From IMG/VR virus record IMGVR_UViG_3300009678_000001: a DNA stretch of 64,000 nucleotides, one strand, 5' to 3'. Position numbers and translations under genes: made by a program. The DNA is from a virus. A model generated the notes under the pieces. The model searched no databases and was not told the DNA's origin. It saw nothing but the letters and a program-made list of their open reading frames with translations. Shown piece by piece: positions 1 through 64,000 of the stretch. Positions within the stretch are counted from its first letter, which is position 1, and every line of letters starts with the position of its first letter.

Positions 1-31
1 AATATGACTACCGTTCAAGATAGACAAACTG

Positions 32-38
32 CCTCCTT
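32..38 (-). promoter_or_regulatory. Shine-Dalgarno-like AAGGAGG for a gene that continues beyond the window start
   Basis: Minus strand reads AAAGGAGGCAGTTTG about 28 nt downstream of the fibre gene stop. It is the only strong SD seen in the structural block. The start codon is uncertain (TTG at 27-25?). Confidence 0.3.
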
Positions 39-65
39 TGATTTTTTTACGTTGAAGTAACATTA

Positions 66-2855
66 TTAAGCAGGATAATCAACTGGATACATCGGCGTGC
101 AGGTCCATTTAGGAACCTGATGGTCAATAATCATACCCGGAGCCTGAGTTAAACCGTCGCCGGTTGAACCAGTGGTAACATAACCGGTGCAAAGATAAAG
201 GTAATAAGTGTTGGTATCAAAAGTAGCACCACCACCGTTATAAGTTGCAGGCGAGCCAGCTTTATCAGGAATTCCAGTGCCAACGCACATCATTCCGGGG
301 AATCCCGGCCTATAACCGTTATACCAAGAAGGAGTGAAAAGGTTGGGTTGGAACACTAAAGCTCCCTCTCTGAGCCACAAACCGCCAGAAAAGAACATGT
401 TAATTGAATTGTCATTTCTTGGCTCTCTAACTCCGGTGCCAAGTCTGGCATCAGTAATTATAGTAGTGCCTGTTCTAGTGGTACTGATATTACGCCCAAA
501 CAGAAAAGCGTTTCCAGCTTGAGAACTGCCTGTGATACCACTTCCATGAATTAACATTCCATCGACATTTAAAAGGAAGCATCCAGAACCATTAAGGATA
601 GTGTTTTGTTTTCCTCCACTGATGACATTATTTGCGCCCCCTAGGATATGATTGTGCATACCCCTTAAAATGGTATTGTTTCTTCCTACAAGCACAGAAT
701 GAAGAGTCCCGCTGGCTAAAGCAAAGTGGCCGTTTGGAATTGTGGTATAGCTTGAAGCACCATGAACTTTATTAAGTTGTCCACCTAAAACAGTAGAAGC
801 ATAGCTGCCTCCACTGACATGATTTCCAATACCCACTAAAACAGCAGAAGAGTCACTGTTTTCAACAATGTTTTGGTTGCCTGCGCCGATAAAATTAAAT
901 CCAAGAGACGGATTGCCGGTAATTATGTTTAAATAACCCCCAACAATTGCGCTTGAAGAATTTGCGCTACTTACTTTATTCTCCTGACCGGCTACAATAG
1001 TTGACCAGTCAGCGTGAGCTTCATTAGCTTCCCCGCCTAAAATAGCAGCTTGGTCACCGTTAATATAGTTTCTTAAACCCGCCGCAATAGTAGAGAATTT
1101 GGCGTCTGTTGAAATAAAATTGCGCCCACCACCCCCAATGAATGCCCAAGCACTTCTAACAATACCGCTTTCTCCCGCCGCAATACCAGCAGACCTAACA
1201 GTATCGATTCGATTATTATCTCCACCACCAACAAAACTTCGACTACCACTAATTCTATGGTCTCTACCCCCAACAATCGAACTATCCGTAGAGGCAGTTA
1301 AGGTAATATAGTTACTAGTGCCTCCCCCAATAAACCCCCTATCTCCTGAAAGCCTATGCGAACTACCACCACCAATAAATGAGTTATCAGCAACAACCAA
1401 ATTCGCAGTCCCCGCGCCAACTATTGCATTAAGGCCAATGGCTTTATTAAGTTGTCCACCAATTACAGTAGAAAAACGTCCAGTTGCAAAGTTTGCAAAA
1501 CCATTAACAACTGTGGAATAATCTCCACTAGACATATTAGTGTCACCATTAACCACCAAACTAAAGTCACCAAAAGTTTGATTATTTTCACCCCCAACAA
1601 TTACTGCATGTTCGTTAGTTCCTGTTCCAGCCGCGTTGTTTAATCCTCCTATAATAACACCATAAGTAGAAGTGGAGACATTGTTTTTGCCGCCTCCTAT
1701 AAAGGACTCAGTAAGCATTACCCTGTTTAAAGTGCCCCCGACAATCGCGCTACCCGAAGTAGTGTCTGCAATTCTGTTTCGGACGCCTCCACCAATAAAA
1801 GCAAAATCGCCAGTAACACTATTACTATGTCCCCCAACAACAGTGTCGTTTTCTCCTAGAACAGTATTAAGTTTGCCCGCGCCAATAAAATTAAAATCGC
1901 TGCTAGCAGGGTCAATAAAGTTATTGCTTCCAGCTACAATCGCCGAGCCTTCAGAATCCAAAATGACATTAGCATAACCACCACCAATAAAGCCAGCTAA
2001 AGCAGTTGAAAGAGTGTTTCCAGAACCACCAGCAATAACAGCAAGCCTTGAACTTTCAATAATTCCTGTGGCTCCTGCAACTACAGCACTAAAATTAGAA
2101 GAACTATCTATTTCATTACCAACTCCACCACCAACGAACCCAAAATCTCCTTCATTTGAATTATCTTGTCCGCCCACAATAGCTGCACTAGGAGCACCTT
2201 TAACCAAGTTTCTAACTCCACCACCAACAAAACCGTAGTGCGAACCAGTCACAGTATTGACCTGCCCGCCGCATATTGTAGCATAATCCGATACAGCAAC
2301 GTTACAATTTATTCCAACTAAAATTCCAGCATAAACACAGGCTCCTACAATTTTATTGTTGCTTCCAGCCCCAATTATACCAACTGAAGCTTCGTCAATC
2401 CCATTAAAAGTTCCATTAACAACAGCAGAATTGGCTCCAGAAACCACATTGCTTTGTCCACCACCAACAATTGAACGAATAGCGCCAATAGCAACAGAAT
2501 TACTTGCTCCTCCTAAAATAGAAGCATAAGTAGCTGAAGGATTGACTAAATTAGTAGTTGCTTGACCACCAATAATGTTTTTAAAATAACCGCTACCGTT
2601 CGGAAGCATAAAAGAGTTGTTAGCGCCAGTAACAATCACATTCCCAGAAAAGATGTTATTAGCAGAATAGGGTTCTCTTAACAATCCGTAATCAACAATA
2701 GCGCCGCCTCCACCATAACCAAACAAAGTAGAAAGAGTAGTGTTAAAGTTTAAAACGGTCATTTTGTAAGGAAGTCCGTTAGAAACGATATATATTAAAT
2801 CGCTTGCCGTTGCGCTTGTCAAACCTGTTAGTTGTGATACCTTATAGTCAGCCAT
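66..2855 (-). CDS. tail fibre / adhesin-like virion protein with Gly-rich short repeats
   Basis: 929-aa ORF, last in the terminase-portal-structural run. Dozens of IVGGxxNxxxG / NSVAIG-type units (YadA-head-like beta-roll pattern) and a non-repetitive C-terminal ~150 aa. Confidence 0.7.
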   Translation of the reverse strand: MADYKVSQLTGLTSATASDLIYIVSNGLPYKMTVLNFNTTLSTLFGYGGGGAIVDYGLLREPYSANNIFSGNVIVTGANNSFMLPNGSGYFKNIIGGQATTNLVNPSATYASILGGASNSVAIGAIRSIVGGGQSNVVSGANSAVVNGTFNGIDEASVGIIGAGSNNKIVGACVYAGILVGINCNVAVSDYATICGGQVNTVTGSHYGFVGGGVRNLVKGAPSAAIVGGQDNSNEGDFGFVGGGVGNEIDSSSNFSAVVAGATGIIESSRLAVIAGGSGNTLSTALAGFIGGGYANVILDSEGSAIVAGSNNFIDPASSDFNFIGAGKLNTVLGENDTVVGGHSNSVTGDFAFIGGGVRNRIADTTSGSAIVGGTLNRVMLTESFIGGGKNNVSTSTYGVIIGGLNNAAGTGTNEHAVIVGGENNQTFGDFSLVVNGDTNMSSGDYSTVVNGFANFATGRFSTVIGGQLNKAIGLNAIVGAGTANLVVADNSFIGGGSSHRLSGDRGFIGGGTSNYITLTASTDSSIVGGRDHRISGSRSFVGGGDNNRIDTVRSAGIAAGESGIVRSAWAFIGGGGRNFISTDAKFSTIAAGLRNYINGDQAAILGGEANEAHADWSTIVAGQENKVSSANSSSAIVGGYLNIITGNPSLGFNFIGAGNQNIVENSDSSAVLVGIGNHVSGGSYASTVLGGQLNKVHGASSYTTIPNGHFALASGTLHSVLVGRNNTILRGMHNHILGGANNVISGGKQNTILNGSGCFLLNVDGMLIHGSGITGSSQAGNAFLFGRNISTTRTGTTIITDARLGTGVREPRNDNSINMFFSGGLWLREGALVFQPNLFTPSWYNGYRPGFPGMMCVGTGIPDKAGSPATYNGGGATFDTNTYYLYLCTGYVTTGSTGDGLTQAPGMIIDHQVPKWTCTPMYPVDYPA

Positions 2856-2868
2856 AAACCTTATTATT

Positions 2869-2876
2869 AATTACAC
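2869..2876 (-). promoter_or_regulatory. class II motif GTGTAATT (candidate late promoter -10 element)
   Basis: AAAAAAGTGTAATT lies 13 nt upstream of the fibre gene ATG at 2855. The same 7-8-mer occurs upstream of several other genes in the left 20 kb. Confidence 0.35.
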
Positions 2877-2885
2877 TTTTTTAAG

Positions 2886-4214
2886 TTATGTCTCAGTTAA
2901 AATATATCCACCATTCTCAAGAAGAAGATAGCCTTGTTCGTTTCCAGTTAAATTGTCATACTGTAAATAACCAGTACTAGTTATTACAGGTTGGTCTATT
3001 ACTCCGCTTATAAACAGTCCCTTTGAAAGGTCTTTGGGGTCAATTTCAGCCTCAAAAGAGAACCTTGTTGATGCTTGCCCATTTAGATTAAGCTGAAAAG
3101 TCGAATTTGAATATTTAGCGTTTCTAAAGAAATAATAGATTTGAGGAACATTACTCCGATTTTTAACCGTAATATCCACGTTATAATTCTTATCCTGAAT
3201 AAATAATCTCTCTAAAGTGCCGGTAAGCAGGTTTTTAGCAACAATATCAAAGCTTAAATTAACCAAAACAGGGAATTGAATTACTCTATCAAGGGGAGAT
3301 TTATAACCTAATTTAGTCAACGGTGTTCTATCAAGGCCCATTGAAATATCATATCCTTGAATTATTAAATCATTAAAATGAACGCCAAAATTAGATTCGC
3401 CACTGACTGAAACAGTGATATTCCCCGGCAAAAGAACTGTTTCCAAAGCAAGACTTTCGGTTGGTCTAGGAATACAACATTTTATGCCGGAATAGTTTCT
3501 ATAAGTCCTAATATCAATGGCAGGAATTGAAATCCCGCTGCCGCTGGTATAGAACATCATATTTTCCCCTATATAACTTACAGAAGTTTGAGGAAATTCC
3601 CCAACAGCCGCTGAAGTCCGATAAGAAGTCATGTAACAATTACCAAAGCCAAACGCATCAACATCTAGGTAACCCGCTTTTCCTGTAGTTTGATTGCTTA
3701 AATCTTCTCTATCTTTTTTAATAGCTACAAAGAAGTTGCGACAATCCCTATAGTTAAAAGGCCAATAAAGACCTTCTGCGTCCGTTTTCCACATCTCGTT
3801 TGGATGCCTAACAGTAAGACCAGAAAGCAAAGGAACCGAAAAATTAGCCCCAAAAGCGTTATCTCCTCTTGTGTTACTATAGTAGTTAATATATAAACCC
3901 AAACGAAGTTCGTTTAAAACACCAAAATTATGATAATTGAAGTTAAAATTGACTGTGGGGGCTGTAGTAATACTATCTGAAGCAACTCCAATTTTGCCAA
4001 TGTTTAAAATTCTAGTTCTATCAGTGTTAATTTGATAGTCAAAAGACGTGACGCGATGAACCGGAAAAACAATGTTGGTAGCGCCCGAAACCCCTAGTTG
4101 AGAGATATCGCTTTCCAGATATCCCAAAGAATTTAAAATATGATATCCAGTAGCGGGAGCCGGTCCTACAAATAAACCAGCTAAATTATATGTTATCCGG
4201 TTCCGATTCATCAA
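2886..4214 (-). CDS. major virion structural protein candidate (capsid or tube); family not recognised
   Basis: 442-aa ORF whose start overlaps the end of the portal candidate. The call rests on its position between portal and fibre genes. No catalytic motifs seen. Confidence 0.45.
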   Translation of the reverse strand: MMNRNRITYNLAGLFVGPAPATGYHILNSLGYLESDISQLGVSGATNIVFPVHRVTSFDYQINTDRTRILNIGKIGVASDSITTAPTVNFNFNYHNFGVLNELRLGLYINYYSNTRGDNAFGANFSVPLLSGLTVRHPNEMWKTDAEGLYWPFNYRDCRNFFVAIKKDREDLSNQTTGKAGYLDVDAFGFGNCYMTSYRTSAAVGEFPQTSVSYIGENMMFYTSGSGISIPAIDIRTYRNYSGIKCCIPRPTESLALETVLLPGNITVSVSGESNFGVHFNDLIIQGYDISMGLDRTPLTKLGYKSPLDRVIQFPVLVNLSFDIVAKNLLTGTLERLFIQDKNYNVDITVKNRSNVPQIYYFFRNAKYSNSTFQLNLNGQASTRFSFEAEIDPKDLSKGLFISGVIDQPVITSTGYLQYDNLTGNEQGYLLLENGGYILTET

Positions 4215-6126
4215 CTTTGCTGGCTAACAAAATAGCAGCTTGATAATCATCAATTTGATGTTCACAAGCTAAGTCTAGAATTTCCTGAACGCGCTCTGGA
4301 TTGGTATCAACAGGCTTTTCTAAATATTTTGGTATTGAGTCTAACCAATTTTCGGGTTCTTCGTTGGCAACAATAACCTTTGTTACCTCTTTAATTAATT
4401 CTTCTTGTTGGGAAGTGATTTTTTGGCCTTTTAATTTCTTTTCAACAGCCTCCTTAATTTCTTGATTAACCTGATTAGCTAGACTAAAATTTTCAATAGT
4501 TTTAGACATACTGAAGTTCGCGCCAATTGGCTTTACTTTCTTGGTGCTTTGTTTGCGTTTTGTCCCCTTTGGTCTTCCTCCCGGTCGAGATACGGGAGCG
4601 GGTTTCATAATTTCCTTTTGTTTAGCTAGCTCAAGCTGGTCTGCTGGCCCACCAACAATTGGTTGATAATAACCCTTATCTTTAAGAGGTTTAAAGGCGG
4701 CTTGATTTTCTTCCGAAGACTCTCTGTCAGGCAAAATACCAGTCTCAAAAGCTTCAAAGGCTTCTTCGGGTGTTAAAAGTCCAAGTTCATAAAGTCTAGT
4801 ATAAATTTTACTATATTCCAAAGAGTCCTTAAGATTGATATCAGCAAAATTGGGTGTAGGATAGTTTTTAAACCCTAGCATTTTGGAAATACGTTTAATT
4901 TCGGGAACTAGAAATTCACTTAAAAAAGCTTCGCGCCCCTGTTTCAATCTTTCAATCAAAACCTGAACCTTCATGCTGGTATTAGCAAACTTTTCGCCAT
5001 CCCCAAGTAAAACATTGTTTAACCCAGTTCGAATATCTCTATCAATTGATTCGTACTTCTTGGGGTCCAAGAAACTGGCAACATCAGGAAAAATATATTG
5101 AGCGTTGGTGGTATAATCTGCAATGAGCACACGACCCACCGATTCATTTTGAAACAAAGCTTGCATTTGGCGCATAGCTTCCATGTTAGTTCCCCCTTTG
5201 TCTGGTTCCGCACCCATAGTGATAAGAAGAATAGCTTGTTGAATTGTTCTAGTTGCTGCCATGTCCATTTTGCGCATCTCGGCTTTCCAGTTAATATCAG
5301 CTAAAACCGGAAAACCCATTGGAACAGCCATTGGTTCATAATCTTGTTTCTTATAAAAAACGGCCACTATTTGTTCAGGGGAAAGCTCAATAACAATTCG
5401 TCCCGCGCCCGTTTCAAGTTCTTTTTTTGTTTTGGCAGGAAGACTGTCATAAAAGGCAATCTCCTCTTCTGTTTGGGGCTTCTTCAGTCTTTGAATTTCA
5501 TATGGCGTAAGAACCTTTAAAAATTTTGAAGCAAAAAACGAAATGTTCCCACCTGTTTCAATGTCCGCAGGATTTAAGATAATATATCTAGCAGGAAGCT
5601 TTGAATCTTCTTCAATCGCGCCAAAAACCTGAGTCATCTTGGTTATATCTTCAGACAAAATTTTAGAATCAATCCTGTAGATTATCACGTTGCCAGAACG
5701 GTAATACTCTCTAAAAAATCTGTCTTGAAGCGACCACTCGCCAATCTTCTTAAGCCAAGCAGCAAAGAAATCCCGCGCCTTTTTGTTCCCACCTTTAAAT
5801 CTGAGTTCGCTACTCGAAAACTCAGTCATAAAGTCAATAGTGTTCCGAAAAATAGAAAAGTTATAATAGGTTTTTTGACAAAGGATAATGGCCTCTCTGG
5901 TATTAACGTTTCCCCCAGTGCTGGAATAGAGAAAAGGGTCTAGACCATTATTTATGTTTGTATAGTTGTCTGTTCTTTCAATGGTCCCCGCCCTGTTTCT
6001 CCTAGTTGGGCTGGAAGTTGTTGAACTTGAGTCACTTGCGTTTATTTGGATACCATAAACATACTCTCTGTCCTTAACCCCTTCAATAAATGCATCCCCT
6101 TTTTCTTTTTCTTTGGTCTTAGCCAT
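4186..6126 (-). CDS. portal protein candidate
   Basis: 646-aa ORF immediately downstream of the large terminase. Size and position are typical of portals. Basic C-terminal tract GGRPKGTKRKQSTKK. No motif-level proof. Confidence 0.55.
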   Translation of the reverse strand: MAKTKEKEKGDAFIEGVKDREYVYGIQINASDSSSTTSSPTRRNRAGTIERTDNYTNINNGLDPFLYSSTGGNVNTREAIILCQKTYYNFSIFRNTIDFMTEFSSSELRFKGGNKKARDFFAAWLKKIGEWSLQDRFFREYYRSGNVIIYRIDSKILSEDITKMTQVFGAIEEDSKLPARYIILNPADIETGGNISFFASKFLKVLTPYEIQRLKKPQTEEEIAFYDSLPAKTKKELETGAGRIVIELSPEQIVAVFYKKQDYEPMAVPMGFPVLADINWKAEMRKMDMAATRTIQQAILLITMGAEPDKGGTNMEAMRQMQALFQNESVGRVLIADYTTNAQYIFPDVASFLDPKKYESIDRDIRTGLNNVLLGDGEKFANTSMKVQVLIERLKQGREAFLSEFLVPEIKRISKMLGFKNYPTPNFADINLKDSLEYSKIYTRLYELGLLTPEEAFEAFETGILPDRESSEENQAAFKPLKDKGYYQPIVGGPADQLELAKQKEIMKPAPVSRPGGRPKGTKRKQSTKKVKPIGANFSMSKTIENFSLANQVNQEIKEAVEKKLKGQKITSQQEELIKEVTKVIVANEEPENWLDSIPKYLEKPVDTNPERVQEILDLACEHQIDDYQAAILLASKVDESEPDNI

Positions 6127-6137
6127 ATATCATAAAA

Positions 6138-6145
6138 AATTACAC
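6138..6145 (-). promoter_or_regulatory. class II motif GTGTAATT
   Basis: AAAATAGTGTAATT lies 11 nt upstream of the portal ATG at 6126 and abuts the terminase stop codon. Confidence 0.35.
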
Positions 6146-8022
6146 TATTTTATCACCATGGGCACAAACATTCCCGTTGGGCGTTCTACCGGTTGCCTCA
6201 TTATTTCAAAATAAGCTTTAACTCCCCAACAGCCTAATAGTAAAGCTGTATAACTGTCTTTTCTTGGTCTATCGGCGCTAGTAATCTTTTTTAAATGAAC
6301 AGGAACATCAAAAGATTGGGTCCCTTTGGCGGTTATTTTAACTTCTATAAGGGCGCACTCATTTTTAGTTTGTTTAATTAAGTCATCCTGTCTTTCAATT
6401 AACTCAAGAATTTGATTCTGCTCAAAATTTTGACCCTCATCGTTTTTAAGATAGGTTATATCTATTTTTTGAGAACAATAATGATTTAACGCAGCTTCGT
6501 TTGGTTGCACTTGGGAACCAAAAAACACTTTTTTATGGTCTATACAAGTTTGTAAATGAACGTTGGCGTTTCGAATAAAATCACTACTAAAAATCTGTGC
6601 AAAAGCTATTTTCCCGCCTCCGTTTTTCTTTTTGTTATATTTCAACCTTGCTTCTCGAAGCATTTCTTCATATTCGCGCCCCTCCAATTCACTTTTAAAA
6701 TCAAAAAAAGTAACCTCCAACCCATGAGAATGAAACGTTTCGCTTTCTGTAGCGCTATCCAAAAACTGAAATCCAGCATTATCAATAATTATCAACACTA
6801 TGTTAAAATGACTTAAAACATAAAAAAGATATTTAATGTGGTCTTTAAGGTCTCCACCGGCCACTGCATAAGCATGAACCAAGGTAGAAGTCTCTGTTTC
6901 CTCATCCAGTTCCATAATTGCCATAGCAAAATTGTCGCTTGAGGGGCTATTGGAAAAACTTGGGTCAATTGCTAAAACATACTTTTTATCAGGGTCACCC
7001 GTTATTTTGGTTGTAGGGTAATCGCCATCAGAAATAGTGCTGGCTAGCATTTTTCTAGCTGAATAATAACCCTCAGAATCATCAATAAACTTCGCGCCCC
7101 ATTCACGTAAAAAGGCAGAATTGGAAACCCCTCCGTTTTTGGCGGCTTCAATAATCTCCTGATTAAGCATCGCTTTGGGAATAGCTTCGTAACTAAGCTG
7201 AGAAACAAAATAAGTTAAAGCACTCTCTTTTGGAGAATAAATTTCTTCAATAAATTGGCAATATTTCTGATAAAGATATTCAAAAGTATAGCTGGCAGAA
7301 GAAAGGAAAATAACTCTAGCTTCGTTAGTAAAAACCGTTCTGTCTTCCTCTTTCATTGCCCCCGCCGCAATAGCTTCATCTTCTTCTCTCTCAGTTTTTA
7401 AACGTTCTTTAAGACCTTTGTGAACAGAAAGAAATGGAGTTAGAACTGTGTCAATAATTTCCTGAGACATTAACAAAAACTCATCAACGATAAGAACGTT
7501 GGCGCGAAAACCCCGGACCTTTTCTCCGTTAAGAGGGATAGCTTTAATTGATGAAACTTGTCCGTCTGGATAAGTGATTCTCCATTCGTATAAATCGTTC
7601 CTTTTAGCCCGATAACCAAACATTTGCCCAAGAATCTTTCCTTGAGGACTATCAACCAGTTTTTCAAGCTCACTAAAAATATGTCTAGCCGTCCTAAAGG
7701 TAGGACCGGCAATAATAATTTGAGCGCCGGGATTAAAAAGAGGATATAAAAAACAAAAGATAGCCGCCATTGTGCTTTTGGAACCACCACGAGTCCAAAC
7801 GCAAAGACTAAAGTTCCTAATCATCCAAGCTTTTAAAGTCATCTCTTGAAAAGCCTCCAAAGCAAAACCGCAAAGAAACTCAACCGTCCATCCAATATTA
7901 TAACGCATGAATTTGGCAAAGCTTACCCTAGCCACTCGGTCATCAAGTTCTCCCTGAAGTTCCATTAGTTCTTGATTAACGTTTTGAAGAGGACGTTTGT
8001 ATTTTTCTGGACTATAAATCAT
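6145..8022 (-). CDS. terL: terminase large subunit
   Basis: 625 aa. Walker A-like TRGGSKST, Walker B NVLIVDEF, then an RNaseH-like nuclease signature LAIDPSFS..DNFAMAIME. Its ATG overlaps the upstream stop (ATGA). Confidence 0.85.
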   Translation of the reverse strand: MIYSPEKYKRPLQNVNQELMELQGELDDRVARVSFAKFMRYNIGWTVEFLCGFALEAFQEMTLKAWMIRNFSLCVWTRGGSKSTMAAIFCFLYPLFNPGAQIIIAGPTFRTARHIFSELEKLVDSPQGKILGQMFGYRAKRNDLYEWRITYPDGQVSSIKAIPLNGEKVRGFRANVLIVDEFLLMSQEIIDTVLTPFLSVHKGLKERLKTEREEDEAIAAGAMKEEDRTVFTNEARVIFLSSASYTFEYLYQKYCQFIEEIYSPKESALTYFVSQLSYEAIPKAMLNQEIIEAAKNGGVSNSAFLREWGAKFIDDSEGYYSARKMLASTISDGDYPTTKITGDPDKKYVLAIDPSFSNSPSSDNFAMAIMELDEETETSTLVHAYAVAGGDLKDHIKYLFYVLSHFNIVLIIIDNAGFQFLDSATESETFHSHGLEVTFFDFKSELEGREYEEMLREARLKYNKKKNGGGKIAFAQIFSSDFIRNANVHLQTCIDHKKVFFGSQVQPNEAALNHYCSQKIDITYLKNDEGQNFEQNQILELIERQDDLIKQTKNECALIEVKITAKGTQSFDVPVHLKKITSADRPRKDSYTALLLGCWGVKAYFEIMRQPVERPTGMFVPMVIK

Positions 8023-8957
8023 GTTAAACTAAAAGTATTAGTGTCATAAAGAAATTGTAAATCATACTTAAAAAACTCACCTTCAGAGTAAAAAATCTTG
8101 GTTATAATTTGTGAGGCCGTCTCCCTATTATTGACAAAAAGAAATTGGACATTATGAAAATCACGTAAGATATGTCTGACGTTATGAAAGATAAAGTCAG
8201 GTTTAACTGACGAAAATTTACATTGTGGTAGTTTATCAAACTGAAACGCCAAACCAAATCCGCACTCAACAATAACAATTACTCTAAAACCAGCTATTCT
8301 GGCACGCTCAAACTCTTTATGAACTCGCTCAAAATCGCGGCCAAACGAATTAATAAAATCTGTCAAAGACTTCCTTTCAAAAACCAAATCAATAGGTTTA
8401 CCATTTACTAAAAACCCATAATCTCCAACGTTTAATGTTCCAATATGAGCTTCACAATCAAACTTAAGAGGCGTTTGCTCTCTGGAATCTATAACAATAT
8501 TGGAAAATAAAGGTTTTTGGGGATTAATTAAAGTAAAGGGGTCCGGCTTTTCAAACCTAACCCTTAAGCCTAAATCATAACAAAGCCTATAATAGTCTCC
8601 AAAAAGCAAATTATACCCAAAAATTGAGGGGCAATAAAGCGTTCGAAGCTCAACTTGAGAAGGAGCATATAATAGCCCCTTAACTTGAATTCTTGCTTTT
8701 AAAAAATTTAATGCATATTCTTTTAAGACATGTTGGGGCTGGCTGGCATACCACTTTTTAAAGTTCTCTCTGGAATTGAAATTTTGAGTAAAATACTGTT
8801 CGTAACTTTTATATTTAATAAGCTCGCCGGTTAGTAAATCGCGCCTATCAAAATGTTTGTGATAATAATCTTCTATTTTAAGCTTATGAGAACGAAGATG
8901 ACGATGCAGGTCTTCATTGGTTTCAAAAGCTGTTTGACATTCCTTACAATTAACCAT
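8019..8957 (-). CDS. ERCC4/Mus81-type nuclease with N-terminal C2H2 zinc finger
   Basis: CKECQTAFETNEDLHRHLRSH finger. VIDSREQ ... VGDYGF ... LVFERKSLTDF matches the ERCC4 GDxn-ERKxxxD signature. Start moved to Met25, where ATGGTTAA overlaps the upstream stop. Confidence 0.65.
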   Translation of the reverse strand: MVNCKECQTAFETNEDLHRHLRSHKLKIEDYYHKHFDRRDLLTGELIKYKSYEQYFTQNFNSRENFKKWYASQPQHVLKEYALNFLKARIQVKGLLYAPSQVELRTLYCPSIFGYNLLFGDYYRLCYDLGLRVRFEKPDPFTLINPQKPLFSNIVIDSREQTPLKFDCEAHIGTLNVGDYGFLVNGKPIDLVFERKSLTDFINSFGRDFERVHKEFERARIAGFRVIVIVECGFGLAFQFDKLPQCKFSSVKPDFIFHNVRHILRDFHNVQFLFVNNRETASQIITKIFYSEGEFFKYDLQFLYDTNTFSLT

Positions 8958-10038
8958 CCAACGCCTCCTCAACAGAAAACCCAAGAACGCGAGCTTTATA
9001 CTCGTCCATAGTTTCAATTTCTTGGACACCCTGTTTATATTTAAGCTTCCTCATTTCGGCAGCTTTAATGGTTTTCTTTCTTGATTCTTCCTGTTTCCAG
9101 TCAACAATAACATTTAAAATAGTCGCATTATCTTTAATTTGATTAGATAATCTCTTGCTACGTTCTTCCGTAAGAGCTTTAAAAAGCCTCTGTTGGCGGG
9201 CCACACATTCATTGTATTCTTTTCGGGCAACTCCAATAGCTTCAACTAATGCCATAGAGAGCTTCCCTTTTTCTTCAACTTCCCTATTTTGTTCCTCTTG
9301 AAACATTTTAATAGTTTTTTGTATATTGGATGACTGGACAACCTCAAGACAAAGAATTATATATTGGTCCACATCTTCTTTTGACAAATCGGGCTTATCA
9401 TAAGTATAGCTTATAAAAGCACTTTCAAAAAGCTCTCTGTCAACCTGACTTTCCAGAGTGTTTATTAAATGAACCAGTCTATAAGTATGCAAATAGTTTA
9501 TTAAAGAATACGCATTCTTTTTTTGTCTTGGATTTAATTCTTTAAAATTATAATTATCGCCTCTAACATATTTATTAATCCTAGCAGAAATTCGGTCAAG
9601 AGTTGTGGGGGGTCGCCAATCTTCTTGAGGAACCTCTTGCGGGTCCTGATAAGCTTCGGTGGTATTTAAGCTTCTAACATAACTTGTGACCGCTTTAGTT
9701 TCTGCGTTTCCAACACCCAAAAGATTGTTATTAAACAGAATTCTTGCTATTTCAAAAATCTTAAGAGTTTGATAATTATTTCTTATATATTCTTTTTGTT
9801 CTTCAGTTAATTCTAATTGAGATTTGGTTTCTTCTGGTGCGCCGTTTTTGGTTTTTCGGGACGCCAAAAATGATTTAATGCTTCTTGAATACTTATTATT
9901 GCCATGAGTGTCCACGTTTGGCCCCCAAGCTAACACAACCAGTTCAGCAATAGAAGGAGGGTTGGTTAGTCTAGAGTTCCACTCATTTAATATTTTTTCT
10001 TTCTGCTCGTCAGTTAATTCAAATCTTGGGTCGTCCAT
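8950..10038 (-). CDS. hypothetical protein (possible DNA-binding or small-terminase-like role, unproven)
   Basis: 362-aa ORF two genes upstream of terL, rich in charged and helical segments. No diagnostic motif. Confidence 0.6.
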   Translation of the reverse strand: MDDPRFELTDEQKEKILNEWNSRLTNPPSIAELVVLAWGPNVDTHGNNKYSRSIKSFLASRKTKNGAPEETKSQLELTEEQKEYIRNNYQTLKIFEIARILFNNNLLGVGNAETKAVTSYVRSLNTTEAYQDPQEVPQEDWRPPTTLDRISARINKYVRGDNYNFKELNPRQKKNAYSLINYLHTYRLVHLINTLESQVDRELFESAFISYTYDKPDLSKEDVDQYIILCLEVVQSSNIQKTIKMFQEEQNREVEEKGKLSMALVEAIGVARKEYNECVARQQRLFKALTEERSKRLSNQIKDNATILNVIVDWKQEESRKKTIKAAEMRKLKYKQGVQEIETMDEYKARVLGFSVEEALDG

Positions 10039-10041
10039 ATA

Positions 10042-10734
10042 TTAAGATACAATATCTATTTCTCCGTTGCGAATTACTTTTAAAACTCTAATCATAATCT
10101 TTTTTTTCATATTTTGAATATGTTTGTAGCCGGGACTTCGATTATGCTCGTTGGTTTTATAACCTAAAAGCCTAGCCACTTCTTCTTCGTCTAAATGGTC
10201 AACATAGAGAGCTTTATAAATCTTCCATTGTTGGGGTTTTAAAACAGACGCCATTTTTTTATGAATGTTAGCACCAGTCCTTTCAATATCAATACTATCT
10301 TCTGATTGGTTGTATACTTCTTGAATATGATGTTCTAAAGGAAGGGGTAGTTTTGTATCAAAAGCGCGTTTTTTTGTTTTTTCCCATTGGGCGTAAAGAG
10401 GACAGTTGCTGCACTGTTTAGTATAAATAGAACATAAATCGTCCCCCTCGGAAGCGGCGCACCTGAGACAAGGACGTGAATAGTTGCTATAATGATTGCG
10501 AACCAGATTTCTTATTTGACTTGAAATCACCTTGTTTATCCATGGTCCCAATGGGCGACTTGGGTCATATAAACTCCATTTTTTATAAATATGTATTCTT
10601 AAAATTTGGGAAACATCATCAAAATCCATCCAAGTAAGTGCGGTTAAGTTCCATTTGCCACGCCTTTTGTTAATTTCTACATTAATTTCTTCTATACAAT
10701 CCTCAAACTCAAGAGGAACTTTTTTAACTTTCAT
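10042..10734 (-). CDS. phage-encoded sigma-70 family (ECF-like) sigma factor with Cys-rich insertion
   Basis: Region-2-like FDDVSQILRIHIYKKW..PWINKVISSQIRNLVRN. Region-4-like HTH LDEEEVARLLGYK..GYKHIQNMKKKI. Insert CLRCAAS..CSIYTKQCSNC. Start set at the ATG (the track start is TTG). Confidence 0.6.
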   Translation of the reverse strand: MKVKKVPLEFEDCIEEINVEINKRRGKWNLTALTWMDFDDVSQILRIHIYKKWSLYDPSRPLGPWINKVISSQIRNLVRNHYSNYSRPCLRCAASEGDDLCSIYTKQCSNCPLYAQWEKTKKRAFDTKLPLPLEHHIQEVYNQSEDSIDIERTGANIHKKMASVLKPQQWKIYKALYVDHLDEEEVARLLGYKTNEHNRSPGYKHIQNMKKKIMIRVLKVIRNGEIDIVS

Positions 10735-10743
10735 AAACGCCAA

Positions 10744-11193
10744 TTAATCTTGGCTTTTGTTCCTCCGACTAAATGACTGTGGTTTAATAGCCCCTGCTTC
10801 TCTAGAAAACTCTTCTAAAAACTTCTTTTGAGACACTTTGGGGTTTTTTTGTCTTAGTTTTTCAAGAGATTTTATGTCTACTGGCCTTCCAGCAGCTAAA
10901 TCCTTAATAGTGGTTTTTGTGGGTTTGTTATGAATTACTTCTACCTGAATATCGGATAAAGACTGTACGGCTTCTTCGGCGCTTAAATTGTCATCTTCTT
11001 CATCTGTTTCTTCTTCGTAATCGGTCTGAACTGAAGGGGGAGGAGGACGGTTGGGGGGACGTTTAAGCAGGGGGGGTTTGCTGGCCACATTAGTTATTCC
11101 CGCAAAAGGGGTGCCACAAAAAGCACAAAGTCTAGGTTTATCTAATGAATATTCGGTTGCTTTACCGCAACTACTGCAAAAAGTTCTATTCAT
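10744..11193 (-). CDS. zinc-ribbon protein with acidic/proline-rich middle
   Basis: 149 aa. CSSCGK..CAFCG ribbon at the N-terminus, followed by PPNRPPPPS and an EEETDEEDD tract. Confidence 0.6.
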   Translation of the reverse strand: MNRTFCSSCGKATEYSLDKPRLCAFCGTPFAGITNVASKPPLLKRPPNRPPPPSVQTDYEEETDEEDDNLSAEEAVQSLSDIQVEVIHNKPTKTTIKDLAAGRPVDIKSLEKLRQKNPKVSQKKFLEEFSREAGAIKPQSFSRRNKSQD

Positions 11194-11206
11194 ACTACCT
11201 AATTAT

Positions 11207-11214
11207 ACTTACAC
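11207..11214 (-). promoter_or_regulatory. class II-like motif GTGTAAGT
   Basis: ACGTGTAAGTATAATTAGGTAGT-ATG upstream of the ATG at 11193. Confidence 0.3.
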
Positions 11215-11265
11215 GTAATATATTTTTCTAATCAAAATATTTTTACAAATCTTGGATTACTAACG

Positions 11266-11273
11266 GTGTAATC
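11266..11273 (+). promoter_or_regulatory. class II motif GTGTAATC
   Basis: ACGGTGTAATC lies 8 nt upstream of the ATG at 11282. Confidence 0.35.
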
Positions 11274-11281
11274 AAAGAAGA

Positions 11282-12289
11282 ATGATACATAAGCCTTGGA
11301 AATTAAAAGAAATTGAATATTTAAAAACAAATTACTCAAACACACAAAACGGCATTTTAGCAAAACATTTAAACAGAACCGTTTCCTCTGTTTATAGTGA
11401 AGCTCATATTCTTAAACTTAAAAAAAGCAAAGAATTTAAAAGCTGGCTTATCGGAAAGCGTAATAAAATGACCGGAAGAGACCTCAGTCCTAGTTTATTA
11501 CAAGAAATTGCATTAAAATATAAAAGCAGGGCGGAATTTCAAACTATGGACCCTTCAGCGTATAGCACGGCAAGGCGACTGAATCTATTAGATAGTATTT
11601 GCAAACATATGATTAAAGCCTCATTTAGTATTCCACAATTAATTTTACAAGATATTTTGAATGAAATATTAAAGTCAGAATGTTTATATAATTCTAGAAA
11701 AATTATTCCTCCTTATGAAATAGATTTGTTTTATCAGGAATTCAATTTGGCCTTCGAATATCACGGTAAACGCTGGCACCTTAATAATGTGCGAGACGAG
11801 AGAAAATTAAAGCTTTTCAATGAAAAGGGGATTAAGGTTTTTTATTTAATAGAAAATAACAGAAATTATGAAGAAGATATTAAAAATCAACTAATACTTT
11901 TGTTGCCACAAATCAATTCACATTGTAATAAAAACATAACCAAAGAACAAATTTCGAACTACGCAATTAAAAATCCTTATAAAAAAGTTTATAACGAAGA
12001 AAAATTAATAAGTGTAGCTAAACAGTATTCCTCCTTTAAAGAGTTTAGAACTAAGGAAAAACCAATTTACGTAAAGCTTAGTAGAATGCGCCTAATTGAC
12101 AAAGCAACGAGTCACATGGAGGACAGAAGAAAGGAGCGAAATCTAGAAGAGGTTAAAATGGTTGTTTCTAAATATGAAAAACTTATAGACTTGATAAAAA
12201 ATGATTTGGGTGCCTACGGATGGATTAGAAAACATGGACGTTGGGATTTAGTCTCTCATATTAAAGCGCAAAGACCAGTAAGCAATTAA
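11282..12289 (+). CDS. freestanding endonuclease-like protein (Myb/SANT-like HTH plus PD-(D/E)XK / DUF559-like core)
   Basis: 335 aa on the strand opposite its neighbours. N-terminus WKLKEIEYLKTNY..ILAKHLNRTVSSV. Core YEIDLFYQEFNLAFEYHGKRWH resembles Vsr/DUF559-type nucleases. Confidence 0.5.
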   Translation: MIHKPWKLKEIEYLKTNYSNTQNGILAKHLNRTVSSVYSEAHILKLKKSKEFKSWLIGKRNKMTGRDLSPSLLQEIALKYKSRAEFQTMDPSAYSTARRLNLLDSICKHMIKASFSIPQLILQDILNEILKSECLYNSRKIIPPYEIDLFYQEFNLAFEYHGKRWHLNNVRDERKLKLFNEKGIKVFYLIENNRNYEEDIKNQLILLLPQINSHCNKNITKEQISNYAIKNPYKKVYNEEKLISVAKQYSSFKEFRTKEKPIYVKLSRMRLIDKATSHMEDRRKERNLEEVKMVVSKYEKLIDLIKNDLGAYGWIRKHGRWDLVSHIKAQRPVSN

Positions 12290-12303
12290 ATCTTTCTTTG
12301 GAT

Positions 12304-13029
12304 TCAGGGACGCATTACTTCTAAAGCTTCTACAAGAAATTTAAGAAAGTCTGAACGAACTATATCCTCTGTTTCAAATTTAAAACAATAAATTCCATTT
12401 TCTTTTGCGAGAGGATAGTTATTAAAGTGATTGTATAAATTGTTAAATCCACCCCTACTTCCATTGTTTAGGTCGGTTTGTTTAGGGTCAGCCAAAATAA
12501 AACATTTGGAAAAGTGACCGAACCGCGTAAGAATAGTAACTATTTCATTGTGTCCAGAATTTTGACACTCATCGTAGATAAAGCATTTGGCGTTCCAACT
12601 CATTCCTCTAGCATAATTAGGAGGATAAGAAAAAACCCTTTTCTCTTTTTCTAATGCTTTGACTTGATGTTTAGGCAGAAGTTCTTCAAGTTTGTCCGTA
12701 AAAGGAAGGTTATAAAAATAAAATTTATCTGAAACCTCTCCGGGTAAAAAACCGATTTTAAAACTAGAACTTTCAACAGCAGAGCGAATATAAATAAGTT
12801 CCGAAACTCGTTTTTGGTCAAGAAGTTTTAATCCGCAATAAACCGCCAAAAGCGTCTTACTTGTCCCTGCTGGACCCGACACAAATATAACTTTAGTGTT
12901 TTTATCTAACGCAATATCTATAAACTCTTTTTGCTTTTTAGTCCATTTAAATTCGCGTATATCAAGGTTTTCCTTAAGCTTGTCCCTTTGATAAACATAG
13001 AGAGACTCATCCGTTTTCTTTTCTTTCAT
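12304..13029 (-). CDS. phoH: PhoH-like ATPase
   Basis: GPAGTSKT Walker A, IGFLPGEVSDKF, FIYDECQN (DEAQN box) and ADPKQTDL are all PhoH family signatures. Confidence 0.85.
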   Translation of the reverse strand: MKEKKTDESLYVYQRDKLKENLDIREFKWTKKQKEFIDIALDKNTKVIFVSGPAGTSKTLLAVYCGLKLLDQKRVSELIYIRSAVESSSFKIGFLPGEVSDKFYFYNLPFTDKLEELLPKHQVKALEKEKRVFSYPPNYARGMSWNAKCFIYDECQNSGHNEIVTILTRFGHFSKCFILADPKQTDLNNGSRGGFNNLYNHFNNYPLAKENGIYCFKFETEDIVRSDFLKFLVEALEVMRP

Positions 13030-13036
13030 ATTAAAG

Positions 13037-13056
13037 AACTACACTATGTATTACAC
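13037..13056 (-). promoter_or_regulatory. class II motifs GTGTAATA and GTGTAGTT in tandem
   Basis: TAG-GTGTAATA-CATA-GTGTAGTT-CTTTAAT-ATG lies between the AAA+ gene stop and the phoH ATG at 13029. Confidence 0.3.
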
Positions 13057-14205
13057 CTACCTAAACAGCATAGTTCCTTTATTCTCCTCGTGAAAAGTTT
13101 CAAAGTCCAAATTATAAATATCGGCAATAGACATTCCCTCCCGGTCAATATGGTTAACATTCTTGCCTAGTTTTTGCGCCAATGTTACTGATTTATCATA
13201 AGACAGCTTTTTAAACTCATATTCAACCTTCAAGCGCCCCTTCCGAAGCAGCGCTCTATCAATTGATTCTTTTTTGGCATTAAAAGTAACTATAATAGAA
13301 GTGTTTAAAATTGAACCCACAATGCCATCAGTTAAATTTAAAACGGTGCTGATGAGAGAATTGTTGCTTCCATCACGTTCCAAAACCGCTTTTTCGGCAT
13401 CCTCTAAAATCAAAACAACATTGTTATTATCAGTTAATAATCTAATAAAATCAGGCTCAATTAAAGCATTAACCATATTGGTTGGCACGAATATAAATTT
13501 TCGTTGAACACACTTGGTAAGATGTTTAAGATAGCTGGTTTTTCCTGTGCCGGGGTCGCCGTGAAAAATATACAAACCAGACCGACTGGTGTTTAGGCGC
13601 TCAACAATTGAATTATGAACATCAATAAATCCTTCTGGATAATTTAATTCTAAGTTAGTGTTTAGGTCGTCAAGAGGAAAATTACTTACTGCTAAGTTTC
13701 CAGAATGTCCCTTAATTAAAAGACTAACTTCGGAGCGGTTTTTAGGAACAATTGGAAAACGTTCATTTAGTTTATTAAAAATATCAAAAAAATAAACGTC
13801 ATCAACGCAAATATCCAAACTATATTCACTCGCTTTCCCATGATTATTAACATTGAGTTTTAACAAACAATTCCCCTTTTTGTACTTACAAAAAAACACT
13901 TCATAAAAAGAACGGTTTTCGTCATCAGTAAAAATAGCCTGCGTTAAATTATCTGATTTGTTTGTATCACAATTAGATATAGTTTTTTCGCTTCGACTGT
14001 TCTTTACAATACTCCATATTTCAAAATCCTCCCCATCTAATATATGTTTAAAAAGCTCTTCGCTTATATCATTAAAAAAGTAGGTACTTGGTAAAGTTTT
14101 ATAAAAACATTCAAATAAATAGGGCAAACTAATATCACCTAAACTGGCATTATAATAATCAAAAAACTGAAAACTCTTATCCAAAGTTACTTTTTTAATT
14201 TCCAT
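13057..14205 (-). CDS. AAA+ ATPase
   Basis: 382 aa. Walker A GDPGTGKT, Walker B VVLILEDAE, and ALLRKGRL arginine motif in the C-terminal half. Confidence 0.8.
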   Translation of the reverse strand: MEIKKVTLDKSFQFFDYYNASLGDISLPYLFECFYKTLPSTYFFNDISEELFKHILDGEDFEIWSIVKNSRSEKTISNCDTNKSDNLTQAIFTDDENRSFYEVFFCKYKKGNCLLKLNVNNHGKASEYSLDICVDDVYFFDIFNKLNERFPIVPKNRSEVSLLIKGHSGNLAVSNFPLDDLNTNLELNYPEGFIDVHNSIVERLNTSRSGLYIFHGDPGTGKTSYLKHLTKCVQRKFIFVPTNMVNALIEPDFIRLLTDNNNVVLILEDAEKAVLERDGSNNSLISTVLNLTDGIVGSILNTSIIVTFNAKKESIDRALLRKGRLKVEYEFKKLSYDKSVTLAQKLGKNVNHIDREGMSIADIYNLDFETFHEENKGTMLFR

Positions 14206-14212
14206 TGTTAAT

Positions 14213-14242
14213 AATCTACTAAAATCTTTAATTTTTTGTCAA
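14213..14242 (-). promoter_or_regulatory. sigma70-type promoter for the AAA+ gene (half of a palindromic divergent pair)
   Basis: TTGACA(14242-14237)-18-TAGATT, then 7 nt to the ATG at 14205. Confidence 0.5.
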
Positions 14243-14272
14243 TTGACAAATGCACCAAACCCTTCATAAAAT
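14243..14272 (+). promoter_or_regulatory. sigma70-type promoter opening the plus-strand block
   Basis: TTGACA(14243-14248)-18-TAAAAT, then 7 nt to the ATG at 14280. The two -35 boxes form the 14-bp palindrome TTGTCAATTGACAA (14236-14249). Confidence 0.5.
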
Positions 14273-14279
14273 TAAGAAC

Positions 14280-14561
14280 ATGGGTAAATGCGCTAAATGT
14301 GATAAAAGAGTTGGTTTAAACGAAAGTTTTTTAATTGAGTTCACGGCTGAAACTTCGGTCTGGTATCTCAACAAAAAACACTCAAACCGTTTTACGTTTT
14401 CAAACATGCTTTGTGCGGTTTGCGCCCAAAGAGAACTGAACAATGAAACTGCTAACCCTAACGGATGCAACGTTTTACGTAAAAGGGTTACCTGTAATTG
14501 TTGCAACGAAGAAATTATGACCACCAACCACAAATGTCCCCAAATCCCGCTTTTTACATGA
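14280..14561 (+). CDS. Cys-rich small protein
   Basis: 93 aa from the ATG 7 nt after the -10 box. Contains CAKCDK, CAVCAQ, CNCCNEE and HKC clusters. Confidence 0.55.
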   Translation: MGKCAKCDKRVGLNESFLIEFTAETSVWYLNKKHSNRFTFSNMLCAVCAQRELNNETANPNGCNVLRKRVTCNCCNEEIMTTNHKCPQIPLFT

Positions 14562-14752
14562 TTGACAACCCAAAAAAACATAGTATCATAGCTAGAAAGG
14601 TGCAAACCTTTAATCATATCACTAATCGTTGGGTAACATTCATATACTTGGATAAACGTGAAAAGTTCGACCCAAAGAACTATTTGGAACAAAATTTCAA
14701 ATGGCGCATTATTAAAGAGGTTGTGGAACAGCCTTGGAAAGCTGGCGCTTGA
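14558..14752 (+). CDS. hypothetical protein
   Basis: 64 aa. ATGA overlap with the upstream stop. Ends ..KAGA* over GGCGCTTGA, the same 3-prime sequence as the ISL element. Confidence 0.5.
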   Translation: MIDNPKKHSIIARKVQTFNHITNRWVTFIYLDKREKFDPKNYLEQNFKWRIIKEVVEQPWKAGA

Positions 14753-14924
14753 CCAGCACTTTTTTAATTAATCGTTCCTTATGCTTTTGATAAAAAGCTT
14801 TTTGTTTTACCTTCATACAACCAATACAGTGATACTGAAGACCATCTTTGGTCCCGGCCTGTTTGCGGAACTCGGTAAGAGGTTTCTCCCTCCAACATTT
14901 TGTGCAAGTTTTAAAGATTTCCAC
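14712..14924 (-). CDS. small zinc-finger protein of the kind found at the N-terminus of phage homing endonucleases
   Basis: 70 aa. CTKCWREKPLTEF..TKDGLQYHCIGCMK pattern. GTG start preceded by GTGTAAAG-AGTA. Converges on and overlaps the previous gene by 41 nt. Confidence 0.45.
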   Translation of the reverse strand: MEIFKTCTKCWREKPLTEFRKQAGTKDGLQYHCIGCMKVKQKAFYQKHKERLIKKVLVKRQLSKAVPQPL

Positions 14925-14930
14925 ACTACT

Positions 14931-14938
14931 CTTTACAC
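14931..14938 (-). promoter_or_regulatory. class II-like motif GTGTAAAG
   Basis: Lies 4 nt upstream of the GTG start at 14924. Confidence 0.25.
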
Positions 14939-15127
14939 ATGATTGCGATTTTTGGCATTTATTGCTTGATTGGCCTGTTATATTCGGTTGTCTCTATTAT
15001 CTGCCAAAGAAAGAAGCTGTTGATGTATGAAACATCTAAAGTTTTTCTTGTCCTTTCAATAGTTGTTTTTGGAACGTTTTTGTGGCCAATTGTGGTCTAC
15101 TGGAAATTTAAAAATTTACAACGTTGA
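14939..15127 (+). CDS. small membrane protein (two predicted TM helices)
   Basis: 62 aa. IAIFGIYCLIGLLYSVVSIIC and VFLVLSIVVFGTFLWPIVVYW are hydrophobic spans. Confidence 0.6.
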   Translation: MIAIFGIYCLIGLLYSVVSIICQRKKLLMYETSKVFLVLSIVVFGTFLWPIVVYWKFKNLQR

Positions 15128-15348
15128 TGAAAACAAGAAAGCTTGTAGAACTTGATAATCAAATTAAAGCTTCTATCTTACAACAAGCTATGTCACAACA
15201 AGCCAATGAAAACTTAGTAAATAAGATTCATACAATTTATAATAATATTTCCCATGACATTTGGACAAATTTAGGCTCTCAAATATTTTTGTGTGCTTCC
15301 TCAACTTTTAAAGAGGACCAGTTAATCAAACAAACAAATGACTATTGA
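15127..15348 (+). CDS. hypothetical protein
   Basis: 73 aa. TGATG overlap with the upstream stop. Confidence 0.55.
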   Translation: MKTRKLVELDNQIKASILQQAMSQQANENLVNKIHTIYNNISHDIWTNLGSQIFLCASSTFKEDQLIKQTNDY

Positions 15349-15541
15349 ATCCTACTACTTAATCAAGGAAGAAGCGCTTTCTGCGCTCCAAAACGAAGTA
15401 AACAAGTATATTAAAGCGGGTTTTGAGCCGCATGGGTCGCTTGCGATTCGAGTTTTGGGCGCTAACAGTTACTTTTACATCCAACCAATGATAAAATATA
15501 ATTCTTTTTGTAAACAAAAAAAGAGCCATGAATTTAGTTAA
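15338..15541 (+). CDS. hypothetical protein (DUF1737-like pattern)
   Basis: 67 aa. LQNEVNKYIKAGFEPHGSLA resembles small phage DUF1737 proteins. Overlaps the upstream gene by 11 nt. Confidence 0.5.
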   Translation: MTIESYYLIKEEALSALQNEVNKYIKAGFEPHGSLAIRVLGANSYFYIQPMIKYNSFCKQKKSHEFS

Positions 15542-15719
15542 AATTTATAAAACTATAGTAATAGGTCAAATTTACAAAACGGCTAATTTACTCAACTGTC
15601 AGATTTTTGAACAAACAAAACTAACACTACCTCCTACATTCCCCCCCCTTCCCTTTGAGATTAAACGAGAAATTCGTAATCAACTTCATGACCAGTTTAA
15701 AAAAGAAATTTTTAGATAA
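15528..15719 (+). CDS. hypothetical protein
   Basis: 63 aa, packed on the same strand. Confidence 0.5.
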   Translation: MNLVKIYKTIVIGQIYKTANLLNCQIFEQTKLTLPPTFPPLPFEIKREIRNQLHDQFKKEIFR

Positions 15720-15732
15720 TTTTTTAGTTGTA

Positions 15733-15882
15733 ATGACTTCAGAAATTAAAATACATAGAGTTGTTCGTGAACAACTTGATGGCAAATTAGATTGGAAAAT
15801 AACTCCCATCTTTTCTATGTTTTCGAACAATCGTGAAATAATACAAAAGCAAATAGAAGAGGTGTTGGATGAAGTATTTTAA
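15733..15882 (+). CDS. hypothetical protein
   Basis: 49 aa from the first ATG downstream of the previous stop (the track start at 15655 overlaps by 65 nt). Confidence 0.4.
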   Translation: MTSEIKIHRVVREQLDGKLDWKITPIFSMFSNNREIIQKQIEEVLDEVF

Positions 15883-16066
15883 TTTAGTATATAGCGAAAT
15901 GAGAAAAATAGATGACTCGTTTAACGATTCTATTTCAACTCAAAGTTTGCACTATCCACAGTCATGGATTATTTATATAAAGCTTGACCGCGAAATAATA
16001 GCACGTGTCGGAATGCCAATTAAACTATTAATGGAGGAGGCTCTAGATGGACTCTTTACAAGATAA
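15869..16066 (+). CDS. hypothetical protein, paralogue of 16229..16438
   Basis: 65 aa. NLVYSEMRKIDDSFNDSI aligns with NIVFNKMTEIDALLAKSI in the paralogue. Confidence 0.55.
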   Translation: MKYFNLVYSEMRKIDDSFNDSISTQSLHYPQSWIIYIKLDREIIARVGMPIKLLMEEALDGLFTR

Positions 16067-16232
16067 AATAAATAACATAAAACAACCAATACTCAACTCT
16101 ATTGTGCTTCAAGGATATAGATATCCTAAAACCAATTCAGGGACGTATTTATCGCTTTGCGATGAGACAATAAATAATTATCGAATCCAAATTGAAGAGC
16201 AAATGTTAATTGAAACACAAATGTTTAAATGA
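16047..16232 (+). CDS. hypothetical protein
   Basis: 61 aa, overlapping both neighbours. Confidence 0.5.
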   Translation: MDSLQDKINNIKQPILNSIVLQGYRYPKTNSGTYLSLCDETINNYRIQIEEQMLIETQMFK

Positions 16233-16438
16233 ACCGTTTAAAAAACCTTAATTTAAAAAACCTTAATATAGTATTTAATAAGATGACTGAAATAGATGCG
16301 TTGCTTGCTAAATCTATTAATTTTACATATTCAACTCGCCCCTCAGAAATTTATCTTGAAATTGACAACGAAACAGCAAGTATCAAATTTCCAGTTTGTC
16401 AAAATTGTGTTTTTGAAAATGTTTTTATAAATGAATAA
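16229..16438 (+). CDS. hypothetical protein, paralogue of 15869..16066
   Basis: 69 aa. ATGA overlap with the upstream gene. Shared N-terminal motif with the paralogue. Confidence 0.55.
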   Translation: MNRLKNLNLKNLNIVFNKMTEIDALLAKSINFTYSTRPSEIYLEIDNETASIKFPVCQNCVFENVFINE

Positions 16439-16682
16439 TCAGTTTACATTAGTTTTCAGCGCCCAAGAGAAGGAGGAGCTTCTTGAAATCTTTAAAAACC
16501 ATCCTAAATGGCAAGAAAAAATTAAAAATTCAAGTAATTCTTTCGTGTGGGAAAACATTATAACTTATCAAGGTTGCGCCGATAGGGGGTTTTGTTTTAA
16601 ATGTAATATCTTTCTAGCTGATACATTGTGTTTTTGCGGAGGGGGTTTTTGCCCCAAGTGTGGCGGCTATGTAGCTATGTAG
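16431..16682 (+). CDS. Cys-rich small protein
   Basis: 83 aa. C-terminal CFKCNIFLADTLCFCGGGFCPKCGG. Confidence 0.55.
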   Translation: MNNQFTLVFSAQEKEELLEIFKNHPKWQEKIKNSSNSFVWENIITYQGCADRGFCFKCNIFLADTLCFCGGGFCPKCGGYVAM

Positions 16683-16772
16683 TCCCGCGCTCTTCTCCTG
16701 AGAAACTTGATGGTATTTTTGAAGTCCATTATACCAACAGTAACATAAAACCCATTAAACAAAGGTTTGAAA

Positions 16773-17030
16773 ATGGTCAGTGGAAGGAAACAATTACTTG
16801 ATATGAAAAAACGCGATTATGTGGCTATTCATTATGTGACTGCCCACCTTCTTTCTAAAATTACATCGTTTACCGGTTTAATAGAAAATAAATGTACCTA
16901 TAATCCCAAAATAGAAGCTCTTTACTATAAAATAGGAGAAGCCTCAAATCGAGGCGCAGTTTCCAATTTTTGTATGAAGTTTTTTAGAAATGCTAACATT
17001 TTCAATAGAAACAAAAAAACACAGTTGTAA
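16773..17030 (+). CDS. hypothetical protein
   Basis: 85 aa from the ATG (the track start is TTG). Confidence 0.45.
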   Translation: MVSGRKQLLDMKKRDYVAIHYVTAHLLSKITSFTGLIENKCTYNPKIEALYYKIGEASNRGAVSNFCMKFFRNANIFNRNKKTQL

Positions 17031-17043
17031 ATATGGAGACCGT

Positions 17044-17253
17044 ATGATGGATATTATTAATCCAGACGAAATAGAAGAGCGGGTTTTTGGAAATATTTTT
17101 GGTAAAATATTCAGTCGCATTGAAATGCCAATAATGGAATCAATTGAAAAACAAATTTTATTACCCGTTGAAAACATAAGAAAGGATATTGAAACGGCAA
17201 CACTTGAATTTATTGTTAATAATGTGGTTGATAATAGCCCTTTTATAAACTAA
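17044..17253 (+). CDS. hypothetical protein
   Basis: 69 aa from the ATGATG just after the previous stop. Confidence 0.5.
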   Translation: MMDIINPDEIEERVFGNIFGKIFSRIEMPIMESIEKQILLPVENIRKDIETATLEFIVNNVVDNSPFIN

Positions 17254-17260
17254 AAAAACA

Positions 17261-17268
17261 GTGTAATA
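17261..17268 (+). promoter_or_regulatory. class II motif GTGTAATA
   Basis: AAAAAAACAGTGTAATA lies 6 nt upstream of the subtilase ATG at 17275. Confidence 0.35.
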
Positions 17269-17274
17269 GCTTTT

Positions 17275-19371
17275 ATGAGTAAGCTATTACTAGTTTTGTG
17301 TTTTTTAACTTTCTTTGGTTTTAATGTAAACGCTCAACAAGCTTGGATAGGCAAGTTTAAAGAGAATGGCGGCAATGGTTTAGCGGGAGAAATTGTTAAT
17401 TCGCGTCACTTAAAGCACCTTGATTTGCATAGGTTTGAATTTAAAAACACCGAAGTAGCAGAAAAACTCCTTTCTAGTGGCCGATTTGAGTTTTTGGAGC
17501 CAGATGAAGAAATCTCTATAAGCGCTATACCAAATGACACTTTTATATCTTCTCAGTGGGCAATTACCAACATAGAAGCTGACTTAGGATGGGACATTTC
17601 AACGGGTTCTGATGAGATTGTTGTAGCTGTTGTAGATACGGGCATTTGGACCCAACACAGCGATTTAACCAATAATCTTTGGAAAGACCCTCTCTCGGGC
17701 GCAAGCGGTTGGACTGCAAGAGGAGGGGTATTAACTGAAGGGGTCACAGATGACCATGGACATGGTACGCATGTCGCGGGAATTATTGGCGCAACAGGTA
17801 ATAACAATAAAGGTGTTGCTGGTTTAAACTGGAAAGTGAAACTTGCGGGGTTTAAGTTTATAGGTTCAAGTGGAACGGGCAGCAGAGGAGACGCTTTTTT
17901 GTGTCTTGATAAGATAATTGAATTAAAGAAACGAGGTATTAACATTAGAGTTGTAAACAACTCATGGGGGAGCACGAGTAAAGATTATACCTTATCTTTG
18001 GCAGCAGCTTTTAAAAAGCTAGAAGAAAACAACATCCTTGCAGTAAATGCCGCAGGTAATGAAAGTCAAAATGGTGACATTAACAGTTTTATGCCAGCTA
18101 ACCTTACCAATAATAATGTCATTTCAGTTATGGCTAGCACCCCCTTTAATAAGAAAGCATCTTTCTCCAACTTCGGGTATACCAGCGTTGATATTGCTGC
18201 TCCGGGTTCTAGTATCTTAAGCACTGTGCCACAAATAAAAGCCGCTTTAGGAACTTCTACAGGTTATAAAATGGCTAGCGGAACGTCTATGGCCGCTCCT
18301 CATGTAGCTGGACTTGCTGCTTTAGTTTTATCTTTAAATCCTTATTTAACAGTTGACCAAGTTAAAGAAGTTATTTTAAATAATGCTAGTTATGATTTAA
18401 TGGATAGTCCCACCAAAAGTCAAACAGGCGGCAAAATCAACGTTAAAAAAACTTTATCGAACCCTCTTGTTTATCGACCAGAGAAGAACCATAGTCCTGT
18501 TTTATTTGTTAAATATCCTACCAATGTTGTAGGGGGGCAAAGAATTACAATTTACGCATCTGCGATTGACCCGGACGGCGACCCTGTTAAAATTATTATC
18601 TCACCACTTGATACACTTTTTCGAGAAAAAACAAGCACAAACGCTGCCGGAACCAATGTTTCGTTTCTTTCACCTAAATATGTGATTGATTATGTTTGTA
18701 AAGCGCGAATTATAGCATTAGATAATAACGGTTCGTCCGCTGAACAATATATAAATATCAATATCCTTAAAAATGGTATTTATGCGCCAACATTTGGTTT
18801 AGAAACTGTTGTTATAAATAATCCTACTAATTCTCTGCATCCTATTGCTCGCGCCTGCTTAACCGAAGGAAGTATTATACCTCAGAAGTTAACATATGGT
18901 TATCTTTTTGGATTAAACGGTGGAGTTCAGGCTAATACTAGTTTTTTTGGAACTTTAACCAATTGTGCCAGCAAAACCGCCACATATGCCAACGGCATTT
19001 CAAATAAATCAATAGTTGTTTATACTATAGCAGAGACTCCTAAAAAAGAGTTAGTTTATTCTCCTTATACTTATTTTAGAGTCGGCACAGAAACTAGCTC
19101 TACTACTCAAGCGCCCATTATAGACCTTAAACTGAGCGCCCAATCTGGTTACGGCCCTTTGAACATAGCCTTTGATTTTAGTGGATGTAAAGACCTTTAT
19201 GGACCTGTAACTTTTATAATCGACAAAGAATCCAATGGCCAGCGCGTTTATATTCCCGAAAAAGGAACGTTGACCTATCCTAATGTGGGCACTTTCAAGT
19301 CAAGATTGACAGTGCAGGGAAAATATTTTAGTGTGTCGGCATGGTTTTACGTAACTGTGTTAACACAATAA
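17275..19371 (+). CDS. secreted subtilisin-like serine protease (S8) with C-terminal beta-rich domains
   Basis: Signal peptide MSKLLLVLCFLTFFGFNVNAQQ. Catalytic triad contexts VAVVDTGI, HGHGTHVAGIIGA and SGTSMAAPHVAGLAAL. About 300 aa of extra C-terminal sequence with DPDGDPV. Confidence 0.93.
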   Translation: MSKLLLVLCFLTFFGFNVNAQQAWIGKFKENGGNGLAGEIVNSRHLKHLDLHRFEFKNTEVAEKLLSSGRFEFLEPDEEISISAIPNDTFISSQWAITNIEADLGWDISTGSDEIVVAVVDTGIWTQHSDLTNNLWKDPLSGASGWTARGGVLTEGVTDDHGHGTHVAGIIGATGNNNKGVAGLNWKVKLAGFKFIGSSGTGSRGDAFLCLDKIIELKKRGINIRVVNNSWGSTSKDYTLSLAAAFKKLEENNILAVNAAGNESQNGDINSFMPANLTNNNVISVMASTPFNKKASFSNFGYTSVDIAAPGSSILSTVPQIKAALGTSTGYKMASGTSMAAPHVAGLAALVLSLNPYLTVDQVKEVILNNASYDLMDSPTKSQTGGKINVKKTLSNPLVYRPEKNHSPVLFVKYPTNVVGGQRITIYASAIDPDGDPVKIIISPLDTLFREKTSTNAAGTNVSFLSPKYVIDYVCKARIIALDNNGSSAEQYININILKNGIYAPTFGLETVVINNPTNSLHPIARACLTEGSIIPQKLTYGYLFGLNGGVQANTSFFGTLTNCASKTATYANGISNKSIVVYTIAETPKKELVYSPYTYFRVGTETSSTTQAPIIDLKLSAQSGYGPLNIAFDFSGCKDLYGPVTFIIDKESNGQRVYIPEKGTLTYPNVGTFKSRLTVQGKYFSVSAWFYVTVLTQ

Positions 19372-19378
19372 AAAACAT

Positions 19379-19570
19379 ATGAACGTTCACGAAGCTCTTG
19401 TGAAATTAAAAGCAGGTGGATATGTAAAATGCCCCAAGGAATATGTTGGACTTTTTAGGTGGTATGCTGGAAAAATAACTTTTACTTGTCCTGACAATTG
19501 CTGTGAATGGGATTACACAGAAGAAGAGTTTTTGGAACGAGAAAAAAATTCAGAGTTCGAGGAGCTTTAA
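19379..19570 (+). CDS. hypothetical protein
   Basis: 63 aa, contains CPKE..CPDNCCEW. Confidence 0.55.
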   Translation: MNVHEALVKLKAGGYVKCPKEYVGLFRWYAGKITFTCPDNCCEWDYTEEEFLEREKNSEFEEL

Positions 19571-19586
19571 AGAGTAAACTCCCGCC

Positions 19587-19614
19587 TTGACAAAACAAAA
19601 AAACCTGTTATCCT
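19587..19614 (+). promoter_or_regulatory. class I sigma70-type promoter (leaderless geometry)
   Basis: TTGACA-16-TATCCT, then 6 nt to the ATG at 19621. Confidence 0.55.
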
Positions 19615-19620
19615 GTCTTT

Positions 19621-19974
19621 ATGAATAGACGCGGTTTTTTTACGGATTTAGCCTCAGGGTTGATTGTGTCGGCTGCACCGACAATTTTCGCGCCTCAACT
19701 CATTAAGCCAATCTGGAAGCCTTTCAGGTATATCCGCGCAGGGGAGTATATTCGGGTCAACAGACAAAATGTAATTGAAATGGGAGAAATGTTTCATGAC
19801 CGATTAGCCAATAAACTTATACGTAACCCTCTACCTAACTTGTTTGAAATAAATCAAGTGGCGGGTATGACGTGGTATAAACCACGCTTCTATAGTAACA
19901 CTCCTGTTCTGACTGAATTAGACATTGTCAATTCTATTATATCTGAATATACAATGGTCGAACTACGTGATTAA
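19621..19974 (+). CDS. exported protein with twin-arginine-like signal
   Basis: 117 aa. N-terminus MNRRGFFTDLASGLIVSAAPTIFAP fits the S/T-R-R-x-F-F plus hydrophobic-stretch pattern. Confidence 0.55.
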   Translation: MNRRGFFTDLASGLIVSAAPTIFAPQLIKPIWKPFRYIRAGEYIRVNRQNVIEMGEMFHDRLANKLIRNPLPNLFEINQVAGMTWYKPRFYSNTPVLTELDIVNSIISEYTMVELRD

Positions 19975-19975
19975 C

Positions 19976-20311
19976 ATGACTAAAACTTACCGGCTAAAGT
20001 TGGACGACAAATATTTTGACTATTGTTATAGGGGTCAGATGTTTTGTTGCTGTGATTTTATAGAACGAATTTTTGGGTCTTTGCCCCCTAAGATAACACT
20101 CGCCGCTTCAACAACAAAAAAACAGGGCACTAGAATTTATGTCAAAAAACAGATATGCGAAGAGGAGACGTTTTGGTGGTGGCGGCACGACTGGGAAAGT
20201 AAAACAACAATATATACTCTGTCTGGTTGTGTTGAGGAAAAGTTAACCAAGCTGTTTCCGAATGTTAAAGTAGGGGAGCAGATTGCTGTTTGGGTGAACG
20301 TTACAAAATAA
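19976..20311 (+). CDS. hypothetical protein, family B paralogue
   Basis: 111 aa. C..F..RIFG..PPKITL..W.W..Y..LFP pattern shared with 20556..20918 and 41565..41897. Confidence 0.6.
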   Translation: MTKTYRLKLDDKYFDYCYRGQMFCCCDFIERIFGSLPPKITLAASTTKKQGTRIYVKKQICEEETFWWWRHDWESKTTIYTLSGCVEEKLTKLFPNVKVGEQIAVWVNVTK

Positions 20312-20317
20312 TTTATA

Positions 20318-20551
20318 ATGAAAAGCCAACTCGTTTTTAACATCTTAAAAAGGCCATTTCCTAAATTAATGCAAATGAAAAGAAAGAATTATATTGTTCT
20401 TTTTGAAAAAGATAGTTGCGGCACTGTAATACATGCCCCTTTAACCCCTCCAGACTGCCAATCTTATAGTTTAGGATATTATGCCGATAATTGGGCTATG
20501 GAAGGCTTTGAAGAAATGCCGGAAGGAACTCAGGTTGTAATTTCAATATAA
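20318..20551 (+). CDS. hypothetical protein
   Basis: 77 aa, packed on the same strand. Confidence 0.5.
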   Translation: MKSQLVFNILKRPFPKLMQMKRKNYIVLFEKDSCGTVIHAPLTPPDCQSYSLGYYADNWAMEGFEEMPEGTQVVISI

Positions 20552-20555
20552 GGAG

Positions 20556-20918
20556 ATGAAAATTTTTGAACTTGCTCTTTCGGAGTCTAATTATTGGGTA
20601 TACGCAGAAAGAAATGGAGAAAAAAAGTTACTGCGAGCATTATGCGCAAATTTTGTCTGGCAATTAATTGAAGGAAAACCTGAAAAGATAAGGGTCACTG
20701 TCGATACCCAACCGATTGAAGGGGCAAAAAAGCTTAAAGTTTGGCCAAACTTTTATGGTTGGTGTTGGTCAAATCCCGAGATGAATTTTACGATGCAAAC
20801 TGATACTGCGCCAGTATATACATATGCCTCAGAGGTACTGAATAATATCTTTGGACAACATGTTGGAAAACATAGTGACAACAGCTTTGATATTTGGCTC
20901 TTGATTGAACCATCATAA
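20556..20918 (+). CDS. hypothetical protein, family B paralogue
   Basis: 120 aa. LCANFVWQLIEGKPEKIRVTVDT..KVWPNFYGWCW..VYTYASEVLNNIFG. Confidence 0.6.
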   Translation: MKIFELALSESNYWVYAERNGEKKLLRALCANFVWQLIEGKPEKIRVTVDTQPIEGAKKLKVWPNFYGWCWSNPEMNFTMQTDTAPVYTYASEVLNNIFGQHVGKHSDNSFDIWLLIEPS

Positions 20919-20921
20919 ATA

Positions 20922-21116
20922 ATGACCCTAGAACAAAAAACTAGAAGTTTATTAAGGCGAGTGCTGCGGCTTGACTGTTTATCTTCTGAGATTGATTATG
21001 AAGTGCAACTTTACAAGCTCCAAAAAGAAGTTAGAAAACATTTAAAAGAATTGCCAAAGTTACGAAAATGTTTAGGTTGTGGTTTTGTGCATAACGGCGA
21101 CTGCGCGACTATATGA
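20922..21116 (+). CDS. hypothetical protein
   Basis: 64 aa, helical and basic, with a C-terminal CLGCGFVHNGDC. Confidence 0.5.
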   Translation: MTLEQKTRSLLRRVLRLDCLSSEIDYEVQLYKLQKEVRKHLKELPKLRKCLGCGFVHNGDCATI

Positions 21117-21295
21117 AAAACATAAAACTTATAAACATTGTTCAGGCTCTAGATAATGAAGTCGGTATTACTGATAAAGACATGGTTGAAACTATTAAGT
21201 TTTTAACTAACGTCCTTGATTCCAAAGATAGTGTTAAAAAGGTCTGGAAGCATGTTAAAGATGCATATGAATATGAGTTTTGTAAACCATCATGA
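21113..21295 (+). CDS. hypothetical protein
   Basis: 60 aa, ATGA overlap with the upstream gene. Confidence 0.5.
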   Translation: MKNIKLINIVQALDNEVGITDKDMVETIKFLTNVLDSKDSVKKVWKHVKDAYEYEFCKPS

Positions 21296-21420
21296 AACAA
21301 ACCGCTTTAGATATCTTACTTACAGACCCTGAATTTTTGGCCGCTTTCGGCGCTTTTATTACTGGTATGATAATATATGTTGCTGTTATGTGGTATAGAG
21401 ATTGGAGAAGAGAAAGATAA
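21292..21420 (+). CDS. small single-pass membrane protein (below the ORF-track cutoff)
   Basis: 42 aa: MKQTALDILLTDPEFLAAFGAFITGMIIYVAVMWYRDWRRER. ATGA overlap with the upstream stop. TM helix followed by a basic tail, holin-like in shape only. Confidence 0.4.
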   Translation: MKQTALDILLTDPEFLAAFGAFITGMIIYVAVMWYRDWRRER

Positions 21421-21425
21421 AACTT

Positions 21426-21686
21426 GTGAAAATTCAAATCGAAAAATCAGAAGGCCATTATAGGGCAGATTGTCTGGATTTGCCCGGAACTCCTCCTGTA
21501 GGATTAGGGGAAACGCCAGAAATGGCCGTCGCCTGCTTATTTTATAGGATGATGTTTGAAAGTCCCGGTGGCCCAAACAGTTATCAAAGGTATCGTTGGT
21601 TTGATTCAATTGAAAAAGGCGAGCCTATTATTGTTAATGACAAGATGTGGAGCTATCCCCCTTCTTATTTAAAAGATTTGAGATAA
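21426..21686 (+). CDS. HicB/UPF0150-like fold protein
   Basis: IQIEKSEGHYRADCLDLPGTPPVGLGETPEMAVACL resembles the HicB-type ..PdlPGc..qGeT.eEA.. motif. GTG start chosen just after the previous stop (the track uses TTG at 21402). Confidence 0.4.
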   Translation: MKIQIEKSEGHYRADCLDLPGTPPVGLGETPEMAVACLFYRMMFESPGGPNSYQRYRWFDSIEKGEPIIVNDKMWSYPPSYLKDLR

Positions 21687-21690
21687 AATT

Positions 21691-21879
21691 ATGAGTAAAT
21701 TGTATCAAATTTATGAACATGATTTGGCTATTCTTGAAAGCGAGCTACCAAGGTTGTTAGAAAGGCCAAACTGCGATGATGTAATTGTGCGCAAAAGGTG
21801 GGAAGCCATAAAAAAGATTATTTGTGACATAAGATGGGATTATGGTCCACCGTTAGAGAGTTTTATTATAGAGGAATAA
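21691..21879 (+). CDS. hypothetical protein
   Basis: 62 aa, last gene of the plus-strand block. Confidence 0.55.
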   Translation: MSKLYQIYEHDLAILESELPRLLERPNCDDVIVRKRWEAIKKIICDIRWDYGPPLESFIIEE

Positions 21880-21898
21880 TAATTGGTTTGTCCTCATG

Positions 21899-22043
21899 TT
21901 TTGAAAACACCTTTTAAAAAAGAGCGTCTGGCCGAAATTTTAACTTAGTAAATGGTTTGAAAACTCCACTTTTTAAAATGATGGGTGGGCTTTTATATAC
22001 AAGAAAGAAAGACAATATTTGAAAAGTCACCTTTTAAAATAGG
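21899..22043 (+). repeat. three dispersed copies of TTTGAAAA(C/G)nCaCCTTTTAAAA
   Basis: Copies start near 21899, 21956 and 22018 in the 350-bp non-coding convergence zone. They resemble the -35 plus spacer of class I promoters but lack a good -10 box. Confidence 0.6.
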
Positions 22044-22150
22044 TAGTGGAACGAATTTAACCCCCCCGCGCCCAATTCCGCCATAAGCCTCCCTTACTTT
22101 TTCATTAACACCCCCCCGGTCGAACTTATACTGCCTTTTCGCGTCAAGGC

Positions 22151-22180
22151 ACAAAAAAAGCGAGCTTATTAGGCTCGCTT
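22151..22180. terminator. bidirectional intrinsic terminator at the convergence of the plus and minus blocks
   Basis: AAAAAAA-GCGAGC-ttattag-GCTCGC-TTGTAGTGTTTTT. The minus strand reads the stem followed by TTTTTTT. Confidence 0.75.
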
Positions 22181-22230
22181 GTAGTGTTTTTAAGCTAAAT
22201 TAGTTTACTTTTCTGTGGGTGTTTGCTTCC

Positions 22231-22458
22231 TCATCCCAAACAAACAGGCTCTTGCCAAGTATCGTAATTGACCCATTGACGCATTAGGAGCTTGTGTGTG
22301 TCTTTGCTAATGGTTCCACCGTCAAGTAGGAATTTAATAAACTCTGCAATGGTCATTAAAGGATAATCTACTGGCATGTTGACTGCATTGTTATAAGTGG
22401 CAACGTAAACGCCTACAATGGCGCTTGCCCTATCGAGGTCAAGATATTGATTATTCAT
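22231..22458 (-). CDS. hypothetical protein
   Basis: 75 aa. AAAGGA lies 8 nt upstream of the ATG (SD-type start, unlike most of the block). Confidence 0.6.
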   Translation of the reverse strand: MNNQYLDLDRASAIVGVYVATYNNAVNMPVDYPLMTIAEFIKFLLDGGTISKDTHKLLMRQWVNYDTWQEPVCLG

Positions 22459-22484
22459 GGTCTAATCCTTTCAGATTAATGGGT

Positions 22485-22721
22485 TTACTTGGCTTCTGGA
22501 AAGGTCATCCAGAGCTTATGCAAAGCAGTCATAGTATTAGAGAAACCTTGACACACATCGTCAACCAAATAGAACTGTAGCTTGCCAAGGTCTGTATCTA
22601 TTTCCATTCCTTCACTGCTAGGTATTTGAGAACAAACCCTAGCGCCAACCGTATTGAATTTCTCCATGAGGGTTTTGACTTCTCCCCTAAGAGCTTTGAT
22701 ATCGTCTTTTATAGAATTCAT
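22485..22721 (-). CDS. hypothetical protein
   Basis: 78 aa. Leader TAGAGTAGGATTGTGGC-ATG shares a 12-mer with the leader of 22807..23997. Confidence 0.6.
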   Translation of the reverse strand: MNSIKDDIKALRGEVKTLMEKFNTVGARVCSQIPSSEGMEIDTDLGKLQFYLVDDVCQGFSNTMTALHKLWMTFPEAK

Positions 22722-22754
22722 GCCACAATCCTACTCTACACCTGCCTAAATGCA

Positions 22755-22786
22755 AACAAAAAAGGGAGGATTTTTTCTCCTCCCTA
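22755..22786 (-). terminator. intrinsic terminator
   Basis: Minus strand reads GGGAGGA-gaaaaaa-TCCTCCC-TTTTTTG, 20 nt after the stop of 22807..23997. Confidence 0.75.
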
Positions 22787-22806
22787 TATTGCTCTCCTAC
22801 AATGAC

Positions 22807-23997
22807 TTAGGAATTAATCACTAGTCTACTTACCTTGGTTTGTTTGTTCCCCTTCCATTCTTCATGAGCCTTAACTGTAAAAGTAGCATTGACCATGGTA
22901 CCCATAGGCACATTGACGTTTGTTCCACTCTTCCAGATAAGCCTAGAGCCATCATTAGCGCTAAAGGAGTGTATATAGGTGTAACCGTAAGCAGAATCAA
23001 ACCCAGTAGACTTTAGGTAGGTTATTGGCTCATTCTTAACCCGTTTACCGACTAGTCCAAAGTAGTTTTGAGTAGCTGCAATCCTAGCTCTTTCAATTGA
23101 ACGCGCATAGAACTCAGGGACAAAGGCCAGAATACCCGTATTTTTCCATTCTACAGCCTCACACTTGCAAACTACTAACAGACTATGCTCAAAATCTGTA
23201 ATGGCCTCAGAGTCTTTGTTTTCTAGGGTCTCAATAACATACTCCTTTGCCTTACTAGCTAGAATAATATCGCAATCCTCTGGTCTATGGTAGTCAACGC
23301 CCAATCTCCAATCTTTTGCAGGGTGCATCCAGTCAGACGCCCTATCCTTAGTAGCAATACCTAGGGTTTCTTGTGCTTTCTTGCTCCCTATAAACCCAAA
23401 AAACCTTATAACGCACGCTGCATAGGCCAGAAAACTCTCTACGTGACACAGTGAACGCCCGCAACCATACCCACCTAAGCCTTCTGATATTTCGCAAGCT
23501 TCTCTAAGTGAGAAGGCTAATTCTGCCATAGCTGCCAATCTTTCGGGACTATTGTGTCCCAAAAAATCACGTAAGCAATTGCGCCCTACCATCTTACGTG
23601 AACCGTCATCATGCAAAACAATAAAGGTTTCTATCCTATATCTAGCTTGCTTGCAATGGTCACAGTGTTGCGCACCCGTTCTAAACTCTCCTAATTCCGC
23701 CTCAATTCCGGGTGCTTTCCTTAGGATGTTTCCTTCCTCTGTATGCTCTACTACAGCCGCAAGCGTCCAACCATTAAACTTAGGCGCTTCCCCAGAGACT
23801 TCTACAAAATGATATCTATCTACTCTGACAACTAGGCCAGAAATATCGTCCTTAATCTGTATGTCCTCCGTTCTGCCCGTCTCATTAAAGACAATTAAAG
23901 GGCAACCCAGTTTGATAGCTTTCTTGTTAAGCTTGGCAATTTGCTCCCTAAGAGAGTAAAGGTTGCCCGAATAGACTCTATAAACGTTAGAATTCAT
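22807..23997 (-). CDS. hypothetical protein with CxxC..C cluster
   Basis: 396 aa. HCDHCKQARYRIETF..GRNCLRDFLG. SD-like TAGAGTAGGATTTAAAC-ATG. Confidence 0.7.
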   Translation of the reverse strand: MNSNVYRVYSGNLYSLREQIAKLNKKAIKLGCPLIVFNETGRTEDIQIKDDISGLVVRVDRYHFVEVSGEAPKFNGWTLAAVVEHTEEGNILRKAPGIEAELGEFRTGAQHCDHCKQARYRIETFIVLHDDGSRKMVGRNCLRDFLGHNSPERLAAMAELAFSLREACEISEGLGGYGCGRSLCHVESFLAYAACVIRFFGFIGSKKAQETLGIATKDRASDWMHPAKDWRLGVDYHRPEDCDIILASKAKEYVIETLENKDSEAITDFEHSLLVVCKCEAVEWKNTGILAFVPEFYARSIERARIAATQNYFGLVGKRVKNEPITYLKSTGFDSAYGYTYIHSFSANDGSRLIWKSGTNVNVPMGTMVNATFTVKAHEEWKGNKQTKVSRLVINS

Positions 23998-24023
23998 GTT
24001 TAAATCCTACTCTAGTCGCCCAT

Positions 24024-24055
24024 GACACACAATATCTTTTTTATCCTTATGTCAA
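24024..24055 (-). promoter_or_regulatory. atypical class I promoter copy
   Basis: TTGACA plus the conserved AAAAAAGATATTG block, but with 20-nt spacing and a poor -10 (TGTGTC). Followed by a 26-nt SD-containing leader. Confidence 0.35.
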
Positions 24056-24213
24056 ACTACTTCTTCCTGTTGTTCTTCCTGTTGTTCTTCCATCTCTTTC
24101 TCACCTAGGCAATCATGACACAACCCGTCAACGTCATTAATGTCAAGTAAGATGTGTATATGAAACACTTGTCCACATTTGGGACATGTAAAGATATTAG
24201 ACAAAGAATACAT
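24052..24213 (-). CDS. zinc-ribbon micro-protein (below the ORF-track cutoff)
   Basis: 53 aa: MYSLSNIFTCPKCGQVF..GLCHDCLGEKEMEEQQEEQQEEVV. Its TGA stop lies inside the TTGACA of the next promoter. Confidence 0.5.
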   Translation of the reverse strand: MYSLSNIFTCPKCGQVFHIHILLDINDVDGLCHDCLGEKEMEEQQEEQQEEVV

Positions 24214-24256
24214 GAGAAGTTAGGGTTTAGTCACCTCACCCCTTTTTGATTTTAGG

Positions 24257-24784
24257 CTATTCGCAGGTTATAGCGTGACTTCGCTCTGTAGCCCATTCTG
24301 GCAAATCTCCCTGTTTTTCTGCCATCCTAAAGTAGGAGTAGGCTTGTGCAAGGGGTTTAATGAAGTAAACGCATTCCATGGCATTCCAGTCCGCCGTTGC
24401 TAGTTCTTGTGCCACGATTGGCAGTCCGCCACCCTTGACCCCTTTAAACTTCATTAGCTCCTGTTTGTGTGTGCCGTCGACACACATGCGTAACTCTTGA
24501 CGTATCCTTAGACCATAAAGAAACTGTTTAGGTGTAGCAGTAACATAGGCTAACCCATTGTTAAGGAATTCAAGCTCGCCGTCAAAACAGTGAACCGCGT
24601 AAAGAGTATTAAAGGCATTAAGTATGCTTTCCTCTGTACCACTGAATAGCACATAGACGCTAGTACCATTCAATTGCTTTTGAACCTCACAACCACAGAT
24701 AGTTAATTTATTCATGCTTAAAGAATAATCCCCACAAGACAAGGATGCAAGTTTTTTTTTAATATTTTTTAATATTTTTTTCAT
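24257..24784 (-). CDS. hypothetical protein
   Basis: 175 aa, ATGA overlap with the ardC-like gene. Confidence 0.65.
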   Translation of the reverse strand: MKKILKNIKKKLASLSCGDYSLSMNKLTICGCEVQKQLNGTSVYVLFSGTEESILNAFNTLYAVHCFDGELEFLNNGLAYVTATPKQFLYGLRIRQELRMCVDGTHKQELMKFKGVKGGGLPIVAQELATADWNAMECVYFIKPLAQAYSYFRMAEKQGDLPEWATERSHAITCE

Positions 24785-25653
24785 GCTGCAACCGCCTCAA
24801 CATCAAGCTCTTCTGTAGGCTCTTCTGCCTTTGGATTAAGTTTTTCCATGACCCATTCAAACCTTTTTTGCGCTTGTCCACTAGCGCCAACAATCAGTTT
24901 GCAGTCATCACGCAATTGACTAATCCAGTTATTAAGATAGGCTCCGCTATTTTTGATTGTCTTACTAATGTCTATTCCGCAGTAGCTAGCAAAAAAGTTT
25001 GCACCTATTTCCGCAGTAAGTTCCTCTTTGCTATAAGATTCGTTCCCAAAATTACAGTCAAGAGTGACGCCTACTTCCTTACTAAGCCAGTGAGTTAATT
25101 CATGGAACAATGTGCAGTAATACTCTTCTACGCTGCCAAATTTCTCCTTTAAGGGCATGTATACAGTATGCTCTGAGGGTCTGTAGCAAGCCCTATCGCC
25201 ACTATGGATGACATTAACGCCCGTAGCCAGTACTAGCTTTTCAGCCTCTTCTATTGGCATAAAGTCAAGTCTGTTTTGCGCTGGCAGCTTGACCTTTACG
25301 TTCTCAGTATCTTCCAAGGCAAACACTGTATAATACCTTAAAAGAGGGATTGTCTTTTCCTCTTTGTTACCCGTAGGGCCGACTTTTTGCTCTTTAAGCA
25401 TTTTCCAGAATACTACAGGAATTCCCTTAGCTCCCTTTTTAATACTTCCGCCCGCTGCCCTTGCTTGATTGAAAGTCAAGAACCATTCTCCCTTGTCAGC
25501 TATAGCGCACATAAGAACATTAACTCCCCTATACGCCTTTTTGCTAATACAGTTACCATACCTAAAGCTACTCCAAGGTTTGTGCCATGGAACACTCTTA
25601 TTCTCTTCCATCGCCTTAACTATTCTGTCAGTGATAATTTCATATGTATTCAT
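24781..25653 (-). CDS. ardC: ArdC-like antirestriction protein (ssDNA-binding N-domain plus zincin-like peptidase)
   Basis: YEIITDRIV..SVPWHKPW..YRGVNVLM matches the ArdC N-domain pattern. C-terminal HELTHW metallopeptidase motif. Start set at the ATG 6 nt after the -10 box. Confidence 0.8.
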   Translation of the reverse strand: MNTYEIITDRIVKAMEENKSVPWHKPWSSFRYGNCISKKAYRGVNVLMCAIADKGEWFLTFNQARAAGGSIKKGAKGIPVVFWKMLKEQKVGPTGNKEEKTIPLLRYYTVFALEDTENVKVKLPAQNRLDFMPIEEAEKLVLATGVNVIHSGDRACYRPSEHTVYMPLKEKFGSVEEYYCTLFHELTHWLSKEVGVTLDCNFGNESYSKEELTAEIGANFFASYCGIDISKTIKNSGAYLNNWISQLRDDCKLIVGASGQAQKRFEWVMEKLNPKAEEPTEELDVEAVAA

Positions 25654-25659
25654 AGGCTC

Positions 25660-25687
25660 AATATACATAATCTTTTTTGCGCCGCAA
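25660..25687 (-). promoter_or_regulatory. class I promoter
   Basis: TTGCGG-16-TATATT, 6 nt to the ATG at 25653. Confidence 0.6.
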
Positions 25688-25702
25688 GCATTATTTTAAA
25701 AT

Positions 25703-25741
25703 AAATAAAAAAAACCCCTAAAGCATTGAGCTTCAGGGGTT
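25703..25741 (-). terminator. intrinsic terminator
   Basis: Minus strand reads AACCCCT-15 nt loop-AGGGGTT followed by TTTTTTTTATTT. Confidence 0.6.
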
Positions 25742-25776
25742 TATGGTGGGAGGGGGGAAGGAAACTTAGTAGGTTT

Positions 25777-25941
25777 TTAAACTCCTATTGTTTTCTCTTT
25801 TGCTTCTTTTACCGCTTTTGCATAATTTCTAAGACAAGCGATTTTGCAAAAAGTTTTTCCTTTTAGATGTTCAAACCATCTTGTCTTGTTTTGAGCTTTA
25901 ACTAAAGCGTTTGGATTTCCACACCAATCACATTCATTCAT
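25777..25941 (-). CDS. FCS/TRASH-like zinc-finger micro-protein (below the ORF-track cutoff)
   Basis: 54 aa: MNECDWCGNP..KTFCKIACLRNY. Paralogous pattern to 27033..27227. Confidence 0.5.
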   Translation of the reverse strand: MNECDWCGNPNALVKAQNKTRWFEHLKGKTFCKIACLRNYAKAVKEAKEKTIGV

Positions 25942-25947
25942 CACCCC

Positions 25948-25975
25948 ATAATACAAAACCTTTTTGCGTTGTCAA
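25948..25975 (-). promoter_or_regulatory. class I promoter
   Basis: TTGACA-16-TATTAT, 6 nt to the ATG at 25941. The TGA stop of the upstream gene lies inside the -35 box. Confidence 0.6.
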
Positions 25976-26520
25976 CTCTTTAGCTTTAAATAAATTGTAT
26001 CTCCTTGCAAAGTAACGCTTTGCATGTATTCTGGTAGGATAATAAACTCCCTAAACCTACCTATAGGTAGTTCACTTCGCAAAGCTCTTTTAGCAATTGT
26101 CAAAGGTCTACTATTTACAATCGGGCGTTCGCCCTCTTCTATGACTGTTTTCCTATGCTGTAAACCTGTTACGTTAATTGTTCTGTTACTGATACAGAAT
26201 TTTAGGCCGGGAACGATATCAACGTAAGAATCAGGTTTTCTATAGTCAGGATGAAAACGACCTAAAGAATGACTTTTTAAGCTTTCCTCAAAACTCTCTT
26301 TAAGTTGTTGAGCTGCAAGTATTAAGATAGGATGGTTTAGTGCTGGCCTGATTGCGTCAAGAGCTTCTAAAGACTTCCGAAGTTGATTGTCGTAAGATGC
26401 ACCATAAATTACAGTATGGCGAGCTAGTTCGCCAGCTTGTTTGCATCTGTATAGAAATGAGACAAACTGAGCTTTACTGGCAAGCTCCTTTAGGGTGTCG
26501 ATGACTAATTTTTCGTTCAT
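25972..26520 (-). CDS. hypothetical protein
   Basis: 182 aa with its own class I promoter. Confidence 0.7.
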   Translation of the reverse strand: MNEKLVIDTLKELASKAQFVSFLYRCKQAGELARHTVIYGASYDNQLRKSLEALDAIRPALNHPILILAAQQLKESFEESLKSHSLGRFHPDYRKPDSYVDIVPGLKFCISNRTINVTGLQHRKTVIEEGERPIVNSRPLTIAKRALRSELPIGRFREFIILPEYMQSVTLQGDTIYLKLKS

Positions 26521-26526
26521 CTCCCA

Positions 26527-26554
26527 ATAATAAAGAGTTTTTTTATCTTGTCAA
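26527..26554 (-). promoter_or_regulatory. class I promoter
   Basis: TTGACA-16-TATTAT, 6 nt to the ATG at 26520. Confidence 0.6.
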
Positions 26555-26794
26555 GCTTTTCTCAAAATGCCTTTGCAATAAGCCACAACGTTTTGAATCA
26601 AAAAAGACTATTAAAGCTATAAAGCTCTCAATTAGCCATCGGGGATAGCGCAATTTTAGCCAAAGAAATTTCCAAATCGGCGCTAATAAGCTTTTCTTAT
26701 TTTTAATATACTTCGTTGCTGCCCAACGATTTAAAACCGCAATAGGCTTGTATCCCATGGGGTAAAGCCAGATAAAACGTAATACTTCTGTCAT
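26543..26794 (-). CDS. basic/hydrophobic small protein
   Basis: 83 aa, Trp/Lys/Arg-rich, with a hydrophobic stretch ESFIALIVFF. Confidence 0.5.
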   Translation of the reverse strand: MTEVLRFIWLYPMGYKPIAVLNRWAATKYIKNKKSLLAPIWKFLWLKLRYPRWLIESFIALIVFFDSKRCGLLQRHFEKSLTR

Positions 26795-26802
26795 TATTCC
26801 CC

Positions 26803-26830
26803 ATTGTATCAGAAATTTTTACGTTGGCAA
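26803..26830 (-). promoter_or_regulatory. class I-like promoter with extended -10
   Basis: TTGCCA-16-(TGA)TACAAT, 8 nt to the ATG at 26794. Confidence 0.55.
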
Positions 26831-26852
26831 GAGGGGGGACCTCCCCAATGGG

Positions 26853-27011
26853 CTAAACGTAGATTGGATATGGATAATTTTCTTTTTGCTCTTGAGTTAG
26901 AAAGATTTGCATCCAAAGACTGCCAGCTTCAGAGACTTTTATATCTTGTGGAAGCTGCCCTTTGCCTAGCGCCACGAAAAAGTCTTGTCTTCTAATGAGA
27001 TAAAGCTTCAT
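26853..27011 (-). CDS. hypothetical micro-protein (below the ORF-track cutoff)
   Basis: 52 aa, MKLYLIRRQDFFVALGKGQL... Its ATG immediately follows an ISL element. Confidence 0.45.
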   Translation of the reverse strand: MKLYLIRRQDFFVALGKGQLPQDIKVSEAGSLWMQIFLTQEQKENYPYPIYV

Positions 27012-27035
27012 ATGCTCAAGCGCCGCAGGGCTTTA
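27012..27035 (-). repeat. ISL element
   Basis: TAAAGCCCTGCGGCGCTTGAGCAT-ATG fills the whole 21-nt gap between the stop at 27033 and the ATG at 27011. Confidence 0.8.
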
Positions 27036-27227
27036 TGAATTATAATCCCTTTCACAAGACCGACTACAAAACACCTTTTCTTGCATCTCGTTCTTGTTTT
27101 TATCGTCCCTGTTAATACCATACCTGAATTTAGCAGGTTGGCCGCACCACGCGCACTCACCCTCTGCTTTTTGGCGCACAACGTTAAAACGTCCAAAAGG
27201 GTCTCTTGAGATTGATACTGTATTCAT
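27033..27227 (-). CDS. FCS/TRASH-like zinc-finger micro-protein
   Basis: 64 aa from the ATG 7 nt after the -10 box: ..RDPFGRFNVV..CAWCGQPA..VFCSRSCERDY. Confidence 0.55.
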   Translation of the reverse strand: MNTVSISRDPFGRFNVVRQKAEGECAWCGQPAKFRYGINRDDKNKNEMQEKVFCSRSCERDYNS

Positions 27228-27234
27228 GTTCTCA

Positions 27235-27262
27235 ATAATAGAGAGTCTTTTTATGTTTGCAA
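27235..27262 (-). promoter_or_regulatory. class I promoter
   Basis: TTGCAA-16-TATTAT, 7 nt to the ATG at 27227. Confidence 0.6.
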
Positions 27263-27264
27263 GA

Positions 27265-27460
27265 CTAAATTTGAGAGTGCCCACATTTTGGACATTTGAG
27301 CACGTCAACCATTGTAACCTTAGAAGGAAGGAAACTAAGCGTATCTCCGTCTCTTGCGGGTTTACCATCAAGGCGACCTGTACCATTGACAAGAGCTTTT
27401 ACCCTTTTTAAGGGGAACTTTACATCGCCAGCAAATTTTTGTGCCTTGTTTGGTCTTCAT
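27265..27460 (-). pseudogene. possible frameshifted small gene
   Basis: The ATG frame (MKTKQGTKICWRC..) stops after 30 codons. The +1 frame continues ..GDVKFPLKRVKALVNGTGRLDGKPARDGD..CPKCGHSQI* and ends exactly at the next -35 box. The upstream promoter copy has an 11-nt spacer. Confidence 0.3.
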
Positions 27461-27501
27461 GCTTTATGTTACTTTCCGTCAAATTATACAATATTTATGT
27501 G

Positions 27502-27684
27502 TCAACCGCAAATATCTTGTGGTCTATGAGTTACCTGTTCGCCATTTTTCGCCACAAGAACCACTGTTACCTGATATTCTTTGCGAGCTTTAAGCTGTTG
27601 CGCCGCTTTCTTTTGCGCCGAATAGGAGGTTTCAGCTTCGACTTCAATTTCCTTGCCACGATAAAAAGCTTTATATATATTCAT
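27502..27684 (-). CDS. hypothetical protein
   Basis: 60 aa with its own class I promoter. Confidence 0.6.
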   Translation of the reverse strand: MNIYKAFYRGKEIEVEAETSYSAQKKAAQQLKARKEYQVTVVLVAKNGEQVTHRPQDICG

Positions 27685-27691
27685 AAAAGAG

Positions 27692-27719
27692 ATTATACAT
27701 AGTCTTTTTTATGCTACAA
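27692..27719 (-). promoter_or_regulatory. class I promoter
   Basis: TTGTAG-16-TATAAT, 7 nt to the ATG at 27684. Confidence 0.6.
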
Positions 27720-27727
27720 GCCAAACT

Positions 27728-27922
27728 TTATACTGCTAGGGCTGTATTCGTCTCAATAGGTGGCATACACTGATTAATCACTTCTAGCAATTCTGACAAT
27801 TTATTGTCATCTATGCCAAGAAATTCCCCTATAATACTTCTCATATCCTTATCTGTTAAAGCCACTTGTGCAATTTTAAGGGTTTCGAGTGCCTCTTCTC
27901 TTGTAAATTCTTTTGTGTTCAT
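27728..27922 (-). CDS. hypothetical protein
   Basis: 64 aa. Confidence 0.55.
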   Translation of the reverse strand: MNTKEFTREEALETLKIAQVALTDKDMRSIIGEFLGIDDNKLSELLEVINQCMPPIETNTALAV

Positions 27923-27978
27923 TGATTATAAAAATAGCGTATAAGGAGAAGAGCCGCAAGTAAAATTAATATGCTCAT
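27919..27978 (-). CDS. 19-aa hydrophobic micro-ORF
   Basis: MSILILLAALLLIRYFYNQ. Coupled at both ends (TAAATG upstream, ATGA downstream). Confidence 0.25.
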   Translation of the reverse strand: MSILILLAALLLIRYFYNQ

Positions 27979-27982
27979 TTAT

Positions 27983-28252
27983 TTATTCCTGTTCCTCTTC
28001 TGTGTCTTTTTCTTCCAGTTCATCTTCCAGACGTTCAACAACCTCTGCGAGTGTATCACAACTAGACACAACCCACTCTTGACTTGTCGAAATTGCTGGT
28101 TCGCAATGCCCTAAAGTCCTATACTTGAATTGCTGGTACTCCTGTTGAGACATTGACCGCCGACAAATTTCCTTAAACTCGTTTAATCCTTCCTCTAGTT
28201 CAGTGGCGAGTTCTGCGAGACGTTCCCAATTAGCTTTTGTAATTTTATTCAT
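27983..28252 (-). CDS. hypothetical acidic protein
   Basis: 89 aa, C-terminal EDELEEKDTEEEQE. ATGAATAA overlap with the upstream gene. Confidence 0.6.
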   Translation of the reverse strand: MNKITKANWERLAELATELEEGLNEFKEICRRSMSQQEYQQFKYRTLGHCEPAISTSQEWVVSSCDTLAEVVERLEDELEEKDTEEEQE

Positions 28253-28451
28253 TGAGTTTCACTGATTTAATTTTAAATTTTTCGTCTGTTCCCTCGTACT
28301 TTTTGACTAGTTCTGCTAGTTTGGTTTGCGCTGGCGCTAGGTCAAGCCATACACCAAACTCCATACAATGGAGCCAGTCACCATCGCCCACGTTATCCAC
28401 GTTATCATTATAACTAGGACACCACTGCACTATGTAATAAACGCTCTTCAT
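28245..28451 (-). CDS. hypothetical protein
   Basis: 68 aa from the ATG 6 nt after the -10 box (the track start is TTG inside the promoter). Confidence 0.6.
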   Translation of the reverse strand: MKSVYYIVQWCPSYNDNVDNVGDGDWLHCMEFGVWLDLAPAQTKLAELVKKYEGTDEKFKIKSVKLNE

Positions 28452-28457
28452 GGTTAA

Positions 28458-28485
28458 AAGATACAATATCTTTTTTAACTGTCAA
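28458..28485 (-). promoter_or_regulatory. class I promoter
   Basis: TTGACA-16-TATCTT, 6 nt to the ATG at 28451. Confidence 0.6.
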
Positions 28486-28763
28486 TAGCGGTTATTGTCA
28501 ATCTTTCTAATCGCATTAATCGCTGGTATAATACTTTCTGCACCAAGTTCATATGTAATTGATTCTTCAACAACACACAAAAGAGTCTTGGCTAGTCTAA
28601 CAGGATGTTCCCCGTTAGAGGAAAACTTTAGTCTTTCGTCATATGTCAACTTTTTATAAAGCTGTAAAGCTCTCTCTTTTAAAATTTCGCCTGCTTTAAC
28701 AGACATTTCTTTAATAGCAGATTCAAATTCAGCACTACTACGGGCAACTTCTTTAGTATTCAT
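28482..28763 (-). CDS. hypothetical protein
   Basis: 93 aa from the ATG (MNTKEVARS..). Confidence 0.6.
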   Translation of the reverse strand: MNTKEVARSSAEFESAIKEMSVKAGEILKERALQLYKKLTYDERLKFSSNGEHPVRLAKTLLCVVEESITYELGAESIIPAINAIRKIDNNRY

Positions 28764-28772
28764 AAAGTATAA

Positions 28773-28800
28773 AAGATACAATATCTTTTTTAAAAGTCAA
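28773..28800 (-). promoter_or_regulatory. class I promoter
   Basis: TTGACT-16-TATCTT, 9 nt to the ATG at 28763. Confidence 0.55.
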
Positions 28801-28803
28801 CAC

Positions 28804-29028
28804 TCAAGCGCCGTTTACAGTTAATCTGCTAATTTGACTTCGCGCCATACCGTCAAGGCATTCAAAAGCTTTTCCTTGTCTTTCTATTCTAGTTTTTGCG
28901 CCATTGATGATATTAGCTACCTTTTGCGCATTTTCGCGCCCGCCGCAATCCTGAATCAGGTTAAAGTTCCCGTTAGAGAACACCCACTTGCGAAAGCTCC
29001 GATTGAAGTTAAATAGTGTTTTATTCAT
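28804..29028 (-). CDS. hypothetical protein
   Basis: 74 aa. Ends ..VNGA* over GGCGCTTGA (the ISL 3-prime half). Confidence 0.6.
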   Translation of the reverse strand: MNKTLFNFNRSFRKWVFSNGNFNLIQDCGGRENAQKVANIINGAKTRIERQGKAFECLDGMARSQISRLTVNGA

Positions 29029-29034
29029 ATTCTG

Positions 29035-29062
29035 AGAATATAGAATCTTTTTAAAACGTCAA
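29035..29062 (-). promoter_or_regulatory. class I promoter
   Basis: TTGACG-16-TATTCT, 6 nt to the ATG at 29028. Confidence 0.6.
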
Positions 29063-29068
29063 TACCTT

Positions 29069-29362
29069 TTAATTTTTTAGAGTATAACCCGCACCTTTTA
29101 AAGCTGTTTCGTGGTCATAACCTCCCCTATAAGACCCTTCAAGCTCGCTCCAATTCAAAATTTTTCCTTCAGAATCAGCAGCAAAGATGTAAGTTTCAGG
29201 ACCAGTAAACATTGCATCAGCCGCAGAAACTACTACATATTCATGCTCTTTAACTTCCATCCCCCCAATGTCTTCAGCATAATCTTTTACTTTAATTGGC
29301 GGGTCAAGTTTATACAAAACTTTACCCTTAGAGAGAGGTTTAATTAGGGTTGCGTAATTCAT
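29069..29362 (-). CDS. hypothetical protein
   Basis: 97 aa. Its ATG is directly preceded by an ISL element. Confidence 0.65.
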   Translation of the reverse strand: MNYATLIKPLSKGKVLYKLDPPIKVKDYAEDIGGMEVKEHEYVVVSAADAMFTGPETYIFAADSEGKILNWSELEGSYRGGYDHETALKGAGYTLKN

Positions 29363-29387
29363 ATGCTCAGTCGCCGCAAGGGCTTTT
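29363..29387 (-). repeat. ISL element (inside a 5-prime leader)
   Basis: AAAAAGCCCTTGCGGCGACTGAGCAT-ATG, downstream of the promoter at 29419..29446. Confidence 0.75.
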
Positions 29388-29418
29388 TGATTGTTTTTTA
29401 AATTGTTTAACTTTTAAG

Positions 29419-29446
29419 ATTATACAATATCTTTTTAAACCTGCAA
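29419..29446 (-). promoter_or_regulatory. class I promoter (with leader)
   Basis: TTGCAG-16-TATAAT. An approximately 50-nt leader containing an ISL precedes the ATG at 29362. Confidence 0.55.
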
Positions 29447-29451
29447 GACTT

Positions 29452-29769
29452 TTAAGCACCCGCTAAACTAGCTTTTTCCAGCCAATTAACTTCTGGTTTG
29501 TCCTGAAAATGATAGTCCCGTTCTATATAAAGACCAAACTTTAACTTGATAGACTGTAATTCTTTAAGGCTTATAGTGCCGAATTCGACACAACCCATTC
29601 CTAAGTCCGCATAACCCCAAGCAACATCGTCATCAGGTTCTAGGTAACAAATAAGCCAAGTCGCCGCTCCCATTGGGTTAAAAAACTTAACAATCGGGCG
29701 CATATTATCAGGACTAGCTTCCCTAAGTTTTCTGTGAAGTTCTTTAGTTAAGAATTTTTGTCGTGCCAT
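29452..29769 (-). CDS. DUF2958-like protein
   Basis: 105 aa. FFNPMGAATWLICYLEPDDDVAWGYADLGMGCVEFGTISLKEL resembles the DUF2958 pattern common on plasmids and ICEs near ardC. Confidence 0.55.
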   Translation of the reverse strand: MARQKFLTKELHRKLREASPDNMRPIVKFFNPMGAATWLICYLEPDDDVAWGYADLGMGCVEFGTISLKELQSIKLKFGLYIERDYHFQDKPEVNWLEKASLAGA

Positions 29770-29775
29770 AGTTTA

Positions 29776-29803
29776 ATTATACAATATCTTTTTTGCGCTG
29801 CAA
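29776..29803 (-). promoter_or_regulatory. class I promoter
   Basis: TTGCAG-16-TATAAT, 6 nt to the ATG at 29769. Confidence 0.6.
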
Positions 29804-29804
29804 G

Positions 29805-30014
29805 TTAAATCTCAGTATAAGCTACTGAAATTGCAGTATTAAGATTTTTGATTGCATCTTCTCTACTAGTGGTGGGATTTACCCTCATATAAAACTGAAT
29901 TCTGTCTTCTGTAGGAGGATATTTCTTTTGTGCTTTCTTTTCCGCCGCGTTATGGCTTCCAGCCTGAATTATGCCTATTTCTTCTCCCTTACAATAAACA
30001 ATATAATTTTTCAT
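29805..30014 (-). CDS. hypothetical protein
   Basis: 69 aa with its own promoter. Confidence 0.6.
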   Translation of the reverse strand: MKNYIVYCKGEEIGIIQAGSHNAAEKKAQKKYPPTEDRIQFYMRVNPTTSREDAIKNLNTAISVAYTEI

Positions 30015-30020
30015 AGTTAA

Positions 30021-30048
30021 ATTATACGATATCTTTTTTATCTTACAA
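30021..30048 (-). promoter_or_regulatory. class I promoter
   Basis: TTGTAA-16-TATAAT, 6 nt to the ATG at 30014. Confidence 0.6.
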
Positions 30049-30235
30049 CCGTAAATTCATCCCACCAAAAGAACTTTTTATAGGGAAATCCATCAATATC
30101 AAAAGTCGCGCCGTTAAAGTGTGGTCCTGATAGTTCAGAAGGAGTATGAACAGTTAGAATTTCTCCCTTTTTAAAGGTTCTGCCAGTCGCGCAAACATCC
30201 TTTAACATCTCGATTTTATAAGTTTTTAAGTTCAT
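30038..30235 (-). CDS. hypothetical protein
   Basis: 65 aa. Its ATG is preceded by a degenerate ISL (30236-30256). Confidence 0.55.
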   Translation of the reverse strand: MNLKTYKIEMLKDVCATGRTFKKGEILTVHTPSELSGPHFNGATFDIDGFPYKKFFWWDEFTVVR

Positions 30236-30338
30236 CTCTCAAGCACCAAGGGGTTGAACTAACTCCTCATCGTCAAAAAACCAGCAAACATAAAGAGAAT
30301 TTCTGGCATTAGTGCAAAAATCGCGCATTTGGACAAAC

Positions 30339-30407
30339 TCAGTTCTTAATAAACTCTGAGTTCTGCCACTGAAACCGCTCGCCAATTGCTAAATCCTTAA
30401 ACCTCAT
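30339..30407 (-). pseudogene. 22-codon ORF, probably a truncated cassette gene
   Basis: MRFKDLAIGERFQWQNSEFIKN*, 7 nt after a TATAAT with a weak -35. About 100 nt of non-coding sequence follows. Confidence 0.25.
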
Positions 30408-30443
30408 AAGAAAGATTATATATAGTCTTTTTAAAAAGACAAA

Positions 30444-30470
30444 GAAAAAAGCCCCCAAAAGGGGGGCTTT
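30444..30470 (-). terminator. intrinsic terminator
   Basis: Minus strand reads AAAGCCCCCC-tttt-GGGGGGC-TTTTTTC. Confidence 0.75.
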
Positions 30471-30615
30471 AGCCAATTTATTTGATAGACCTATATAACC
30501 CTTCAAAAGGGCCGGTTGGCGGCACTATCTTTTTAACGACTTTTAGCTACGCCGTATGAATTAGCCAACCCTATCACTTGAAAAGCTTAACAGATTTTTT
30601 CCAAAAAGCAACAAT

Positions 30616-30635
30616 AAAGCCCTTCGGCGTCTGAG
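30616..30635 (+). repeat. ISL element in inverted orientation
   Basis: The plus strand reads AAAGCCCTTCGGCGTCTGAG, the only copy seen on this strand within the minus block. It lies just downstream of the stop at 30639. Confidence 0.55.
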
Positions 30636-30638
30636 AAT

Positions 30639-31034
30639 TTAAGCTGCAACGGGTTCTGCCACTTCAGTTACAGGAATATTTTCTGTAACGTGCTCAGTCG
30701 CAGGCTGTTCGGGAGCATTGCTCACTCCTGACTTTTCAGCCGCTCGCGCCACCTTTTTGGCCAGTTTTTCAGCCTCTTTAGCCGCCTCTTCCTTGTGTTT
30801 ATTTTCCCAATAAGCCTTTTTCGAAGCTGAGATTTTGTCCCTTCCAGCTTGGCTCATCTTACTTCCCTTGGGTCGCCCCTTTCGAGTTTGAGAAGGAGAA
30901 GGAAGAAGGCTAGGAAGAGTTGAGGGAATATTAATTCCACTCATCAACTGATTGTATTCAGACTGCTTTACCGCAATCTCTTCCAGCAACTTTGCCGCTC
31001 GCAAGTGAGTTTCGGGCGTTAACACTATGTTCAT
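30639..31034 (-). CDS. basic, AT-hook-like DNA-binding protein candidate
   Basis: 131 aa. RKGRPKGSK followed by a Lys/Ala/Glu-rich helical region. Confidence 0.55.
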   Translation of the reverse strand: MNIVLTPETHLRAAKLLEEIAVKQSEYNQLMSGINIPSTLPSLLPSPSQTRKGRPKGSKMSQAGRDKISASKKAYWENKHKEEAAKEAEKLAKKVARAAEKSGVSNAPEQPATEHVTENIPVTEVAEPVAA

Positions 31035-31094
31035 TTTGTTCTTTCTTTCTTTTTAATTGTTTTTAAAATTTTGTCTTTAACTGACAACACCCAT

Positions 31095-31122
31095 ACGTTA
31101 ACACTACTTTTTAAACGTGCAA
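31095..31122 (-). promoter_or_regulatory. class I-like promoter (with 60-nt leader)
   Basis: TTGCAC-16-TAACGT with the conserved TTTAAAAAG spacer. Confidence 0.4.
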
Positions 31123-31163
31123 GACTATTTTTTTTCAATAATCAGTCTTAAGCTAATAACTAA

Positions 31164-31931
31164 TTAAGCTTCAACTAGTTGCGCACTAACTTTTTTCTTA
31201 TCATAGTGGGCGAAATAGTCCGTTTTATACCCGCCTCTTCCCTTCCTTCTAATTAGCTCCCAAGCTTTAGCCGCTTGAGTGCCAGAGGGTTGCACGCCAT
31301 GAAGCAAGACTGCATAATTTTTGTTAGCTTTCCGTGCTAGAGAGTCATCATGGTCAATCTTTAGTCCTAAATCTTTTGCCTCTTTCTCAGAAAAGACAAC
31401 TTTAACCGATACAAGCCCATGTTTTTCAATGAGATAGTCAAATTTTCCACCCCTTGAAGCAGTAAGCTTTAGATTATGGGGTATAGACCCTAATCTATTG
31501 ACCCAAAATGGTAGAGCTTTGGTGTAGGCATAAAACAGCTTATTGGGGTAGCGCCGAACTACTTCCACCCACGCGTCAAAATAGTCCTGACTGAAAAAGT
31601 CGCCTGAACCATGTATGCGAATTATGGCATATTTCTTAGAAAAACGTGCAATTTCATTGTCAAGCAACGCGACTATTTGGTTGATTGACTTTCCTTTTAC
31701 CAAGTCAAAATTGTTCCATCTGCTATCCCTTGTATTCTGAAAAAGGCTTTCGCCTGAAGCCGCATAACACCTAAATTGAGCGTCGGGTCCTGTTATAATT
31801 GGACCGCCAAATCTAGGAACTTTCGCTAGGCAATCCTTTGCAAAGGGGCAGGACCAACCAGCAGGGAGACTGAATATCTTTGTTTTATCAATCTTGGCGT
31901 TACCGTTAGCAAAAAAGAGTCTGTTATTCAT
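31164..31931 (-). CDS. GP88-like conserved phage protein (N-terminal Cys cluster)
   Basis: 255 aa. SLPAGWSCPFAKDC..FRCYAASG..IRIHGSGDF resembles the mycobacteriophage gp88-type family. Function unknown. Confidence 0.45.
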   Translation of the reverse strand: MNNRLFFANGNAKIDKTKIFSLPAGWSCPFAKDCLAKVPRFGGPIITGPDAQFRCYAASGESLFQNTRDSRWNNFDLVKGKSINQIVALLDNEIARFSKKYAIIRIHGSGDFFSQDYFDAWVEVVRRYPNKLFYAYTKALPFWVNRLGSIPHNLKLTASRGGKFDYLIEKHGLVSVKVVFSEKEAKDLGLKIDHDDSLARKANKNYAVLLHGVQPSGTQAAKAWELIRRKGRGGYKTDYFAHYDKKKVSAQLVEA

Positions 31932-31938
31932 AAATTGG

Positions 31939-31966
31939 ATTATAAATAATCTTTTTAAAAAAGCAA
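31939..31966 (-). promoter_or_regulatory. class I promoter
   Basis: TTGCTT-16-TATAAT, 7 nt to the ATG at 31931. Confidence 0.6.
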
Positions 31967-31990
31967 GCCCCCATTTTTTAGGTGGGGGCC
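31958..31990 (-). terminator. intrinsic terminator overlapping the next -35 box
   Basis: Minus strand reads GCCCCCA-cctaaaaaa-TGGGGGC-TTGCTTTTTT. Confidence 0.65.
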
Positions 31991-32021
31991 GGGGGGGCAG
32001 GGCTACTTATGGGAGAAGTAT

Positions 32022-32465
32022 TTACATACCAACAGGACTATCAACAGGCACACACTCTCCATAATAATTTAAATTGGGCGTTTGAAACTCAAGGTATCCA
32101 ACCTTGTAGCGGTAATGTTCTTTAGGCTGTTCAAGAGGAACGAATTCTAGGTAAGTAATTTCCTCATATCGTTTTGAGGCCAACTCACAAGCTTGGCACA
32201 TCAAACCATTTTTGCGCCCTTTATATTTCTTTGTATCTTGCTCGGAATTAAGTATTTGGAACAAAGACGAATATATTAAAGCGTGTTCAAACTTTTCTTG
32301 CGTACTCCAAAAGTAAGCAAGTGTAGGAGTCAACCAATGCAATTCGCCATTGGTGCCTTCGTGGTTGTAGAAAGAGAAGTATCTTTCTTGAAGTTCGATA
32401 GGATTGCTGTCTTCGATTGCTATTGCAACGTGTAAACCAAAGTTTTGACGATACAACTTTTGCAT
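32022..32465 (-). CDS. hypothetical protein
   Basis: 147 aa from the ATG (the track start is GTG inside an ISL). Confidence 0.65.
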   Translation of the reverse strand: MQKLYRQNFGLHVAIAIEDSNPIELQERYFSFYNHEGTNGELHWLTPTLAYFWSTQEKFEHALIYSSLFQILNSEQDTKKYKGRKNGLMCQACELASKRYEEITYLEFVPLEQPKEHYRYKVGYLEFQTPNLNYYGECVPVDSPVGM

Positions 32466-32491
32466 ACGCACTCAAGCGCCGTGGGGCTTAT
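32466..32491 (-). repeat. ISL element
   Basis: ATAAGCCCCACGGCGCTTGAGTGCGT-ATG. Confidence 0.7.
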
Positions 32492-32554
32492 AAAAAAGAA
32501 ACAGTTTTCCTGAACTGTAAATTTTAAAAACTCTGGTGCTTGATTTATATACTC

Positions 32555-32582
32555 ATACTATCAAGGATTTTTCCTAAGTCAA
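32555..32582 (-). promoter_or_regulatory. sigma70-type promoter (with leader)
   Basis: TTGACT-16-TAGTAT. An 89-nt leader including an ISL precedes the ATG at 32465. Confidence 0.4.
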
Positions 32583-32686
32583 CAGGAATAATGGGGGAAC
32601 AACCTTATTTTTTTGGACTTTTTTAAGATTTTTTGCTCAATTTTGAGACATTTTAGGGTTTTTTCCTACTCTCAAGCGTCGATGAG

Positions 32687-32995
32687 CTATTTTATAATTT
32701 CAGCTAGAGGCCAAGTGGTTTCGTCCATTTCATAATTTTTATCTCCTTTTGAGAACCAGAATGTCCCTACTGAGCTACTGCAATTAGTAAAGCCGTGTGC
32801 GCGACAAGCATCAAAGACCGCCTGAACATCCTTGTCTTTATCCCATTTAAGTTCTGTACGTATTGCTGTGTATATTAATTCCCATTCTCCAGCACAAGCA
32901 ACGACTTTAGAATCAATTCGAAACTGATTCATTTTGTGGATTTGATAGGCCGCGACTGCAATAACAATACTATCGGGCATTTCAACTAGTTCCAT
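32687..32995 (-). CDS. hypothetical protein
   Basis: 102 aa. A degenerate ISL (32669-32689) follows its stop. Confidence 0.65.
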   Translation of the reverse strand: MELVEMPDSIVIAVAAYQIHKMNQFRIDSKVVACAGEWELIYTAIRTELKWDKDKDVQAVFDACRAHGFTNCSSSVGTFWFSKGDKNYEMDETTWPLAEIIK

Positions 32996-33022
32996 AAAGA
33001 AAGTTTACAATCTGAGGGGCTT

Positions 33023-33205
33023 TTAGTTTGATAGAATGATTACTTTTGTGTACCTATCTTTGCACAAGTCATTCGCTTCTTCACTTGTAAGACTTTCATC
33101 AATCTCTTTTCCTTTTACACTGACTGCATTGACAAGTTGAACTATCCTATAACGCTTATCCAACAAGTTTTTTTGCAGCGTAACAGTGGTTTGTTTGTTA
33201 TTCAT
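33023..33205 (-). CDS. hypothetical protein
   Basis: 60 aa from the ATG 7 nt after the -10 box. Confidence 0.55.
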   Translation of the reverse strand: MNNKQTTVTLQKNLLDKRYRIVQLVNAVSVKGKEIDESLTSEEANDLCKDRYTKVIILSN

Positions 33206-33212
33206 AAACACA

Positions 33213-33240
33213 AGAATACAATATCTTTTTTAACTCTCAA
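33213..33240 (-). promoter_or_regulatory. class I promoter
   Basis: TTGAGA-16-TATTCT, 7 nt to the ATG at 33205. Confidence 0.55.
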
Positions 33241-33257
33241 GAACTTTTTGCGCCGCC

Positions 33258-33632
33258 TCAGAGCATTATTTTAGCTTTTTCTTCCATAGTTAAAACCGCC
33301 GCGTGAATACTTTTAATGTCTTCAAAGTCAAGGAACACATCTGTTTGATTACCTATAATTGTTACTCTATCTGGCCGCACTACAGCAATATTTCCAACAT
33401 TAATAGGTTCAAAAATAGTATTATCCGCCTCTATCAGTTCATCAAGGGTGACGCTTTGAACTACTTGGCCACAAGAGCACAGTTCTACAACTTTTGTTTT
33501 TCGTCTAACTAGAATAAATTTTGAGGTTCCCACATCTCCTAATACGCGATTGTAACCTATTGAGGACAAACAATTTAGGAGCGCCGTTAAATGTGATTTA
33601 CTTTTAATTGTAAGTTGGACCGCATCGTTCAT
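33258..33632 (-). CDS. hypothetical protein
   Basis: 124 aa with its own promoter. Confidence 0.65.
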   Translation of the reverse strand: MNDAVQLTIKSKSHLTALLNCLSSIGYNRVLGDVGTSKFILVRRKTKVVELCSCGQVVQSVTLDELIEADNTIFEPINVGNIAVVRPDRVTIIGNQTDVFLDFEDIKSIHAAVLTMEEKAKIML

Positions 33633-33640
33633 ATAGGAGG

Positions 33641-33668
33641 ATTATACAACATCTTTCTATTAAATCAA
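33641..33668 (-). promoter_or_regulatory. class I promoter
   Basis: TTGATT-16-TATAAT, 8 nt to the ATG at 33632. Confidence 0.55.
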
Positions 33669-33719
33669 GGTTTTATGGAGAAATGTTTCGAACTACTATG
33701 CATTGCCAAGTAGCATGTA

Positions 33720-33752
33720 TGTATTTACATTGTATTTACTTTGTATTTACAT
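33720..33752. repeat. three tandem copies of TGTATTTAC phased at 11 bp
   Basis: Copies at 33720, 33731 and 33742, about 50 bp upstream of the promoter at 33641..33668. Candidate operator or iteron. Confidence 0.7.
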
Positions 33753-33766
33753 CCTTTAACTCTATA

Positions 33767-34009
33767 TTATATTATACCATTGTCAGTTAACGCCTCAATA
33801 TACGCCTTGGCATACACTCTATGCCTTAACCTCAACTCTTTAGTGTCTTCATTGGCAAGCTTTATCCTCAGAGAATTAAGCTTCTGCAAAGAACTTCTAA
33901 CGCTATCGGTGATAGTAGAATCGTCAATATCGGGCATGACCTTGTGAGAGTGCTGGCTTAAGCTGTCAATAACTTCAGTCAGCGCCGCAATTATCTCTAA
34001 GTTGCTCAT
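33767..34009 (-). CDS. hypothetical protein
   Basis: 80 aa from Met12, just after the upstream stop. Confidence 0.55.
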   Translation of the reverse strand: MSNLEIIAALTEVIDSLSQHSHKVMPDIDDSTITDSVRSSLQKLNSLRIKLANEDTKELRLRHRVYAKAYIEALTDNGII

Positions 34010-34019
34010 AATCAAAGTC

Positions 34020-34325
34020 TTATCCTTGGAACAGTCCGTCACTATAAGGTTGATAATCCTTTTTGGCCATTATCTCCTTAACCCTTTCCTCTGTCACTTC
34101 GCGCCAACCAACGGGCAAACATTGATACCATTGACCTTTGAACTTCACAAAGTCGCCAGACGACATAGAACGGACATGTAATTTGCAGAAAAGTGTTGAT
34201 TCACAACCACTTCCAGCGTTGAAAGCCGCAAAAATGTCCTCTAAGCCCAAATTGTCATCCCACACACTGGAAAACTCTACAGTTTGCGCCGCACCAAAGG
34301 AACGGGGATATTTAATTTCAATCAT
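34020..34325 (-). CDS. hypothetical protein
   Basis: 101 aa with its own promoter. Confidence 0.65.
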   Translation of the reverse strand: MIEIKYPRSFGAAQTVEFSSVWDDNLGLEDIFAAFNAGSGCESTLFCKLHVRSMSSGDFVKFKGQWYQCLPVGWREVTEERVKEIMAKKDYQPYSDGLFQG

Positions 34326-34331
34326 GCACCC

Positions 34332-34359
34332 ATTCTAGCAAGACTTTTTAAAGTTGCAA
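34332..34359 (-). promoter_or_regulatory. class I promoter
   Basis: TTGCAA-16-TAGAAT, 6 nt to the ATG at 34325. Confidence 0.6.
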
Positions 34360-34438
34360 CCCTAAAAGTTTGCCTAAAATGTAGACACCCAAGAAAAAGA
34401 ATCAATTAAAGTCAATAAGAACAGCAATTAAGAGCCAC

Positions 34439-34645
34439 TTAAGACCCATTATCAAGGTAACTTATCAAAACATCATTCTGTGCTTGGTCCTTTACTTGGT
34501 CCCAAATTGAGTCATGAATTGGCCAAATTACGTTCCGAACTTGGTTCTCAACTTGGTCTGGAGTCTGGCCTTTAATTTGGCTTCTCATATGCCACATTTG
34601 GCTTCTGACGTGCTGTTGCCAAATTTGAACCTTTAAAGCATCCAT
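34439..34645 (-). CDS. QVWD-repeat family micro-protein
   Basis: 68 aa. ..QIWQQHVRSQMWHMRSQIKGQTPDQVENQVRNVIW..IWDQVKDQ with period-4 Q-[VI]-W/x-D/x. Confidence 0.6.
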   Translation of the reverse strand: MDALKVQIWQQHVRSQMWHMRSQIKGQTPDQVENQVRNVIWPIHDSIWDQVKDQAQNDVLISYLDNGS

Positions 34646-34650
34646 TCCCT

Positions 34651-34800
34651 TTAATTAATACTATCAATTAGCTTACCAAGAACAGAATTTTTATATCCAC
34701 TCTCCGTTGCATCCATTACGAGACAGACCAACGGAAAAATTGTAATTGTACACACAATCAGCAAAAAAAGGATAATTATTGCTCTGGCAAAAACTCTCAT
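34651..34800 (-). CDS. small membrane protein (below the ORF-track cutoff)
   Basis: 49 aa: MRVFARAIIILFLLIVCTITIFPLVCLVMD... TAATATG junction with the upstream gene. Confidence 0.45.
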   Translation of the reverse strand: MRVFARAIIILFLLIVCTITIFPLVCLVMDATESGYKNSVLGKLIDSIN

Positions 34801-34801
34801 A

Positions 34802-35017
34802 TTAATCTTTTGTGTTTATGTTTTCTTCTAAACCCTTAACTATACATTCTGCCCATCGTGCGCCGAACCTCTTGTCATCAAGCTCCTTATCAATTTCCTT
34901 TAGAAAGGACTGAATGTCTCTGCCTAAACCATCAGGGTAGCCGTCGCCATGCCTATAGACAATGGCTCCAGTTGAATCGTCGCTGTAACAGAAATGAATT
35001 GTAGCTCTAGTTGACAT
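34802..35017 (-). CDS. hypothetical protein
   Basis: 71 aa with its own promoter. Confidence 0.6.
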   Translation of the reverse strand: MSTRATIHFCYSDDSTGAIVYRHGDGYPDGLGRDIQSFLKEIDKELDDKRFGARWAECIVKGLEENINTKD

Positions 35018-35023
35018 ATTTGG

Positions 35024-35051
35024 ATTATACGATATCTTTTTAAAACGTCAA
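35024..35051 (-). promoter_or_regulatory. class I promoter
   Basis: TTGACG-16-TATAAT, 6 nt to the ATG at 35017. The upstream TGA stop lies inside the -35 box. Confidence 0.6.
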
Positions 35052-35254
35052 GCGCCCGTTAATGGTTCAAACGTCCTATCTTTAGGCCAACGGGCTAACC
35101 TATGGTCGTTAGCGTATTTTAGCCAAGCTTCTGCTTTTTCTTTATCCTTCCAAATATTCAAGGCAATCTGGCGCATTTCTAGGGCAGTTTGTTCCTCTTG
35201 ATAATGCCACATATCCCTATCATCTGAGGACTTAATGTCACGCCAAGAAATCAT
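35048..35254 (-). CDS. hypothetical protein
   Basis: 68 aa. ATG preceded by an ISL. Ends ..LTGA*. Confidence 0.6.
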   Translation of the reverse strand: MISWRDIKSSDDRDMWHYQEEQTALEMRQIALNIWKDKEKAEAWLKYANDHRLARWPKDRTFEPLTGA

Positions 35255-35278
35255 ATGCTCAAACGCCGCAGGGCTTTA
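35255..35278 (-). repeat. ISL element
   Basis: TAAAGCCCTGCGGCGTTTGAGCAT-ATG lies between the stop at 35276 and the ATG at 35254. Confidence 0.8.
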
Positions 35279-35515
35279 GCTTTTCGTTTTTATAGGTTTC
35301 GCGCTTAGCCAGAGAGTTTGAACTTTCTTTGATTTGGGAAACAACTTATCTAAAATATTTTCTGCTTCTTTAATGTGATGTTCAAGCGCCGCCTTTGATT
35401 GTTCTTTATACTGGTCACTGGACTGAACGAAACTTTTATATAGCTGGACAATCATATCCAATCTACAGTTAGCGTTCTCAGTTTCGCGAATAAAATCTAA
35501 AGCGTTTGTCTTCAT
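35276..35515 (-). CDS. hypothetical protein
   Basis: 79 aa, helical. Confidence 0.6.
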   Translation of the reverse strand: MKTNALDFIRETENANCRLDMIVQLYKSFVQSSDQYKEQSKAALEHHIKEAENILDKLFPKSKKVQTLWLSAKPIKTKS

Positions 35516-35539
35516 ACTCTCAAGTGTCGCAGGGTTTTA
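35516..35539 (-). repeat. ISL element (variant)
   Basis: TTAAAACCCTGCGACACTTGAGAGT-ATG. Confidence 0.65.
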
Positions 35540-35689
35540 ATTCCAAAATGCAATTCCGTGGCTAAATTCTTCTAAATGAAGAGGGTTCATTTCAAGGTCA
35601 TTTAAACCATGTATATCAATGTAGGCGATAGGCAAATCATCTTTAGCGCCGTTTTTCTCCAGCAATTCTTTAAGTTCTTTCCACGTCAT
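35537..35689 (-). CDS. hypothetical micro-protein (below the ORF-track cutoff)
   Basis: 50 aa, MTWKELKELLEKNGAKDDLPIAYIDIHG... Has its own promoter. Confidence 0.5.
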   Translation of the reverse strand: MTWKELKELLEKNGAKDDLPIAYIDIHGLNDLEMNPLHLEEFSHGIAFWN

Positions 35690-35696
35690 AAACAAG

Positions 35697-35724
35697 AGAA
35701 TACGATATTTTTTTTATTCCGCAA
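35697..35724 (-). promoter_or_regulatory. class I promoter
   Basis: TTGCGG-16-TATTCT, 7 nt to the ATG at 35689. Confidence 0.6.
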
Positions 35725-35727
35725 GCT

Positions 35728-36102
35728 TTAACTTGGGTTAATAAAAGGATTAAACTTAGACTGAGAGTCAAGATTTCTATCTAAGATGCTCTGTTGCAAC
35801 ATCTTAATAGCTTCAACGCAATCAGCATCTTTAGGTCCGCGCCCTTTGTTCTTTTTAATGTGATTCCAGATTTTATCTGTAGCACAACACCAAGGAAGAT
35901 TTGTATTCCAATCATTGTCTTCTTTTTGGAAGCCAATACCAACTGTGCCAAACTTGGGAAAACATACAATTGCCTGATTCTTACTAACTTTAACCCGCAT
36001 CAACCAAAAATCTTCATCCAATGGAGGAGTTATTAAAAGTGTGTTGCCAAAAGGTTTTGGGTCTTGAATTTTGTTTGAATTAAGTTCAATTGTAAGTTTC
36101 AT
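35728..36102 (-). CDS. hypothetical protein
   Basis: 124 aa from the ATG 6 nt after the -10 box. Confidence 0.65.
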   Translation of the reverse strand: MKLTIELNSNKIQDPKPFGNTLLITPPLDEDFWLMRVKVSKNQAIVCFPKFGTVGIGFQKEDNDWNTNLPWCCATDKIWNHIKKNKGRGPKDADCVEAIKMLQQSILDRNLDSQSKFNPFINPS

Positions 36103-36108
36103 ATTCAG

Positions 36109-36136
36109 ATGATACAAAATCTTTTTTAAGAATCAA
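36109..36136 (-). promoter_or_regulatory. class I promoter
   Basis: TTGATT-16-TATCAT, 6 nt to the ATG at 36102. Confidence 0.6.
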
Positions 36137-36440
36137 GCTCTTTTTTAGCTCTTATGTCTATCCCAAATCGACAATAGCCCGCCCAAGCTGGAATGTTTGA
36201 GGCTGAACAGACCTGTAAATTATGCCACTTATGGAATTCTTTGGGCCAATACTTAGGGTCTGCAAGCACTCCTAGCCTAAAGTGTTCCCGCGCCTCATTA
36301 GGAGAATCTGCTAGAATAAAACGCCGCTGGTTCTGATAGCAACCCCACTCGCCTGTAGTCAACAAGTGTTCACTGGTAAAAGTAACCATCCATCGCTTGT
36401 CAGGGGGATACAGCTTGATATCAATTGGGTTTTCATTCAT
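36126..36440 (-). CDS. hypothetical protein
   Basis: 104 aa. Its 3-prime end encodes the next -35 box. Confidence 0.65.
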   Translation of the reverse strand: MNENPIDIKLYPPDKRWMVTFTSEHLLTTGEWGCYQNQRRFILADSPNEAREHFRLGVLADPKYWPKEFHKWHNLQVCSASNIPAWAGYCRFGIDIRAKKELDS

Positions 36441-36446
36441 ATCCCA

Positions 36447-36474
36447 ATCATATAATATCTTTTTTAACTGTCAA
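36447..36474 (-). promoter_or_regulatory. class I promoter
   Basis: TTGACA-16-TATGAT, 6 nt to the ATG at 36440. Confidence 0.6.
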
Positions 36475-36743
36475 CCTTGAAAATCTTCTCTAGGGGTTAC
36501 CTTTATCTCAAGAGGAACAACCCAAAAAACCAACAAAAGGTCGCCATTGGGAACCTCTTCGAACCGTCCCACAGTCCAATTAAAAGATTTGTAATCTGCT
36601 AGCTTTTGCATCAAATGAGCGCCGCCATCTAGCGCCCCTTGCGGACTTTTACAGTTTAAGCCATACACATAAAAAGCCCCTACTGATAAACCTCTGAAGT
36701 ATACTGCCGTATATTCTCTGCTTGGAGTAATAATTGTTTTCAT
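36471..36743 (-). CDS. hypothetical protein
   Basis: 90 aa. TGA stop inside TTGACA. Confidence 0.65.
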   Translation of the reverse strand: MKTIITPSREYTAVYFRGLSVGAFYVYGLNCKSPQGALDGGAHLMQKLADYKSFNWTVGRFEEVPNGDLLLVFWVVPLEIKVTPREDFQG

Positions 36744-36752
36744 TGTTTTTGT

Positions 36753-36780
36753 ATTCTACAACATCTTTTTTAACCCGCAA
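36753..36780 (-). promoter_or_regulatory. class I promoter
   Basis: TTGCGG-16-TAGAAT, 9 nt to the ATG at 36743. Confidence 0.55.
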
Positions 36781-36787
36781 GCTTTTC

Positions 36788-37579
36788 TCATAACATGTTT
36801 ATAGGTTTCAGCGCCCACCCGAATTGTTGGTTAACTTTAGAATAAAGCTCTCTAATCTCTTGTTCTGCTTTCTCAAGTCGTTCAAAATCAAGTGGATGTG
36901 CGTTTTTAACGTGGTCTCTAGCTTGATGATGCCCCGAATATTTACCCTTTAATAAGATTTGAGTATTACAAAATGAACATTTAAAGTATGTTTTCATCCT
37001 TGGCCCTAAAATCTTTTCTATTGACTGCCACCTTGTAAAAGCTTTCCCTATTAGTTTCTTCAGTCTATTGCGCCAATTGGTTATACGATACCTAGATTGA
37101 TAGGGTCCGCTCATAAAAGTGCTGCCTTTTAAGAAAGTAAAAGTATCTAAAACCGCGCCGCTACAGAAGCTAATCTCATCTTTAAACTTAATTTTGTCAC
37201 CCTTTTTAACCTTTACTGTTGACCGCTTCTTAATGTTCTCCCAACACCTATCGCGCCACTGTTGCGCCCATTCATAAGTTGTTGGTGTTAAAAGCTTTAG
37301 GATTCTTTCAGGACACTCAGATTCACAAGGTCCCATTTCCTCACTCATATCCTTGTAGCCAAAATTATAGTAATCGTGTGGTTTATAACCCAACAAGCAC
37401 ACAATACCAATAACGCTCTTTCTTGTGCCATCTTCGTTCAGACACTCATAAGCTAGGTAGGCTGTGCGATAACCCTTTACCGCGCAATCAATCACACACC
37501 CCTGTTTGCCATTGAATTCCTTCTCAAAGAATTCTCGAACTGAAACGCCTTGATTTTTGTTTGTAAATGTCCAACCCAT
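36788..37579 (-). CDS. hypothetical protein with C-terminal C2H2-like finger
   Basis: 263 aa. MGWTFTNK.. N-terminus. CSFCNTQ..HHQARDHVKNAH near the C-terminus. Confidence 0.7.
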   Translation of the reverse strand: MGWTFTNKNQGVSVREFFEKEFNGKQGCVIDCAVKGYRTAYLAYECLNEDGTRKSVIGIVCLLGYKPHDYYNFGYKDMSEEMGPCESECPERILKLLTPTTYEWAQQWRDRCWENIKKRSTVKVKKGDKIKFKDEISFCSGAVLDTFTFLKGSTFMSGPYQSRYRITNWRNRLKKLIGKAFTRWQSIEKILGPRMKTYFKCSFCNTQILLKGKYSGHHQARDHVKNAHPLDFERLEKAEQEIRELYSKVNQQFGWALKPINML

Positions 37580-37605
37580 ATGCGCTCAAAAGCCGCGAGG
37601 CTTAG
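37580..37605 (-). repeat. ISL element
   Basis: CTAAGCCTCGCGGCTTTTGAGCGCAT-ATG. Confidence 0.7.
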
Positions 37606-37616
37606 TAATTTTTTGG

Positions 37617-37635
37617 TTAACGCCGCAGGGCTTAA
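37617..37635 (-). repeat. ISL element (second copy in tandem, no ORF between)
   Basis: TTAAGCCCTGCGGCGTTAAC, 12 nt upstream of the previous copy. Confidence 0.7.
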
Positions 37636-37655
37636 TTGCCCTTAAAGCTATAGAC

Positions 37656-37683
37656 AAGATACACTATCTTTTTAAACTGTCAA
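37656..37683 (-). promoter_or_regulatory. class I promoter (with leader)
   Basis: TTGACA-16-TATCTT. A 76-nt leader carries two ISL copies. Confidence 0.55.
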
Positions 37684-37687
37684 CGCT

Positions 37688-37879
37688 CTATGAAAGGCTA
37701 TGCTGTATATGAGCTAAGTATGAGGCTCTTTTAATCTTCTTCTCTGCTAGGTAAGCTGCCTTTCTCTCCCTTTTGTTTGGGAACAAAGAAAGCATAACGT
37801 CTTCGTGATTTGTGGAATTACCTAATGCGTAAAGAAGATTTTCGGTTTCAAATTGGGTTAATTGAAATGTAACTTTCAT
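37688..37879 (-). CDS. hypothetical protein
   Basis: 63 aa, ATGA overlap with the upstream gene. Confidence 0.55.
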   Translation of the reverse strand: MKVTFQLTQFETENLLYALGNSTNHEDVMLSLFPNKRERKAAYLAEKKIKRASYLAHIQHSLS

Positions 37880-38076
37880 ATTGAATGCAAACCTGTTTTC
37901 TCAAGCTCTTCAGGACCAAAAGCAACATTTAACATATCAACCGTAACAGAATAGCAACCGTTTTCGGGTATTAGTCTATTTACAACCCCACATTGACCTT
38001 TCCATGCGCCAGTGAGGATTCTAACCCTGTCGCCAATATTAAAGGATTGCTGTTCTTCTTTTGAGTCTTTATTCAT
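37876..38076 (-). CDS. KOW-motif-like small protein
   Basis: 66 aa. GDRVRILTGAWKGQCGVVNRL resembles a KOW motif. Confidence 0.5.
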   Translation of the reverse strand: MNKDSKEEQQSFNIGDRVRILTGAWKGQCGVVNRLIPENGCYSVTVDMLNVAFGPEELEKTGLHSI

Positions 38077-38084
38077 CTGTGGGG

Positions 38085-38112
38085 ATTATACAAAATCTTT
38101 TTAAAATGTCAA
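38085..38112 (-). promoter_or_regulatory. class I promoter
   Basis: TTGACA-16-TATAAT, 8 nt to the ATG at 38076. Confidence 0.6.
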
Positions 38113-38295
38113 TGCTCCAAAGCCGCAGGGCTTTTTAATATGAATTGAATATCTGTTGTAATTTGGTCCGCAATTGGGTCCCCAATTTTAACCAACTGTT
38201 CGGTCCCAAATGTGATTTTCAACTTGTTCTTGAACTTGGTCCCTAATTTCGTACCTAACTTGGTCTTCAAGTGTATCCCAAACTTTCTTCCCTAT
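38110..38295 (-). pseudogene. decayed QVWD-family gene
   Basis: Repeat units are still readable (..VWDTLEDQVRYEIRDQVQEQVENHIWD..), but there is no ATG (ATA in its place) and an internal frameshift. It is flanked by ISL copies. Confidence 0.35.
38114..38136 (-). repeat. ISL element (perfect 6-bp stem variant)
   Basis: AAAAAGCC-CTGC-GGCTTTGGAGCAT abuts the TTGACA of the next promoter. Confidence 0.75.
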
Positions 38296-38298
38296 TTA

Positions 38299-38323
38299 TG
38301 CTCAGACGCCGCAAGGCTTAAAG
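38299..38323 (-). repeat. ISL element embedded in the 3-prime end of a CDS
   Basis: AAGCCTTGCGGCGTCTGAGCAT is translated as ..KPCGV*, with the stop inside the element. Confidence 0.75.
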
Positions 38324-38508
38324 TTTATTGGTATCACCATTACTTCAATTGGTTTAGAATGTTCGCTTGTCCCATAACCCATCTTTAGCGCCGCCGCCCT
38401 AGATTTAAATAACTGGTGCGTGTTAGGCAAAAGCCATCTCTTTCTAAGTATATGTTGTGCTTTTTTATGGTGATAACTCTCACACCAAGAACACCAAGGA
38501 ATTTTCAT
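38302..38508 (-). CDS. hypothetical protein
   Basis: 68 aa. CSWCESYHH near the N-terminus. C-terminus encoded by an ISL. Confidence 0.6.
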   Translation of the reverse strand: MKIPWCSWCESYHHKKAQHILRKRWLLPNTHQLFKSRAAALKMGYGTSEHSKPIEVMVIPINFKPCGV

Positions 38509-38516
38509 ATAGCCAG

Positions 38517-38544
38517 ATTATACAAAATCTTTTTTAAGTGTCAA
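38517..38544 (-). promoter_or_regulatory. class I promoter
   Basis: TTGACA-16-TATAAT, 8 nt to the ATG at 38508. Confidence 0.6.
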
Positions 38545-38803
38545 TAATTTCCCGCCTATTGATAATCTTTATTCCCGAATGATGACAGTGTGGACACTTT
38601 TCCTCTGCAACTTCCCCCGTTACTTTAAACTGTGTTCCACAATCACAAGTAAAAGGAGCATGTCTGTTAATATCAGAGAAAACATCTACGGGCGCGTCCT
38701 GAAGGGTATAAATTCTTAAAAGACAGTCGCCTCCTTTCGATTGAGCTTCTTGTTCTAAGCCGCAACCGGGACAATGAATGATAACTGTATCGAAACAACC
38801 CAT
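38534..38803 (-). CDS. double zinc-ribbon protein
   Basis: 89 aa. CPGCG..CDCG..CPHCHH. Confidence 0.6.
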   Translation of the reverse strand: MGCFDTVIIHCPGCGLEQEAQSKGGDCLLRIYTLQDAPVDVFSDINRHAPFTCDCGTQFKVTGEVAEEKCPHCHHSGIKIINRREIIDT

Positions 38804-38809
38804 ATTAAG

Positions 38810-38836
38810 AGTATACTAAATCTTTTAAATTGTCAA
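38810..38836 (-). promoter_or_regulatory. class I promoter
   Basis: TTGACA-15-TATACT, 6 nt to the ATG at 38803. Confidence 0.55.
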
Positions 38837-38876
38837 TCGTATTTGTTGAGCATTACGCTCAGGGCACATTTCTTTC

Positions 38877-39203
38877 TTACACTTCATATATACGTCGAGT
38901 TCCACACTTAGGACACCAACCGCTTTCGTCAAGGTGACGCGCCTTACAAGTAGGACATATTTCTGTGGGATTTTCAAGCTTTTGGACAAGACCGCCCACC
39001 GAAACAATGCTCTTGTCTTCAATTTCTGCCTTCTTACGCAACCATTCAATTTCCGCGCTCTCCGCACTTTTAGCTGTCAATTCCCTTACAATTTGCATAA
39101 GTGTTTGAAACGCAATGTTTTTGGTTGTACAAAGTCCATAAGACCTATTAACAAATTGTACTCCGTTGCGTTCAAAAGCTTCTTTAATTTCTTGTTCGGT
39201 CAT
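38877..39203 (-). CDS. hypothetical protein with C-terminal zinc ribbon
   Basis: 108 aa. CPTCKARH..CPKCG. TGATG overlap with the upstream stop. Confidence 0.6.
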   Translation of the reverse strand: MTEQEIKEAFERNGVQFVNRSYGLCTTKNIAFQTLMQIVRELTAKSAESAEIEWLRKKAEIEDKSIVSVGGLVQKLENPTEICPTCKARHLDESGWCPKCGTRRIYEV

Positions 39204-39436
39204 CACGATTCCTTTGTAACATAAGGCCAGTAGATAATATACTCTAATCCCATATTGTCTTGGCAGTATTGTTTTAGTTTCCTGTGTTTCTTGGCTAAAT
39301 CAATCACCAACTGAGGATTGCCTGTTACAATTCCCATACATTGGCGACCAAACATTCCGCGCCCCGAATAATCATAGCGCACTTCGCCGCCAACTTCTTC
39401 TGAGATTTCTTCAATGATTTTTTTGTTGGTTGTCAT
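39203..39436 (-). CDS. hypothetical protein
   Basis: 77 aa from the internal ATG (MTTNKKIIEE..RYDYSGRGMFGRQCMGIV..). The upstream part of the track ORF is an alternate frame of the QVWD gene. Confidence 0.55.
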   Translation of the reverse strand: MTTNKKIIEEISEEVGGEVRYDYSGRGMFGRQCMGIVTGNPQLVIDLAKKHRKLKQYCQDNMGLEYIIYWPYVTKES

Positions 39437-39437
39437 A

Positions 39438-39662
39438 CTAAGTGTTAAAGTTTTTATCGTCTTCGGCTTCTTTCTGAGACTGGTTCCGAATTTGACTCCC
39501 GATTTGTTCCCAAATTTGTTCTCCAATCTGATTCTTGAAGTGTTTCCAAGTATATAGCCAAATATGATTCCCGGTTTGTTCCAATACTTGGTTATTAATG
39601 CTATCAGATACTTGCGATATCTGCTCCCAAACCGGCTCTTTTTTAAAGACAATAATATCCAT
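39438..39662 (-). CDS. QVWD-repeat family micro-protein
   Basis: 74 aa from MDIIVFKKEPVWEQISQV..NQIGEQIWEQIGSQIRNQ. Confidence 0.55.
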   Translation of the reverse strand: MDIIVFKKEPVWEQISQVSDSINNQVLEQTGNHIWLYTWKHFKNQIGEQIWEQIGSQIRNQSQKEAEDDKNFNT

Positions 39663-40032
39663 AAACACATCTGCTGCCATTTCGGGTGCAATCATGATTG
39701 TCATAAACAACCCCGTCAATAACAGCAACAAAATGTTTACTAACTTGACAAATTAGCTTACCTTTGGGTAGTTCATTAGCTCTCAAGTGAACTTTACAGC
39801 CTTGACCAATAAACATAGTTGGCACCCAAGTCCAACCCAAACTCTTTAAATAGGCTCTCAATACTGACCTTTTTACCCCTCCCTGATAGCCCTTTTTTGG
39901 CCGCAAAGCGTCATAAATCTCCTGATAAGGTTTACCAGTGACAATCGAAACAGCCCTAACAGAACAGTCACCCGTTTTGCCTTTGTAACCAGCATCAACT
40001 CTTCCTCCGTCTGTCAAAACAACATTGTTCAT
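39643..40032 (-). CDS. hypothetical protein with Cys..His..Asp pattern (papain-like peptidase fold possible)
   Basis: 129 aa from the ATG 6 nt after the -10 box. TGDCSVRAVSIVTG ... KHFVAVIDGVVYDNHD. Confidence 0.5.
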   Translation of the reverse strand: MNNVVLTDGGRVDAGYKGKTGDCSVRAVSIVTGKPYQEIYDALRPKKGYQGGVKRSVLRAYLKSLGWTWVPTMFIGQGCKVHLRANELPKGKLICQVSKHFVAVIDGVVYDNHDCTRNGSRCVYGYYCL

Positions 40033-40038
40033 GCTGCA

Positions 40039-40066
40039 ATAATACAAAGTCTTTTTTAAAAATCAA
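40039..40066 (-). promoter_or_regulatory. class I promoter
   Basis: TTGATT-16-TATTAT, 6 nt to the ATG at 40032. Confidence 0.6.
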
Positions 40067-40314
40067 CCTAAAAATTCATTACCGCAAGAGCATTTGTAAG
40101 TAACTTTAGAACCATTCTGAACAGTTATATAAGTGGTCCCCGGTGGAGGCCAAGGTCCATCATAATCAAGACTAAAATCCTTTGGCAAAACCTCTTCGTC
40201 ATAAGTGATAGGTTCAGATTTAACTATTGCCTCAGGGCCAATTTCCTCTTGGCACTTTGGGCAAACCCTGATACCGTCATCAACCTCAGGGGGGTCATTC
40301 CAATAATCATTCAT
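40063..40314 (-). CDS. zinc-ribbon protein
   Basis: 83 aa from the ATG after an ISL. CPKCQ..CSCG. Confidence 0.55.
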   Translation of the reverse strand: MNDYWNDPPEVDDGIRVCPKCQEEIGPEAIVKSEPITYDEEVLPKDFSLDYDGPWPPPGTTYITVQNGSKVTYKCSCGNEFLG

Positions 40315-40336
40315 ACTCTCAAGCGCCGAGGGGTTA
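40315..40336 (-). repeat. ISL element (variant)
   Basis: TTAACCCCTCGGCGCTTGAGAGT-ATG. Confidence 0.7.
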
Positions 40337-40384
40337 AAAAAATTTAATATTCCGAACTTGGTCCCCAACTTGACCTTCGTTCAT
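40334..40384 (-). pseudogene. 16-codon stub of a QVWD-family gene
   Basis: MNEGQVGDQVRNIKFF*, with its stop inside the ISL. Confidence 0.3.
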
Positions 40385-40392
40385 AATATCGT

Positions 40393-40605
40393 TCAAAGTT
40401 TAATGTCTGGCCCACCAATACCCTTGATAATTCCGTTTTCAGCATAGGTAACATACAAAACATGTCTCTCTTCCTCTGAAATGAGACCCGCATCGCCCAA
40501 GGCATCAACGTAACCCGCCAAATAAGGATTTGGAACTTGGTCCGACTCCTCATACATTTGGACCATAGCTTTTTCAATGAGGGTTATTGCGTGTTCTATG
40601 TTCAT
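40393..40605 (-). CDS. hypothetical protein
   Basis: 70 aa with its own promoter. Confidence 0.6.
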   Translation of the reverse strand: MNIEHAITLIEKAMVQMYEESDQVPNPYLAGYVDALGDAGLISEEERHVLYVTYAENGIIKGIGGPDIKL

Positions 40606-40611
40606 ACTGCA

Positions 40612-40639
40612 AAGATACAGTATCTTTTTAAACCTGCAA
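40612..40639 (-). promoter_or_regulatory. class I promoter
   Basis: TTGCAG-16-TATCTT, 6 nt to the ATG at 40605. Confidence 0.6.
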
Positions 40640-40644
40640 GCCTT

Positions 40645-41082
40645 TTATTCATCGTTCCAACATTGGCACCTAGGATTGTTAGACGACCCACAATACTTGC
40701 AGTAACTTTCCCACAACCCCAATCTCTCTTCATCCGTTAAACCGGATATAAGAGTTTTGAGATTAGTAAAATTTGGTGGTTGAATGCTCAGCCAGTGCCC
40801 CCAATAGATAGGCACACAGTTCTTTTGCCATTTACTACACCAGCCAATTCTAGGATGGTCTCTATCTGTCCTAAGAATATCAATAGCCTTTAAAGCCTCA
40901 TCTTTATAGTTCCGCCAATAACTTTTGGCATAATCCTCTAAAAGTTCAGTCAAATCTTGTTCGTCCTTTGGTGCACAACCAGTTTGAATAAACAAAACTT
41001 CCTTAATATCTACCCTACCCTCGCAAATATCTCTAATACAACAGGATAGAGAGAAACCTATTAAATGGCGTTCCAGTTCCAT
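40645..41082 (-). CDS. hypothetical Cys-rich protein
   Basis: 145 aa. Ends CKYCGSSNNPRCQCWNDE. Confidence 0.65.
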   Translation of the reverse strand: MELERHLIGFSLSCCIRDICEGRVDIKEVLFIQTGCAPKDEQDLTELLEDYAKSYWRNYKDEALKAIDILRTDRDHPRIGWCSKWQKNCVPIYWGHWLSIQPPNFTNLKTLISGLTDEERLGLWESYCKYCGSSNNPRCQCWNDE

Positions 41083-41095
41083 AATTAAAAAAATT

Positions 41096-41524
41096 TTAAA
41101 TAATTCGTTTGATTAATTTTAATGAGGGACACAAAGCAATCTTTGACCCGTTTAAAAGCTTAGGTTTGAAAAGCGTCTTTCGCTCGGTTCCTAACGCTTC
41201 CCAATTATTCCATACGTTCAAACAATCATCAACTGTTTTGGGTGCCCAATTTAAATCAGCCTTATGCTCAACTGATAATGTAAATACTTGTAACGAATCG
41301 ACTTCCCAAAGCTGCGTATTAGAAGTAATCGTTAAATTGTTGTATCTTTCTTGACCATCCTCTAGGTTATGATAAGCAAATAATGGAGTGTTGCGGACCT
41401 TAGGAAAAGTTTCTATATTAGGAATATATTCGACCACTCTAAAGTTCATCCCTTCTGTCTTTAAATGTGGAGTCCATGAATAAAGCTTTCCTTCAAATTC
41501 TTGAACAAGTTTGTAAACTACCAT
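41096..41524 (-). CDS. hypothetical protein
   Basis: 142 aa from the ATG 9 nt after the -10 box. Confidence 0.65.
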   Translation of the reverse strand: MVVYKLVQEFEGKLYSWTPHLKTEGMNFRVVEYIPNIETFPKVRNTPLFAYHNLEDGQERYNNLTITSNTQLWEVDSLQVFTLSVEHKADLNWAPKTVDDCLNVWNNWEALGTERKTLFKPKLLNGSKIALCPSLKLIKRII

Positions 41525-41533
41525 AAAAAAGGC

Positions 41534-41561
41534 ATGATACAATATATTTTTTAAACCGCAA
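41534..41561 (-). promoter_or_regulatory. class I promoter
   Basis: TTGCGG-16-TATCAT, 9 nt to the ATG at 41524. Confidence 0.55.
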
Positions 41562-41564
41562 GCA

Positions 41565-41897
41565 TTATTTGTCTACAGAGATTGAAAGATAGACAGGATA
41601 GTTGATACCAGCTTCGCTATCAGGAAAAAGGTCGCGTAATATTCTCTCTGCGTAAACATATGTCTCTCCACCCTCACCATCCTTCTTATCGAACCAATTC
41701 CAACCTCTAGAATGAGGGGTCACCCAAAGTTTATGGCCTTTTATTCTTTTGGTTGAGACCGTTATTTTGATGTGGCGAGGCTCTTTACCTAGTAACCTAT
41801 ACACAAAACCCGCACATATCGCCATGTGGTCGTTATGCCAGTAAGCGCCGTCATCTAAGGTAAGAAAAAAAGTCAGTTTACTAATCAATTTTCTCAT
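41565..41897 (-). CDS. hypothetical protein, family B paralogue
   Basis: 110 aa. ICAGFVYRLLGKEPRHIKITVST..KLWVTPHSRGWNW..TYVYAERILRDLFP aligns with the plus-strand copies at 19976 and 20556. Confidence 0.65.
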   Translation of the reverse strand: MRKLISKLTFFLTLDDGAYWHNDHMAICAGFVYRLLGKEPRHIKITVSTKRIKGHKLWVTPHSRGWNWFDKKDGEGGETYVYAERILRDLFPDSEAGINYPVYLSISVDK

Positions 41898-41902
41898 GGG
41901 GC

Positions 41903-42109
41903 TTATTTTATTCCTGCTTTTCTGTTTTCTTTCATTAATTCAATACTATTAACTTGTTGACTAAAAGAGGAAAAAGGACTCCAATTAGTAACTAAATAAA
42001 AATCTCGAAGAAAAACCAAACCCTCACTCAAAACATTTAGTTGTTCGTCCGACAAACATTCGCCCCTTTCCCAAGAGTTAAACAGTGTGGCTACATCTTT
42101 TCCGTTCAT
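41903..42109 (-). CDS. hypothetical protein
   Basis: 68 aa. Confidence 0.55.
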   Translation of the reverse strand: MNGKDVATLFNSWERGECLSDEQLNVLSEGLVFLRDFYLVTNWSPFSSFSQQVNSIELMKENRKAGIK

Positions 42110-42117
42110 AAAACAAA

Positions 42118-42312
42118 TTAAGGCTTAATTTTTTTGATTCTGGAGCTATCCATAGTTGAAAACTCATAACCATGTTTATGCAATATTGTTGATAGCTTGT
42201 CGCAACACCCTTCTATAGTTTCTTTGTCTTCTTTGTTGTTGTCTACGTTCCATAACGCCTTGTGAAGGTTTACAATTGCTCTTGCCACCCTGCTACAAAG
42301 TCTCTTTTTCAT
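42118..42312 (-). CDS. hypothetical protein
   Basis: 64 aa with its own promoter. Confidence 0.55.
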   Translation of the reverse strand: MKKRLCSRVARAIVNLHKALWNVDNNKEDKETIEGCCDKLSTILHKHGYEFSTMDSSRIKKIKP

Positions 42313-42321
42313 GATGTTACC

Positions 42322-42349
42322 ATTTTAAAATATTTTTTTAAAATGTCAA
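42322..42349 (-). promoter_or_regulatory. class I promoter
   Basis: TTGACA-16-TAAAAT, 9 nt to the ATG at 42312. Confidence 0.5.
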
Positions 42350-42372
42350 CCCTTTCTTTTTTGGTCTAACCT

Positions 42373-42786
42373 TTAAATATCGTAGTTAGGATATTCAGGC
42401 TGTTTCTTAAAACCATCCATCACTCTATGCAAGTACTCATATGCCCATTTTTCATCTATAGCCTTAGTGTGGTCATGGTCCCATCCAAATACTTCTTTAT
42501 AAGTCATTCTGATAGTATGAGATTCCCATTTATCCGCTTCGTTATCCTCTTCTCCCGCACCAAAACCCCAAACATTTTTCTCTCTTTTGTAACCAAAAAT
42601 TACCCCATCCCACATCAGATGATAGTGAGAGTCATGTAGCGTGACGCCCACTAACTCTGGATGCAGTCTCCCTACAGCGCACCGAACAGTCCAATCCACA
42701 GACTTAGAATATCTCTCCGCTTCTTGATTTAGCTTAAAAGCTACCTCAGTCAGAACATGCATCTTGAGAAAATCTTCGTGTGTCAT
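42373..42786 (-). CDS. hypothetical protein
   Basis: 137 aa with its own promoter. Confidence 0.65.
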   Translation of the reverse strand: MTHEDFLKMHVLTEVAFKLNQEAERYSKSVDWTVRCAVGRLHPELVGVTLHDSHYHLMWDGVIFGYKREKNVWGFGAGEEDNEADKWESHTIRMTYKEVFGWDHDHTKAIDEKWAYEYLHRVMDGFKKQPEYPNYDI

Positions 42787-42794
42787 TTAAGCGC

Positions 42795-42822
42795 ATGATA
42801 CGATATCTTTTTTAAAAGTCCA
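42795..42822 (-). promoter_or_regulatory. class I promoter
   Basis: TGGACT-16-TATCAT, 8 nt to the ATG at 42786. Confidence 0.5.
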
Positions 42823-43174
42823 GTTCTATTTTAGCGTAAAGAACATCGGGAGGAACTTTAAAGAACAAGGTCAGGGCGTTACAAAGCCAAAAAATCATCC
42901 CCTCAGTTTCCCATTCGTAAAGCGTCCCCGATTCAGGTTGAACTTCTTTGGGACATTTAGTAGCTTTAGCTGTATAGTTAGGGAAAAACTCGTCCGAGAA
43001 AATCAGATTAAAGCCTTTTTTCATGGTAATTTTACCCTTGAGTTTTAACATTCTATCAATTGCTTGTGTTGCTCCTCCTACGAAAGCCTCTGCGACCAAA
43101 CCTAAGGTAGGTTCGTCAAAAACCCAAATTTTGCCTAGCTTATATGGGCGAATTATAAATATTTTATTTTCCAT
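42812..43174 (-). CDS. hypothetical protein
   Basis: 120 aa, TAATG overlap with the macro-domain gene. Confidence 0.65.
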   Translation of the reverse strand: MENKIFIIRPYKLGKIWVFDEPTLGLVAEAFVGGATQAIDRMLKLKGKITMKKGFNLIFSDEFFPNYTAKATKCPKEVQPESGTLYEWETEGMIFWLCNALTLFFKVPPDVLYAKIELDF

Positions 43175-43632
43175 TAAGCTAGTTGATTGATTACGATAAG
43201 CATGTCTGTGTCTTTAAATACTTCTTCAATCATTACCCTGACAATCCTCCAGTTCCCTCCCGCCAAACCGCACCCCATTTTAAAAGGAATTCCAATAGAT
43301 TTAATTCCTTTGGCTACAGCGTCGTTTTTCATTTTGTCGAGGGCTTTATAAAGGGCTTCATAATTTAACGCCCGAAGACCCCCAATTTCAAATTGACCAT
43401 ACAAATTGTAAATATGTTTAATGTAATCGCCTGAAACCTGAGAGACTGAAAAGGTTCCGAGTTTTGTTCTTTTCCCGTAAGAAGTATTCTTGTCTGTTTC
43501 TAACACTTCTGGCCACTGGCGAGCGATAGCAAGAGCTACACCCGCTCCCATGGTGTGAAAACAGTTTGCAACGTGAGCTATAGCATCTGTTTTGGAAAAA
43601 ACAATAGAACGGTTTTGAGTAACGCTATTCAT
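43174..43632 (-). CDS. macro-domain (ADP-ribose binding/hydrolase) protein
   Basis: 152 aa from the ATG 8 nt after the -10 box. AHVANCFHTMGAGVALAI and IGIPFKMGCGLAGGNW match the two Gly-rich macro-domain loops. Confidence 0.65.
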   Translation of the reverse strand: MNSVTQNRSIVFSKTDAIAHVANCFHTMGAGVALAIARQWPEVLETDKNTSYGKRTKLGTFSVSQVSGDYIKHIYNLYGQFEIGGLRALNYEALYKALDKMKNDAVAKGIKSIGIPFKMGCGLAGGNWRIVRVMIEEVFKDTDMLIVINQLA

Positions 43633-43640
43633 AAAAACGC

Positions 43641-43668
43641 ATTCTACAACATCTTTTTCAAACGTCAA
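43641..43668 (-). promoter_or_regulatory. class I promoter
   Basis: TTGACG-16-TAGAAT, 8 nt to the ATG at 43632. The upstream TGA stop lies inside the -35 box. Confidence 0.6.
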
Positions 43669-43919
43669 CAATAATCCAAAACCTCTGTAAAGTCTTGTAT
43701 TTGCTTGGTGCCGCCCTCTGATTCTTTTATTAGTTTAATATAAGTTTCCTTATTAATAGTCCTTGAAGGCATACTGGCTAGTTCTAATGTAAAAATGTCG
43801 GGAGTTGATTGCGCATAACTTGAATGCCTAAACAAACAACCAGTTAGTAAATTAGTAAACTTGTAATAGCCCTCAATATAGACCTTTGCGGTTAGATAGT
43901 AATTGTGGGGAGACAACAT
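43665..43919 (-). CDS. hypothetical protein
   Basis: 84 aa from the Met just after the upstream stop (TAAGATG). Confidence 0.55.
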   Translation of the reverse strand: MLSPHNYYLTAKVYIEGYYKFTNLLTGCLFRHSSYAQSTPDIFTLELASMPSRTINKETYIKLIKESEGGTKQIQDFTEVLDYC

Positions 43920-43920
43920 C

Positions 43921-44232
43921 TTAAATTGTTCCTTGAAGGTCAAAATAAGTTTTCATCATGCCTTTCTCTGTATCGTTCGCTTCTTGAATTAGTTTTTTGC
44001 GTCTAGCACGCCAAACACTCATTGAAGTTTCAAGTTGTGCGTTATAAGGGACGTATCCACTAGAATAAAACCCACACTCGTATCTTTCGAGTCCAATTTT
44101 ATAACCAATTTTTCGTGCGTCTGGAATCCCTGCCTTGGTAAGCTGGTCTTTAGTCCAAAATCTTTTGCGCTCTTTGTCTATATAAGCCGCTTCCAGTATT
44201 TCGCCTGTTTTAGGATAAACAAATTTATTCAT
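43921..44232 (-). CDS. hypothetical protein
   Basis: 103 aa. GGAG lies 5 nt upstream of the ATG in a 17-nt leader. Confidence 0.65.
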   Translation of the reverse strand: MNKFVYPKTGEILEAAYIDKERKRFWTKDQLTKAGIPDARKIGYKIGLERYECGFYSSGYVPYNAQLETSMSVWRARRKKLIQEANDTEKGMMKTYFDLQGTI

Positions 44233-44249
44233 AAATGCTCCAAAACACC

Positions 44250-44277
44250 AGAATACAGCATCTTTTTAAAATGTCAA
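44250..44277 (-). promoter_or_regulatory. class I promoter (17-nt leader with GGAG)
   Basis: TTGACA-16-TATTCT, then GGTGTTTTGGAGCATTT-ATG. Confidence 0.55.
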
Positions 44278-44299
44278 TGCTCAAGCACCGCAGGGCTTC
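44278..44299 (-). repeat. ISL element embedded in the 3-prime end of a CDS
   Basis: AAGCCCTGCGGTGCTTGAGCAT is translated as ..KPCGA*. It directly abuts the TTGACA. Confidence 0.8.
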
Positions 44300-44640
44300 A
44301 GTTCTAATCTAATCCCTTCAATTTTGTTTTTTTCAGTTAAATACCACCCCTCTATTATTAAATCAATATCAATGGTGGTCTTGGGACCAAAGATAGTCCA
44401 TTTTTTGTTTTCAGCCTTATCAAACACAAGTAATGTATTACCATAGTTCATAACGTTAGCTTTGTCCCCTTCAATAAAAGGAGCGTTTTCTATAGTCTGA
44501 CCTAAATCGTCTTGGATTGTTTTAATTAAGAAAAACATATCAGCCACCACCCACCCTTCGCCCAAATGATTATTTTTTGGGTCCTTTGGTTTTTGACCTA
44601 TAGACCAAACAACAATCTTAGAGATGCTTTTTGATTTCAT
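44281..44640 (-). CDS. hypothetical protein
   Basis: 119 aa. Overlaps the upstream gene by 23 nt. Confidence 0.65.
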   Translation of the reverse strand: MKSKSISKIVVWSIGQKPKDPKNNHLGEGWVVADMFFLIKTIQDDLGQTIENAPFIEGDKANVMNYGNTLLVFDKAENKKWTIFGPKTTIDIDLIIEGWYLTEKNKIEGIRLELKPCGA

Positions 44641-45004
44641 CTGGACAAACTTCTAAAAGATAAATTTTTGTTAGTTTATAAATACCTTCAATTAATTGTT
44701 CTCTCTGAGCTACAACTTTGTCCACTTCCTGTTTTACTCTTTTGCCTTCTTTTAATGGCAAAGAAGCAAAATATCTAAAATGACCGTCATAAGAACGTAT
44801 ATAGGCATAACCTTCTCTCCCTAAAAATTTTGGAACTGCAAACCCAACCCCACAAAGAAAACCCGGAAATTGGTCATATTCCCAAAAAAACATCCTTTTT
44901 TCGTGTTTTTTGCCGTCGCCATTACATTCTATACAACGGTTTTTTTCAATAGTCCCTGTTCCTTTACACTCTTTACACTCTCTCTTATTACTTAAATTCC
45001 TCAT
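44618..45004 (-). CDS. protein with DnaJ-type CxxCxGxG zinc finger
   Basis: 128 aa. CKECKGTGTIEKNRCIECNGDG. Confidence 0.6.
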   Translation of the reverse strand: MRNLSNKRECKECKGTGTIEKNRCIECNGDGKKHEKRMFFWEYDQFPGFLCGVGFAVPKFLGREGYAYIRSYDGHFRYFASLPLKEGKRVKQEVDKVVAQREQLIEGIYKLTKIYLLEVCPDEIKKHL

Positions 45005-45016
45005 ATCATAACTCCC

Positions 45017-45265
45017 TCAAAATGAGTTTTTGGTAGTTACAAAAACTTGTTCCATAATTTGGAGTCGAACCTGTTCTTGGGTTTGTTCCCAACCTCTTTC
45101 TAATTGGTCCCAAACTTGGTTTCCAACTTGGTTTCCAATTTGATTGCTAAAGTGATACCTAATTTGATTTAGAATTGTTAAATATTTTTTATCCATTTCA
45201 CAAACAGGTCTAAGACAAAAACCATACCGAATGCTAAAACTAATATTAATATAATGTACATTCAT
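45017..45265 (-). CDS. QVWD-repeat family micro-protein
   Basis: 82 aa. ..NQIRYHFSNQIGNQVGNQVWDQLERGWEQTQEQVRLQIMEQV. ATGA overlap with the upstream gene. Confidence 0.55.
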   Translation of the reverse strand: MNVHYINISFSIRYGFCLRPVCEMDKKYLTILNQIRYHFSNQIGNQVGNQVWDQLERGWEQTQEQVRLQIMEQVFVTTKNSF

Positions 45266-45477
45266 TCAACTAAACTGTTGATTTGGTGCTCAATTTGGTA
45301 GCCAATTTCTGCCCACATTTGGTTTTGAGTTTGGTCCCAAACTTTGTTTTCTATGGTTTGATGCCCAATTTGCTTAGAAATTTGAAGTCTTATTAAGTCC
45401 AAAGTATCTGTTAAGACTTGGCACTGAAACCGGTACTGGTCCCTAATTTGGTCTTTTGTTTTAAATCTCTTCAACAC
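45262..45477 (-). CDS. QVWD-repeat family micro-protein
   Basis: 71 aa. ..DQIRDQYRFQCQV..KQIGHQTIENKVWDQTQNQMWAEIGYQIEHQI. Confidence 0.55.
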   Translation of the reverse strand: MLKRFKTKDQIRDQYRFQCQVLTDTLDLIRLQISKQIGHQTIENKVWDQTQNQMWAEIGYQIEHQINSLVE

Positions 45478-45808
45478 TTAGATTGGTTCTTTGATAAGTT
45501 TCGTATACATCAATAGGGTCGCTGGCTGTCCAAGGCATTAAAATAAAATTAATTCCAAATGGGTGATACATTTCCATTTTTTCTTTGTCTGTTGCCTCGT
45601 CTAAATAGCCAGCCACATACCAATCCAGCCCTTCAAATGGGTAGGCCCAGTTTTTTCCTTTCTTATCCGGCCTGTGTCCTACGACATAAATTCTATCTCT
45701 GTCGTTTCGTTTATAACGCGCCCCTTCCCATTGGTCCGAACCAATCTTTACTTTAACTGGTTGCACGTCAAAACACCCACATTGTTCTAACCATTCTTTT
45801 AAAGTCAT
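45461..45808 (-). CDS. hypothetical protein
   Basis: 115 aa. ATG preceded by a consensus ISL. Confidence 0.65.
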   Translation of the reverse strand: MTLKEWLEQCGCFDVQPVKVKIGSDQWEGARYKRNDRDRIYVVGHRPDKKGKNWAYPFEGLDWYVAGYLDEATDKEKMEMYHPFGINFILMPWTASDPIDVYETYQRTNLSVEEI

Positions 45809-45832
45809 ATGCTCAAGCGCCGCAGGGCTTAG
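45809..45832 (-). repeat. ISL element (consensus)
   Basis: CTAAGCCCTGCGGCGCTTGAGCAT-ATG. Confidence 0.85.
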
Positions 45833-45833
45833 T

Positions 45834-46034
45834 TTATTCTAATTCCCACCATTCGGGGTCCACTTCTGCCAAAGCTTTACCTAAGTCACTAGGAAAAACA
45901 ACGGCAATATCATAAACGGGATTTTCTTTACCTTCACTATCTGATTCTGTCAAACTCAAACCCCTATGATTCAGAGTTAGGTTAGAGACTTTCTTAAAAA
46001 ATGTTTCTAATTTGGCTTTATCGTGTTCTTTCAT
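45834..46034 (-). CDS. hypothetical protein
   Basis: 66 aa, flanked on both sides by consensus ISL copies. Confidence 0.6.
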   Translation of the reverse strand: MKEHDKAKLETFFKKVSNLTLNHRGLSLTESDSEGKENPVYDIAVVFPSDLGKALAEVDPEWWELE

Positions 46035-46057
46035 ATGCTCAAGCGCCGCAGGGCTTA
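46035..46057 (-). repeat. ISL element (consensus)
   Basis: CTAAGCCCTGCGGCGCTTGAGCAT-ATG, identical to the copy at 45809. Confidence 0.85.
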
Positions 46058-46060
46058 GTT

Positions 46061-46324
46061 TTATTTATAATAAGTCTGAATATAGGCATCTGCCACCTGT
46101 TTGAAATAGCTAAAAATTCGCTCTTTTGTTTGTTCTGTTCCGTCGCCGCTCATATTAACAGTTACGCCTCCAATCTTGAGAGGCTTTACTTTACCATCCC
46201 TAAAAAGCCTCAAAAAACGCGAAACTGTCATCAGTTCAACCCACCTACGTTCAGGGGTCTTGATTTCGACCTTGAACTTCTTCACCTTTGGAAGGAAGTT
46301 GGCTACCAACGTAATTGATATCAT
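46061..46324 (-). CDS. hypothetical protein
   Basis: 87 aa with its own promoter. Confidence 0.6.
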   Translation of the reverse strand: MISITLVANFLPKVKKFKVEIKTPERRWVELMTVSRFLRLFRDGKVKPLKIGGVTVNMSGDGTEQTKERIFSYFKQVADAYIQTYYK

Positions 46325-46330
46325 GAAACG

Positions 46331-46358
46331 ATGATAGCGGGTCTTTTTTAAAAATCAA
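46331..46358 (-). promoter_or_regulatory. class I promoter
   Basis: TTGATT-16-TATCAT, 6 nt to the ATG at 46324. Confidence 0.6.
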
Positions 46359-46542
46359 GTCGATTGCTCAAGCCGCTCCTAAAAATTTCACTTACAATTT
46401 GGTCCCAAATTTGCCCCTTAACTTGGTTCCAAGTTTGTCCTCCAATTTGGCTCCCAACTTGTTTCCAAACTTGCTCCCAGACTTGGTCCCCAACTTGGCT
46501 CCAAACTTGGTCTATAATCCTTTCTTTAATTATTTGGGTCAT
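46348..46542 (-). CDS. QVWD-repeat family micro-protein
   Basis: 64 aa. IIDQVWSQVGDQVWEQVWKQVGSQIGGQTWNQVKGQIWDQI. Confidence 0.65.
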   Translation of the reverse strand: MTQIIKERIIDQVWSQVGDQVWEQVWKQVGSQIGGQTWNQVKGQIWDQIVSEIFRSGLSNRLDF

Positions 46543-46548
46543 AAAGGC

Positions 46549-46773
46549 TTAAATTTGGTCCCAAATTGCGTCCTCAAGTTGTTTCCGAAGGTTGTCCCAA
46601 AGTTGTTCCCTAAGTGGATTCCAAACTTGTATAACCTGCATCCAAATTGGGTCCCAAACCTGTTCATCAAGCTGACTTTTAACTTGGTCCCCAACTTGGT
46701 CCCAAATAATCTTACGAATCTCAATATCGGTTTGGTACCAATCCTCCGATAATTTGTCTAGCATCATTTTCAT
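46549..46773 (-). CDS. QVWD-repeat family micro-protein
   Basis: 74 aa. IIWDQVGDQVKSQLDEQVWDPIWMQVIQVWNPLREQLWDNLRKQLEDAIWDQI. Confidence 0.65.
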   Translation of the reverse strand: MKMMLDKLSEDWYQTDIEIRKIIWDQVGDQVKSQLDEQVWDPIWMQVIQVWNPLREQLWDNLRKQLEDAIWDQI

Positions 46774-46811
46774 TTATTAAAACTTTTTTAAAAATCAATC
46801 ACAAAAAGAAA

Positions 46812-47105
46812 CTAAGGAATTCTTGGTGGCAGTGGTAAAACAATTCCTAATTTAGTAAGGGCTTGTTCATCTGTATTGTTCAACCCGTTATAAATCACTT
46901 TTGTAGCTATATAAAGACACTCGGCTTGTGTCCAATCTGGAAACCTTTTCTCTAAAGAATCACAAAATCTATCCCTTAATTCTTCAACAGGTATGGGATT
47001 AGATTTAGAAACAAATGTAAAAGCAATTTTGAAAACCACGTCTGCTAAAATTTCAGAATTATCACTTAAATCTTTTAAAATTTTTGGTGAAATTTTCATA
47101 ACCAT
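46812..47105 (-). CDS. hypothetical protein
   Basis: 97 aa, overlaps the upstream QVWD gene stop. Confidence 0.6.
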   Translation of the reverse strand: MVMKISPKILKDLSDNSEILADVVFKIAFTFVSKSNPIPVEELRDRFCDSLEKRFPDWTQAECLYIATKVIYNGLNNTDEQALTKLGIVLPLPPRIP

Positions 47106-47311
47106 ATTTGCTCAAGAACTTGGTTCCGAACTTCCATGAAAACGTCATTCCTTATTTGTTCCCTAGATGGGTTTCCAACATGCTTCATAACTTGGCTCCC
47201 AATCTCAGTTCGGTCCCCAACTTGGTCCATAACGTGGTCCCAAACTTGGTCCATAACGCGGTCCCAAACTTGGTCCACAACTTGATACTGAATTTTGGTG
47301 ACTAAGCTCAA
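47096..47311 (-). CDS. QVWD-repeat family micro-protein (TTG start)
   Basis: 71 aa. YQVVDQVWDRVMDQVWDHVMDQVGD.. The TTG start immediately follows the upstream TGA. No nearby ATG. Confidence 0.55.
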   Translation of the reverse strand: MSLVTKIQYQVVDQVWDRVMDQVWDHVMDQVGDRTEIGSQVMKHVGNPSREQIRNDVFMEVRNQVLEQIWL

Positions 47312-47608
47312 TCAATCCGCTTTTGTTTCAACTTCTTCAATAGAATATTCAGGTAAAGCTTTATTAATCCGCAGTTTAACGCGCTCTATAATTGGTTTTA
47401 CCACATCGGGCGCTCTGGCTACGGTTTTGAGTTTATTAGCTCTACCTATAGCTACCCGTAAACCAAAGTCTCTGTTAAACGAGTCTCCAGCATCAATATT
47501 GGTATAGCTCCAGCCAATATGAACCGTTTTGCGGTCATGGTCTTCTACTCCCGCCACAATGCCGCGCCTTTGATTTGTTTTGGGGTCTCTGACAAATTGA
47601 ATAAACAT
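47312..47608 (-). CDS. hypothetical protein
   Basis: 98 aa with its own promoter. Confidence 0.65.
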   Translation of the reverse strand: MFIQFVRDPKTNQRRGIVAGVEDHDRKTVHIGWSYTNIDAGDSFNRDFGLRVAIGRANKLKTVARAPDVVKPIIERVKLRINKALPEYSIEEVETKAD

Positions 47609-47614
47609 ATCTGT

Positions 47615-47642
47615 ATTTTAAATATTTTTTTTAAAAAAGCAA
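47615..47642 (-). promoter_or_regulatory. class I promoter
   Basis: TTGCTT-16-TAAAAT, 6 nt to the ATG at 47608. Confidence 0.55.
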
Positions 47643-47646
47643 GCAA

Positions 47647-48642
47647 TTAATAGTCCTGATTTAAAATCTTGACCGACAGTGATTTACCAAGAATTGGGGA
47701 ATATTTGGGCGTTATTGGTCGCAAAACAATCCCCTCTGCCTTGCGCTCTTGTCCTGTAGATGTGAGATAAATAGCCTTGTTAGCTTCTTCCTGAAGCCGC
47801 GCCATGGTCCAAGTATCATCAAATGTAAAAGGTTCACTAACAGGAATAACCACAGGAATTTGCAATTGGTTGCATAACTCATTTATTTCCTGCCAGTTAT
47901 ACCATTTGCCAGTATCAAATTCTTTAACATTAAAGACAAACATCTGAAAACTGTTCAGGCCCAATGGGTTACCTTGAATTTTGCCCCCGCAAGCCTCTGC
48001 TTGAATAGCAATGTTTTTACCCAACTCTTTAAGCTTAGAAGTTAGATTATATTGGTCTGCAATCTTCCAAAAGCCGGTCCCTTCTTTTTGCTCCAGCCGC
48101 CGACTGCAAACGCGAACTTCACCGTTTTCATAAATCACAGTCATTGAAGAACCGTCAGCTTTGATAGTTAAATAACAAAGTTCATTCCTAAACTCTTCTA
48201 AAATCTCTGGATAGTTTTGAATGTTTTCTTCGTCTGTAATTGAGATTAAATGAGTAGGAAAAGAACCCTTGGCGTCTCCATTAACAGAAGAATCAATAGG
48301 TTTGTCGTATTTTAAAATACCTAAAGCTTCCGAAACGTCCGAACCTTCTTCAACCTGATAGTTATAGCTTGGAATGATAGTTAAAGGGCAAACTAAACCC
48401 TGAGAAGGAGAGCCGCGAAACTTGGCGTTCCAGACACGATATTTTTGCCTTTCTAAAAAACTAAAATAAGAATTCGCGCTAGGAACAATAGAGTCAATAC
48501 GAATAAACACCACTAAATCGCCGTTTTTATATTCTCCCTTCTTAACCACAACAGGCCATTCTTTAATTTTGGCGACTTCAAGAGAGTCGGCGTTGAAATG
48601 TGGTTGGACGCTATGAATTCGTTCAATTGTGGCTAATTTCAT
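47647..48642 (-). CDS. RNA ligase, DRB0094-like (N-terminal OB domain plus nucleotidyltransferase domain)
   Basis: 331 aa. N-terminus MKLATIERIHSVQPHFNADSLEVAKIKEWPVVVKKGEYKNGDLVVFIRIDS. Motif I is the lysine in LTIKADGSS. Confidence 0.75.
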   Translation of the reverse strand: MKLATIERIHSVQPHFNADSLEVAKIKEWPVVVKKGEYKNGDLVVFIRIDSIVPSANSYFSFLERQKYRVWNAKFRGSPSQGLVCPLTIIPSYNYQVEEGSDVSEALGILKYDKPIDSSVNGDAKGSFPTHLISITDEENIQNYPEILEEFRNELCYLTIKADGSSMTVIYENGEVRVCSRRLEQKEGTGFWKIADQYNLTSKLKELGKNIAIQAEACGGKIQGNPLGLNSFQMFVFNVKEFDTGKWYNWQEINELCNQLQIPVVIPVSEPFTFDDTWTMARLQEEANKAIYLTSTGQERKAEGIVLRPITPKYSPILGKSLSVKILNQDY

Positions 48643-48757
48643 TTTAAAAGGTACCCACTAGCGAACTGGCTAGTGGGTGGTTTTTTTTACCTTTACTTAA
48701 CAAGCCTGCAAACCAACAAACAGGTTAATTTGCAGCGTCTTCCCCGAAGACATTTTA
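48643..48757 (-). ncRNA. structured ~110-nt 5-prime leader of the RNA ligase gene (three consecutive hairpins)
   Basis: Minus strand reads GTCTTC-gggg-GAAGAC, CTGCAA-18 nt-TTGCAG and ACCCACTAGC-6 nt-GCTAGTGGGT. This contrasts with the leaderless neighbours. An 18-codon ORF (MSSGKTLQ..) at its 5-prime end is an alternative reading. Confidence 0.4.
48653..48688 (+). terminator. canonical intrinsic terminator oriented on the plus strand
   Basis: 10-bp stem ACCCACTAGC/GCTAGTGGGT followed by GG and T8 on the plus strand, in a region with only minus-strand genes. Confidence 0.5.
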
Positions 48758-48785
48758 ATGATATCAAGCCTTTCTAAAAAGTCAA
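48758..48785 (-). promoter_or_regulatory. class I-like promoter for the RNA ligase leader
   Basis: TTGACT-16-TATCAT. Confidence 0.5.
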
Positions 48786-48786
48786 T

Positions 48787-48809
48787 CTCTCAAGTGCCGA
48801 GGGGCTAAG
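48787..48809 (-). repeat. ISL element (CTC-loop variant)
   Basis: CTTAGCCCCTCGGCACTTGAGAGA abuts TTGACT. Confidence 0.7.
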
Positions 48810-48815
48810 TTTTCG

Positions 48816-48835
48816 CTAAGTGCGCCGCAAGGCTA
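48816..48835 (-). repeat. ISL element (tandem partner)
   Basis: TAGCCTTGCGGCGCACTTAG begins with the TAG stop of 48833..49084. Confidence 0.7.
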
Positions 48836-49084
48836 ATCTTTTTGGTGAACTTTAAATGCTAGTATCTTAGTGGGGTTTGGACAACGCCAACCGTCAGTAA
48901 TACACTCATATCCAAGAGTCCTCAGAACTGTTCTAAAAGTATTTGTTTCACTTAATGATAGTTCTACCGCATCGCCCACATTCATTGTGTTCGCTAAAGT
49001 AATGAGATTCTTTAAGGTTTGTTCTCTTGAACCCCTTCCTTTAGGAATGGGTAAATTTTTATGTATCGTAAAACTTTTAACCAT
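48833..49084 (-). CDS. hypothetical protein
   Basis: 83 aa. Confidence 0.6.
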   Translation of the reverse strand: MVKSFTIHKNLPIPKGRGSREQTLKNLITLANTMNVGDAVELSLSETNTFRTVLRTLGYECITDGWRCPNPTKILAFKVHQKD

Positions 49085-49089
49085 TCGTT

Positions 49090-49521
49090 TTATGGTAAAG
49101 GTAACATTTTACTTGGGATTAGCCTAAATCTATCTTTTTTGTTTTTGCTTTGAATATATCTTTTAATATCATCGTGTCTTCCATAAATACCCCTTTCAGA
49201 GTATTGATAAGGCTCCCATGCACCGTATCCATCCCAATCGGTACAAAACTCAATTACTATCTGAAAAACGGGCGCTTTTAAGTGAACCCATTTTCCTAGC
49301 TTAGAATCATAAACATGTACTCCAGCATTATCATAATATTTTTTGCGCTCTATTTCTTTATAGGTTGTGCCGCCTTTATTGCCACATTTCGGACAATATT
49401 CCCAAGGGTCTTCAATATTTAAAGTAAACTGTTTATGGCAGCTTAAGCATTTAAAACGAGCATAATGGCCATCTCCATGGTCTTCTTGCCATTTGGGACT
49501 AATTTGTAATAAAGTTCTCAT
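49090..49521 (-). CDS. zinc-ribbon protein
   Basis: 143 aa. CLSCHK..CPKCGN. Confidence 0.65.
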   Translation of the reverse strand: MRTLLQISPKWQEDHGDGHYARFKCLSCHKQFTLNIEDPWEYCPKCGNKGGTTYKEIERKKYYDNAGVHVYDSKLGKWVHLKAPVFQIVIEFCTDWDGYGAWEPYQYSERGIYGRHDDIKRYIQSKNKKDRFRLIPSKMLPLP

Positions 49522-49532
49522 ACAGGGCTATT

Positions 49533-49757
49533 TTATTTTTGGTCCCAAACTTGGTCCTCAACTTGGTCCCAAACTTGGCCCTGAACTTGGTCCCAAACTT
49601 GGTCCCGAACTTGGTCCCGAACTTGGTCCCGAACTTGGTCCCGAACTTGGTCCCGAACTTGGTCCCAAACTTGGTCCCAAACTTGGTCCCAAACTTGGTC
49701 CCGAACTTGGTCCCGAACTTGGTCCCAAACTTGGTCCTCAACTTGACCCTCAATCAT
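49533..49757 (-). CDS. QVWD-repeat family micro-protein, hyper-regular member
   Basis: 74 aa consisting almost only of DQVW/DQVR units. The ATG and the minus-strand context favour this frame over the three other open frames. Confidence 0.6.
49541..49750. repeat. near-perfect 12-bp tandem array, about 17.5 units (ACTTGGTCCCRA)
   Basis: Read directly. The units differ mostly at one A/G position (Trp vs Arg codon on the minus strand). The outermost units carry a few other changes. Confidence 0.95.
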
Positions 49758-49770
49758 AAAGATTTAGTTT

Positions 49771-49896
49771 TTAATTCCTCAACTTGCCAATAAACTTGGT
49801 CTTTAATTTGTTACCATTAACTTGGTTCCAAACTTGGTCCCCAACTTGGTTCCGAACTTGGCCCCAAACTTGGCCCCAAACTTGGTCCGCGTTCAT
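49771..49896 (-). CDS. QVWD-repeat family micro-protein (below the ORF-track cutoff)
   Basis: 41 aa: MNADQVWGQVWGQVRNQVGDQVWNQVNGNKLKTKFIGKLRN. Confidence 0.5.
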   Translation of the reverse strand: MNADQVWGQVWGQVRNQVGDQVWNQVNGNKLKTKFIGKLRN

Positions 49897-49903
49897 AAAA
49901 GAA

Positions 49904-49925
49904 GGGTAGCCCCGCAAGGCTACCC
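49904..49925 (-). repeat. ISL-related 8-bp hairpin / terminator-like
   Basis: GGGTAGCC-ttgcgg-GGCTACCC-TTCTTTT-ATG, downstream of the DUF932-like gene. Confidence 0.6.
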
Positions 49926-49934
49926 CAAATTAAC

Positions 49935-50939
49935 CTAATTTTTTGGCAAGGTTAAGTCCTGTAGGAGTAAATCAGTAGCCCTCTGTTTGAGATTAGCTCC
50001 AGTACCAAGTAGCGCCGATTCAAACTTTGCTTCCTGTCTATTAGCTCCTTCTTCTGCTCTGGTGCTTCTTTTTTGGTCAACAAATTCAGTTATACTGTTT
50101 AGGTAATCATACCTTGTCTCGCCTACATTCCCTGTGCCACGCTGAAAAAGTTCTGTTACCTGCTCTCGAATATTCTCAGTTCTTGAGCTACATTCATAAA
50201 GTCCAGTTTCCTTATTCAATTTCCCCGGAAACAAGGTTTCATTGTACCTAACTACCTCTTCTTCATTGCATTTCTGGTCTTTGAGCATTTTCAAGACTAG
50301 CTCCAGCCGCCCAAAATAACCATAAGCAATTCCGAGCGCCCTTTGAACTTCCTCTTTGTGACTCTTAAAACTTTTGGTATGGCGCATCTTAACCTGATTC
50401 TTTGCGCCTTTTAGGGCTGCATTAAGGGTGTTTTGACAGACTACCCGCACCGCTACATTCTGCATCCATACTGAGTGCGTACCATCGTGGCTTGAAATCA
50501 TCAAAATCCACTTGTCCATCTTATCGCTAGGGTCAATATACATGGTTTCTGGCAGCTTGGCCATAATCCAGATTTTGCGCCCCTCTCTTAAAGACCCCGC
50601 AGTCTCATAAACTGCCTGACCTTCAGAAATAACCGAATCAAAAAATTCAAAAGCTTCCTCGTTTTGGACTGGCGTATATCGATTACCTACCACTCCCAGT
50701 TTAACCCCATTGTCCTCCCTTACAACAGCTTTATAATCTTCAAATTCAGAAAGACCACTCTCTGTCTGAATAAAAATTGGCTCTTTGCGAACCCTCCAAT
50801 CCAAATGCGCCAATTGGATTGCTTCTTTGGCTGTAACTGTTCCTTTGACAACGCTTCCCAATGAATGCCAAGGAACTATATTATTACCGCTAAAAGTTTC
50901 CGCAGTGCCGTCTTCTCTAATTGTTATTTCGTGTGACAT
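49935..50939 (-). CDS. DUF932-like (phage/plasmid TIGR03299-type) protein
   Basis: 334 aa. ..NIVPWHSLGSVV..TAKEAIQLAHLDWRVRKEPIF..AVVREDNGVKLGVVGNRYTPVQNEEAFEFFD..ETAGSLREGRKIWI matches the family pattern. Confidence 0.7.
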   Translation of the reverse strand: MSHEITIREDGTAETFSGNNIVPWHSLGSVVKGTVTAKEAIQLAHLDWRVRKEPIFIQTESGLSEFEDYKAVVREDNGVKLGVVGNRYTPVQNEEAFEFFDSVISEGQAVYETAGSLREGRKIWIMAKLPETMYIDPSDKMDKWILMISSHDGTHSVWMQNVAVRVVCQNTLNAALKGAKNQVKMRHTKSFKSHKEEVQRALGIAYGYFGRLELVLKMLKDQKCNEEEVVRYNETLFPGKLNKETGLYECSSRTENIREQVTELFQRGTGNVGETRYDYLNSITEFVDQKRSTRAEEGANRQEAKFESALLGTGANLKQRATDLLLQDLTLPKN

Positions 50940-50969
50940 ATTGTTTTACAAGTTTGTTTATCTGTCTAC

Positions 50970-50997
50970 AGCATAACAAATCTTTTTAAACCGTCAA
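50970..50997 (-). promoter_or_regulatory. class I promoter (30-nt leader)
   Basis: TTGACG-16-TATGCT. The upstream TGA stop lies inside the -35 box. Confidence 0.55.
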
Positions 50998-51176
50998 CAG
51001 GTTTCTTTTGAAAGTCTCCCCACTGCTTTTTCAAGTGCAACCATCTTAACCTCAAGTGGTTGCCCAGTCAAAAAAGCAACCAAAAGAGATTGAGACAAAT
51101 CTTCTATTATCACATCAGCCTCTTTTGGAGGAGTAGTACGAGTTTGTGTCCTAATTTTAGACAGGCAGTTCTTCAT
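50994..51176 (-). CDS. hypothetical protein
   Basis: 60 aa, ATGA overlap with the upstream gene. Confidence 0.5.
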   Translation of the reverse strand: MKNCLSKIRTQTRTTPPKEADVIIEDLSQSLLVAFLTGQPLEVKMVALEKAVGRLSKETC

Positions 51177-51409
51177 TGTTTCTTTATAAAAATTACGCTC
51201 TCTTCAAGCCCGAAAGCCCAAAGAAAATTATTCCAACCTCTGTGTCCTAGTCCGCGCATTTTCCAGACTATTCTTTTAGTATCATGAGCATTTTTGATTA
51301 ACCAGTCTTGTTTTTGTTCTCTAGACCAGTTAACGTTGTATATTTCATCCACAGGAAAGAATCTTGTGTTGTCAGCTAAAAAATCTTCAATTTCTGGTAA
51401 ATTTGGCAT
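51173..51409 (-). CDS. hypothetical protein
   Basis: 78 aa. ATG preceded by an ISL. Confidence 0.6.
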   Translation of the reverse strand: MPNLPEIEDFLADNTRFFPVDEIYNVNWSREQKQDWLIKNAHDTKRIVWKMRGLGHRGWNNFLWAFGLEESVIFIKKQ

Positions 51410-51430
51410 TGCTCAAGCGCCGCAAGGCTA
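51410..51430 (-). repeat. ISL element
   Basis: TAGCCTTGCGGCGCTTGAGCA-ATG. Confidence 0.8.
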
Positions 51431-51616
51431 GTTTATTTTTAGGTCTCTAACTTGGTCCCAAATTTGTCCCACAACTTGGCTTCTAAATTGGTCCTGTATT
51501 TGGCTTTGGCCCCAAATTTGTTTCTTGGTTTCATGCCCAACTTGGTCCCAAATTTCGCTCCAAATTTGGTCCCAAACTTGGTCCCGAACTTGTCTTTTTA
51601 TTAAATTACTATTCAT
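51428..51616 (-). CDS. QVWD-repeat family micro-protein
   Basis: 62 aa. [45 protein letters not shown]. Confidence 0.65.
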   Translation of the reverse strand: MNSNLIKRQVRDQVWDQIWSEIWDQVGHETKKQIWGQSQIQDQFRSQVVGQIWDQVRDLKIN

Positions 51617-51872
51617 TCAAATAATCATCGGGATTAACTTCTTCGCCAACATCGTCTTCTTCAGTTAAAGGAGAACCACAAATAGCACAAATTTCTTCTA
51701 AAAGCGAATAGCTGCTATGCGCTCCGCCATCTCCCTCTTGAACCAATACTTCAACCAGTTTATAGACGCGCCAATTGACTAACTCTGCTAATACTGGCAA
51801 GTCTTCCTTGGTAGGAGGCCAACAAGAGGCGCAAAGGTCTAAATGTTGGTCGTTAAGTCTTATTCTAGGCAT
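51609..51872 (-). CDS. hypothetical acidic protein with CxxC pairs
   Basis: 87 aa. CASCW..CAICGSPL. Confidence 0.6.
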   Translation of the reverse strand: MPRIRLNDQHLDLCASCWPPTKEDLPVLAELVNWRVYKLVEVLVQEGDGGAHSSYSLLEEICAICGSPLTEEDDVGEEVNPDDYLNE

Positions 51873-51895
51873 CTCTCAAGCGCCGAGGGGCTAAG
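51873..51895 (-). repeat. ISL element (CTC-loop variant)
   Basis: CTTAGCCCCTCGGCGCTTGAGAG-ATG. Confidence 0.75.
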
Positions 51896-51896
51896 T

Positions 51897-51912
51897 TTTC
51901 GCCGCAGGGCTA
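51897..51912 (-). repeat. ISL element (tandem partner, truncated)
   Basis: TAGCCCTGCGGCGAAAA begins with the TAG stop of 51910..52116. Confidence 0.65.
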
Positions 51913-52116
51913 GTTTATTTTTATGTTCCAAATGTGTTCCACAACTTGGCCTTCTACTTCTTCCCCAACTTCTTCCCAAACTTGGCCCCAAACTTGTTCA
52001 AAAACCTGTTCCCAAACTTGACCTTCTACTTGGTCCCAAATTTGTTCCCCAATATGGTTATGAACTTGGCTCCTAATTTGGTCATCAATTTGCTTCCTAA
52101 TGTTATCTTTCGTCAT
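51910..52116 (-). CDS. QVWD-repeat family micro-protein
   Basis: 68 aa. MTKDNIRKQIDDQIRSQVHNHIGEQIWDQVEGQVWEQVFEQVWGQVWEEV..KIN*. Confidence 0.65.
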   Translation of the reverse strand: MTKDNIRKQIDDQIRSQVHNHIGEQIWDQVEGQVWEQVFEQVWGQVWEEVGEEVEGQVVEHIWNIKIN

Positions 52117-52340
52117 TAACGCGCCGATTTAAATTCTGGTATTTCCATCCAATGCGCCCGAACTGAAGGTAAAGCTATTGTACTCGTATAAGTTAAATCA
52201 TTGTCCGTCATAACAATAATTTTTGTGCCTTGCTGCTCCCATCTTCCAGTAATTTGCTGCCATCCCTCTTTCCGTTTAAGAGACCAAAGAACGGTGGTTT
52301 TTTGTGGAGGTTTCTCTTTCTCGAAATTCTTCCAAATCAT
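52116..52340 (-). CDS. hypothetical protein
   Basis: 74 aa from the ATG 7 nt after the -10 box. TAATG junction downstream. Confidence 0.55.
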   Translation of the reverse strand: MIWKNFEKEKPPQKTTVLWSLKRKEGWQQITGRWEQQGTKIIVMTDNDLTYTSTIALPSVRAHWMEIPEFKSAR

Positions 52341-52347
52341 AAAAACG

Positions 52348-52375
52348 ATGATAATAAAAGTTTTTAAAATGTCAA
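52348..52375 (-). promoter_or_regulatory. class I promoter
   Basis: TTGACA-16-TATCAT, 7 nt to the ATG at 52340. Confidence 0.55.
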
Positions 52376-52398
52376 TGCTCAAGCGCCGCAGGGCTTAA
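52376..52398 (-). repeat. ISL element (consensus)
   Basis: TTAAGCCCTGCGGCGCTTGAGCAT abuts TTGACA. Confidence 0.8.
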
Positions 52399-52407
52399 GC
52401 CCTTTTT

Positions 52408-52641
52408 TTAAAACGCCGAGGGGCTAAGCGCCATAGGGGGTTCTGTGTTCCAAGCTTGGTGCCAAATTTGGTTTTCTACTTGGCTCCCAATCTGTTCCCA
52501 AACTTGGTCCCAAATCTGTTCCCAAACTTGGCCCCAAACTTGGCCTTCTATTTGGTTCCAAATTTGGTCCCCAATATGGTGGTCCCCAATATGGTCCCTA
52601 ACTTGGTCCATAACTTGGTTCTGAATGTTGTCTCTTGTCAT
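52408..52641 (-). CDS. QVWD-repeat family micro-protein
   Basis: 77 aa. MTRDNIQNQVMDQVRDHIGD..QIWNQIEGQVWGQVWEQIWDQVWEQIGSQVENQIW. Confidence 0.65.
   Translation of the reverse strand: MTRDNIQNQVMDQVRDHIGDHHIGDQIWNQIEGQVWGQVWEQIWDQVWEQIGSQVENQIWHQAWNTEPPMALSPSAF
52410..52432 (-). repeat. ISL element embedded in the 3-prime end of a CDS
   Basis: GGCGCTTAGCCCCTCGGCGTTTTAA is translated as ..ALSPSAF*. Confidence 0.7.
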
Positions 52642-52655
52642 GTTCTTAAGGAGGG

Positions 52656-52865
52656 CTAGGTTTCACTAAAACATTTATTTGAAATTTGTATCATAACTTC
52701 ATGCCGTAATTGGTTCCAGTGTTCCTGACCTTGGTAAACTTGGTCCCCAACTTGGTTCCAAACTGCTTGGTTCCCAACTAGGTTTTGAATACTCTTAAAA
52801 GTTTGCCCCAAAACGCCATTATATAACTGATGATGTAACTGATTCTCAATCTTATTTCTAGTCAT
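52656..52865 (-). CDS. QVWD-repeat family micro-protein (divergent)
   Basis: 69 aa. MTRNKIENQLHHQLYNGVLGQ..NLVGNQAVWNQVGDQVYQGQEHWNQL. Confidence 0.55.
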   Translation of the reverse strand: MTRNKIENQLHHQLYNGVLGQTFKSIQNLVGNQAVWNQVGDQVYQGQEHWNQLRHEVMIQISNKCFSET

Positions 52866-53067
52866 GTGTCTCTAAAACTTGGTCCCCAACTTGGGTCCTA
52901 ACTTGGTTCCGAATTTCTTCTAAAGATGGATGTAAAAAACGTCGCCCCCAAAGTAACGGGTGCGAAGTCGGGTCTTGGATTTGATTATAAATTTGCTTCA
53001 AAATTTGGTCCCAAGTTTGGCCCCAAACTTTTGCGAACACCTGACTCTTAATCTCATCTTTGGTCAT
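52858..53067 (-). CDS. QVWD-repeat family micro-protein (divergent)
   Basis: 69 aa from MTKDEIKSQVFAKVWGQTWDQILKQIYNQIQD..IRNQVRTQVGDQV. Confidence 0.55.
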   Translation of the reverse strand: MTKDEIKSQVFAKVWGQTWDQILKQIYNQIQDPTSHPLLWGRRFLHPSLEEIRNQVRTQVGDQVLETHD

Positions 53068-53071
53068 GTTT

Positions 53072-53278
53072 TTAGTAAATTTTGCTGCACCGAAAAACTT
53101 GGTACAAAATTTCATTTTTAATTTCATACCTTATTTGTGGGTCCCAATAATCCTGAATTTGGTTATGAACCTGCTTGCTAATTTGGTTGCCAGCTTGGTT
53201 GAACAACGGTCTTACAACAAGTTCCGAAGTTTGACCCCGAACAAAAGCATCCTGATTCTCAATCTTATCTTGGGTCAT
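53072..53278 (-). CDS. QVWD-repeat family micro-protein (divergent)
   Basis: 68 aa. MTQDKIENQDAF..NQAGNQISKQVHNQIQDYWDPQIRYEIKNEILYQV. Confidence 0.5.
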   Translation of the reverse strand: MTQDKIENQDAFVRGQTSELVVRPLFNQAGNQISKQVHNQIQDYWDPQIRYEIKNEILYQVFRCSKIY

Positions 53279-54002
53279 ATTTTATTAAAAAAGGTAAATA
53301 CAATTTAATACAAATCTCAGTAGCCACTTTTTCATCAAAACAATATGTAATCGTTCGTTTTTCAAAAGCTTTGTCTAATTCTTTTTCAGCTTCATCTACT
53401 TGTTTGTTTAAATCTTCTTTTTTGTAATTAGCTGGATTAGTTTTAATATCTATTAACCGCGCCGCAAAATCAGGGTTATATTTTTTGACATTAACGGGAA
53501 AAATCCCGTCAGTAAAAAAATACTTACCAGCCCAAGCAAGCCTAAATAATTGCACCGCATTCTTAAAAGAATAGCCAAACTCTTCTACCGCCTTGTGCCG
53601 CTTTGAACCTAAAAGCCCAGTCCGCTCGCCGTTCATCAATCTTCTTTCCCCAAACATGTAGCCTTTTAAAGATTTATATAAATGTTTACTATCAAGCAAA
53701 GAAAATTTATGAGTAAGGATTAACGCCCATTCTGGAGAGGGTTTAAAATTCGGCGCTTCATCTGTAAAAAGCAATTCTAAAGCCTGAGTGTTAGTCTTTC
53801 TTAAGCTGGATAAAAAATGTCGAAGCTCAAAAAGAAAAGTATCATCATTTTCTTTTTTAATATCCTGATGGTCGAACCTTTGGAGACCAATAATCTTTTC
53901 GGGTTCTTCGTTTAAAAAACAACCCCTAGCGTCCAAGTCGGACGCTGGAGTATTTAAACCGTAAGCATGACTTCCACCAAGAGTTGAGTAAATAATCTTC
54001 AT
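53265..54002 (-). CDS. pol-beta superfamily nucleotidyltransferase (RNA-repair-associated type suspected)
   Basis: 245 aa. N-terminal LGGSHAYGLNTPASDLDARG fits the hG[GS]-x(9-13)-DhD motif. Overall shape resembles the PF10127-type predicted nucleotidyltransferases. Confidence 0.65.
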   Translation of the reverse strand: MKIIYSTLGGSHAYGLNTPASDLDARGCFLNEEPEKIIGLQRFDHQDIKKENDDTFLFELRHFLSSLRKTNTQALELLFTDEAPNFKPSPEWALILTHKFSLLDSKHLYKSLKGYMFGERRLMNGERTGLLGSKRHKAVEEFGYSFKNAVQLFRLAWAGKYFFTDGIFPVNVKKYNPDFAARLIDIKTNPANYKKEDLNKQVDEAEKELDKAFEKRTITYCFDEKVATEICIKLYLPFLIKYDPR

Positions 54003-54280
54003 TTTGCTTCAATCTCACAGCACCAAGTTTCAAGAGCATCAAGGTTTTCTCCCTTGTAAATTTCTTCCAGTTTATCGAATTCGTTCCTCAACGCCGAATG
54101 TAAAATGTCCCCAAGTTGACCCCAACCTATATCGTCACAGTCTAAAGAGTGTTTGGCATAAGCGCAAAGACAAGCGTGAAGCAACCTGTCGTTTCGCCCA
54201 TTATGTTCATTTAGTTTATGGTAATCGGGCTTTATAAGAGCTTGAATTCCCGTCAATAAATCTTTGTTAATTGGTTCCAT
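53999..54280 (-). CDS. hypothetical protein
   Basis: 93 aa, ATGA overlap with the upstream gene. Confidence 0.6.
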   Translation of the reverse strand: MEPINKDLLTGIQALIKPDYHKLNEHNGRNDRLLHACLCAYAKHSLDCDDIGWGQLGDILHSALRNEFDKLEEIYKGENLDALETWCCEIEAK

Positions 54281-54283
54281 AAA

Positions 54284-55252
54284 TTATTTAGACAACAGCC
54301 TAGGATAGGTTTCTTTAATTCTATCTAAAATCAGCCGCCCGTTTTCTGTAATTATACGCCCATTTGCCTTCTCAATTTTCATCAAATCGTTCTTTAAGAG
54401 ATAAATTTCAGCGTCTCTTTGGACCGCTGTCATGGTCTGTCCCGTCTTAGCCGCCAAAGTGGTTAAAGAAACTCCTGTGCCAGCCTCTAAAATACCCAAA
54501 ATCTTAACCTCAGAAGGAAGAAGCCCCAAAGGAAGAATAAACAGTTGCGTCTTAATCTCGTTCCATTCCTTCAAAGATAGAATCCTTCTGTCGTGACTAT
54601 CCATATAAAGCTTGATAGACATAGCTATCTGGAAAGACTGCCGCGCATTACCACGAAAACAATCAGAAATATCTTCTAATGCCTCATCGTGAATTTGATT
54701 GGGCGTTATATACTTGAGAAGTATTTTACCAAGTTGCTCCCGAGTATAGCCTTCTAAATCAACTCGTTCCAGCCTGTTAAGGAAAGCCGCAAAAAGCTTT
54801 TGAGGTTCAGATGTGGCAAATATCCATGTAATCTTCCTCAAGTCAAAAACGTAGTCTTTCCCATTAAACAACAACCTATTTTTATGTTCCTTATTGGGGT
54901 TAAGAATAGTCAACAACTCTTCCCTCATCATGTCTTTTGGGAGTTCTGCTGCTTCGTCAAAAAATAAGGTGACTTCGTTTTCTATTTTTGGCTGCAAAAT
55001 TTGAGTCATTAACTGAAAGAAACTTTTAACACCCCCACAATTAATTATCGTTAGAGGTTTAATTTTGGTAGGGTTACTGGGTGTAATCAATTTACTGCTG
55101 AAACTTTCCGACAAGACTGTCTTGCCATCGCCCTTTGGACCAGTAAATAGAAGAGGGGGAATTATACCACTTCTATAATAGTTTTTTAAAAAGAAGCCAA
55201 GTTTTAGCTTGGCTCCTTCCTGTCCTATAATGTTATCAAACGAAACACTCAT
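54284..55252 (-). CDS. AAA+ ATPase, RuvB / clamp-loader-like
   Basis: 322 aa. FDNIIGQEGAK, Walker A GPKGDGKT, Walker B LFFDEA, sensor WIFATSEP, RGNARQS, and a C-terminal winged-helix-like region. Confidence 0.6.
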   Translation of the reverse strand: MSVSFDNIIGQEGAKLKLGFFLKNYYRSGIIPPLLFTGPKGDGKTVLSESFSSKLITPSNPTKIKPLTIINCGGVKSFFQLMTQILQPKIENEVTLFFDEAAELPKDMMREELLTILNPNKEHKNRLLFNGKDYVFDLRKITWIFATSEPQKLFAAFLNRLERVDLEGYTREQLGKILLKYITPNQIHDEALEDISDCFRGNARQSFQIAMSIKLYMDSHDRRILSLKEWNEIKTQLFILPLGLLPSEVKILGILEAGTGVSLTTLAAKTGQTMTAVQRDAEIYLLKNDLMKIEKANGRIITENGRLILDRIKETYPRLLSK

Positions 55253-55261
55253 TCTTTCTTC

Positions 55262-55498
55262 TCATTCTTTCTCGAAATGAATCTCTGTAGTTTCCAATGG
55301 AATATGCGTTATTAATGTTTCAAGCTTGGCTGTTATTGGGGTGCCTTTAAGTTTGTTCTGGTCTGCCCATTTGCGCCACACCGGAATTGGATAGTCGGGC
55401 TTAAACAGTTTGTTCAATTCAGACAAAGGCACTTCACAGCAACTCACCGCTCCTGTTTTGCGTCCACTGCCTTCTTTTCTAGGTTTTTTTTCTATCAT
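55262..55498 (-). CDS. hypothetical protein
   Basis: 78 aa. Confidence 0.55.
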   Translation of the reverse strand: MIEKKPRKEGSGRKTGAVSCCEVPLSELNKLFKPDYPIPVWRKWADQNKLKGTPITAKLETLITHIPLETTEIHFEKE

Positions 55499-55722
55499 AC
55501 ATTAATAAAAACAATTTCTAAAAGCGTTTCTTTCACAATCCCGCTACGCAAATCAGATTGCGGCCAAAACATTGCATCCATTTGACTTCTAAAACGGTTG
55601 TTAACTTGCGCACTAATTTTGTCAAGAATAAACCATTCAGTTTTTTGAATTTCTACTCCGACGCTGTTGTGAACGCTGTTTTCTACTTTATTAAGCCGCA
55701 CTGACAAATCGTCCATTTTCAT
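55495..55722 (-). CDS. hypothetical protein
   Basis: 75 aa, overlaps the rIIB-like gene end by 32 nt. Confidence 0.5.
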   Translation of the reverse strand: MKMDDLSVRLNKVENSVHNSVGVEIQKTEWFILDKISAQVNNRFRSQMDAMFWPQSDLRSGIVKETLLEIVFINV

Positions 55723-56596
55723 CGCGCTTATTGTAATAAGTCACCTTAACCTTACCAAGCTTGTTTTTTTCGCTTGCAAACCTGCCAAAGGAGTCGCGCT
55801 TAGGGTTGAAAGCTTTAAGCCTGTTCCCTGTCACTTTACCAGAATACAGCCTTTCTGTCAAGATGTTGCCATTTTCCCATTTTCCAACCACCGAAACAGG
55901 AAGATATCTCCAAGCTCTGCCTTTGGACTTATTTAAATCTTGCGGGATTGCAACAACATCCATTGGATTAACTTTGACAACAACAACTTTAGTTTTGTTG
56001 TTTATAATACCCCCATAATAAGGCAAATAGGAATAAGAACAAAAATGTAGCCCATTTGAACAAAGCCTGATTCTGCTTGGGTCTACTTCATTGGGGTCCA
56101 TTTTGACAATCTTGCCAATAGCATGTTTCAAATGAGTGCCATCAGGAGACTTGTTATAGGAAGTCATGTCTTCTCTCAGCATCTTATAAGCAAGAAAACA
56201 CCCGTCATCAGTAATAGGCATCTCTCCATTTTCAAGAAAATCGTACAGTTCGTTTCGTGCATCTTCTGAAGGATTTTTATAGAGATTAGCCAAAAACCTC
56301 ACATAAGGTTCATAAGGGAAACCTCCTTGGACAAACTGTAAAATGCGCTTAACCAAGGTCCCATGAATTTCCTGTCCGTCATAATAAATCGCGCCGCTGT
56401 GGACTTTCACTTTGCCGTAGCTATGCTTTAGGATAGCGCCGGGAAGGTCCATTGCTTCAATCAGCTTCTTGTAATTCTTCTGTCTGTAAAACTCAAGAGC
56501 CTTTTGCCAATTTGGGTGGGTTGAATTGATGGAGTGCCGTTTACCATCTACCACCACAACCAGCACGTTGCCGTTAAAAATTGCTGAAACGTTCAT
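55691..56596 (-). CDS. rIIB: rIIB-like protein
   Basis: 301 aa. Blocks VVVDGKRHSINSTHPNWQKALE, GAIYYDGQEIHGTLVKRIL, YVRFLANLYKNPS, DDGCFLAYK, SNGLHFCSYSY and VVKVNPMDVVAIP parallel T4 rIIB as I recall it. Lies near an rIIA-like gene. Confidence 0.65.
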   Translation of the reverse strand: MNVSAIFNGNVLVVVVDGKRHSINSTHPNWQKALEFYRQKNYKKLIEAMDLPGAILKHSYGKVKVHSGAIYYDGQEIHGTLVKRILQFVQGGFPYEPYVRFLANLYKNPSEDARNELYDFLENGEMPITDDGCFLAYKMLREDMTSYNKSPDGTHLKHAIGKIVKMDPNEVDPSRIRLCSNGLHFCSYSYLPYYGGIINNKTKVVVVKVNPMDVVAIPQDLNKSKGRAWRYLPVSVVGKWENGNILTERLYSGKVTGNRLKAFNPKRDSFGRFASEKNKLGKVKVTYYNKRDENGRFVSAA

Positions 56597-56603
56597 ATTT
56601 TTA

Positions 56604-56631
56604 ATTGTATTAAAAATTTTTAAAATGTCAA
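56604..56631 (-). promoter_or_regulatory. class I promoter
   Basis: TTGACA-16-TACAAT, 7 nt to the ATG at 56596. Confidence 0.6.
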
Positions 56632-56654
56632 TGCTCCAAAGCCGCAGGGCTTAA
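56632..56654 (-). repeat. ISL element (perfect-stem variant)
   Basis: TTAAGCCCTGCGGCTTTGGAGCAT abuts TTGACA. Confidence 0.75.
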
Positions 56655-56663
56655 CCTTTTTTT

Positions 56664-56682
56664 AAAACGCCGGAGGGGCTAA
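56664..56682 (-). repeat. ISL element (tandem partner)
   Basis: TTAGCCCCTCCGGCGTTTT begins with the TAG stop of 56679..56861. Confidence 0.65.
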
Positions 56683-56861
56683 AAAATGTCAAAAGTTTGG
56701 TCCCAAATACGGTCCAAAACTTGGTCTGCAACTTCATCTCTAAATTCACTAATGTCCCAAATTATAAGCGCAATCTGGCCCTTCACACTCCCCTCAACTT
56801 GGTCCGCTATTTGTCTTACGAGTGTGTCTTTAATTTTTTGGACCTTGTTATTTACTCTCAT
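56679..56861 (-). CDS. QVWD-repeat family micro-protein (divergent)
   Basis: 60 aa. ..VRQIADQVEGSVKGQIALIIWDISEFRDEVADQVLDRIWDQTFD. Confidence 0.5.
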   Translation of the reverse strand: MRVNNKVQKIKDTLVRQIADQVEGSVKGQIALIIWDISEFRDEVADQVLDRIWDQTFDIF

Positions 56862-57078
56862 AAAAAATCTGGTTCCAATGGTTTAGAAGGTATTCCCAAA
56901 TTGGGTCTGCAACATCCTCAATCGTAAGTGCAATACTGTCTCTTTGGTCCCAAATCAGGTCTCTTACTGACTGCCCAACGTGGCTTACAATTTGGTCAAC
57001 AAGGTGGTCGTCAGATTCATGAATTCGATTTCTAATTTGATAAAGAGTTTCGCTCTCAATTTTGGTTAAATATATCAT
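56848..57078 (-). CDS. QVWD-repeat family micro-protein (divergent)
   Basis: 76 aa. ..YQIRNRIHESDDHLVDQIVSHVGQSVRDLIWDQRD..ADPIWEYLLNHWNQI. Confidence 0.5.
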   Translation of the reverse strand: MIYLTKIESETLYQIRNRIHESDDHLVDQIVSHVGQSVRDLIWDQRDSIALTIEDVADPIWEYLLNHWNQIFYESK

Positions 57079-59180
57079 TTTTCCCTTATATAAGCCAAAA
57101 GGTCTTTTTGAATGTCTTCTTCCTCTTTCTCAAAACCGTAACTTTCCATTGCGTGTTTGATATAAGAATACAAAGGATAGTGTTTTAAAACATCGCTCTT
57201 AAGGCTCGCAAAATCAACACTGGGCGTTTTAGTGCTTTCAGTCGCAAGCATGAAACCTTTCTTTGCCGAATTAATTACATTAATAATAGCAAGTTTTTGG
57301 CGTGCCTTTTTGGAAGCAACCTCTAGCTTAATATAGGCTCTCAAAAGCTCCGCAAAGGGAGAATCTTTTTTCACGCCAGACCATTTATACTCGCCCAAAT
57401 AACTTTCCTCTATGCTGTCAAAAGCCTCTTTGTCTGCAATAAGCTGAGAAAGGTCTTCTTTGGCTATAGTCGCCTCAACCGCTTGAATTAAGTAATCCTT
57501 AAGAGTAACCCATTCGCTCAAATCTTCTTTAGCCACCAAAGCTTTCTTAAAACCATAGACTACAGGAACAGGATAATTAAGAGAACGTAAGGTGTCTAAA
57601 ACCGACTGAATAAATTTTGACCGTTTTTTGTCGTTTTCTTCCCAACAAACTTCATACCTGTCAATTTCAACATAGACCCCGCCCTCTTCAAGGTCTACTT
57701 CTGCAATATCCCAAAAATCACTTTTAGCCCTGCCATCAGGATTAAATACAAAGACCTTTTTGGAATTCTTCTCATTATTACCATTATAGGTATTGGGGGG
57801 CACAGGAAGCTCTTTAACCGACTTAAGTTGGGGAACCAAGTCTTCAAGCCCCATCTCTTTAAGTAGTAGCTCCCGATATTCGGGCTTAGTTGCCACAATC
57901 ATCCAAACATATTCACAATAAGTTTCTTTAAAATGATAGGAAACCCTGCTCTTACACCTTGTTGCGTCTTTAATGTAGACTTGCAAGTCTTTCTTAAAAG
58001 GCAATCTGTCTACAATCTCTAAAGATACCTTTTTGCGCCCGTTCCTATACCAACGCTCAATGAAAACATCATTGGGCTGTAGATTATTACGCTTATAAAA
58101 GTCTTCAGGAACCATAAAGTTAGTCCCCTTGACAGACTGACCGCCAAACTGAAGGTCTAAACCCTCAATAATATAGCGCAAGTTGCTGCTATAAGCTCCA
58201 TCTAGAAACAAATCAGCCCAAATTTCTCTGGCGTTCCAAAGAGTTCTGGCACTGGCAAATTTAGCCTTTACCGTCTCTTCAAATCCACCAATAATTTCTC
58301 GACATAAAAGCAAAATAGCATTCTTGGTCTTATCTGTATATTGTAAACCTTCCCGATTAACCGCAATATCAAGGTCGCCAATATTAAAATGAAACACTAA
58401 ACCAGACTGAAGAAGACGTTCTAGTTTAGCATCAAGACTGGTAAAAACACTGGCGCGAATGGGATATGCAACCTGCCCCATTACCGCATAAGAAGTGGTT
58501 TGATTCTTATACATCACCCAATTCTTACCACTAAAAGCCTCTTCCAGTGGAATTTGGTTATAGTAACGATTCCCTATAATTTTTGGCGCAACCTTCCAAA
58601 ACCTAAAAACATCCTGTGCTTTTAGTCGAAATTCTTCAAAATCAAATTCATTAACAGGGACAATAATTTCAATCCCATCTGGCTCTTCAGTGGGGCTTTT
58701 ATCCATTTGGGCAATACGCCCTTCCTGTGAAGGGTCAATGAAAGCAGTGTAAGTAGTCTTAACGCCTTCCTGATAACTTACAATAGAAAAACTGTCCCCG
58801 TAAGCAAAACCCGACTTGGAACCAATCCCCAACATCCCAATAGTCGCATTGGAATTTCTTTTCGTTGATTTGCAATACTTTACATAGGTATTGGTTACAT
58901 CTTCATCGCTGAGGCCAGTCCCAAAATCGCGCACTCGAAACTCTGGTTCCAAAACATTAGGCAAGTGAACTTGGATAGGAAGGTCCCCTTTTCCAGCCTC
59001 TACATTAGCGTCATAAGCATTACAGCTATATTCCCTGATAACAGCCTTGGTCTTATCCTCATAAAGACTGTTCCGTAGAATATGAAAAAGCATTGAAAAG
59101 TCTTGGGCATCAATCCCAAAACTATTCACTTTCAAATCACCTTCTGTTTCAAGAATCCGGCTCTGTTGTGTTAAAATCAT
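57075..59180 (-). CDS. rIIA: rIIA-like protein (N-terminal GHKL/HATPase_c domain)
   Basis: 701 aa. N-box VIREYSCNAYDAN, G1 VRDFGTGLS, G2 GMLGIGSKSGFAYGDSFSIVSY, DGIEIIVPV. Size and block order parallel T4 rIIA. Confidence 0.78.
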   Translation of the reverse strand: MILTQQSRILETEGDLKVNSFGIDAQDFSMLFHILRNSLYEDKTKAVIREYSCNAYDANVEAGKGDLPIQVHLPNVLEPEFRVRDFGTGLSDEDVTNTYVKYCKSTKRNSNATIGMLGIGSKSGFAYGDSFSIVSYQEGVKTTYTAFIDPSQEGRIAQMDKSPTEEPDGIEIIVPVNEFDFEEFRLKAQDVFRFWKVAPKIIGNRYYNQIPLEEAFSGKNWVMYKNQTTSYAVMGQVAYPIRASVFTSLDAKLERLLQSGLVFHFNIGDLDIAVNREGLQYTDKTKNAILLLCREIIGGFEETVKAKFASARTLWNAREIWADLFLDGAYSSNLRYIIEGLDLQFGGQSVKGTNFMVPEDFYKRNNLQPNDVFIERWYRNGRKKVSLEIVDRLPFKKDLQVYIKDATRCKSRVSYHFKETYCEYVWMIVATKPEYRELLLKEMGLEDLVPQLKSVKELPVPPNTYNGNNEKNSKKVFVFNPDGRAKSDFWDIAEVDLEEGGVYVEIDRYEVCWEENDKKRSKFIQSVLDTLRSLNYPVPVVYGFKKALVAKEDLSEWVTLKDYLIQAVEATIAKEDLSQLIADKEAFDSIEESYLGEYKWSGVKKDSPFAELLRAYIKLEVASKKARQKLAIINVINSAKKGFMLATESTKTPSVDFASLKSDVLKHYPLYSYIKHAMESYGFEKEEEDIQKDLLAYIREK

Positions 59181-59186
59181 GACTTC

Positions 59187-59214
59187 AGAATACCAAATCT
59201 TTTTTGTGACGCAA
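59187..59214 (-). promoter_or_regulatory. class I promoter
   Basis: TTGCGT-16-TATTCT, 6 nt to the ATG at 59180. Confidence 0.6.
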
Positions 59215-59239
59215 GAATTTTTTAAAAAATTTTTAAAAT

Positions 59240-59410
59240 TTATCGGGAACTAATTCGAAAAACATTGGGAGACCGCTTAGACTGCTTGGAAATAGCTTGA
59301 ATGTGTTCTTGCGCAAGGCTCTTCCCCTCGGAAGTATTGGGAAAAGCGCCTTGAATTGTGTTATCTTGTTTATCTAGAACAAGTAACATCTTTTTTTTAC
59401 TCTTTTTCAT
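59240..59410 (-). CDS. hypothetical basic micro-protein
   Basis: 56 aa from the internal ATG (MKKSKKKMLLVLDKQ..). Overlaps the upstream stop by 14 nt. Confidence 0.45.
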   Translation of the reverse strand: MKKSKKKMLLVLDKQDNTIQGAFPNTSEGKSLAQEHIQAISKQSKRSPNVFRISSR

Positions 59411-59648
59411 TACAAAGTCTACTAAACCACTCGATAATCTCAAAACCAATTTTATCAAGCTCGCGCTGTTCCATCTGGCACTTTCCTATCAGAGTTTCAA
59501 GTTGTTTGGCTTTCTTTTTAGCCTCTCGCGGACTTATATTATCTTCTTCGGGTTTGATTTTATTAATTTCCCGTTCAAGAAAATCAATACTCTTGTTTAG
59601 TTCATCAAGTTTCTTTAATATTTGTTTGGCTTCTAAGACCTTTTTCAT
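59397..59648 (-). CDS. coiled-coil small protein
   Basis: 83 aa from the ATG, Lys/Glu-rich heptad-like sequence. Confidence 0.55.
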   Translation of the reverse strand: MKKVLEAKQILKKLDELNKSIDFLEREINKIKPEEDNISPREAKKKAKQLETLIGKCQMEQRELDKIGFEIIEWFSRLCNEKE

Positions 59649-59691
59649 CAATACCTTTTTTTTGTTACAAGGTATTATAATTATCTTAGAT

Positions 59692-59916
59692 TTAGTTTTC
59701 TATCTTTTCTTGAAAACAAGTATTAATTTTATCGCCTATAAGAATCTGGCTCTCCTGTCTCATTAAAAACATTGCTTCCTCTCCATCAGTTGTTGTTCCG
59801 TTCATTAAGCTAATATTTAAATCTTTAGACATGTCTACCTGTTGGCGAATTGATGTAGCTATGTCTACGAAAACCCTTTCTGATAAGCTTCCTTGAACAT
59901 AAGTTATGTGAAACAT
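59692..59916 (-). CDS. hypothetical protein
   Basis: 74 aa. Confidence 0.55.
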   Translation of the reverse strand: MFHITYVQGSLSERVFVDIATSIRQQVDMSKDLNISLMNGTTTDGEEAMFLMRQESQILIGDKINTCFQEKIEN

Positions 59917-59923
59917 AAAATAA

Positions 59924-59961
59924 GAAAAACAAGCACAAATTTCTTTATGCTTGTTTTTTTG
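59924..59961. terminator. bidirectional intrinsic terminator
   Basis: AAAAA-CAAGCA-12 nt loop-TGCTTG-TTTTTTT. T-rich sequence follows the stem on both strands. Confidence 0.65.
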
Positions 59962-59980
59962 CTCTTAATTTTAATTTGAT

Positions 59981-60292
59981 TCAGTCCGCCACTTTCCGAA
60001 CCATTTCTTGGAAGTAATCGTACTCCCGAACCCTGCCCACTTCCCACAACCCCTTATCAAGAGTGATAGGGGCGTGCTCTTCATGGACAACGGTCGCTGA
60101 CTTTTCCAGAGAGAGAAGAATTCTCTCGCCTTCCTGAATCAGTTCAAACTCGTCCTCTGCTTCGAGAATGTGACTGTGACCAGACTCGCCATGTGCTACC
60201 ACATAATGTCTTAGTTTTGTGACCTTGGCTTCCTTGGAAGGAGGTTGGGTCACCCTTTTGAACAGAACGTCGCCTTGTTGTGCGGTTTTCAT
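59981..60292 (-). CDS. hypothetical protein (conserved phage GDV..HGESGHSH type)
   Basis: 103 aa. QQGDVLFKRV..VVAHGESGHSHILE. Confidence 0.6.
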   Translation of the reverse strand: MKTAQQGDVLFKRVTQPPSKEAKVTKLRHYVVAHGESGHSHILEAEDEFELIQEGERILLSLEKSATVVHEEHAPITLDKGLWEVGRVREYDYFQEMVRKVAD

Positions 60293-60305
60293 ATATTGTT
60301 TCTCT

Positions 60306-60333
60306 ATTATATTACAGCTTTTTAAAAAGTCAA
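60306..60333 (-). promoter_or_regulatory. class I promoter (13-nt leader)
   Basis: TTGACT-16-TATAAT. Confidence 0.55.
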
Positions 60334-60335
60334 GC

Positions 60336-61355
60336 CTAGGTTAATTTCTCTGCATTCGTAAACCAATTACTGTTGCGCCATTTAAGGGCCGCTTCAATCG
60401 TGCTACATTCAGGGGCTACGCCCTCCAAATGCCACACTCCAACTGAAGGATTAAGCATCTTAAGATATTTGGCGTTTGGAACAACGTCTGATAAATTGAC
60501 ACTAAGAAGCTCATAGTTGCCAAGCTTTTCCAAAACCTTATGACTTAAGCTTACCAACATGCGCTCAATTCCAATTTTGCGAATTAGCTCTCTCCGCTTG
60601 TCCACATTGGTTTCTTTTAAAACTTCTTTGGGATTGAGTTTTTCCGCAGGAGTTAAAACCTGTTTTGGGGACATAGCTATTCCATTCAGGAAATAAAGCT
60701 TCCAACCATCAGAATATTCAACCGCTGGAGCTTCATCTTTGTGAAGTCGCCCTTCGCTATTGCGCCAAATTTGGGTTGGCTTGCTGGTAACAATGAGGCA
60801 GCTATCAGTAGGGTAAAAAAGGCCCAAATCCGCGCAAGCTTCAAGCTTATCGTAGTTTTTCATAACTTCAGCGTCAAATTTAACTCCAATCATCTTGTAG
60901 GCGCTTACCCACCCAAAATAATTGGAATAAAAATGACCATCAAAGTAGGGCCAGACAAAAAGCTTAATGGTATTTTTGAGCTTTGTAATAAGGTCCTCTT
61001 CTGAAAGAGGATTTTTGGACTTGAAAGTTATTTGGCTATTAATCTGTTCCCAAGTTGTTTCAAACAAGCCCCGCAAATTCTTATTTATCTCACTAAAACT
61101 GGGGCGCTTTGGATTCCAGTTTTCATAGCCCCCCTCACTCAAAAGGCAAAAGGCAATCCAACCGCCAAAAGGACTAGAAACATGAATGACGGGGTTTTTC
61201 TTGCCCAAAATTTGCTCGCTCCATTCGCCTCCTAGCCTTTGTGCTTCGCTGGTTGGAACTTGGCGACAGTCAAGCGCCCTGTCCCGCCAGTAATTCTTGA
61301 TTTCCTCAAGTTTTTTGACTTGTTCGTCAGTTAGTTTTTCGATTTTATCTGCCAT
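60336..61355 (-). CDS. hypothetical protein
   Basis: 339 aa, no recognised motif. Confidence 0.7.
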   Translation of the reverse strand: MADKIEKLTDEQVKKLEEIKNYWRDRALDCRQVPTSEAQRLGGEWSEQILGKKNPVIHVSSPFGGWIAFCLLSEGGYENWNPKRPSFSEINKNLRGLFETTWEQINSQITFKSKNPLSEEDLITKLKNTIKLFVWPYFDGHFYSNYFGWVSAYKMIGVKFDAEVMKNYDKLEACADLGLFYPTDSCLIVTSKPTQIWRNSEGRLHKDEAPAVEYSDGWKLYFLNGIAMSPKQVLTPAEKLNPKEVLKETNVDKRRELIRKIGIERMLVSLSHKVLEKLGNYELLSVNLSDVVPNAKYLKMLNPSVGVWHLEGVAPECSTIEAALKWRNSNWFTNAEKLT

Positions 61356-61387
61356 ATTTTTTTAAGTTGTTCTCTAAATCTGTAGCT

Positions 61388-61415
61388 ATGGTAACAAAAC
61401 TTTTTGAAATGTCAA
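61388..61415 (-). promoter_or_regulatory. class I promoter (32-nt leader)
   Basis: TTGACA-16-TACCAT. The upstream TGA stop lies inside the -35 box. Confidence 0.5.
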
Positions 61416-61606
61416 CAGTTTAGAAATTTTGAGCTTTCGTCCCAAATTTGTTCTGAAATTTGTTCCCAAGCGTCTTCAAGTCGAAAAAACTTCTCGTTCG
61501 CTATAATTTGGCTCCGAATTTGGAGATGAACTTGGTTATAAATTTCTCCTCCAATCAAACTCCGAAGTTCTATAATTTTAGTCGTCATCTGGTTCAAACG
61601 GTTCAT
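61412..61606 (-). CDS. QVWD-repeat family micro-protein (divergent)
   Basis: 64 aa. ..GGEIYNQVHLQIRSQIIANE..DAWEQISEQIWDE. Confidence 0.5.
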   Translation of the reverse strand: MNRLNQMTTKIIELRSLIGGEIYNQVHLQIRSQIIANEKFFRLEDAWEQISEQIWDESSKFLNC

Positions 61607-61628
61607 ATATTCAAGCGCCGAGAGACTA
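61607..61628 (-). repeat. ISL element (variant)
   Basis: TAGTCTCTCGGCGCTTGAATAT-ATG. Confidence 0.65.
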
Positions 61629-61811
61629 TGTTGTTTTTGTGTTCATAACCGCAACTTGTTCCAAAATTGGGTTCCAAATTTGGTCCCTAAATTGGTCCCG
61701 CATTGGAGTCCAAACTTGGTACCTAAATTGGTTCTTAATTTGGTCCCCAACTTGGTTATTAATTTTATCCCAAATTTGGTCCCCCATAATCTGAATTTTA
61801 GTATTAGCCAT
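61626..61811 (-). CDS. QVWD-repeat family micro-protein
   Basis: 61 aa. IMGDQIWDKINNQVGDQIKNQFRYQVWTPMRDQFRDQIWNPILEQV. Confidence 0.6.
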   Translation of the reverse strand: MANTKIQIMGDQIWDKINNQVGDQIKNQFRYQVWTPMRDQFRDQIWNPILEQVAVMNTKTT

Positions 61812-61827
61812 AACTCTGGTTTCTTTA

Positions 61828-61977
61828 CTAAGGGCTTAGTGTCTCCCTAAAAACTTGGTTCCAAAGCTGGTCCTCAATTTGGTGCTTGATTCGGTTTTCT
61901 ATTGTGTCAATAACTTTCCCAACTTGGTCCCAAACTTGGCTCCTAGCTTGATTCCAAAAAGCATGAGATATAATCAT
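61828..61977 (-). CDS. QVWD-repeat family micro-protein
   Basis: 49 aa from the ATG in an ATGA overlap with the upstream stop. MIISHAFWNQARSQVWDQVGKVIDTIENRIKHQIEDQLWNQV. Confidence 0.55.
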   Translation of the reverse strand: MIISHAFWNQARSQVWDQVGKVIDTIENRIKHQIEDQLWNQVFRETLSP

Positions 61978-62981
61978 AGTTCTGGTTTCTTTACTAAAGT
62001 CATGCGCCGCCATATTAATTTGCGCAGTTTTCCTTCAGGACCATGGGGTTGATGGACGAGGCTTTTTCTTCGCCAATGCATCCGTGGAGAAGCGTGATGT
62101 CCCCCTAGACTTGGTGACTCGTGTTCAATCTTATAACCATATCCAACAATATTAGGAGACCAAAGCGCTTCTTTTTTAATTTCTCCCGTCTTAGCCTTTT
62201 TCTCGGGTCTTTCTAAAGATGCTGGCTTAATAAGTTTTGGACTGGTCCCCCAAACCATTAAAGTAAGGATTGTGGCTTGAACGGCCTTAATTAGGATTTT
62301 CTGTTCTTCTTCAGATGAAGGAGATGGGGATTTGTCGTTTTTAATTTTTTCATATAGTTTTGGTTGGTAGAGTTCATACATTAATTCTTGAACCTTTGTC
62401 ACATCTTCCCACCTACCTTCTTTTTCAGTTAGACCAACAGTACTAATTGGCATATTAGTTGGATACCACGCGGCATAATTAACAAAACGCCCGCTATCCA
62501 TTAAAAAAGGTAAATGAAAACACAAAGTTCCCACATTTACTTCTTGTCCCAAAACAAAATCTCCTTTATCTACAAGTGAAACGCCAATAAAGGGAAATCG
62601 CCAGCCTAAATAAGATTCAACAAATTGTGTTGGAAACACTAATATAAAATGTTTTAAAGGCAGATAAACTTCGCTAAAACTAAAATCTTGAGGAGGGACA
62701 GTCGCCACACATTCCAACAGAAATTCATGGTCAATAAAATAAGTCGGAACCTGAGTGTCTATCAAATTGTTGGTAACCGTTTTAATTACTTGGTCTGTGT
62801 CTCCTTGCAAAGAATAAAACCATGAATTAATAATGCCTAAAACAAGACTGTAATATTTTGGGTCATAATACCCATTAGGGCAGACAATTCGTTTCGGGTA
62901 AAACAAACTAATTCTTTCTTGCGCCTTTTCGCAAAGTTCTTTGAAATGGTCCCACTCGTTTTCAAAAATTTCAATCTTCAT
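61974..62981 (-). CDS. hypothetical protein
   Basis: 335 aa with its own promoter. Confidence 0.7.
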   Translation of the reverse strand: MKIEIFENEWDHFKELCEKAQERISLFYPKRIVCPNGYYDPKYYSLVLGIINSWFYSLQGDTDQVIKTVTNNLIDTQVPTYFIDHEFLLECVATVPPQDFSFSEVYLPLKHFILVFPTQFVESYLGWRFPFIGVSLVDKGDFVLGQEVNVGTLCFHLPFLMDSGRFVNYAAWYPTNMPISTVGLTEKEGRWEDVTKVQELMYELYQPKLYEKIKNDKSPSPSSEEEQKILIKAVQATILTLMVWGTSPKLIKPASLERPEKKAKTGEIKKEALWSPNIVGYGYKIEHESPSLGGHHASPRMHWRRKSLVHQPHGPEGKLRKLIWRRMTLVKKPEL

Positions 62982-62987
62982 CCCAAC

Positions 62988-63015
62988 ATTTTAAATAAAA
63001 TTTTTAAAAATGCAA
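62988..63015 (-). promoter_or_regulatory. class I promoter
   Basis: TTGCAT-16-TAAAAT, 6 nt to the ATG at 62981. Confidence 0.55.
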
Positions 63016-63018
63016 GTA

Positions 63019-63657
63019 TTATTTTTGCTTCAAAATGAAGCTTAACCACTCTACCCTTGGGACAGTTGAAATTTCGCTTGCCGCAGTCCTAGGTAAAGGT
63101 TTTTTAGGCTCATAAAGAAGTCTGTGTCTGAAATTTTCGATAGGCATATTCCCTCTTTCACTGTTTAAGTCCCTATGGGCCAAAACAATATTGGTCCACT
63201 CGTCCTTTCCACCATGGGATTTGGGTTTAACGTGTTCTAAAGAAGCTTCAGCTAAAGTTAAGATTTTACCACTATAAGCACATTTCTTGCCATAATGACG
63301 ATAAGCGTTACGTTTGTTTAGTTTTAACTCCCTGAGGGCTAGACCGTTATAGTTTTTTGCCCTCATCACAATCGGCGCTCTAATAGTTCTTTTAGAGGTA
63401 TGAATTGGAATGTCCCATGAACGAACCGGTAAATTCATCCAAGCTTCTAAATTAACTGGTTCCCAATAGCTAACTTTATCGAAATTCGGTCTGCCATCAT
63501 CATCTAATTCAAATTCAATATCAATCCCTTGAGAGGCCATATTGCCATCTTCTGAAGTAGAAAAAAGATTGGTAAGAGCCTTCTTTATTGTCGCGGTGCC
63601 TACAACAATATAAAGACTATTAAGAACAAGAACAAGCTGTTCATTTAAAAGGTTCAC
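63019..63657 (-). CDS. HNH endonuclease
   Basis: 212 aa. LEHVKPKSHGGKDEWTNIVLAHRDLNSERGN is a canonical HNH motif. Apparent GTG start. Confidence 0.8.
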   Translation of the reverse strand: MNLLNEQLVLVLNSLYIVVGTATIKKALTNLFSTSEDGNMASQGIDIEFELDDDGRPNFDKVSYWEPVNLEAWMNLPVRSWDIPIHTSKRTIRAPIVMRAKNYNGLALRELKLNKRNAYRHYGKKCAYSGKILTLAEASLEHVKPKSHGGKDEWTNIVLAHRDLNSERGNMPIENFRHRLLYEPKKPLPRTAASEISTVPRVEWLSFILKQK

Positions 63658-63874
63658 TAAAAAGAATTGTGTCGTTAACTGACCAAAGTAAAGGACTTAT
63701 ATCATTACCGAAACCAACTTTTCTTACAATATCACCCCAATCAGAAACTAAAAATGACTGATAAATCTGCGTATCAATTTTTCTTCTTACTACTTTTATC
63801 TGGCTATACGGATGATTCCAAACTCGGTCGCGAAATATGTTTCTATTCATCGTAAATTTATTCAAAAAATTCAT
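63641..63874 (-). CDS. hypothetical protein, distantly QVWD-like N-terminus
   Basis: 77 aa. IFRDRVWNH..QIKVVRRKIDTQIYQ. The C-terminal LLWSVNDTILF is shared with the next (partial) ORF. Confidence 0.5.
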   Translation of the reverse strand: MNFLNKFTMNRNIFRDRVWNHPYSQIKVVRRKIDTQIYQSFLVSDWGDIVRKVGFGNDISPLLWSVNDTILFSEPFK

Positions 63875-64000
63875 TCAAATAAATTGCATCGTTAAGCCTC
63901 CAACTTAAAAGAGTTAAATTGTGCCCAAGATAGGTTCTTATTTCAATGTCGTGCCAAACAGAAGTTGATAATGACTTTAAAATTTGTGTATGAATTTCTT
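63858..64000 (-). CDS. partial ORF (5-prime end outside the window), paralogue of 63641..63874
   Basis: Reads ..HTQILKSLSTSVWHDIE..LTLLSWRLNDAIYLNEFFE*. Confidence 0.4.
   Translation of the reverse strand, partial: EIHTQILKSLSTSVWHDIEIRTYLGHNLTLLSWRLNDAIYLNEFFE

Follow-up and report, generated by a model that had tools for sequence, protein, structure and literature searches.

Tetrapeptide arrays in phage proteins

A 12-bp array coding for tetrapeptides, analogous to the array of the mini-genes considered here, was described in 2007 (PMC2884959). The protein concerned, gp54 of mycobacteriophage Tweety, together with Che8 gp57 and PMC gp51, is built on a 12-bp/4-aa unit with two invariant residues, in which the third codon positions are invariant, the first and second positions vary, and glycine and tryptophan alternate through GGG and TGG (PMC2884959). 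The number of units differs among close relatives (PMC2884959), and the experimental gain or loss of units retunes counter-defence (PMC9262239, PMC8549241). Tweety gp54 is the closest precedent and an unrelated protein, as a comparison with DUF6745 and with the mini-proteins found no sequence homology. Its unit is A-A-[GWQ]-[SY], whereas that of the mini-proteins is Q-V-x-D. Moreover, it is a single gene whose model requires juxtaposed unique flanking domains, which the mini-proteins do not have, and a stand-alone or multi-copy form of it is not described. A further variable-copy in-frame repeat, VR2 of the non-essential gene bbp36 of Bordetella phage BMP-1, is known here as cited in PMC2884959, which gives its unit as 24 bp, against 12 nt in the mini-genes.

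The pentapeptide repeats (A[D/N]LXX; Qnr, MfpA) resemble the mini-proteins in their short period and in having a hydrophobic residue after a polar one, and the N-L-[GRW]-[AD] variant of P0203 looks like a pentapeptide unit minus one residue. However, the period of the mini-proteins is strictly 4 and not 5, their AF2 model is a helix and not a beta-helix, and they give no Pfam pentapeptide match.

The same unit occurs within DUF6745 proteins (PF20530), most of which carry it internally as an array of 10-90 units, preceded by an N-terminal domain of about 70 aa and followed by the DUF6745 domain at the C-terminus. Examples are the 479-aa protein of locus L001, P0122, P0135 and gp38 of the Mycobacterium prophage prophiGD102-1, all annotated as hypothetical; they share with the mini-proteins the unit Q-V-[WRG]-[DNAG] and its variants, covered by one HMM. 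Other DUF6745 lineages use S-V, S-A-V, N-L or Q-L units. The DUF6745 arrays agree with Tweety gp54 in substitution pattern and variable unit number, and to the mini-genes in the 12-nt period, the NGG variation, concerted evolution and the phage neighbourhoods. The two forms differ in that the DUF6745 arrays lie in cis between domains, while the mini-genes have their own start, head, tail and stop, come in about 20 copies, and contain less glycine and more diverged units. The earlier note on this DNA recognised no described family in the mini-proteins. This agrees with our searches, in which the mini-proteins had no above-threshold Pfam or PHROG match, and neither the name DUF6745 nor the stand-alone peptide strings were found in papers.

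The mini-gene family of the window

The window, i.e., the whole analysed stretch of 64,000 nucleotides, comes from a phage of about 209 kb, which is confirmed to carry about 20 real mini-genes consisting almost wholly of a four-residue repeat. All 20 minus-strand starts that had been proposed open intact ORFs that read D-Q-V-W and are 41-82 aa long, and these ORFs are genuine paralogous protein-coding genes. Every one of them begins with a short head and closes with a short tail, with 5-17 units of Q-[VI]-x-[DN] in between, and TRF places period-12 arrays at their sites. The HMM built only from the repeat blocks of other phages' mini-proteins recovers 19 of the 20 among the 548 window ORFs of at least 30 aa (E 2e-30 to 5e-4); its remaining matches in the window are antisense readings of mini-gene arrays. 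Neither this HMM nor a unit search found members upstream of 34 kb in the window, and at least one further member lies just past its end (L126:2210-2422).

The most regular array, with 17 units of GACCAAGTT[T/C]GG, belongs to m49757 (49533-49757; 74 aa; TRF score 323; E 2.4e-30), and the shortest protein to m49896 (49771-49896; 41 aa; E 4e-11). The diverged Q-[VI]-x-x array of m34645 (34439-34645; 68 aa, ATG; E 5.3e-5) has a period-4 signal that 10 of 2000 shuffles reach, and the intact m39662 (39438-39662; 74 aa; E 2.7e-7 for a longer TTG-start form), in which the +1 frame is open as well, has one that 4 of 2000 reach. The ATG of m45265 (45017-45265; 82 aa, or 59 aa from an alternative start at 45196; E 1e-9) overlaps the stop of the GTG-started m45477 (45262-45477; 71 aa; E 7.3e-5; 3 of 2000) as ATGA. 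Further members are m46542 (46348-46542; 64 aa; E 7.9e-15; 0 of 2000), m46773 (46549-46773; 74 aa; E 3.5e-8) and the TTG-started m47311 (47096-47311; 71 aa; E 2.7e-8), where register shifts abolish the whole-length period-4 signal.

Tandem duplication of genes enlarged the family, and a block of five genes has the common head MT[KRQ]D.I..Q. Such heads are carried by m52116 (51910-52116; 68 aa, MTKDNIRKQ, tail ...IKIN; E 1.1e-13), m52641 (52408-52641; 77 aa, MTRDNIQNQ; E 2.8e-18), identical to m52116 at 36 of 68 aa, m52865 (52656-52865; 69 aa, MTRNKIENQ; E 4.7e-5; 2 of 2000), m53067 (52858-53067; 69 aa, MTKDEIKSQ; E 7.6e-10 for a longer form) and the strongly diverged m53278 (53072-53278; 68 aa, MTQDKIENQ; E 5e-4; 0 of 2000). 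A tail of the type ...LKIN ends m51616 (51428-51616; 62 aa; E 6.6e-13). The diverged m56861 (56679-56861; 60 aa; E 4.8e-4) has a doubtful neighbour, m57078 (56848-57078; 76 aa), which overlaps a rIIA-like gene by ATGA; the HMM match of the latter is not significant (E 3.5), the shuffle test gives no period-4 signal, and its membership rests solely on 19 of 56 aa identical to m56861. Two decayed copies had also been claimed, and three-frame translation finds both on the minus strand: KKVWDTLEDQVRYEIRDQVQEQVENHIWD (38195-38290), frameshifted, without a start codon and with three near-consensus units, and a stub of 16 codons, MNEGQVGDQVRNIKFF (40337-40384), with two. Of the 22 copies, 20 are intact; they have start codons and are tightly coupled to the genes beside them.

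Three mini-genes lie directly upstream of a 339-aa DUF6745 gene without an array (60336-61355, minus strand; PF20530 E 3.7e-14): m61606 (61412-61606; 64 aa; E 1.3e-5), which ends 57 nt before it, m61811 (61626-61811; 61 aa; E 3.5e-10) and m61977 (61828-61977; 49 aa; E 4.8e-9 for a longer form), whose start abuts the stop of an AcrVA2-like gene. Public gene callers do annotate such mini-genes, as m61811 and m61977, the latter as a 49-aa gene, are called in public assemblies. The DUF6745 gene is identical to P0121 on a 208,933-bp contig, and its protein matches the arrayed L001 protein with E 7e-30; it is presumed to be the partner or parent of the arrays. The neighbourhood contains AcrVA2-like, rIIA-like/rIIB, RNA ligase with RlaP, and macro domain genes.

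Starts, junctions and transcription signals

The expectation of proper ATG starts holds for 18 of the 20 genes, the exceptions being 45477 (GTG) and 47311 (TTG). The further idea that starts come directly behind conserved junction elements is largely mistaken: most of them overlap or abut an upstream stop codon (ATGA, TAATG), and the element AGCCCTGCGGCGCTTGAG more often follows a mini-gene stop. This element is a general intergenic cassette, present in 16 copies between 27 and 57 kb, 15 of them on the minus strand, with 0 expected. In m51616, for example, the start overlaps the upstream gene by ATGA and the cassette comes after the stop. The best sigma70-like sites are on the minus strand, and four of six come after the cassette, such as those at 52375 behind m52641 and at 56631 behind m56861; another putative promoter (61415-61388) is situated between m61606 and the DUF6745 gene. 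A strong terminator-like hairpin (49926-49903) precedes the start of m49896, so that both m49896 and m49757 lie downstream of it, which counts against the explanation favoured below.

Reading frame and evolution of the unit

Because none of the six frames of the 12-nt unit contains a stop, an open frame alone is no proof of coding, and independent evidence was needed to fix the frame. The protein is read as Q-[VI]-x-[DN] (Q-V-x-D): this frame has 0 stops, the two others on the strand have 79 and 113, and 153 of 159 near-consensus units share the phase of their ORF. Viral contigs of other phages encode the same peptide with different codons (CAG or CAA; GTC, GTT, GTG or GTA), and the L001 array continues the reading frame of the domains on either side of it in its DUF6745 protein. 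In paralogue pairs pN is below pS in 12 of 12, with dN/dS of 0.23-0.86. These four lines bear out the claim of selection on the protein, and the overlaps of starts with upstream stops and the public gene calls likewise speak for coding; the upper dN/dS values, the two relics and the doubtful member are consistent with weak constraint.

The periodicity said to persist in divergent members is only partly retained. Period-4 hydrophobicity is significant in 12 of 20 (at most 14 of 2000 shuffles; at most 1 of 16 small control ORFs positive) and absent in 6 of 20. In diverged members such as m53278 the peptide period survives, although the nucleotide sequence is no longer regular and the RNA no longer structured (z = -0.6).

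The arrays evolve by homogenisation and by gaining or losing 12-nt units as a whole; P0204 and P0206, for instance, differ by exactly 14 units. Within arrays the synonymous sites are frozen, and units differ from one another in the D/N/A/S codon and, at the first base, in the NGG codon for W/R/G. Across 967 units, departure from the array consensus is 0.3% at Q3 and 0.8% at V3, against 52% at X1 and 34% at D2. Glycine takes the variable position in 10% of stand-alone and 33% of embedded units, which suggests a different constraint on the stand-alone arrays.

Relation to DUF6745 in other phages

Contrary to what had been implied, the array is not unique to this phage and is widespread in viral contigs, either stand-alone or inside DUF6745 proteins. 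At least 120 viral stretches carry it, 77 of 120 complete carrier ORFs have at most 100 aa, 131 small metagenomic homologues were found, and an exhaustive profile search gave 1,449 cluster representatives. The longest series of stand-alone genes, in a 369-kb contig, counts 46 in tandem. In several unrelated phages the members of a family have conserved heads and tails (MKSV.NQV..., MNNKLINDQV...RSQLELHE).

The mini-genes are the free-standing, multiplied form of the variable tetrapeptide array usually embedded in DUF6745 proteins, and the two forms have a complementary distribution. Among the DUF6745-selected loci, stand-alone array genes occur within 10 kb of 0 of 55 arrayed genes, compared with 4 of 11 array-less or split ones (p = 4.6e-4); the corresponding counts for the pattern-selected loci are 0 of 27 and 11 of 15. 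The window fits this pattern, and same-strand adjacency to array-less DUF6745 genes is seen both there and in L132, L007, L027, L029, L042, L061 and L088. L144 has the order N-domain ORF, nine mini-genes, C-domain ORF and then at least 37 mini-genes. In L002-L005 a frameshift inside the array splits the DUF6745 gene, which demonstrates how mini-genes can be born. Stand-alone arrays accompany only 4 of the 11 loci with an array-less or split gene, and in 28 of the 43 pattern-selected loci where small array ORFs occur, the stretch of roughly 10 kb that was covered contains no DUF6745 gene; on the scale sampled, the partnership is therefore not obligatory.

Predicted structure and possible function

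AF2 models residues 2-67 of m52116 as a single helix (pLDDT 86); the method over-predicts single helices for periodic sequences, and in a DUF6745 model the array has a pLDDT of just 47-60. Each mini-protein would be one long, mostly acidic alpha-helix with a V/W stripe spiralling around it. The strict period of 4 gives no straight amphipathic face, a point that weighs against the interpretation favoured below. The charge ranges from +4 to -11 between members, W makes up 5.4% and Q 14.5%, and a structure search returned no match.

On balance, it seems probable that the mini-genes represent a variable-length, variable-surface module, set free from DUF6745, that would serve host takeover or counter-defence. 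Such modules may be expressed from early operons of the host sigma70 type and would probably act together with the array-less DUF6745 protein, in a role comparable to that of the slippage-tunable array of Tweety gp54; the many copies could provide a repertoire of differently tuned modules. The arms-race function proposed earlier is plausible, its support consisting of the Tweety gp54 analogy (PMC9262239, PMC8549241), the non-synonymous variation with frozen synonymous sites and an anti-defence-like neighbourhood, while the accompanying suggestions of DNA/RNA mimics, filaments and condensates found no support.

Evolutionary debris is an unlikely alternative, in which slippage, frameshifts and unequal recombination of the DUF6745 array leave nearly neutral or selfish tandem duplicates, maybe translated and without a function of their own. 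The relics and the doubtful member, the dN/dS of up to 0.86, the split gene of L002-L005 and the expansions in very large contigs (209 kb and 369 kb) would suit it, as would the six open frames of the unit, because array fragments then seldom gain stops. However, most copies are intact, started and coupled to their neighbours, pN stays below pS in every pair, heads and tails are conserved in unrelated phages, diverged members retain the period, and stand-alone arrays differ in glycine. It is equally doubtful that the mini-proteins are autonomous and linked to DUF6745 by ancestry only, for example as W/R helices active on membranes, as acidic mimics of nucleic acids, or as condensates or self-assembling helical fibres. 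The 28 of 43 pattern-selected loci without a nearby DUF6745 gene, the predicted long helix, the W and Q content with charges down to -11, and the dozens of copies, which could serve dosage, agree with such autonomy; against it stand the complementary distribution, their same-strand position beside array-less DUF6745 genes in the window and seven other loci, the lack of a structural match and the spread of charge, a poor fit to a uniform mimic.

A repeat acting at the DNA or RNA level, as a recombination or protein-binding site or a structured RNA with incidental ORFs, is very improbable and largely refuted. A structured RNA comes into consideration because CCAAGUUUGG is self-complementary; regular arrays fold into long RNA hairpins (z about -4; -4.0 for m49757), the unit is open in six frames, conservation within arrays is highest at wobble positions, and the L001 codons are exactly those of the window. 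Nevertheless, Rfam gives no match, about half of the arrays have non-pairing Q3/V3 combinations (A/C 45, A/G 9), and the nucleotide unit differs between phages while the peptide is kept. A single frame is open across whole members, and the diverged ones, with their RNA structure gone, still preserve both frame and period.

Micro-Gene Inventory and Coding Frame

The 20 minus-strand micro-genes of 41–82 aa reported in the earlier note are all present in the ORF list of the window, each at the start assigned to it. Their sites carry period-12 arrays (Tandem Repeats Finder), the most regular of which occupies 49539–49745 (17 copies, score 323). Membership was examined with an HMM of 280 six-unit blocks from stand-alone mini-proteins of other viral contigs, window sequences not being used, which was searched against all 548 window ORFs (≥30 aa, six frames). 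This external HMM recovered 19 of the 20 members (E 2e-30 to 5e-4); the ORF at 56848–57078 gave no significant match (E 3.5), and the remaining matches in the window were antisense readings of the same arrays only. No family members occur in the window upstream of 34 kb. The two decayed copies that had been proposed were also found, one startless and frameshifted (~38195–38290) and one of 16 codons (~40337–40384), and a further member lies just beyond the window end (L126:2210–2422, in a strain variant). The strain variants L126, L127, and L128 offered no usable polymorphism because they are 99.98% identical. The window belongs to a ~209-kb contig that occurs in soil-type metagenomes of ENA and JGI. 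Two small, mutually similar ORFs, at 63641–63874 of the window (minus strand; MNFLNKFTMNRNIFRDRVWNHPYSQIK...) and at L126:7037–7282 (METNIIWNQVWTHPNSQIEK...), begin with one or two repeat-like units and may represent a further, highly diverged sub-family.

The description of the starts held in part. ATG is used by 18 of the 20 members, but the other two use GTG and TTG, and the placement right after a junction element (AGCCCTGCGGCGCTTGAG) did not stand, since this element is a general intergenic cassette that usually follows the micro-genes and does not precede them. Most micro-gene starts overlap or abut the upstream stops (ATGA, TAATG). The micro-genes are called as genes by public gene callers. 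Each is an ORF in its own right, with a start and a stop, and the heads and tails of the encoded proteins comprise only ~5–12 residues, with no flanking domains.

The unit GACCAAGTTTGG is stop-free in six frames, which read DQVW, TKFG, and PSLG on one strand and PNLV, QTWS, and KLGP on the opposite strand. Therefore, an open frame is no evidence of coding, and the frame was tested separately. Over the 20 members, internal stops are absent from the D-Q-V-W frame and number 79 and 113 in the other two same-strand frames and 33, 48, and 74 on the antisense strand; the phase of the ORF is shared by 153 of 159 near-consensus units. The +1 frame (T-K-F-G) is a serious rival because the variable unit positions 1, 7, and 10 are its wobble positions. 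In the window, position 10 is occupied by T in 83 units, G in 34, C in 21, and A in 21, and positions 6 and 9 vary least. This frame was rejected on its 79 stops, on the near invariance of position 4, which is also a +1 wobble position, and on a +1 peptide that differs between phages. The antisense frames P-N-L-V and Q-T-W-S are often open and give weak HMM matches, but every flanking gene lies on the minus strand, and they were rejected as well.

Evidence for the D-Q-V-W frame also comes from other viruses. In a codon-degenerate scan of viral contigs for Q-V-x-[DNAS], the Q codon is CAG (1662) or CAA (1255), the V codon is GTC (1772), GTT (484), GTG (281), or GTA (136), and the fourth position is GAT, GCT, AAT, AGC, or GAC. 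In the viral contig L001, an array within a 479-aa protein is read in the same frame as the domains on either side of it. Within the window, pN is lower than pS in 12 of 12 paralogue pairs, with dN/dS of 0.23–0.86, which is modest evidence given the partial saturation of dS and the use of protein-guided alignments. The proposed selection on the protein is thus upheld by the frame stops, the alternative codons between phages, the in-frame array of L001, and, modestly, by pN < pS, and the micro-genes are supported as protein-coding. The amino-acid periodicity that was ascribed to the divergent members is only partly general: a significant period-4 signal in hydrophobicity is found in 12 of 20 members and in no more than 1 of 16 small control ORFs, and six members, register-shifted or very diverged, lack it.

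Relation to DUF6745

The one viral contig with an exact shared 24-mer, L001, carries an internal array of ~43 units in its 479-aa protein. This protein matches the Pfam domain DUF6745 (PF20530; E 1e-14), as does the 339-aa ORF at 60336–61355 (minus strand) of the window (E 3.7e-14), and the two align with each other at E 7e-30. The window DUF6745 protein is itself array-less, and the micro-proteins have no PF20530 match and are too short for the ~200-aa C-terminal DUF6745 domain. Homologues of the window protein carry differing arrays at the same position (S-Q-V-x, [DA]-S-V-[WRG], S-A-V-[DNYR], [AD]-N-L-[GRW], S-Q-L-x), and some are array-less. Another arrayed homologue is gp38 of the Mycobacterium prophage prophiGD102-1, with a Q-L-[WRG]-[DG] array. 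The invariant dipeptide differs by DUF6745 lineage, being S-V, A-V, N-L, Q-L, or Q-V (examples of such lineages are P0133, P0170, P0203, P0139, and gp38), and nearly all lineages keep W/R/G after it, which suggests from the sequences that this mixture itself may be selected. The micro-proteins show the same features, namely a strict 4-aa/12-nt period, an invariant polar–hydrophobic dipeptide ([QSN][VLA]), a variable position that is mainly W/R/G encoded as NGG, and frozen synonymous sites.

A profile of the window micro-proteins matched 1,449 proteins at E ≤ 1e-3 in an exhaustive search of 1.84 billion representatives, and the best matches were all arrayed proteins of 300–600 aa; DUF6745, a domain of unknown function, is widespread, with 1,449 array-bearing cluster representatives. 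A word-index search with the micro-protein m49757 returned 131 small proteins of 52–130 aa; the same search with m52641 gave no candidates, and tblastn of m52641 found gp38 of the Mycobacterium prophage as the sole match. Of 120 pattern-carrying complete ORFs in viral contigs, 77 do not exceed 100 aa and 22 are longer than 400 aa. The stand-alone copies are often clustered (eight in L122, five in L099, three in L036) and have conserved heads (MKSV.NQV...) and short tails, while a scan of genome contigs gave mostly single-pattern matches.

Database searches gave little else. Pfam returned for the array sequences only a recurring sub-threshold DUF4816 (best 29.2, in L001, against a cut-off of 29.4), PHROGs only weak matches to phrog_5189 and phrog_33514 (E ~1e-4), PADLOC no match, and megablast of 20 kb of the window no match among GenBank phages. 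Neither "DUF6745" nor the repeat peptide strings were found in the literature searched, in which no description of the stand-alone multi-copy form or of its complementarity to DUF6745 was found either. The idea of an unrecognised family thus stands for the stand-alone form, a phage mini-protein class that is uncatalogued and badly handled by gene callers and family databases, but not for the module, which is widespread and related to the catalogued, uncharacterised DUF6745.

Fused and Free Arrays

Among loci selected by the repeat pattern, a stand-alone array ORF was present elsewhere in the locus in none of 27 with an arrayed DUF6745 gene and in 11 of 15 with an array-less one. The latter fraction is inflated by ascertainment; therefore, loci were redrawn by DUF6745 homology alone, 80 viral loci via conserved C-domain peptides and seven via exact protein look-up. 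In this set, same-strand stand-alone array ORFs lie within 10 kb of 4 of 11 array-less or split genes and of 0 of 55 arrayed genes (Fisher p = 4.6e-4). One such locus is L132, with four mini-genes, of which one lies 63 nt upstream of the array-less DUF6745 gene. The window is arranged in the same way, with m61977, m61811, and m61606 directly upstream of the DUF6745 gene on the same strand. This complementary fused and free distribution provides a concrete, testable interaction hypothesis.

The largest expansion, far beyond that of the window, is found in L144 (IMGVR_UViG_3300025162_000016, 368,758 bp), where 6739–20085 contains an N-domain ORF, nine mini-genes, a C-domain ORF, and at least 37 more mini-genes. 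These 46 tandem S-Q-V-x genes in ~13 kb lie in head-to-tail order, their stops overlapping the starts that follow, and have the heads MNNKLINDQV and the tails RSQLE[LS]HE. In L002:10001–11463, and identically in L003–L005 (four ENA samples), the DUF6745 gene is split by a frameshift inside the array, and the public gene call places a spurious 194-aa gene antisense on the array, because the unit is open in all six frames. Such openness accounts for the spurious antisense and split gene calls at array loci.

Array Evolution and Comparison with Tweety gp54

Substitutions were analysed in 35 embedded arrays with 967 units, each compared with its own consensus. Deviations at the synonymous third positions are rare (0.3% of units for the Q codon, 0.8% for the V codon); the X codon (the W/R/G residue) deviates at its first base in 52% and the D codon at its second base in 34%. 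The X residue is Gly in 33%, Arg in 28%, and Trp in 26%; Gly is encoded by GGG in 95% and Arg by AGG/CGG in 100%, compared with 19% and 30% outside the arrays of the same ORFs. The codons are uniform within an array and different between phages, which points to concerted evolution by unit gain and loss. The near-identical proteins P0204 and P0206 differ by exactly 14 units, and P0220 and P0237 have near-identical flanks and differing arrays. The substitution pattern indicates that unit diversity is maintained at one or two nucleotides alongside this concerted evolution, and frozen wobble positions combined with a variable NGG codon clearly mark selection for diverse units. Divergence is higher in the stand-alone arrays (V3 5.5%, X3 13%), Gly is scarcer in them (10%), and the window members are biased to ancestral codons (CAA 82% against a background of 61%, GAC 77% against 43%). 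Mutagenesis of the DGR type, which would vary only positions that are adenine in a template repeat, was rejected within the scope of the ORF and Pfam scans, since the adenines of the CAA codon do not vary and the variable base, the first position of the X codon, is T, G, A, or C.

The closest precedent, and the sole characterised tetrapeptide-repeat protein, is the tunable counter-defence factor gp54 of mycobacteriophage Tweety. As described by Pham et al. (2007), gp54 contains a 12-bp unit in 48 copies that codes for A-A-[G/W/Q]-[S/Y], in which the third codon positions are constant and the first and second vary; the related phages Che8 and PMC have 26 and 15 copies, and the gene is dispensable (PMC2884959). 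According to two reviews, mutants escaping the Phrann gp29/gp30 and MichelleMyBell prophage defences have gained or lost repeat units, "tuning" the counter-defence (PMC9262239, PMC8549241). The Q-V-x-D arrays share the 12-bp unit, the invariant third and the variable first and second codon positions (as calculated here), and the differences in unit number, which are seen between close relatives in the DUF6745 arrays and in the 41–82 aa range of the window paralogues. In contrast, gp54 has an A-A-x-x unit, shows no homology to DUF6745 (hhalign probability 0.1%), belongs to no Pfam family, and carries unique N- and C-terminal domains around its array, which the window mini-proteins lack. As gp54 is not a DUF6745 protein, it resembles the arrays in mechanism and evolutionary signature without being a member of the family. 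Three separate things are hereby linked: DUF6745, the phage mini-protein class, and Tweety gp54.

Predicted Structure

In the regular members, hydrophobic power is far higher at period 4.0 than at 3.6 (230 against 1.1 in m49757). The view that the repeat is neither a heptad coiled coil nor a pentapeptide repeat proved correct: power is concentrated at 4.0 and not at the ~3.5 of a coiled coil, while the Fourier period of 3.85–4.3, the 12-nt tandem repeat, and the lack of a Pfam match separate it from PF00805 and its relatives. For m52116, AlphaFold2 with a paralogue alignment predicts a single helix over residues 2–67 (pLDDT 86), such predictions being unreliable for periodic sequences. On this geometry, the V/W stripe would wind by ~40 degrees per unit round the helix, so that a helix with a strict period of 4 would be no heptad coiled coil and would have no straight amphipathic face. 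The predicted model of P0135, a DUF6745 homologue with a short array (pLDDT 84, pTM 0.75), places the array as a low-confidence helical segment (pLDDT 47–60) between two confident domains. The single-helix model had no fold-search match, and the DUF6745 model had no relative among the PDB solved structures; in BFVD it matched only other DUF6745 proteins, the best viral match being that of Microcystis phage Ma-LMM01.

Possible Roles of the Stand-Alone Arrays

An arms-race role of the mini-proteins is plausible by analogy with gp54 and from the substitution pattern. A tentative reading, to which we give a low probability, is that the stand-alone arrays are a trans-acting, multi-copy version of a slippage-tunable counter-defence module used by the array-less DUF6745 core, a module that would parallel Tweety gp54 in split and combinatorial form. 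Dozens of helical tetrapeptide "rulers" or baits, each with a gene of its own, would be available to the core; they would differ in length and in their W/R/G surface, and slippage by 12 nt together with tandem duplication of the genes would keep renewing them. If the trans-acting reading is true, large phages would have a repertoire permanently at hand against a variety of defences of host or prophage origin, and a counter-defence function would imply slippage-driven module repertoires in such phages.

One of the two main rivals, which we find improbable, is that the mini-genes are neutral debris of array fission; the frameshift-split genes are compatible with it, and the excess of pS over pN speaks against it. 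The other, an autonomous function unrelated to DUF6745, is similarly improbable: the complementary distribution and the same-strand position beside array-less genes speak against it. A purely DNA or RNA role is largely excluded and very improbable. It could draw on the predicted long imperfect hairpins of the regular-array mRNAs at 49533–49757 and 52408–52641 (minus strand; z = -4.0 and -3.9), which form because CCAAGUUUGG is self-complementary with G-U pairs; the mRNAs of the diverged members have no such folding, and RNA structure was rejected as the selected feature. The modelled hairpins of the array mRNAs could affect translation or stability. No tRNA genes were found in the window (1–64000), and no Rfam family reached the gathering threshold.

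Promoters and Genomic Neighbourhood

The intergenic cassette AGCCC[TC][GT]CGGCGCTTGAG occurs in 16 copies from 27 to 57 kb (27015–56651; e.g., 45812–45829, 46038–46055, 52378–52395, and 56634–56651 on the minus strand), 15 of them on the minus strand, with none expected. Some copies lie 2–5 nt before the next ATG and others directly before a TTGACA-N16/17-TATAAT-like promoter. The cassette is often preceded by a degenerate copy and a T/A run resembling a terminator, and it possibly forms a small hairpin, AAGCCC-TGC-GG(C)GCTT. Of the six strongest sigma70-like promoters (60333, 56631, 52375, 61415, 48785, and 44277), every one belongs to the minus strand and four come directly after the cassette, a sequence pattern that fits putative early-type operons read by the host RNAP. 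A strong, terminator-like hairpin (GGGGTAGCC-TTGC-GGGGCTACCC, then T-rich; 49903–49926, minus strand) separates m49896 from the DUF932 gene and lies upstream of m49896 and m49757, which may therefore be expressed by read-through only.

The genes interspersed with the micro-genes encode an RNA ligase (47647–48642), RlaP (RNA repair, 53265–54002), a macro domain (43174–43671), DUF932 (49935–50939), an rIIA-like HATPase and rIIB (55691–59180), and an AcrVA2-like protein (61974–62981); the rIIA-like/rIIB and AcrVA2-like names are precomputed Pfam matches. Judged by these predicted products, the neighbourhood appears anti-defence- or host-takeover-like. In Ma-LMM01, prophiGD102-1, and L001, the DUF6745 gene lies in the replication/early module.

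Follow-up and report, generated by a model that had tools for sequence, protein, structure and literature searches.

The window analysed here is a stretch of 64,000 nucleotides that corresponds to bases 132420-196419 of an IMG/VR virus record of 208,933 bp, rated complete by CheckV; it differs from that record by a single base, at 42043, and blastn against 50,697 phage records returned no DNA relatives of it. Minus-strand genes form a long block around the locus considered here, which comprises an RNA ligase gene, an upstream neighbour of 83 aa and a gap of 190 nt between the two. Read along the minus strand, this gap holds a stem-loop pair, a promoter, hairpin 1, hairpin 2, an A-rich linker with A8CC at its end, hairpin 3, ACCUUUUAAA and the AUG of the ligase. 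The features are as follows.

48786..48836, minus strand: two stem-loops in tandem, copies of an intercistronic motif that the genome repeats (GCC-NNNN-GGC..CTTGAG), directly ahead of the -35 box
48758..48785, minus strand: sigma70-type early promoter, TTGACT-16 nt-TATCAT with a TG at the extended -10 position, 10/12 matches
48697..48753, minus strand: mini-ORF of 18 codons (MSSGKTLQINLFVGLQAC, then a stop), its ATG 4 nt after the -10 box
48643..48751, minus strand: predicted 5′ UTR of 109 nt, from a G, the 7th base past the -10 box, to the last base ahead of the AUG
48737..48751, minus strand: hairpin 1, GTCTTC/GAAGAC, 6 bp with a GGG loop, pair probabilities 0.98-1.0
48706..48735, minus strand: hairpin 2, CTGCAA../..TTGCAG, 12 bp including two G.U pairs, 6-nt loop
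48631..48706, minus strand: basal helix of GGCU (48706-48703) with AGCC (48634-48631, codons 3-4), pair probabilities 0.74-0.93
48653..48678, minus strand: hairpin 3, ACCCACTAGC/GCTAGTGGGT, perfect 10-bp stem with a 6-nt loop
48652..48688, plus strand: intrinsic terminator with an 11-pair stem (6 G-C), a 6-nt loop, one G and T8 (48681-48688)
47647..48642, minus strand: ATP-dependent RNA ligase gene of the Rnl5/DRB0094 type, 331 aa

The encoded protein combines an N-terminal OB domain with a downstream nucleotidyltransferase domain and has the KxDG motif in the form IKADGSS. It matches PF21189 (PHA02142 OB; E 2e-22) and PF09414 (RNA_ligase; E 3e-20) in Pfam, scores 172.5 bits against the NCBIfam model TIGR02306 (RNA_lig_DRB0094), above the cut-off of 151.15, and aligns with the Naegleria gruberi NgrRnl structure 5COT at an E-value of 1e-40, KADGSS facing KLDGSS. 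Judged by these matches, the ORF is a clear member of the Rnl5/TIGR02306 (DRB0094-type) family, which is what an earlier reading of the DNA, made from the sequence alone (the sequence-only reading), had taken it to be. Ligases of the Rnl5 type seal 3′-OH/5′-PO4 nicks whose 3′-OH strand is RNA.

Further upstream, two opposite-strand ORFs of similar length overlap, 48833-49084 on the minus and 48870-49127 on the plus strand. The former starts 5 nt past the stop of the gene upstream of it and fits the local operon; a gene map built on the longest ORFs wrongly chooses the latter. A near-verbatim copy of the stem-loop pair lies 3 kb off, at 51872-51920, where an ATG follows in place of the -35 box, such that the junction reads GAGAG-ATG there and GAGAG-ATTGACT at the ligase. 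Variants of the motif conserve the GCC/GGC stem, with one showing ACC/GGT.

Early promoters and the predicted 5′ end of the ligase mRNA

The genome holds a large set of near-identical promoters, TTGACA-TTTTAAAAAGATnTTG-TATAAT, which we treat as an early promoter family defined by TTGACx, a 16-17-nt spacer with a TTTTAAAAAG core and a TAnnnT -10 box. The ligase promoter, TTGACT-TTTTAGAAAGGCTTGA-TATCAT, falls within this definition, and by our own count its spacer agrees with the consensus at 12/16 positions. Behind 37 of the 69 family promoters, an ATG lies 6-9 nt after the -10 box and opens an ORF of at least 38 codons, the gap being exactly 6 nt in 20 of these 37; those transcripts should therefore start at or beside the AUG. 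For the family as a whole, the commonest predicted start falls on the 7th base past the -10 box, which at the ligase promoter is G48751, preceded by T. The ligase ATG itself lies 115 nt after the -10 box and thus outside the 6-9 nt that mark a leaderless gene. Nor is the ligase made leaderless by a second promoter closer to the gene: no acceptable -35/-10 pair could be read in the 46 nt before its ATG.

The leaderless neighbours with which the sequence-only reading had contrasted the ligase are real at the level of the family, though not as a general rule: about ten family promoters have leaders of 30-97 nt, mostly ahead of larger genes, and the gene directly upstream of the ligase is operonic rather than leaderless. 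These other early leaders are unstructured, with z-scores of -1.9 to +2.0 and energy densities of -0.01 to -0.27 kcal/mol per nt. Across the minus strand of 25000-64000, small early genes are leaderless, and larger ones (263-396 aa) stand behind the same promoters with unstructured, A-rich leaders of 30-76 nt, as illustrated by the DUF932 gene at 49935-50939 and the gene at 60336-61355. Words resembling a Shine-Dalgarno sequence are not enriched before the genes of this phage (15% versus a background of 14%).

The leader fold and a terminator on the opposite strand

The predicted leader of the ligase folds at -42 to -45 kcal/mol (-44.7), or -0.36 kcal/mol per nt, with a z-score of -4.66 by dinucleotide and -5.7 by mononucleotide shuffles. 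Pair probabilities are 0.89-1.0 across the three hairpins, with the exception of the closing A-U pair of hairpin 3 (0.66). A leader of about 110 nt with three hairpins, as described in the sequence-only reading, is indeed found where that reading had placed it; its CTGCAA/TTGCAG hairpin is present as well, and in fact extends well beyond these six pairs.

Each hairpin has its own particularity. The first base of hairpin 1 is the predicted +1, so that the transcript, if this start is correct, would open with a flush 5′-terminal stem-loop. Hairpin 2 is continuous in the sense RNA only, since the complement of each of its G.U pairs is an A.C mismatch, by which the plus-strand helix is broken. Hairpin 3 is extended by AAAGGU (48694-48689) pairing with ACCUUU (48652-48647) over a bulge formed by A8CC, with a probability of 0.86-0.98. 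The basal helix closes this 3′ domain and partly encloses the AUG, whose A and U are unpaired with probabilities of 0.43 and 0.26, respectively, while the four bases directly before the AUG remain open. Features that would suit an RNA thermometer of the fourU or ROSE type, in which heat-labile pairing hides the Shine-Dalgarno sequence or the AUG, are the pairing of UUUU with AAAG beside the AUG and the partial pairing of the AUG itself. However, the genome shows no use of Shine-Dalgarno sequences, the minimum free energy (MFE) structure is identical at 15, 25, 37 and 45 C, and hairpin 3 survives deletion of the 5′ arm of hairpin 2; we therefore see no switch. In these models, the unchanged MFE structure argues against switching, and it is no proof of function.

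In a ranking of 55 intergenic regions 80-300 nt long, the ligase gap comes third by z-score and second by energy density, and the regions that outrank it on either measure contain ordinary co-oriented terminators. Searches for known RNAs gave no match: nothing in the whole window reached the gathering score of an Rfam model, and the leader, searched at E-values up to 10, returned chance hairpins only (a microRNA model, for instance, reached 25 bits versus a gathering score of 79). ARAGORN found no tRNA-like gene in the leader in either standard or relaxed mode, a comparison with the five tRNAs of the phage revealed no resemblance, and hairpin 3, searched as an exact sequence, had no match in IMG/VR. 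Nor is there a second copy of the leader in the genome, where blastn-short finds chance 10-13-mers only; the leader is therefore not a repeated element or MITE. Likewise, the idea that the mini-ORF is a decayed QVWD tetrapeptide repeat was dropped, as the leader belongs to no repeat family and has no significant blastn-short match in the genome.

No intergenic region of the genome is more structured than one outside the window, at genome positions 43828-43937 on the plus strand (z -6.0). There, a GTGTAA motif precedes a long hairpin, and a T-run then extends exactly to the ATG of a plus-strand gene; by this layout, the region is a candidate for a structured leader, or an attenuator, oriented with its gene.

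Read as plus-strand RNA, hairpin 3 has the anatomy of an intrinsic terminator, for which we required a GC-rich stem of 5 bp or more, a loop of 3-8 nt and a U-tract no further than 2 nt from the stem; its energy is -19.5 to -20.3 kcal/mol. The T8 that the sequence-only reading had noted here is in place, one G past the stem. Its description as a textbook terminator for the wrong strand is sound in terms of anatomy and slightly overstated in terms of strength: the G spacer holds the score of the plus-strand tail to 3.2, below the range of most co-oriented terminators (4.7-5.9), and the tail on the sense strand scores 0.69. A genome scan for hairpins followed by T6 or more yielded eight co-oriented intergenic terminators versus a single opposite one, which is hairpin 3 and the most stable of all. 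In a looser scan, 20 co-oriented sites compare with six opposite ones, of which just two are intergenic. Runs of at least eight A or T number 32 in the 209-kb genome (13 A-runs and 19 T-runs); such runs being rare, a chance meeting of one with the most stable hairpin of the genome is very unlikely.

The mini-ORF brings up the possibility of a leader-peptide attenuator, in which the 18 codons would be translated leaderless and the position of the ribosome would decide whether transcription terminates at hairpin 3, ahead of the ligase. Leaderless translation is widespread in this phage, and the mini-ORF, with its ATG after the -10 box, extends over the first two hairpins to a stop 5 nt past hairpin 2. 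However, this ATG follows the -10 box by 4 nt, outside the 6-9 nt observed in all 37 leaderless members of the family, and for this reason it probably lies off the transcript, cut by the start site. Further objections are the absence of a regulatory codon run, the poor sense tail and a hairpin 3 that stays shut without the 5′ arm of hairpin 2. The same three findings on start window, tail and folding contradict, in its classical form, the attenuator that the sequence-only reading had listed among its options, and we consider a mechanism of this kind very unlikely.

If the terminator serves the plus strand, where would the transcripts come from? We found no plus-strand promoter of the early family near the ligase leader. 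The only promoter-like site within the ligase gene, at 48504-48533 on the plus strand, has 9/12 matches and a spacer of 18 nt; sites of this quality are about as common as expected by chance (23 found versus 19.5 expected). The block to antisense transcription envisaged earlier therefore has a real terminator and no visible source of antisense RNA. The terminator could alternatively end a plus-strand cis-antisense RNA of ~150 nt which, starting from a promoter in the 5′ part of the ligase gene and stopping at T8, would repress the ligase by covering its start, with the OOP RNA of phage lambda as a model. A strong plus-strand terminator exactly at the 5′ end of the ligase is what such an RNA would call for, and the weak site at 48504-48533 might provide its promoter; the chance-level score of this site, however, and the lack of a family promoter or a GTGTAA motif on the plus strand nearby make the cis-antisense RNA decidedly improbable.

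The GTGTAA motif deserves a comment of its own. In the form GTGTAA(A/T), it is intergenic in 15/36 plus-strand and 14/43 minus-strand copies (29/79 in total), and because only ~7% of the genome is intergenic, we think that it is probably the core of a late promoter. It usually stands 12-35 nt ahead of an ATG in the structural block, as at 11266 (+), 17261 (+), 2876 (-) and 13056 (-). As a source of antisense transcripts, late promoters of this kind were discarded: there is no plus-strand GTGTAA at 44000-50000, and the nearest upstream copy is 16 kb away, within a gene.

A second and far weaker terminator-like site with plus orientation, AGGGCTTAAGCCCT followed by T7, is located at 52390-52410 (+). 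It falls below the energy threshold of the genome scan and overlaps a pair of the stem-loop motifs just upstream of the promoter at 52375.

Related ligase loci

For comparison, we collected 19 locus entries with ligases 52-67% identical to the one studied here; several of these repeat a contig or a sequence, and together they represent ~10 distinct sequences. Ligase proteins at 68-75% identity also exist (P0002-P0012). The upstream regions are arranged as follows.

L005/L006 and L016/17/19: own TTGAC-type promoter, ATG 6-7 nt after the -10 box, leaderless
L022: own promoter, ATG 9 nt after the -10 box, nearly leaderless
L004 and L007/L011: promoter driving a leaderless small ORF, 45 aa long in L004, whose end meets or overlaps the start of the ligase
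L012-L015: ligase abutting the gene upstream

Of the related ligase loci, five are leaderless or nearly so, four have the ligase behind a small leaderless ORF, and in four it abuts the upstream gene. The leader is present in none of the related loci examined, at 52-67% ligase identity. At this distance, the related phages thus lack the hairpins, an outcome that the sequence-only reading had itself named among those that would refute it, and neither a conserved riboregulator nor a conserved small RNA is supported. What survives of its regulatory leader is a real structure of the sense strand, as evident from hairpin 2, which requires G.U pairs.

The arrangement in L004 and L007/L011, where a small leaderless ORF separates a similar promoter from the ligase at a similar distance (~140 nt), lends weight to the main rival of a tuning 5′ UTR. 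According to this alternative, the leader would be a functionless relic: a small leaderless cassette once lay between promoter and ligase, and a truncated 18-codon ORF would be what remains, together with a terminator-bearing fragment gained or inverted through recombination. A leader that is unique and not conserved, with a terminator that faces the "wrong" way and has no visible client, agrees with such an origin. Yet neutral decay would not leave stems that are perfect or interrupted by G.U pairs only, at a z-score of -5.7, nor does it account for a hairpin 1 that coincides with the predicted +1. Moreover, the leader read in three frames, by eye only, shows no likeness to the small ORFs of the relatives, and blastn-short reveals no related DNA elsewhere in the genome. 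On balance, we regard a relic as unlikely, albeit as a serious contender.

The Rnl5 ligase sits inside or beside a cluster of tRNA genes in 6/9 related loci (L004:144-4921, L005:1171-3695, L007:120-386, L011:140-582, L014:524-600 and L016:114-198), and in L004, L005 and L007 a tRNA ends just ahead of the ligase promoter. This neighbourhood fits a tRNA-repair role for the ligase. The focal genome has its five tRNAs elsewhere, the closest ~27 kb from the ligase, which suggests that the ligase gene was relocated in this lineage. In L013, the gene just upstream of the ligase (L013:1200-1500) has the look of a homing-type HNH endonuclease, with a CxxCN..A..D motif recognized by eye.

Could the leader give rise to an RNA of its own? 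A discrete sense RNA of ~100 nt might be freed from it by leaky termination or processing at hairpin 3, and with its own promoter and a stable hairpin at each end, the leader has some of the attributes of such a species. Hairpin 3, a 10-bp helix followed by ACC and then UUUU, loosely resembles a tRNA minihelix, and next to a ligase that in most of the nine relatives keeps company with tRNA genes, a structured RNA would not be out of place. Still, the U-tail in the sense direction scores far below those of most co-oriented terminators, the relaxed ARAGORN and permissive Rfam searches give chance matches at most, there is no likeness to the five tRNAs, and the leader is not conserved; we consider a released small RNA quite unlikely. 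A variant of the minihelix idea is that hairpin 3 plus ACC mimics a tRNA minihelix and replaces the flanking tRNA genes of the relatives, directing processing by an enzyme of the tRNA type or recognition of the ligase mRNA by the ligase itself. Expression of the ligase would then depend on the tRNA-processing and repair state of the cell; we find this idea scarcely credible.

A further alternative has the leader serve as operator, substrate or guide for the ligase or another RNA-repair protein, with autoregulation through the long bulged hairpin. The position of a long bulged helix beside the start codon would suit an operator, as would the general analogy with the translational operators of phage T4. 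However, relatives with the same ligase do not conserve the hairpin, and nothing in its sequence ties it to the ligase, which renders this alternative highly improbable.

A tentative role for the leader and its known counterparts

Our preferred reading, to which we assign a probability of roughly 40%, is that the leader constitutes a lineage-specific structured 5′ UTR that may stabilize the ligase mRNA, dampen its translation and insulate it, as a fixed setting that senses no signal. Host RNA polymerase would start at G48751, such that the mRNA opens with hairpin 1 and has its 5′ base paired. Since 5′-terminal stem-loops shield bacterial mRNAs against 5′-end-dependent decay, hairpin 1 would protect the ligase mRNA and raise its stability. 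Hairpin 2 would act as a structure of the sense RNA, and hairpin 3, the AAAGGU/ACCUUU extension and the basal helix reaching into codons 3-4 would keep the AUG part-closed, resulting in less translation from a start independent of Shine-Dalgarno pairing. In the plus-strand direction, hairpin 3 with its T8 would halt an antisense polymerase past the ligase gene and before the ligase promoter; in the sense direction, termination at hairpin 3 would be leaky at most. The net effect would be to hold stability, level and insulation of the ligase mRNA at a fixed setting.

At the level of sequence, a 5′ UTR of this type is suggested by the early-family promoter and by a modal start that coincides with the first base of hairpin 1. 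The folding models add a structure far beyond that of shuffled sequences and G.U pairs that make hairpin 2 specific to the sense RNA, against a background of unstructured leaders elsewhere. The absence of Shine-Dalgarno enrichment, the partly paired AUG and a hairpin 3 plus T8 whose anatomy matches that of the genome's own terminators point in the same direction. Counting against the preferred reading, the start site is a prediction only; the relatives are without the leader, hence there is no sign of covariation or long-term selection; the terminator has no convincing plus-strand promoter ahead of it; and transcripts reading through from upstream would carry hairpin 1 internally.

If the preferred reading is correct, a phage with standardized leaderless early cassettes would single out one enzyme by means of a shielding hairpin at the 5′ end, a part-closed start and a reverse terminator. 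This would help to read the expression logic of uncultured jumbo phages and would provide a natural insulator part. Our understanding of RNA regulation would be unchanged, the leader being limited to one lineage and made of pieces of known kinds.

Among known systems, the Rnl5 enzymes DraRnl (DRB0094) of Deinococcus and NgrRnl of Naegleria resemble the ligase in their OB and nucleotidyltransferase domains and KxDG motif, a likeness that concerns the gene and not the leader. Within the family, the related phage ligases are usually found in a tRNA cluster and are leaderless or operonic, whereas the ligase described here has a structured leader.

For the leader itself, the closest parallels differ from hairpin to hairpin. 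5′-terminal stem-loops that stabilize mRNAs are found in the ompA 5′ UTR of Escherichia coli, the ermC and aprE leaders of Bacillus and the stabilizer of phage SP82. Stabilizers of this kind place a stable hairpin within 0-2 nt of the true 5′ end. The ligase leader, which is long as well, would share this placement and would have no unpaired 5′ base, provided that the predicted start is correct; in contrast to them, it occurs in a genome in which most early mRNAs have no leader. Hairpin 3 resembles intrinsic terminators in its GC-rich stem of 10-11 bp, 6-nt loop and T8 after one base, and bidirectional terminators in particular in having an A-tract and a T-tract on either side of the stem; it differs in its location within a 5′ UTR, its orientation against the local gene direction and its weak sense tail, and is the sole such case in the genome. 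Phage T4 provides examples of translational operators and of closed initiation regions in leaders, among them gene 32, gene 43 and the targets of regA. Similar to these, the leader described here is structured, and the start codon of an early enzyme gene lies partly enclosed in it; in contrast to them, it is not conserved, involves no Shine-Dalgarno element and has no known binding protein. Each piece of the leader, the 5′-terminal stem-loop, the part-closed initiation region and the intrinsic terminator, is thus of a known kind, and it is their combination that appears peculiar to this lineage.
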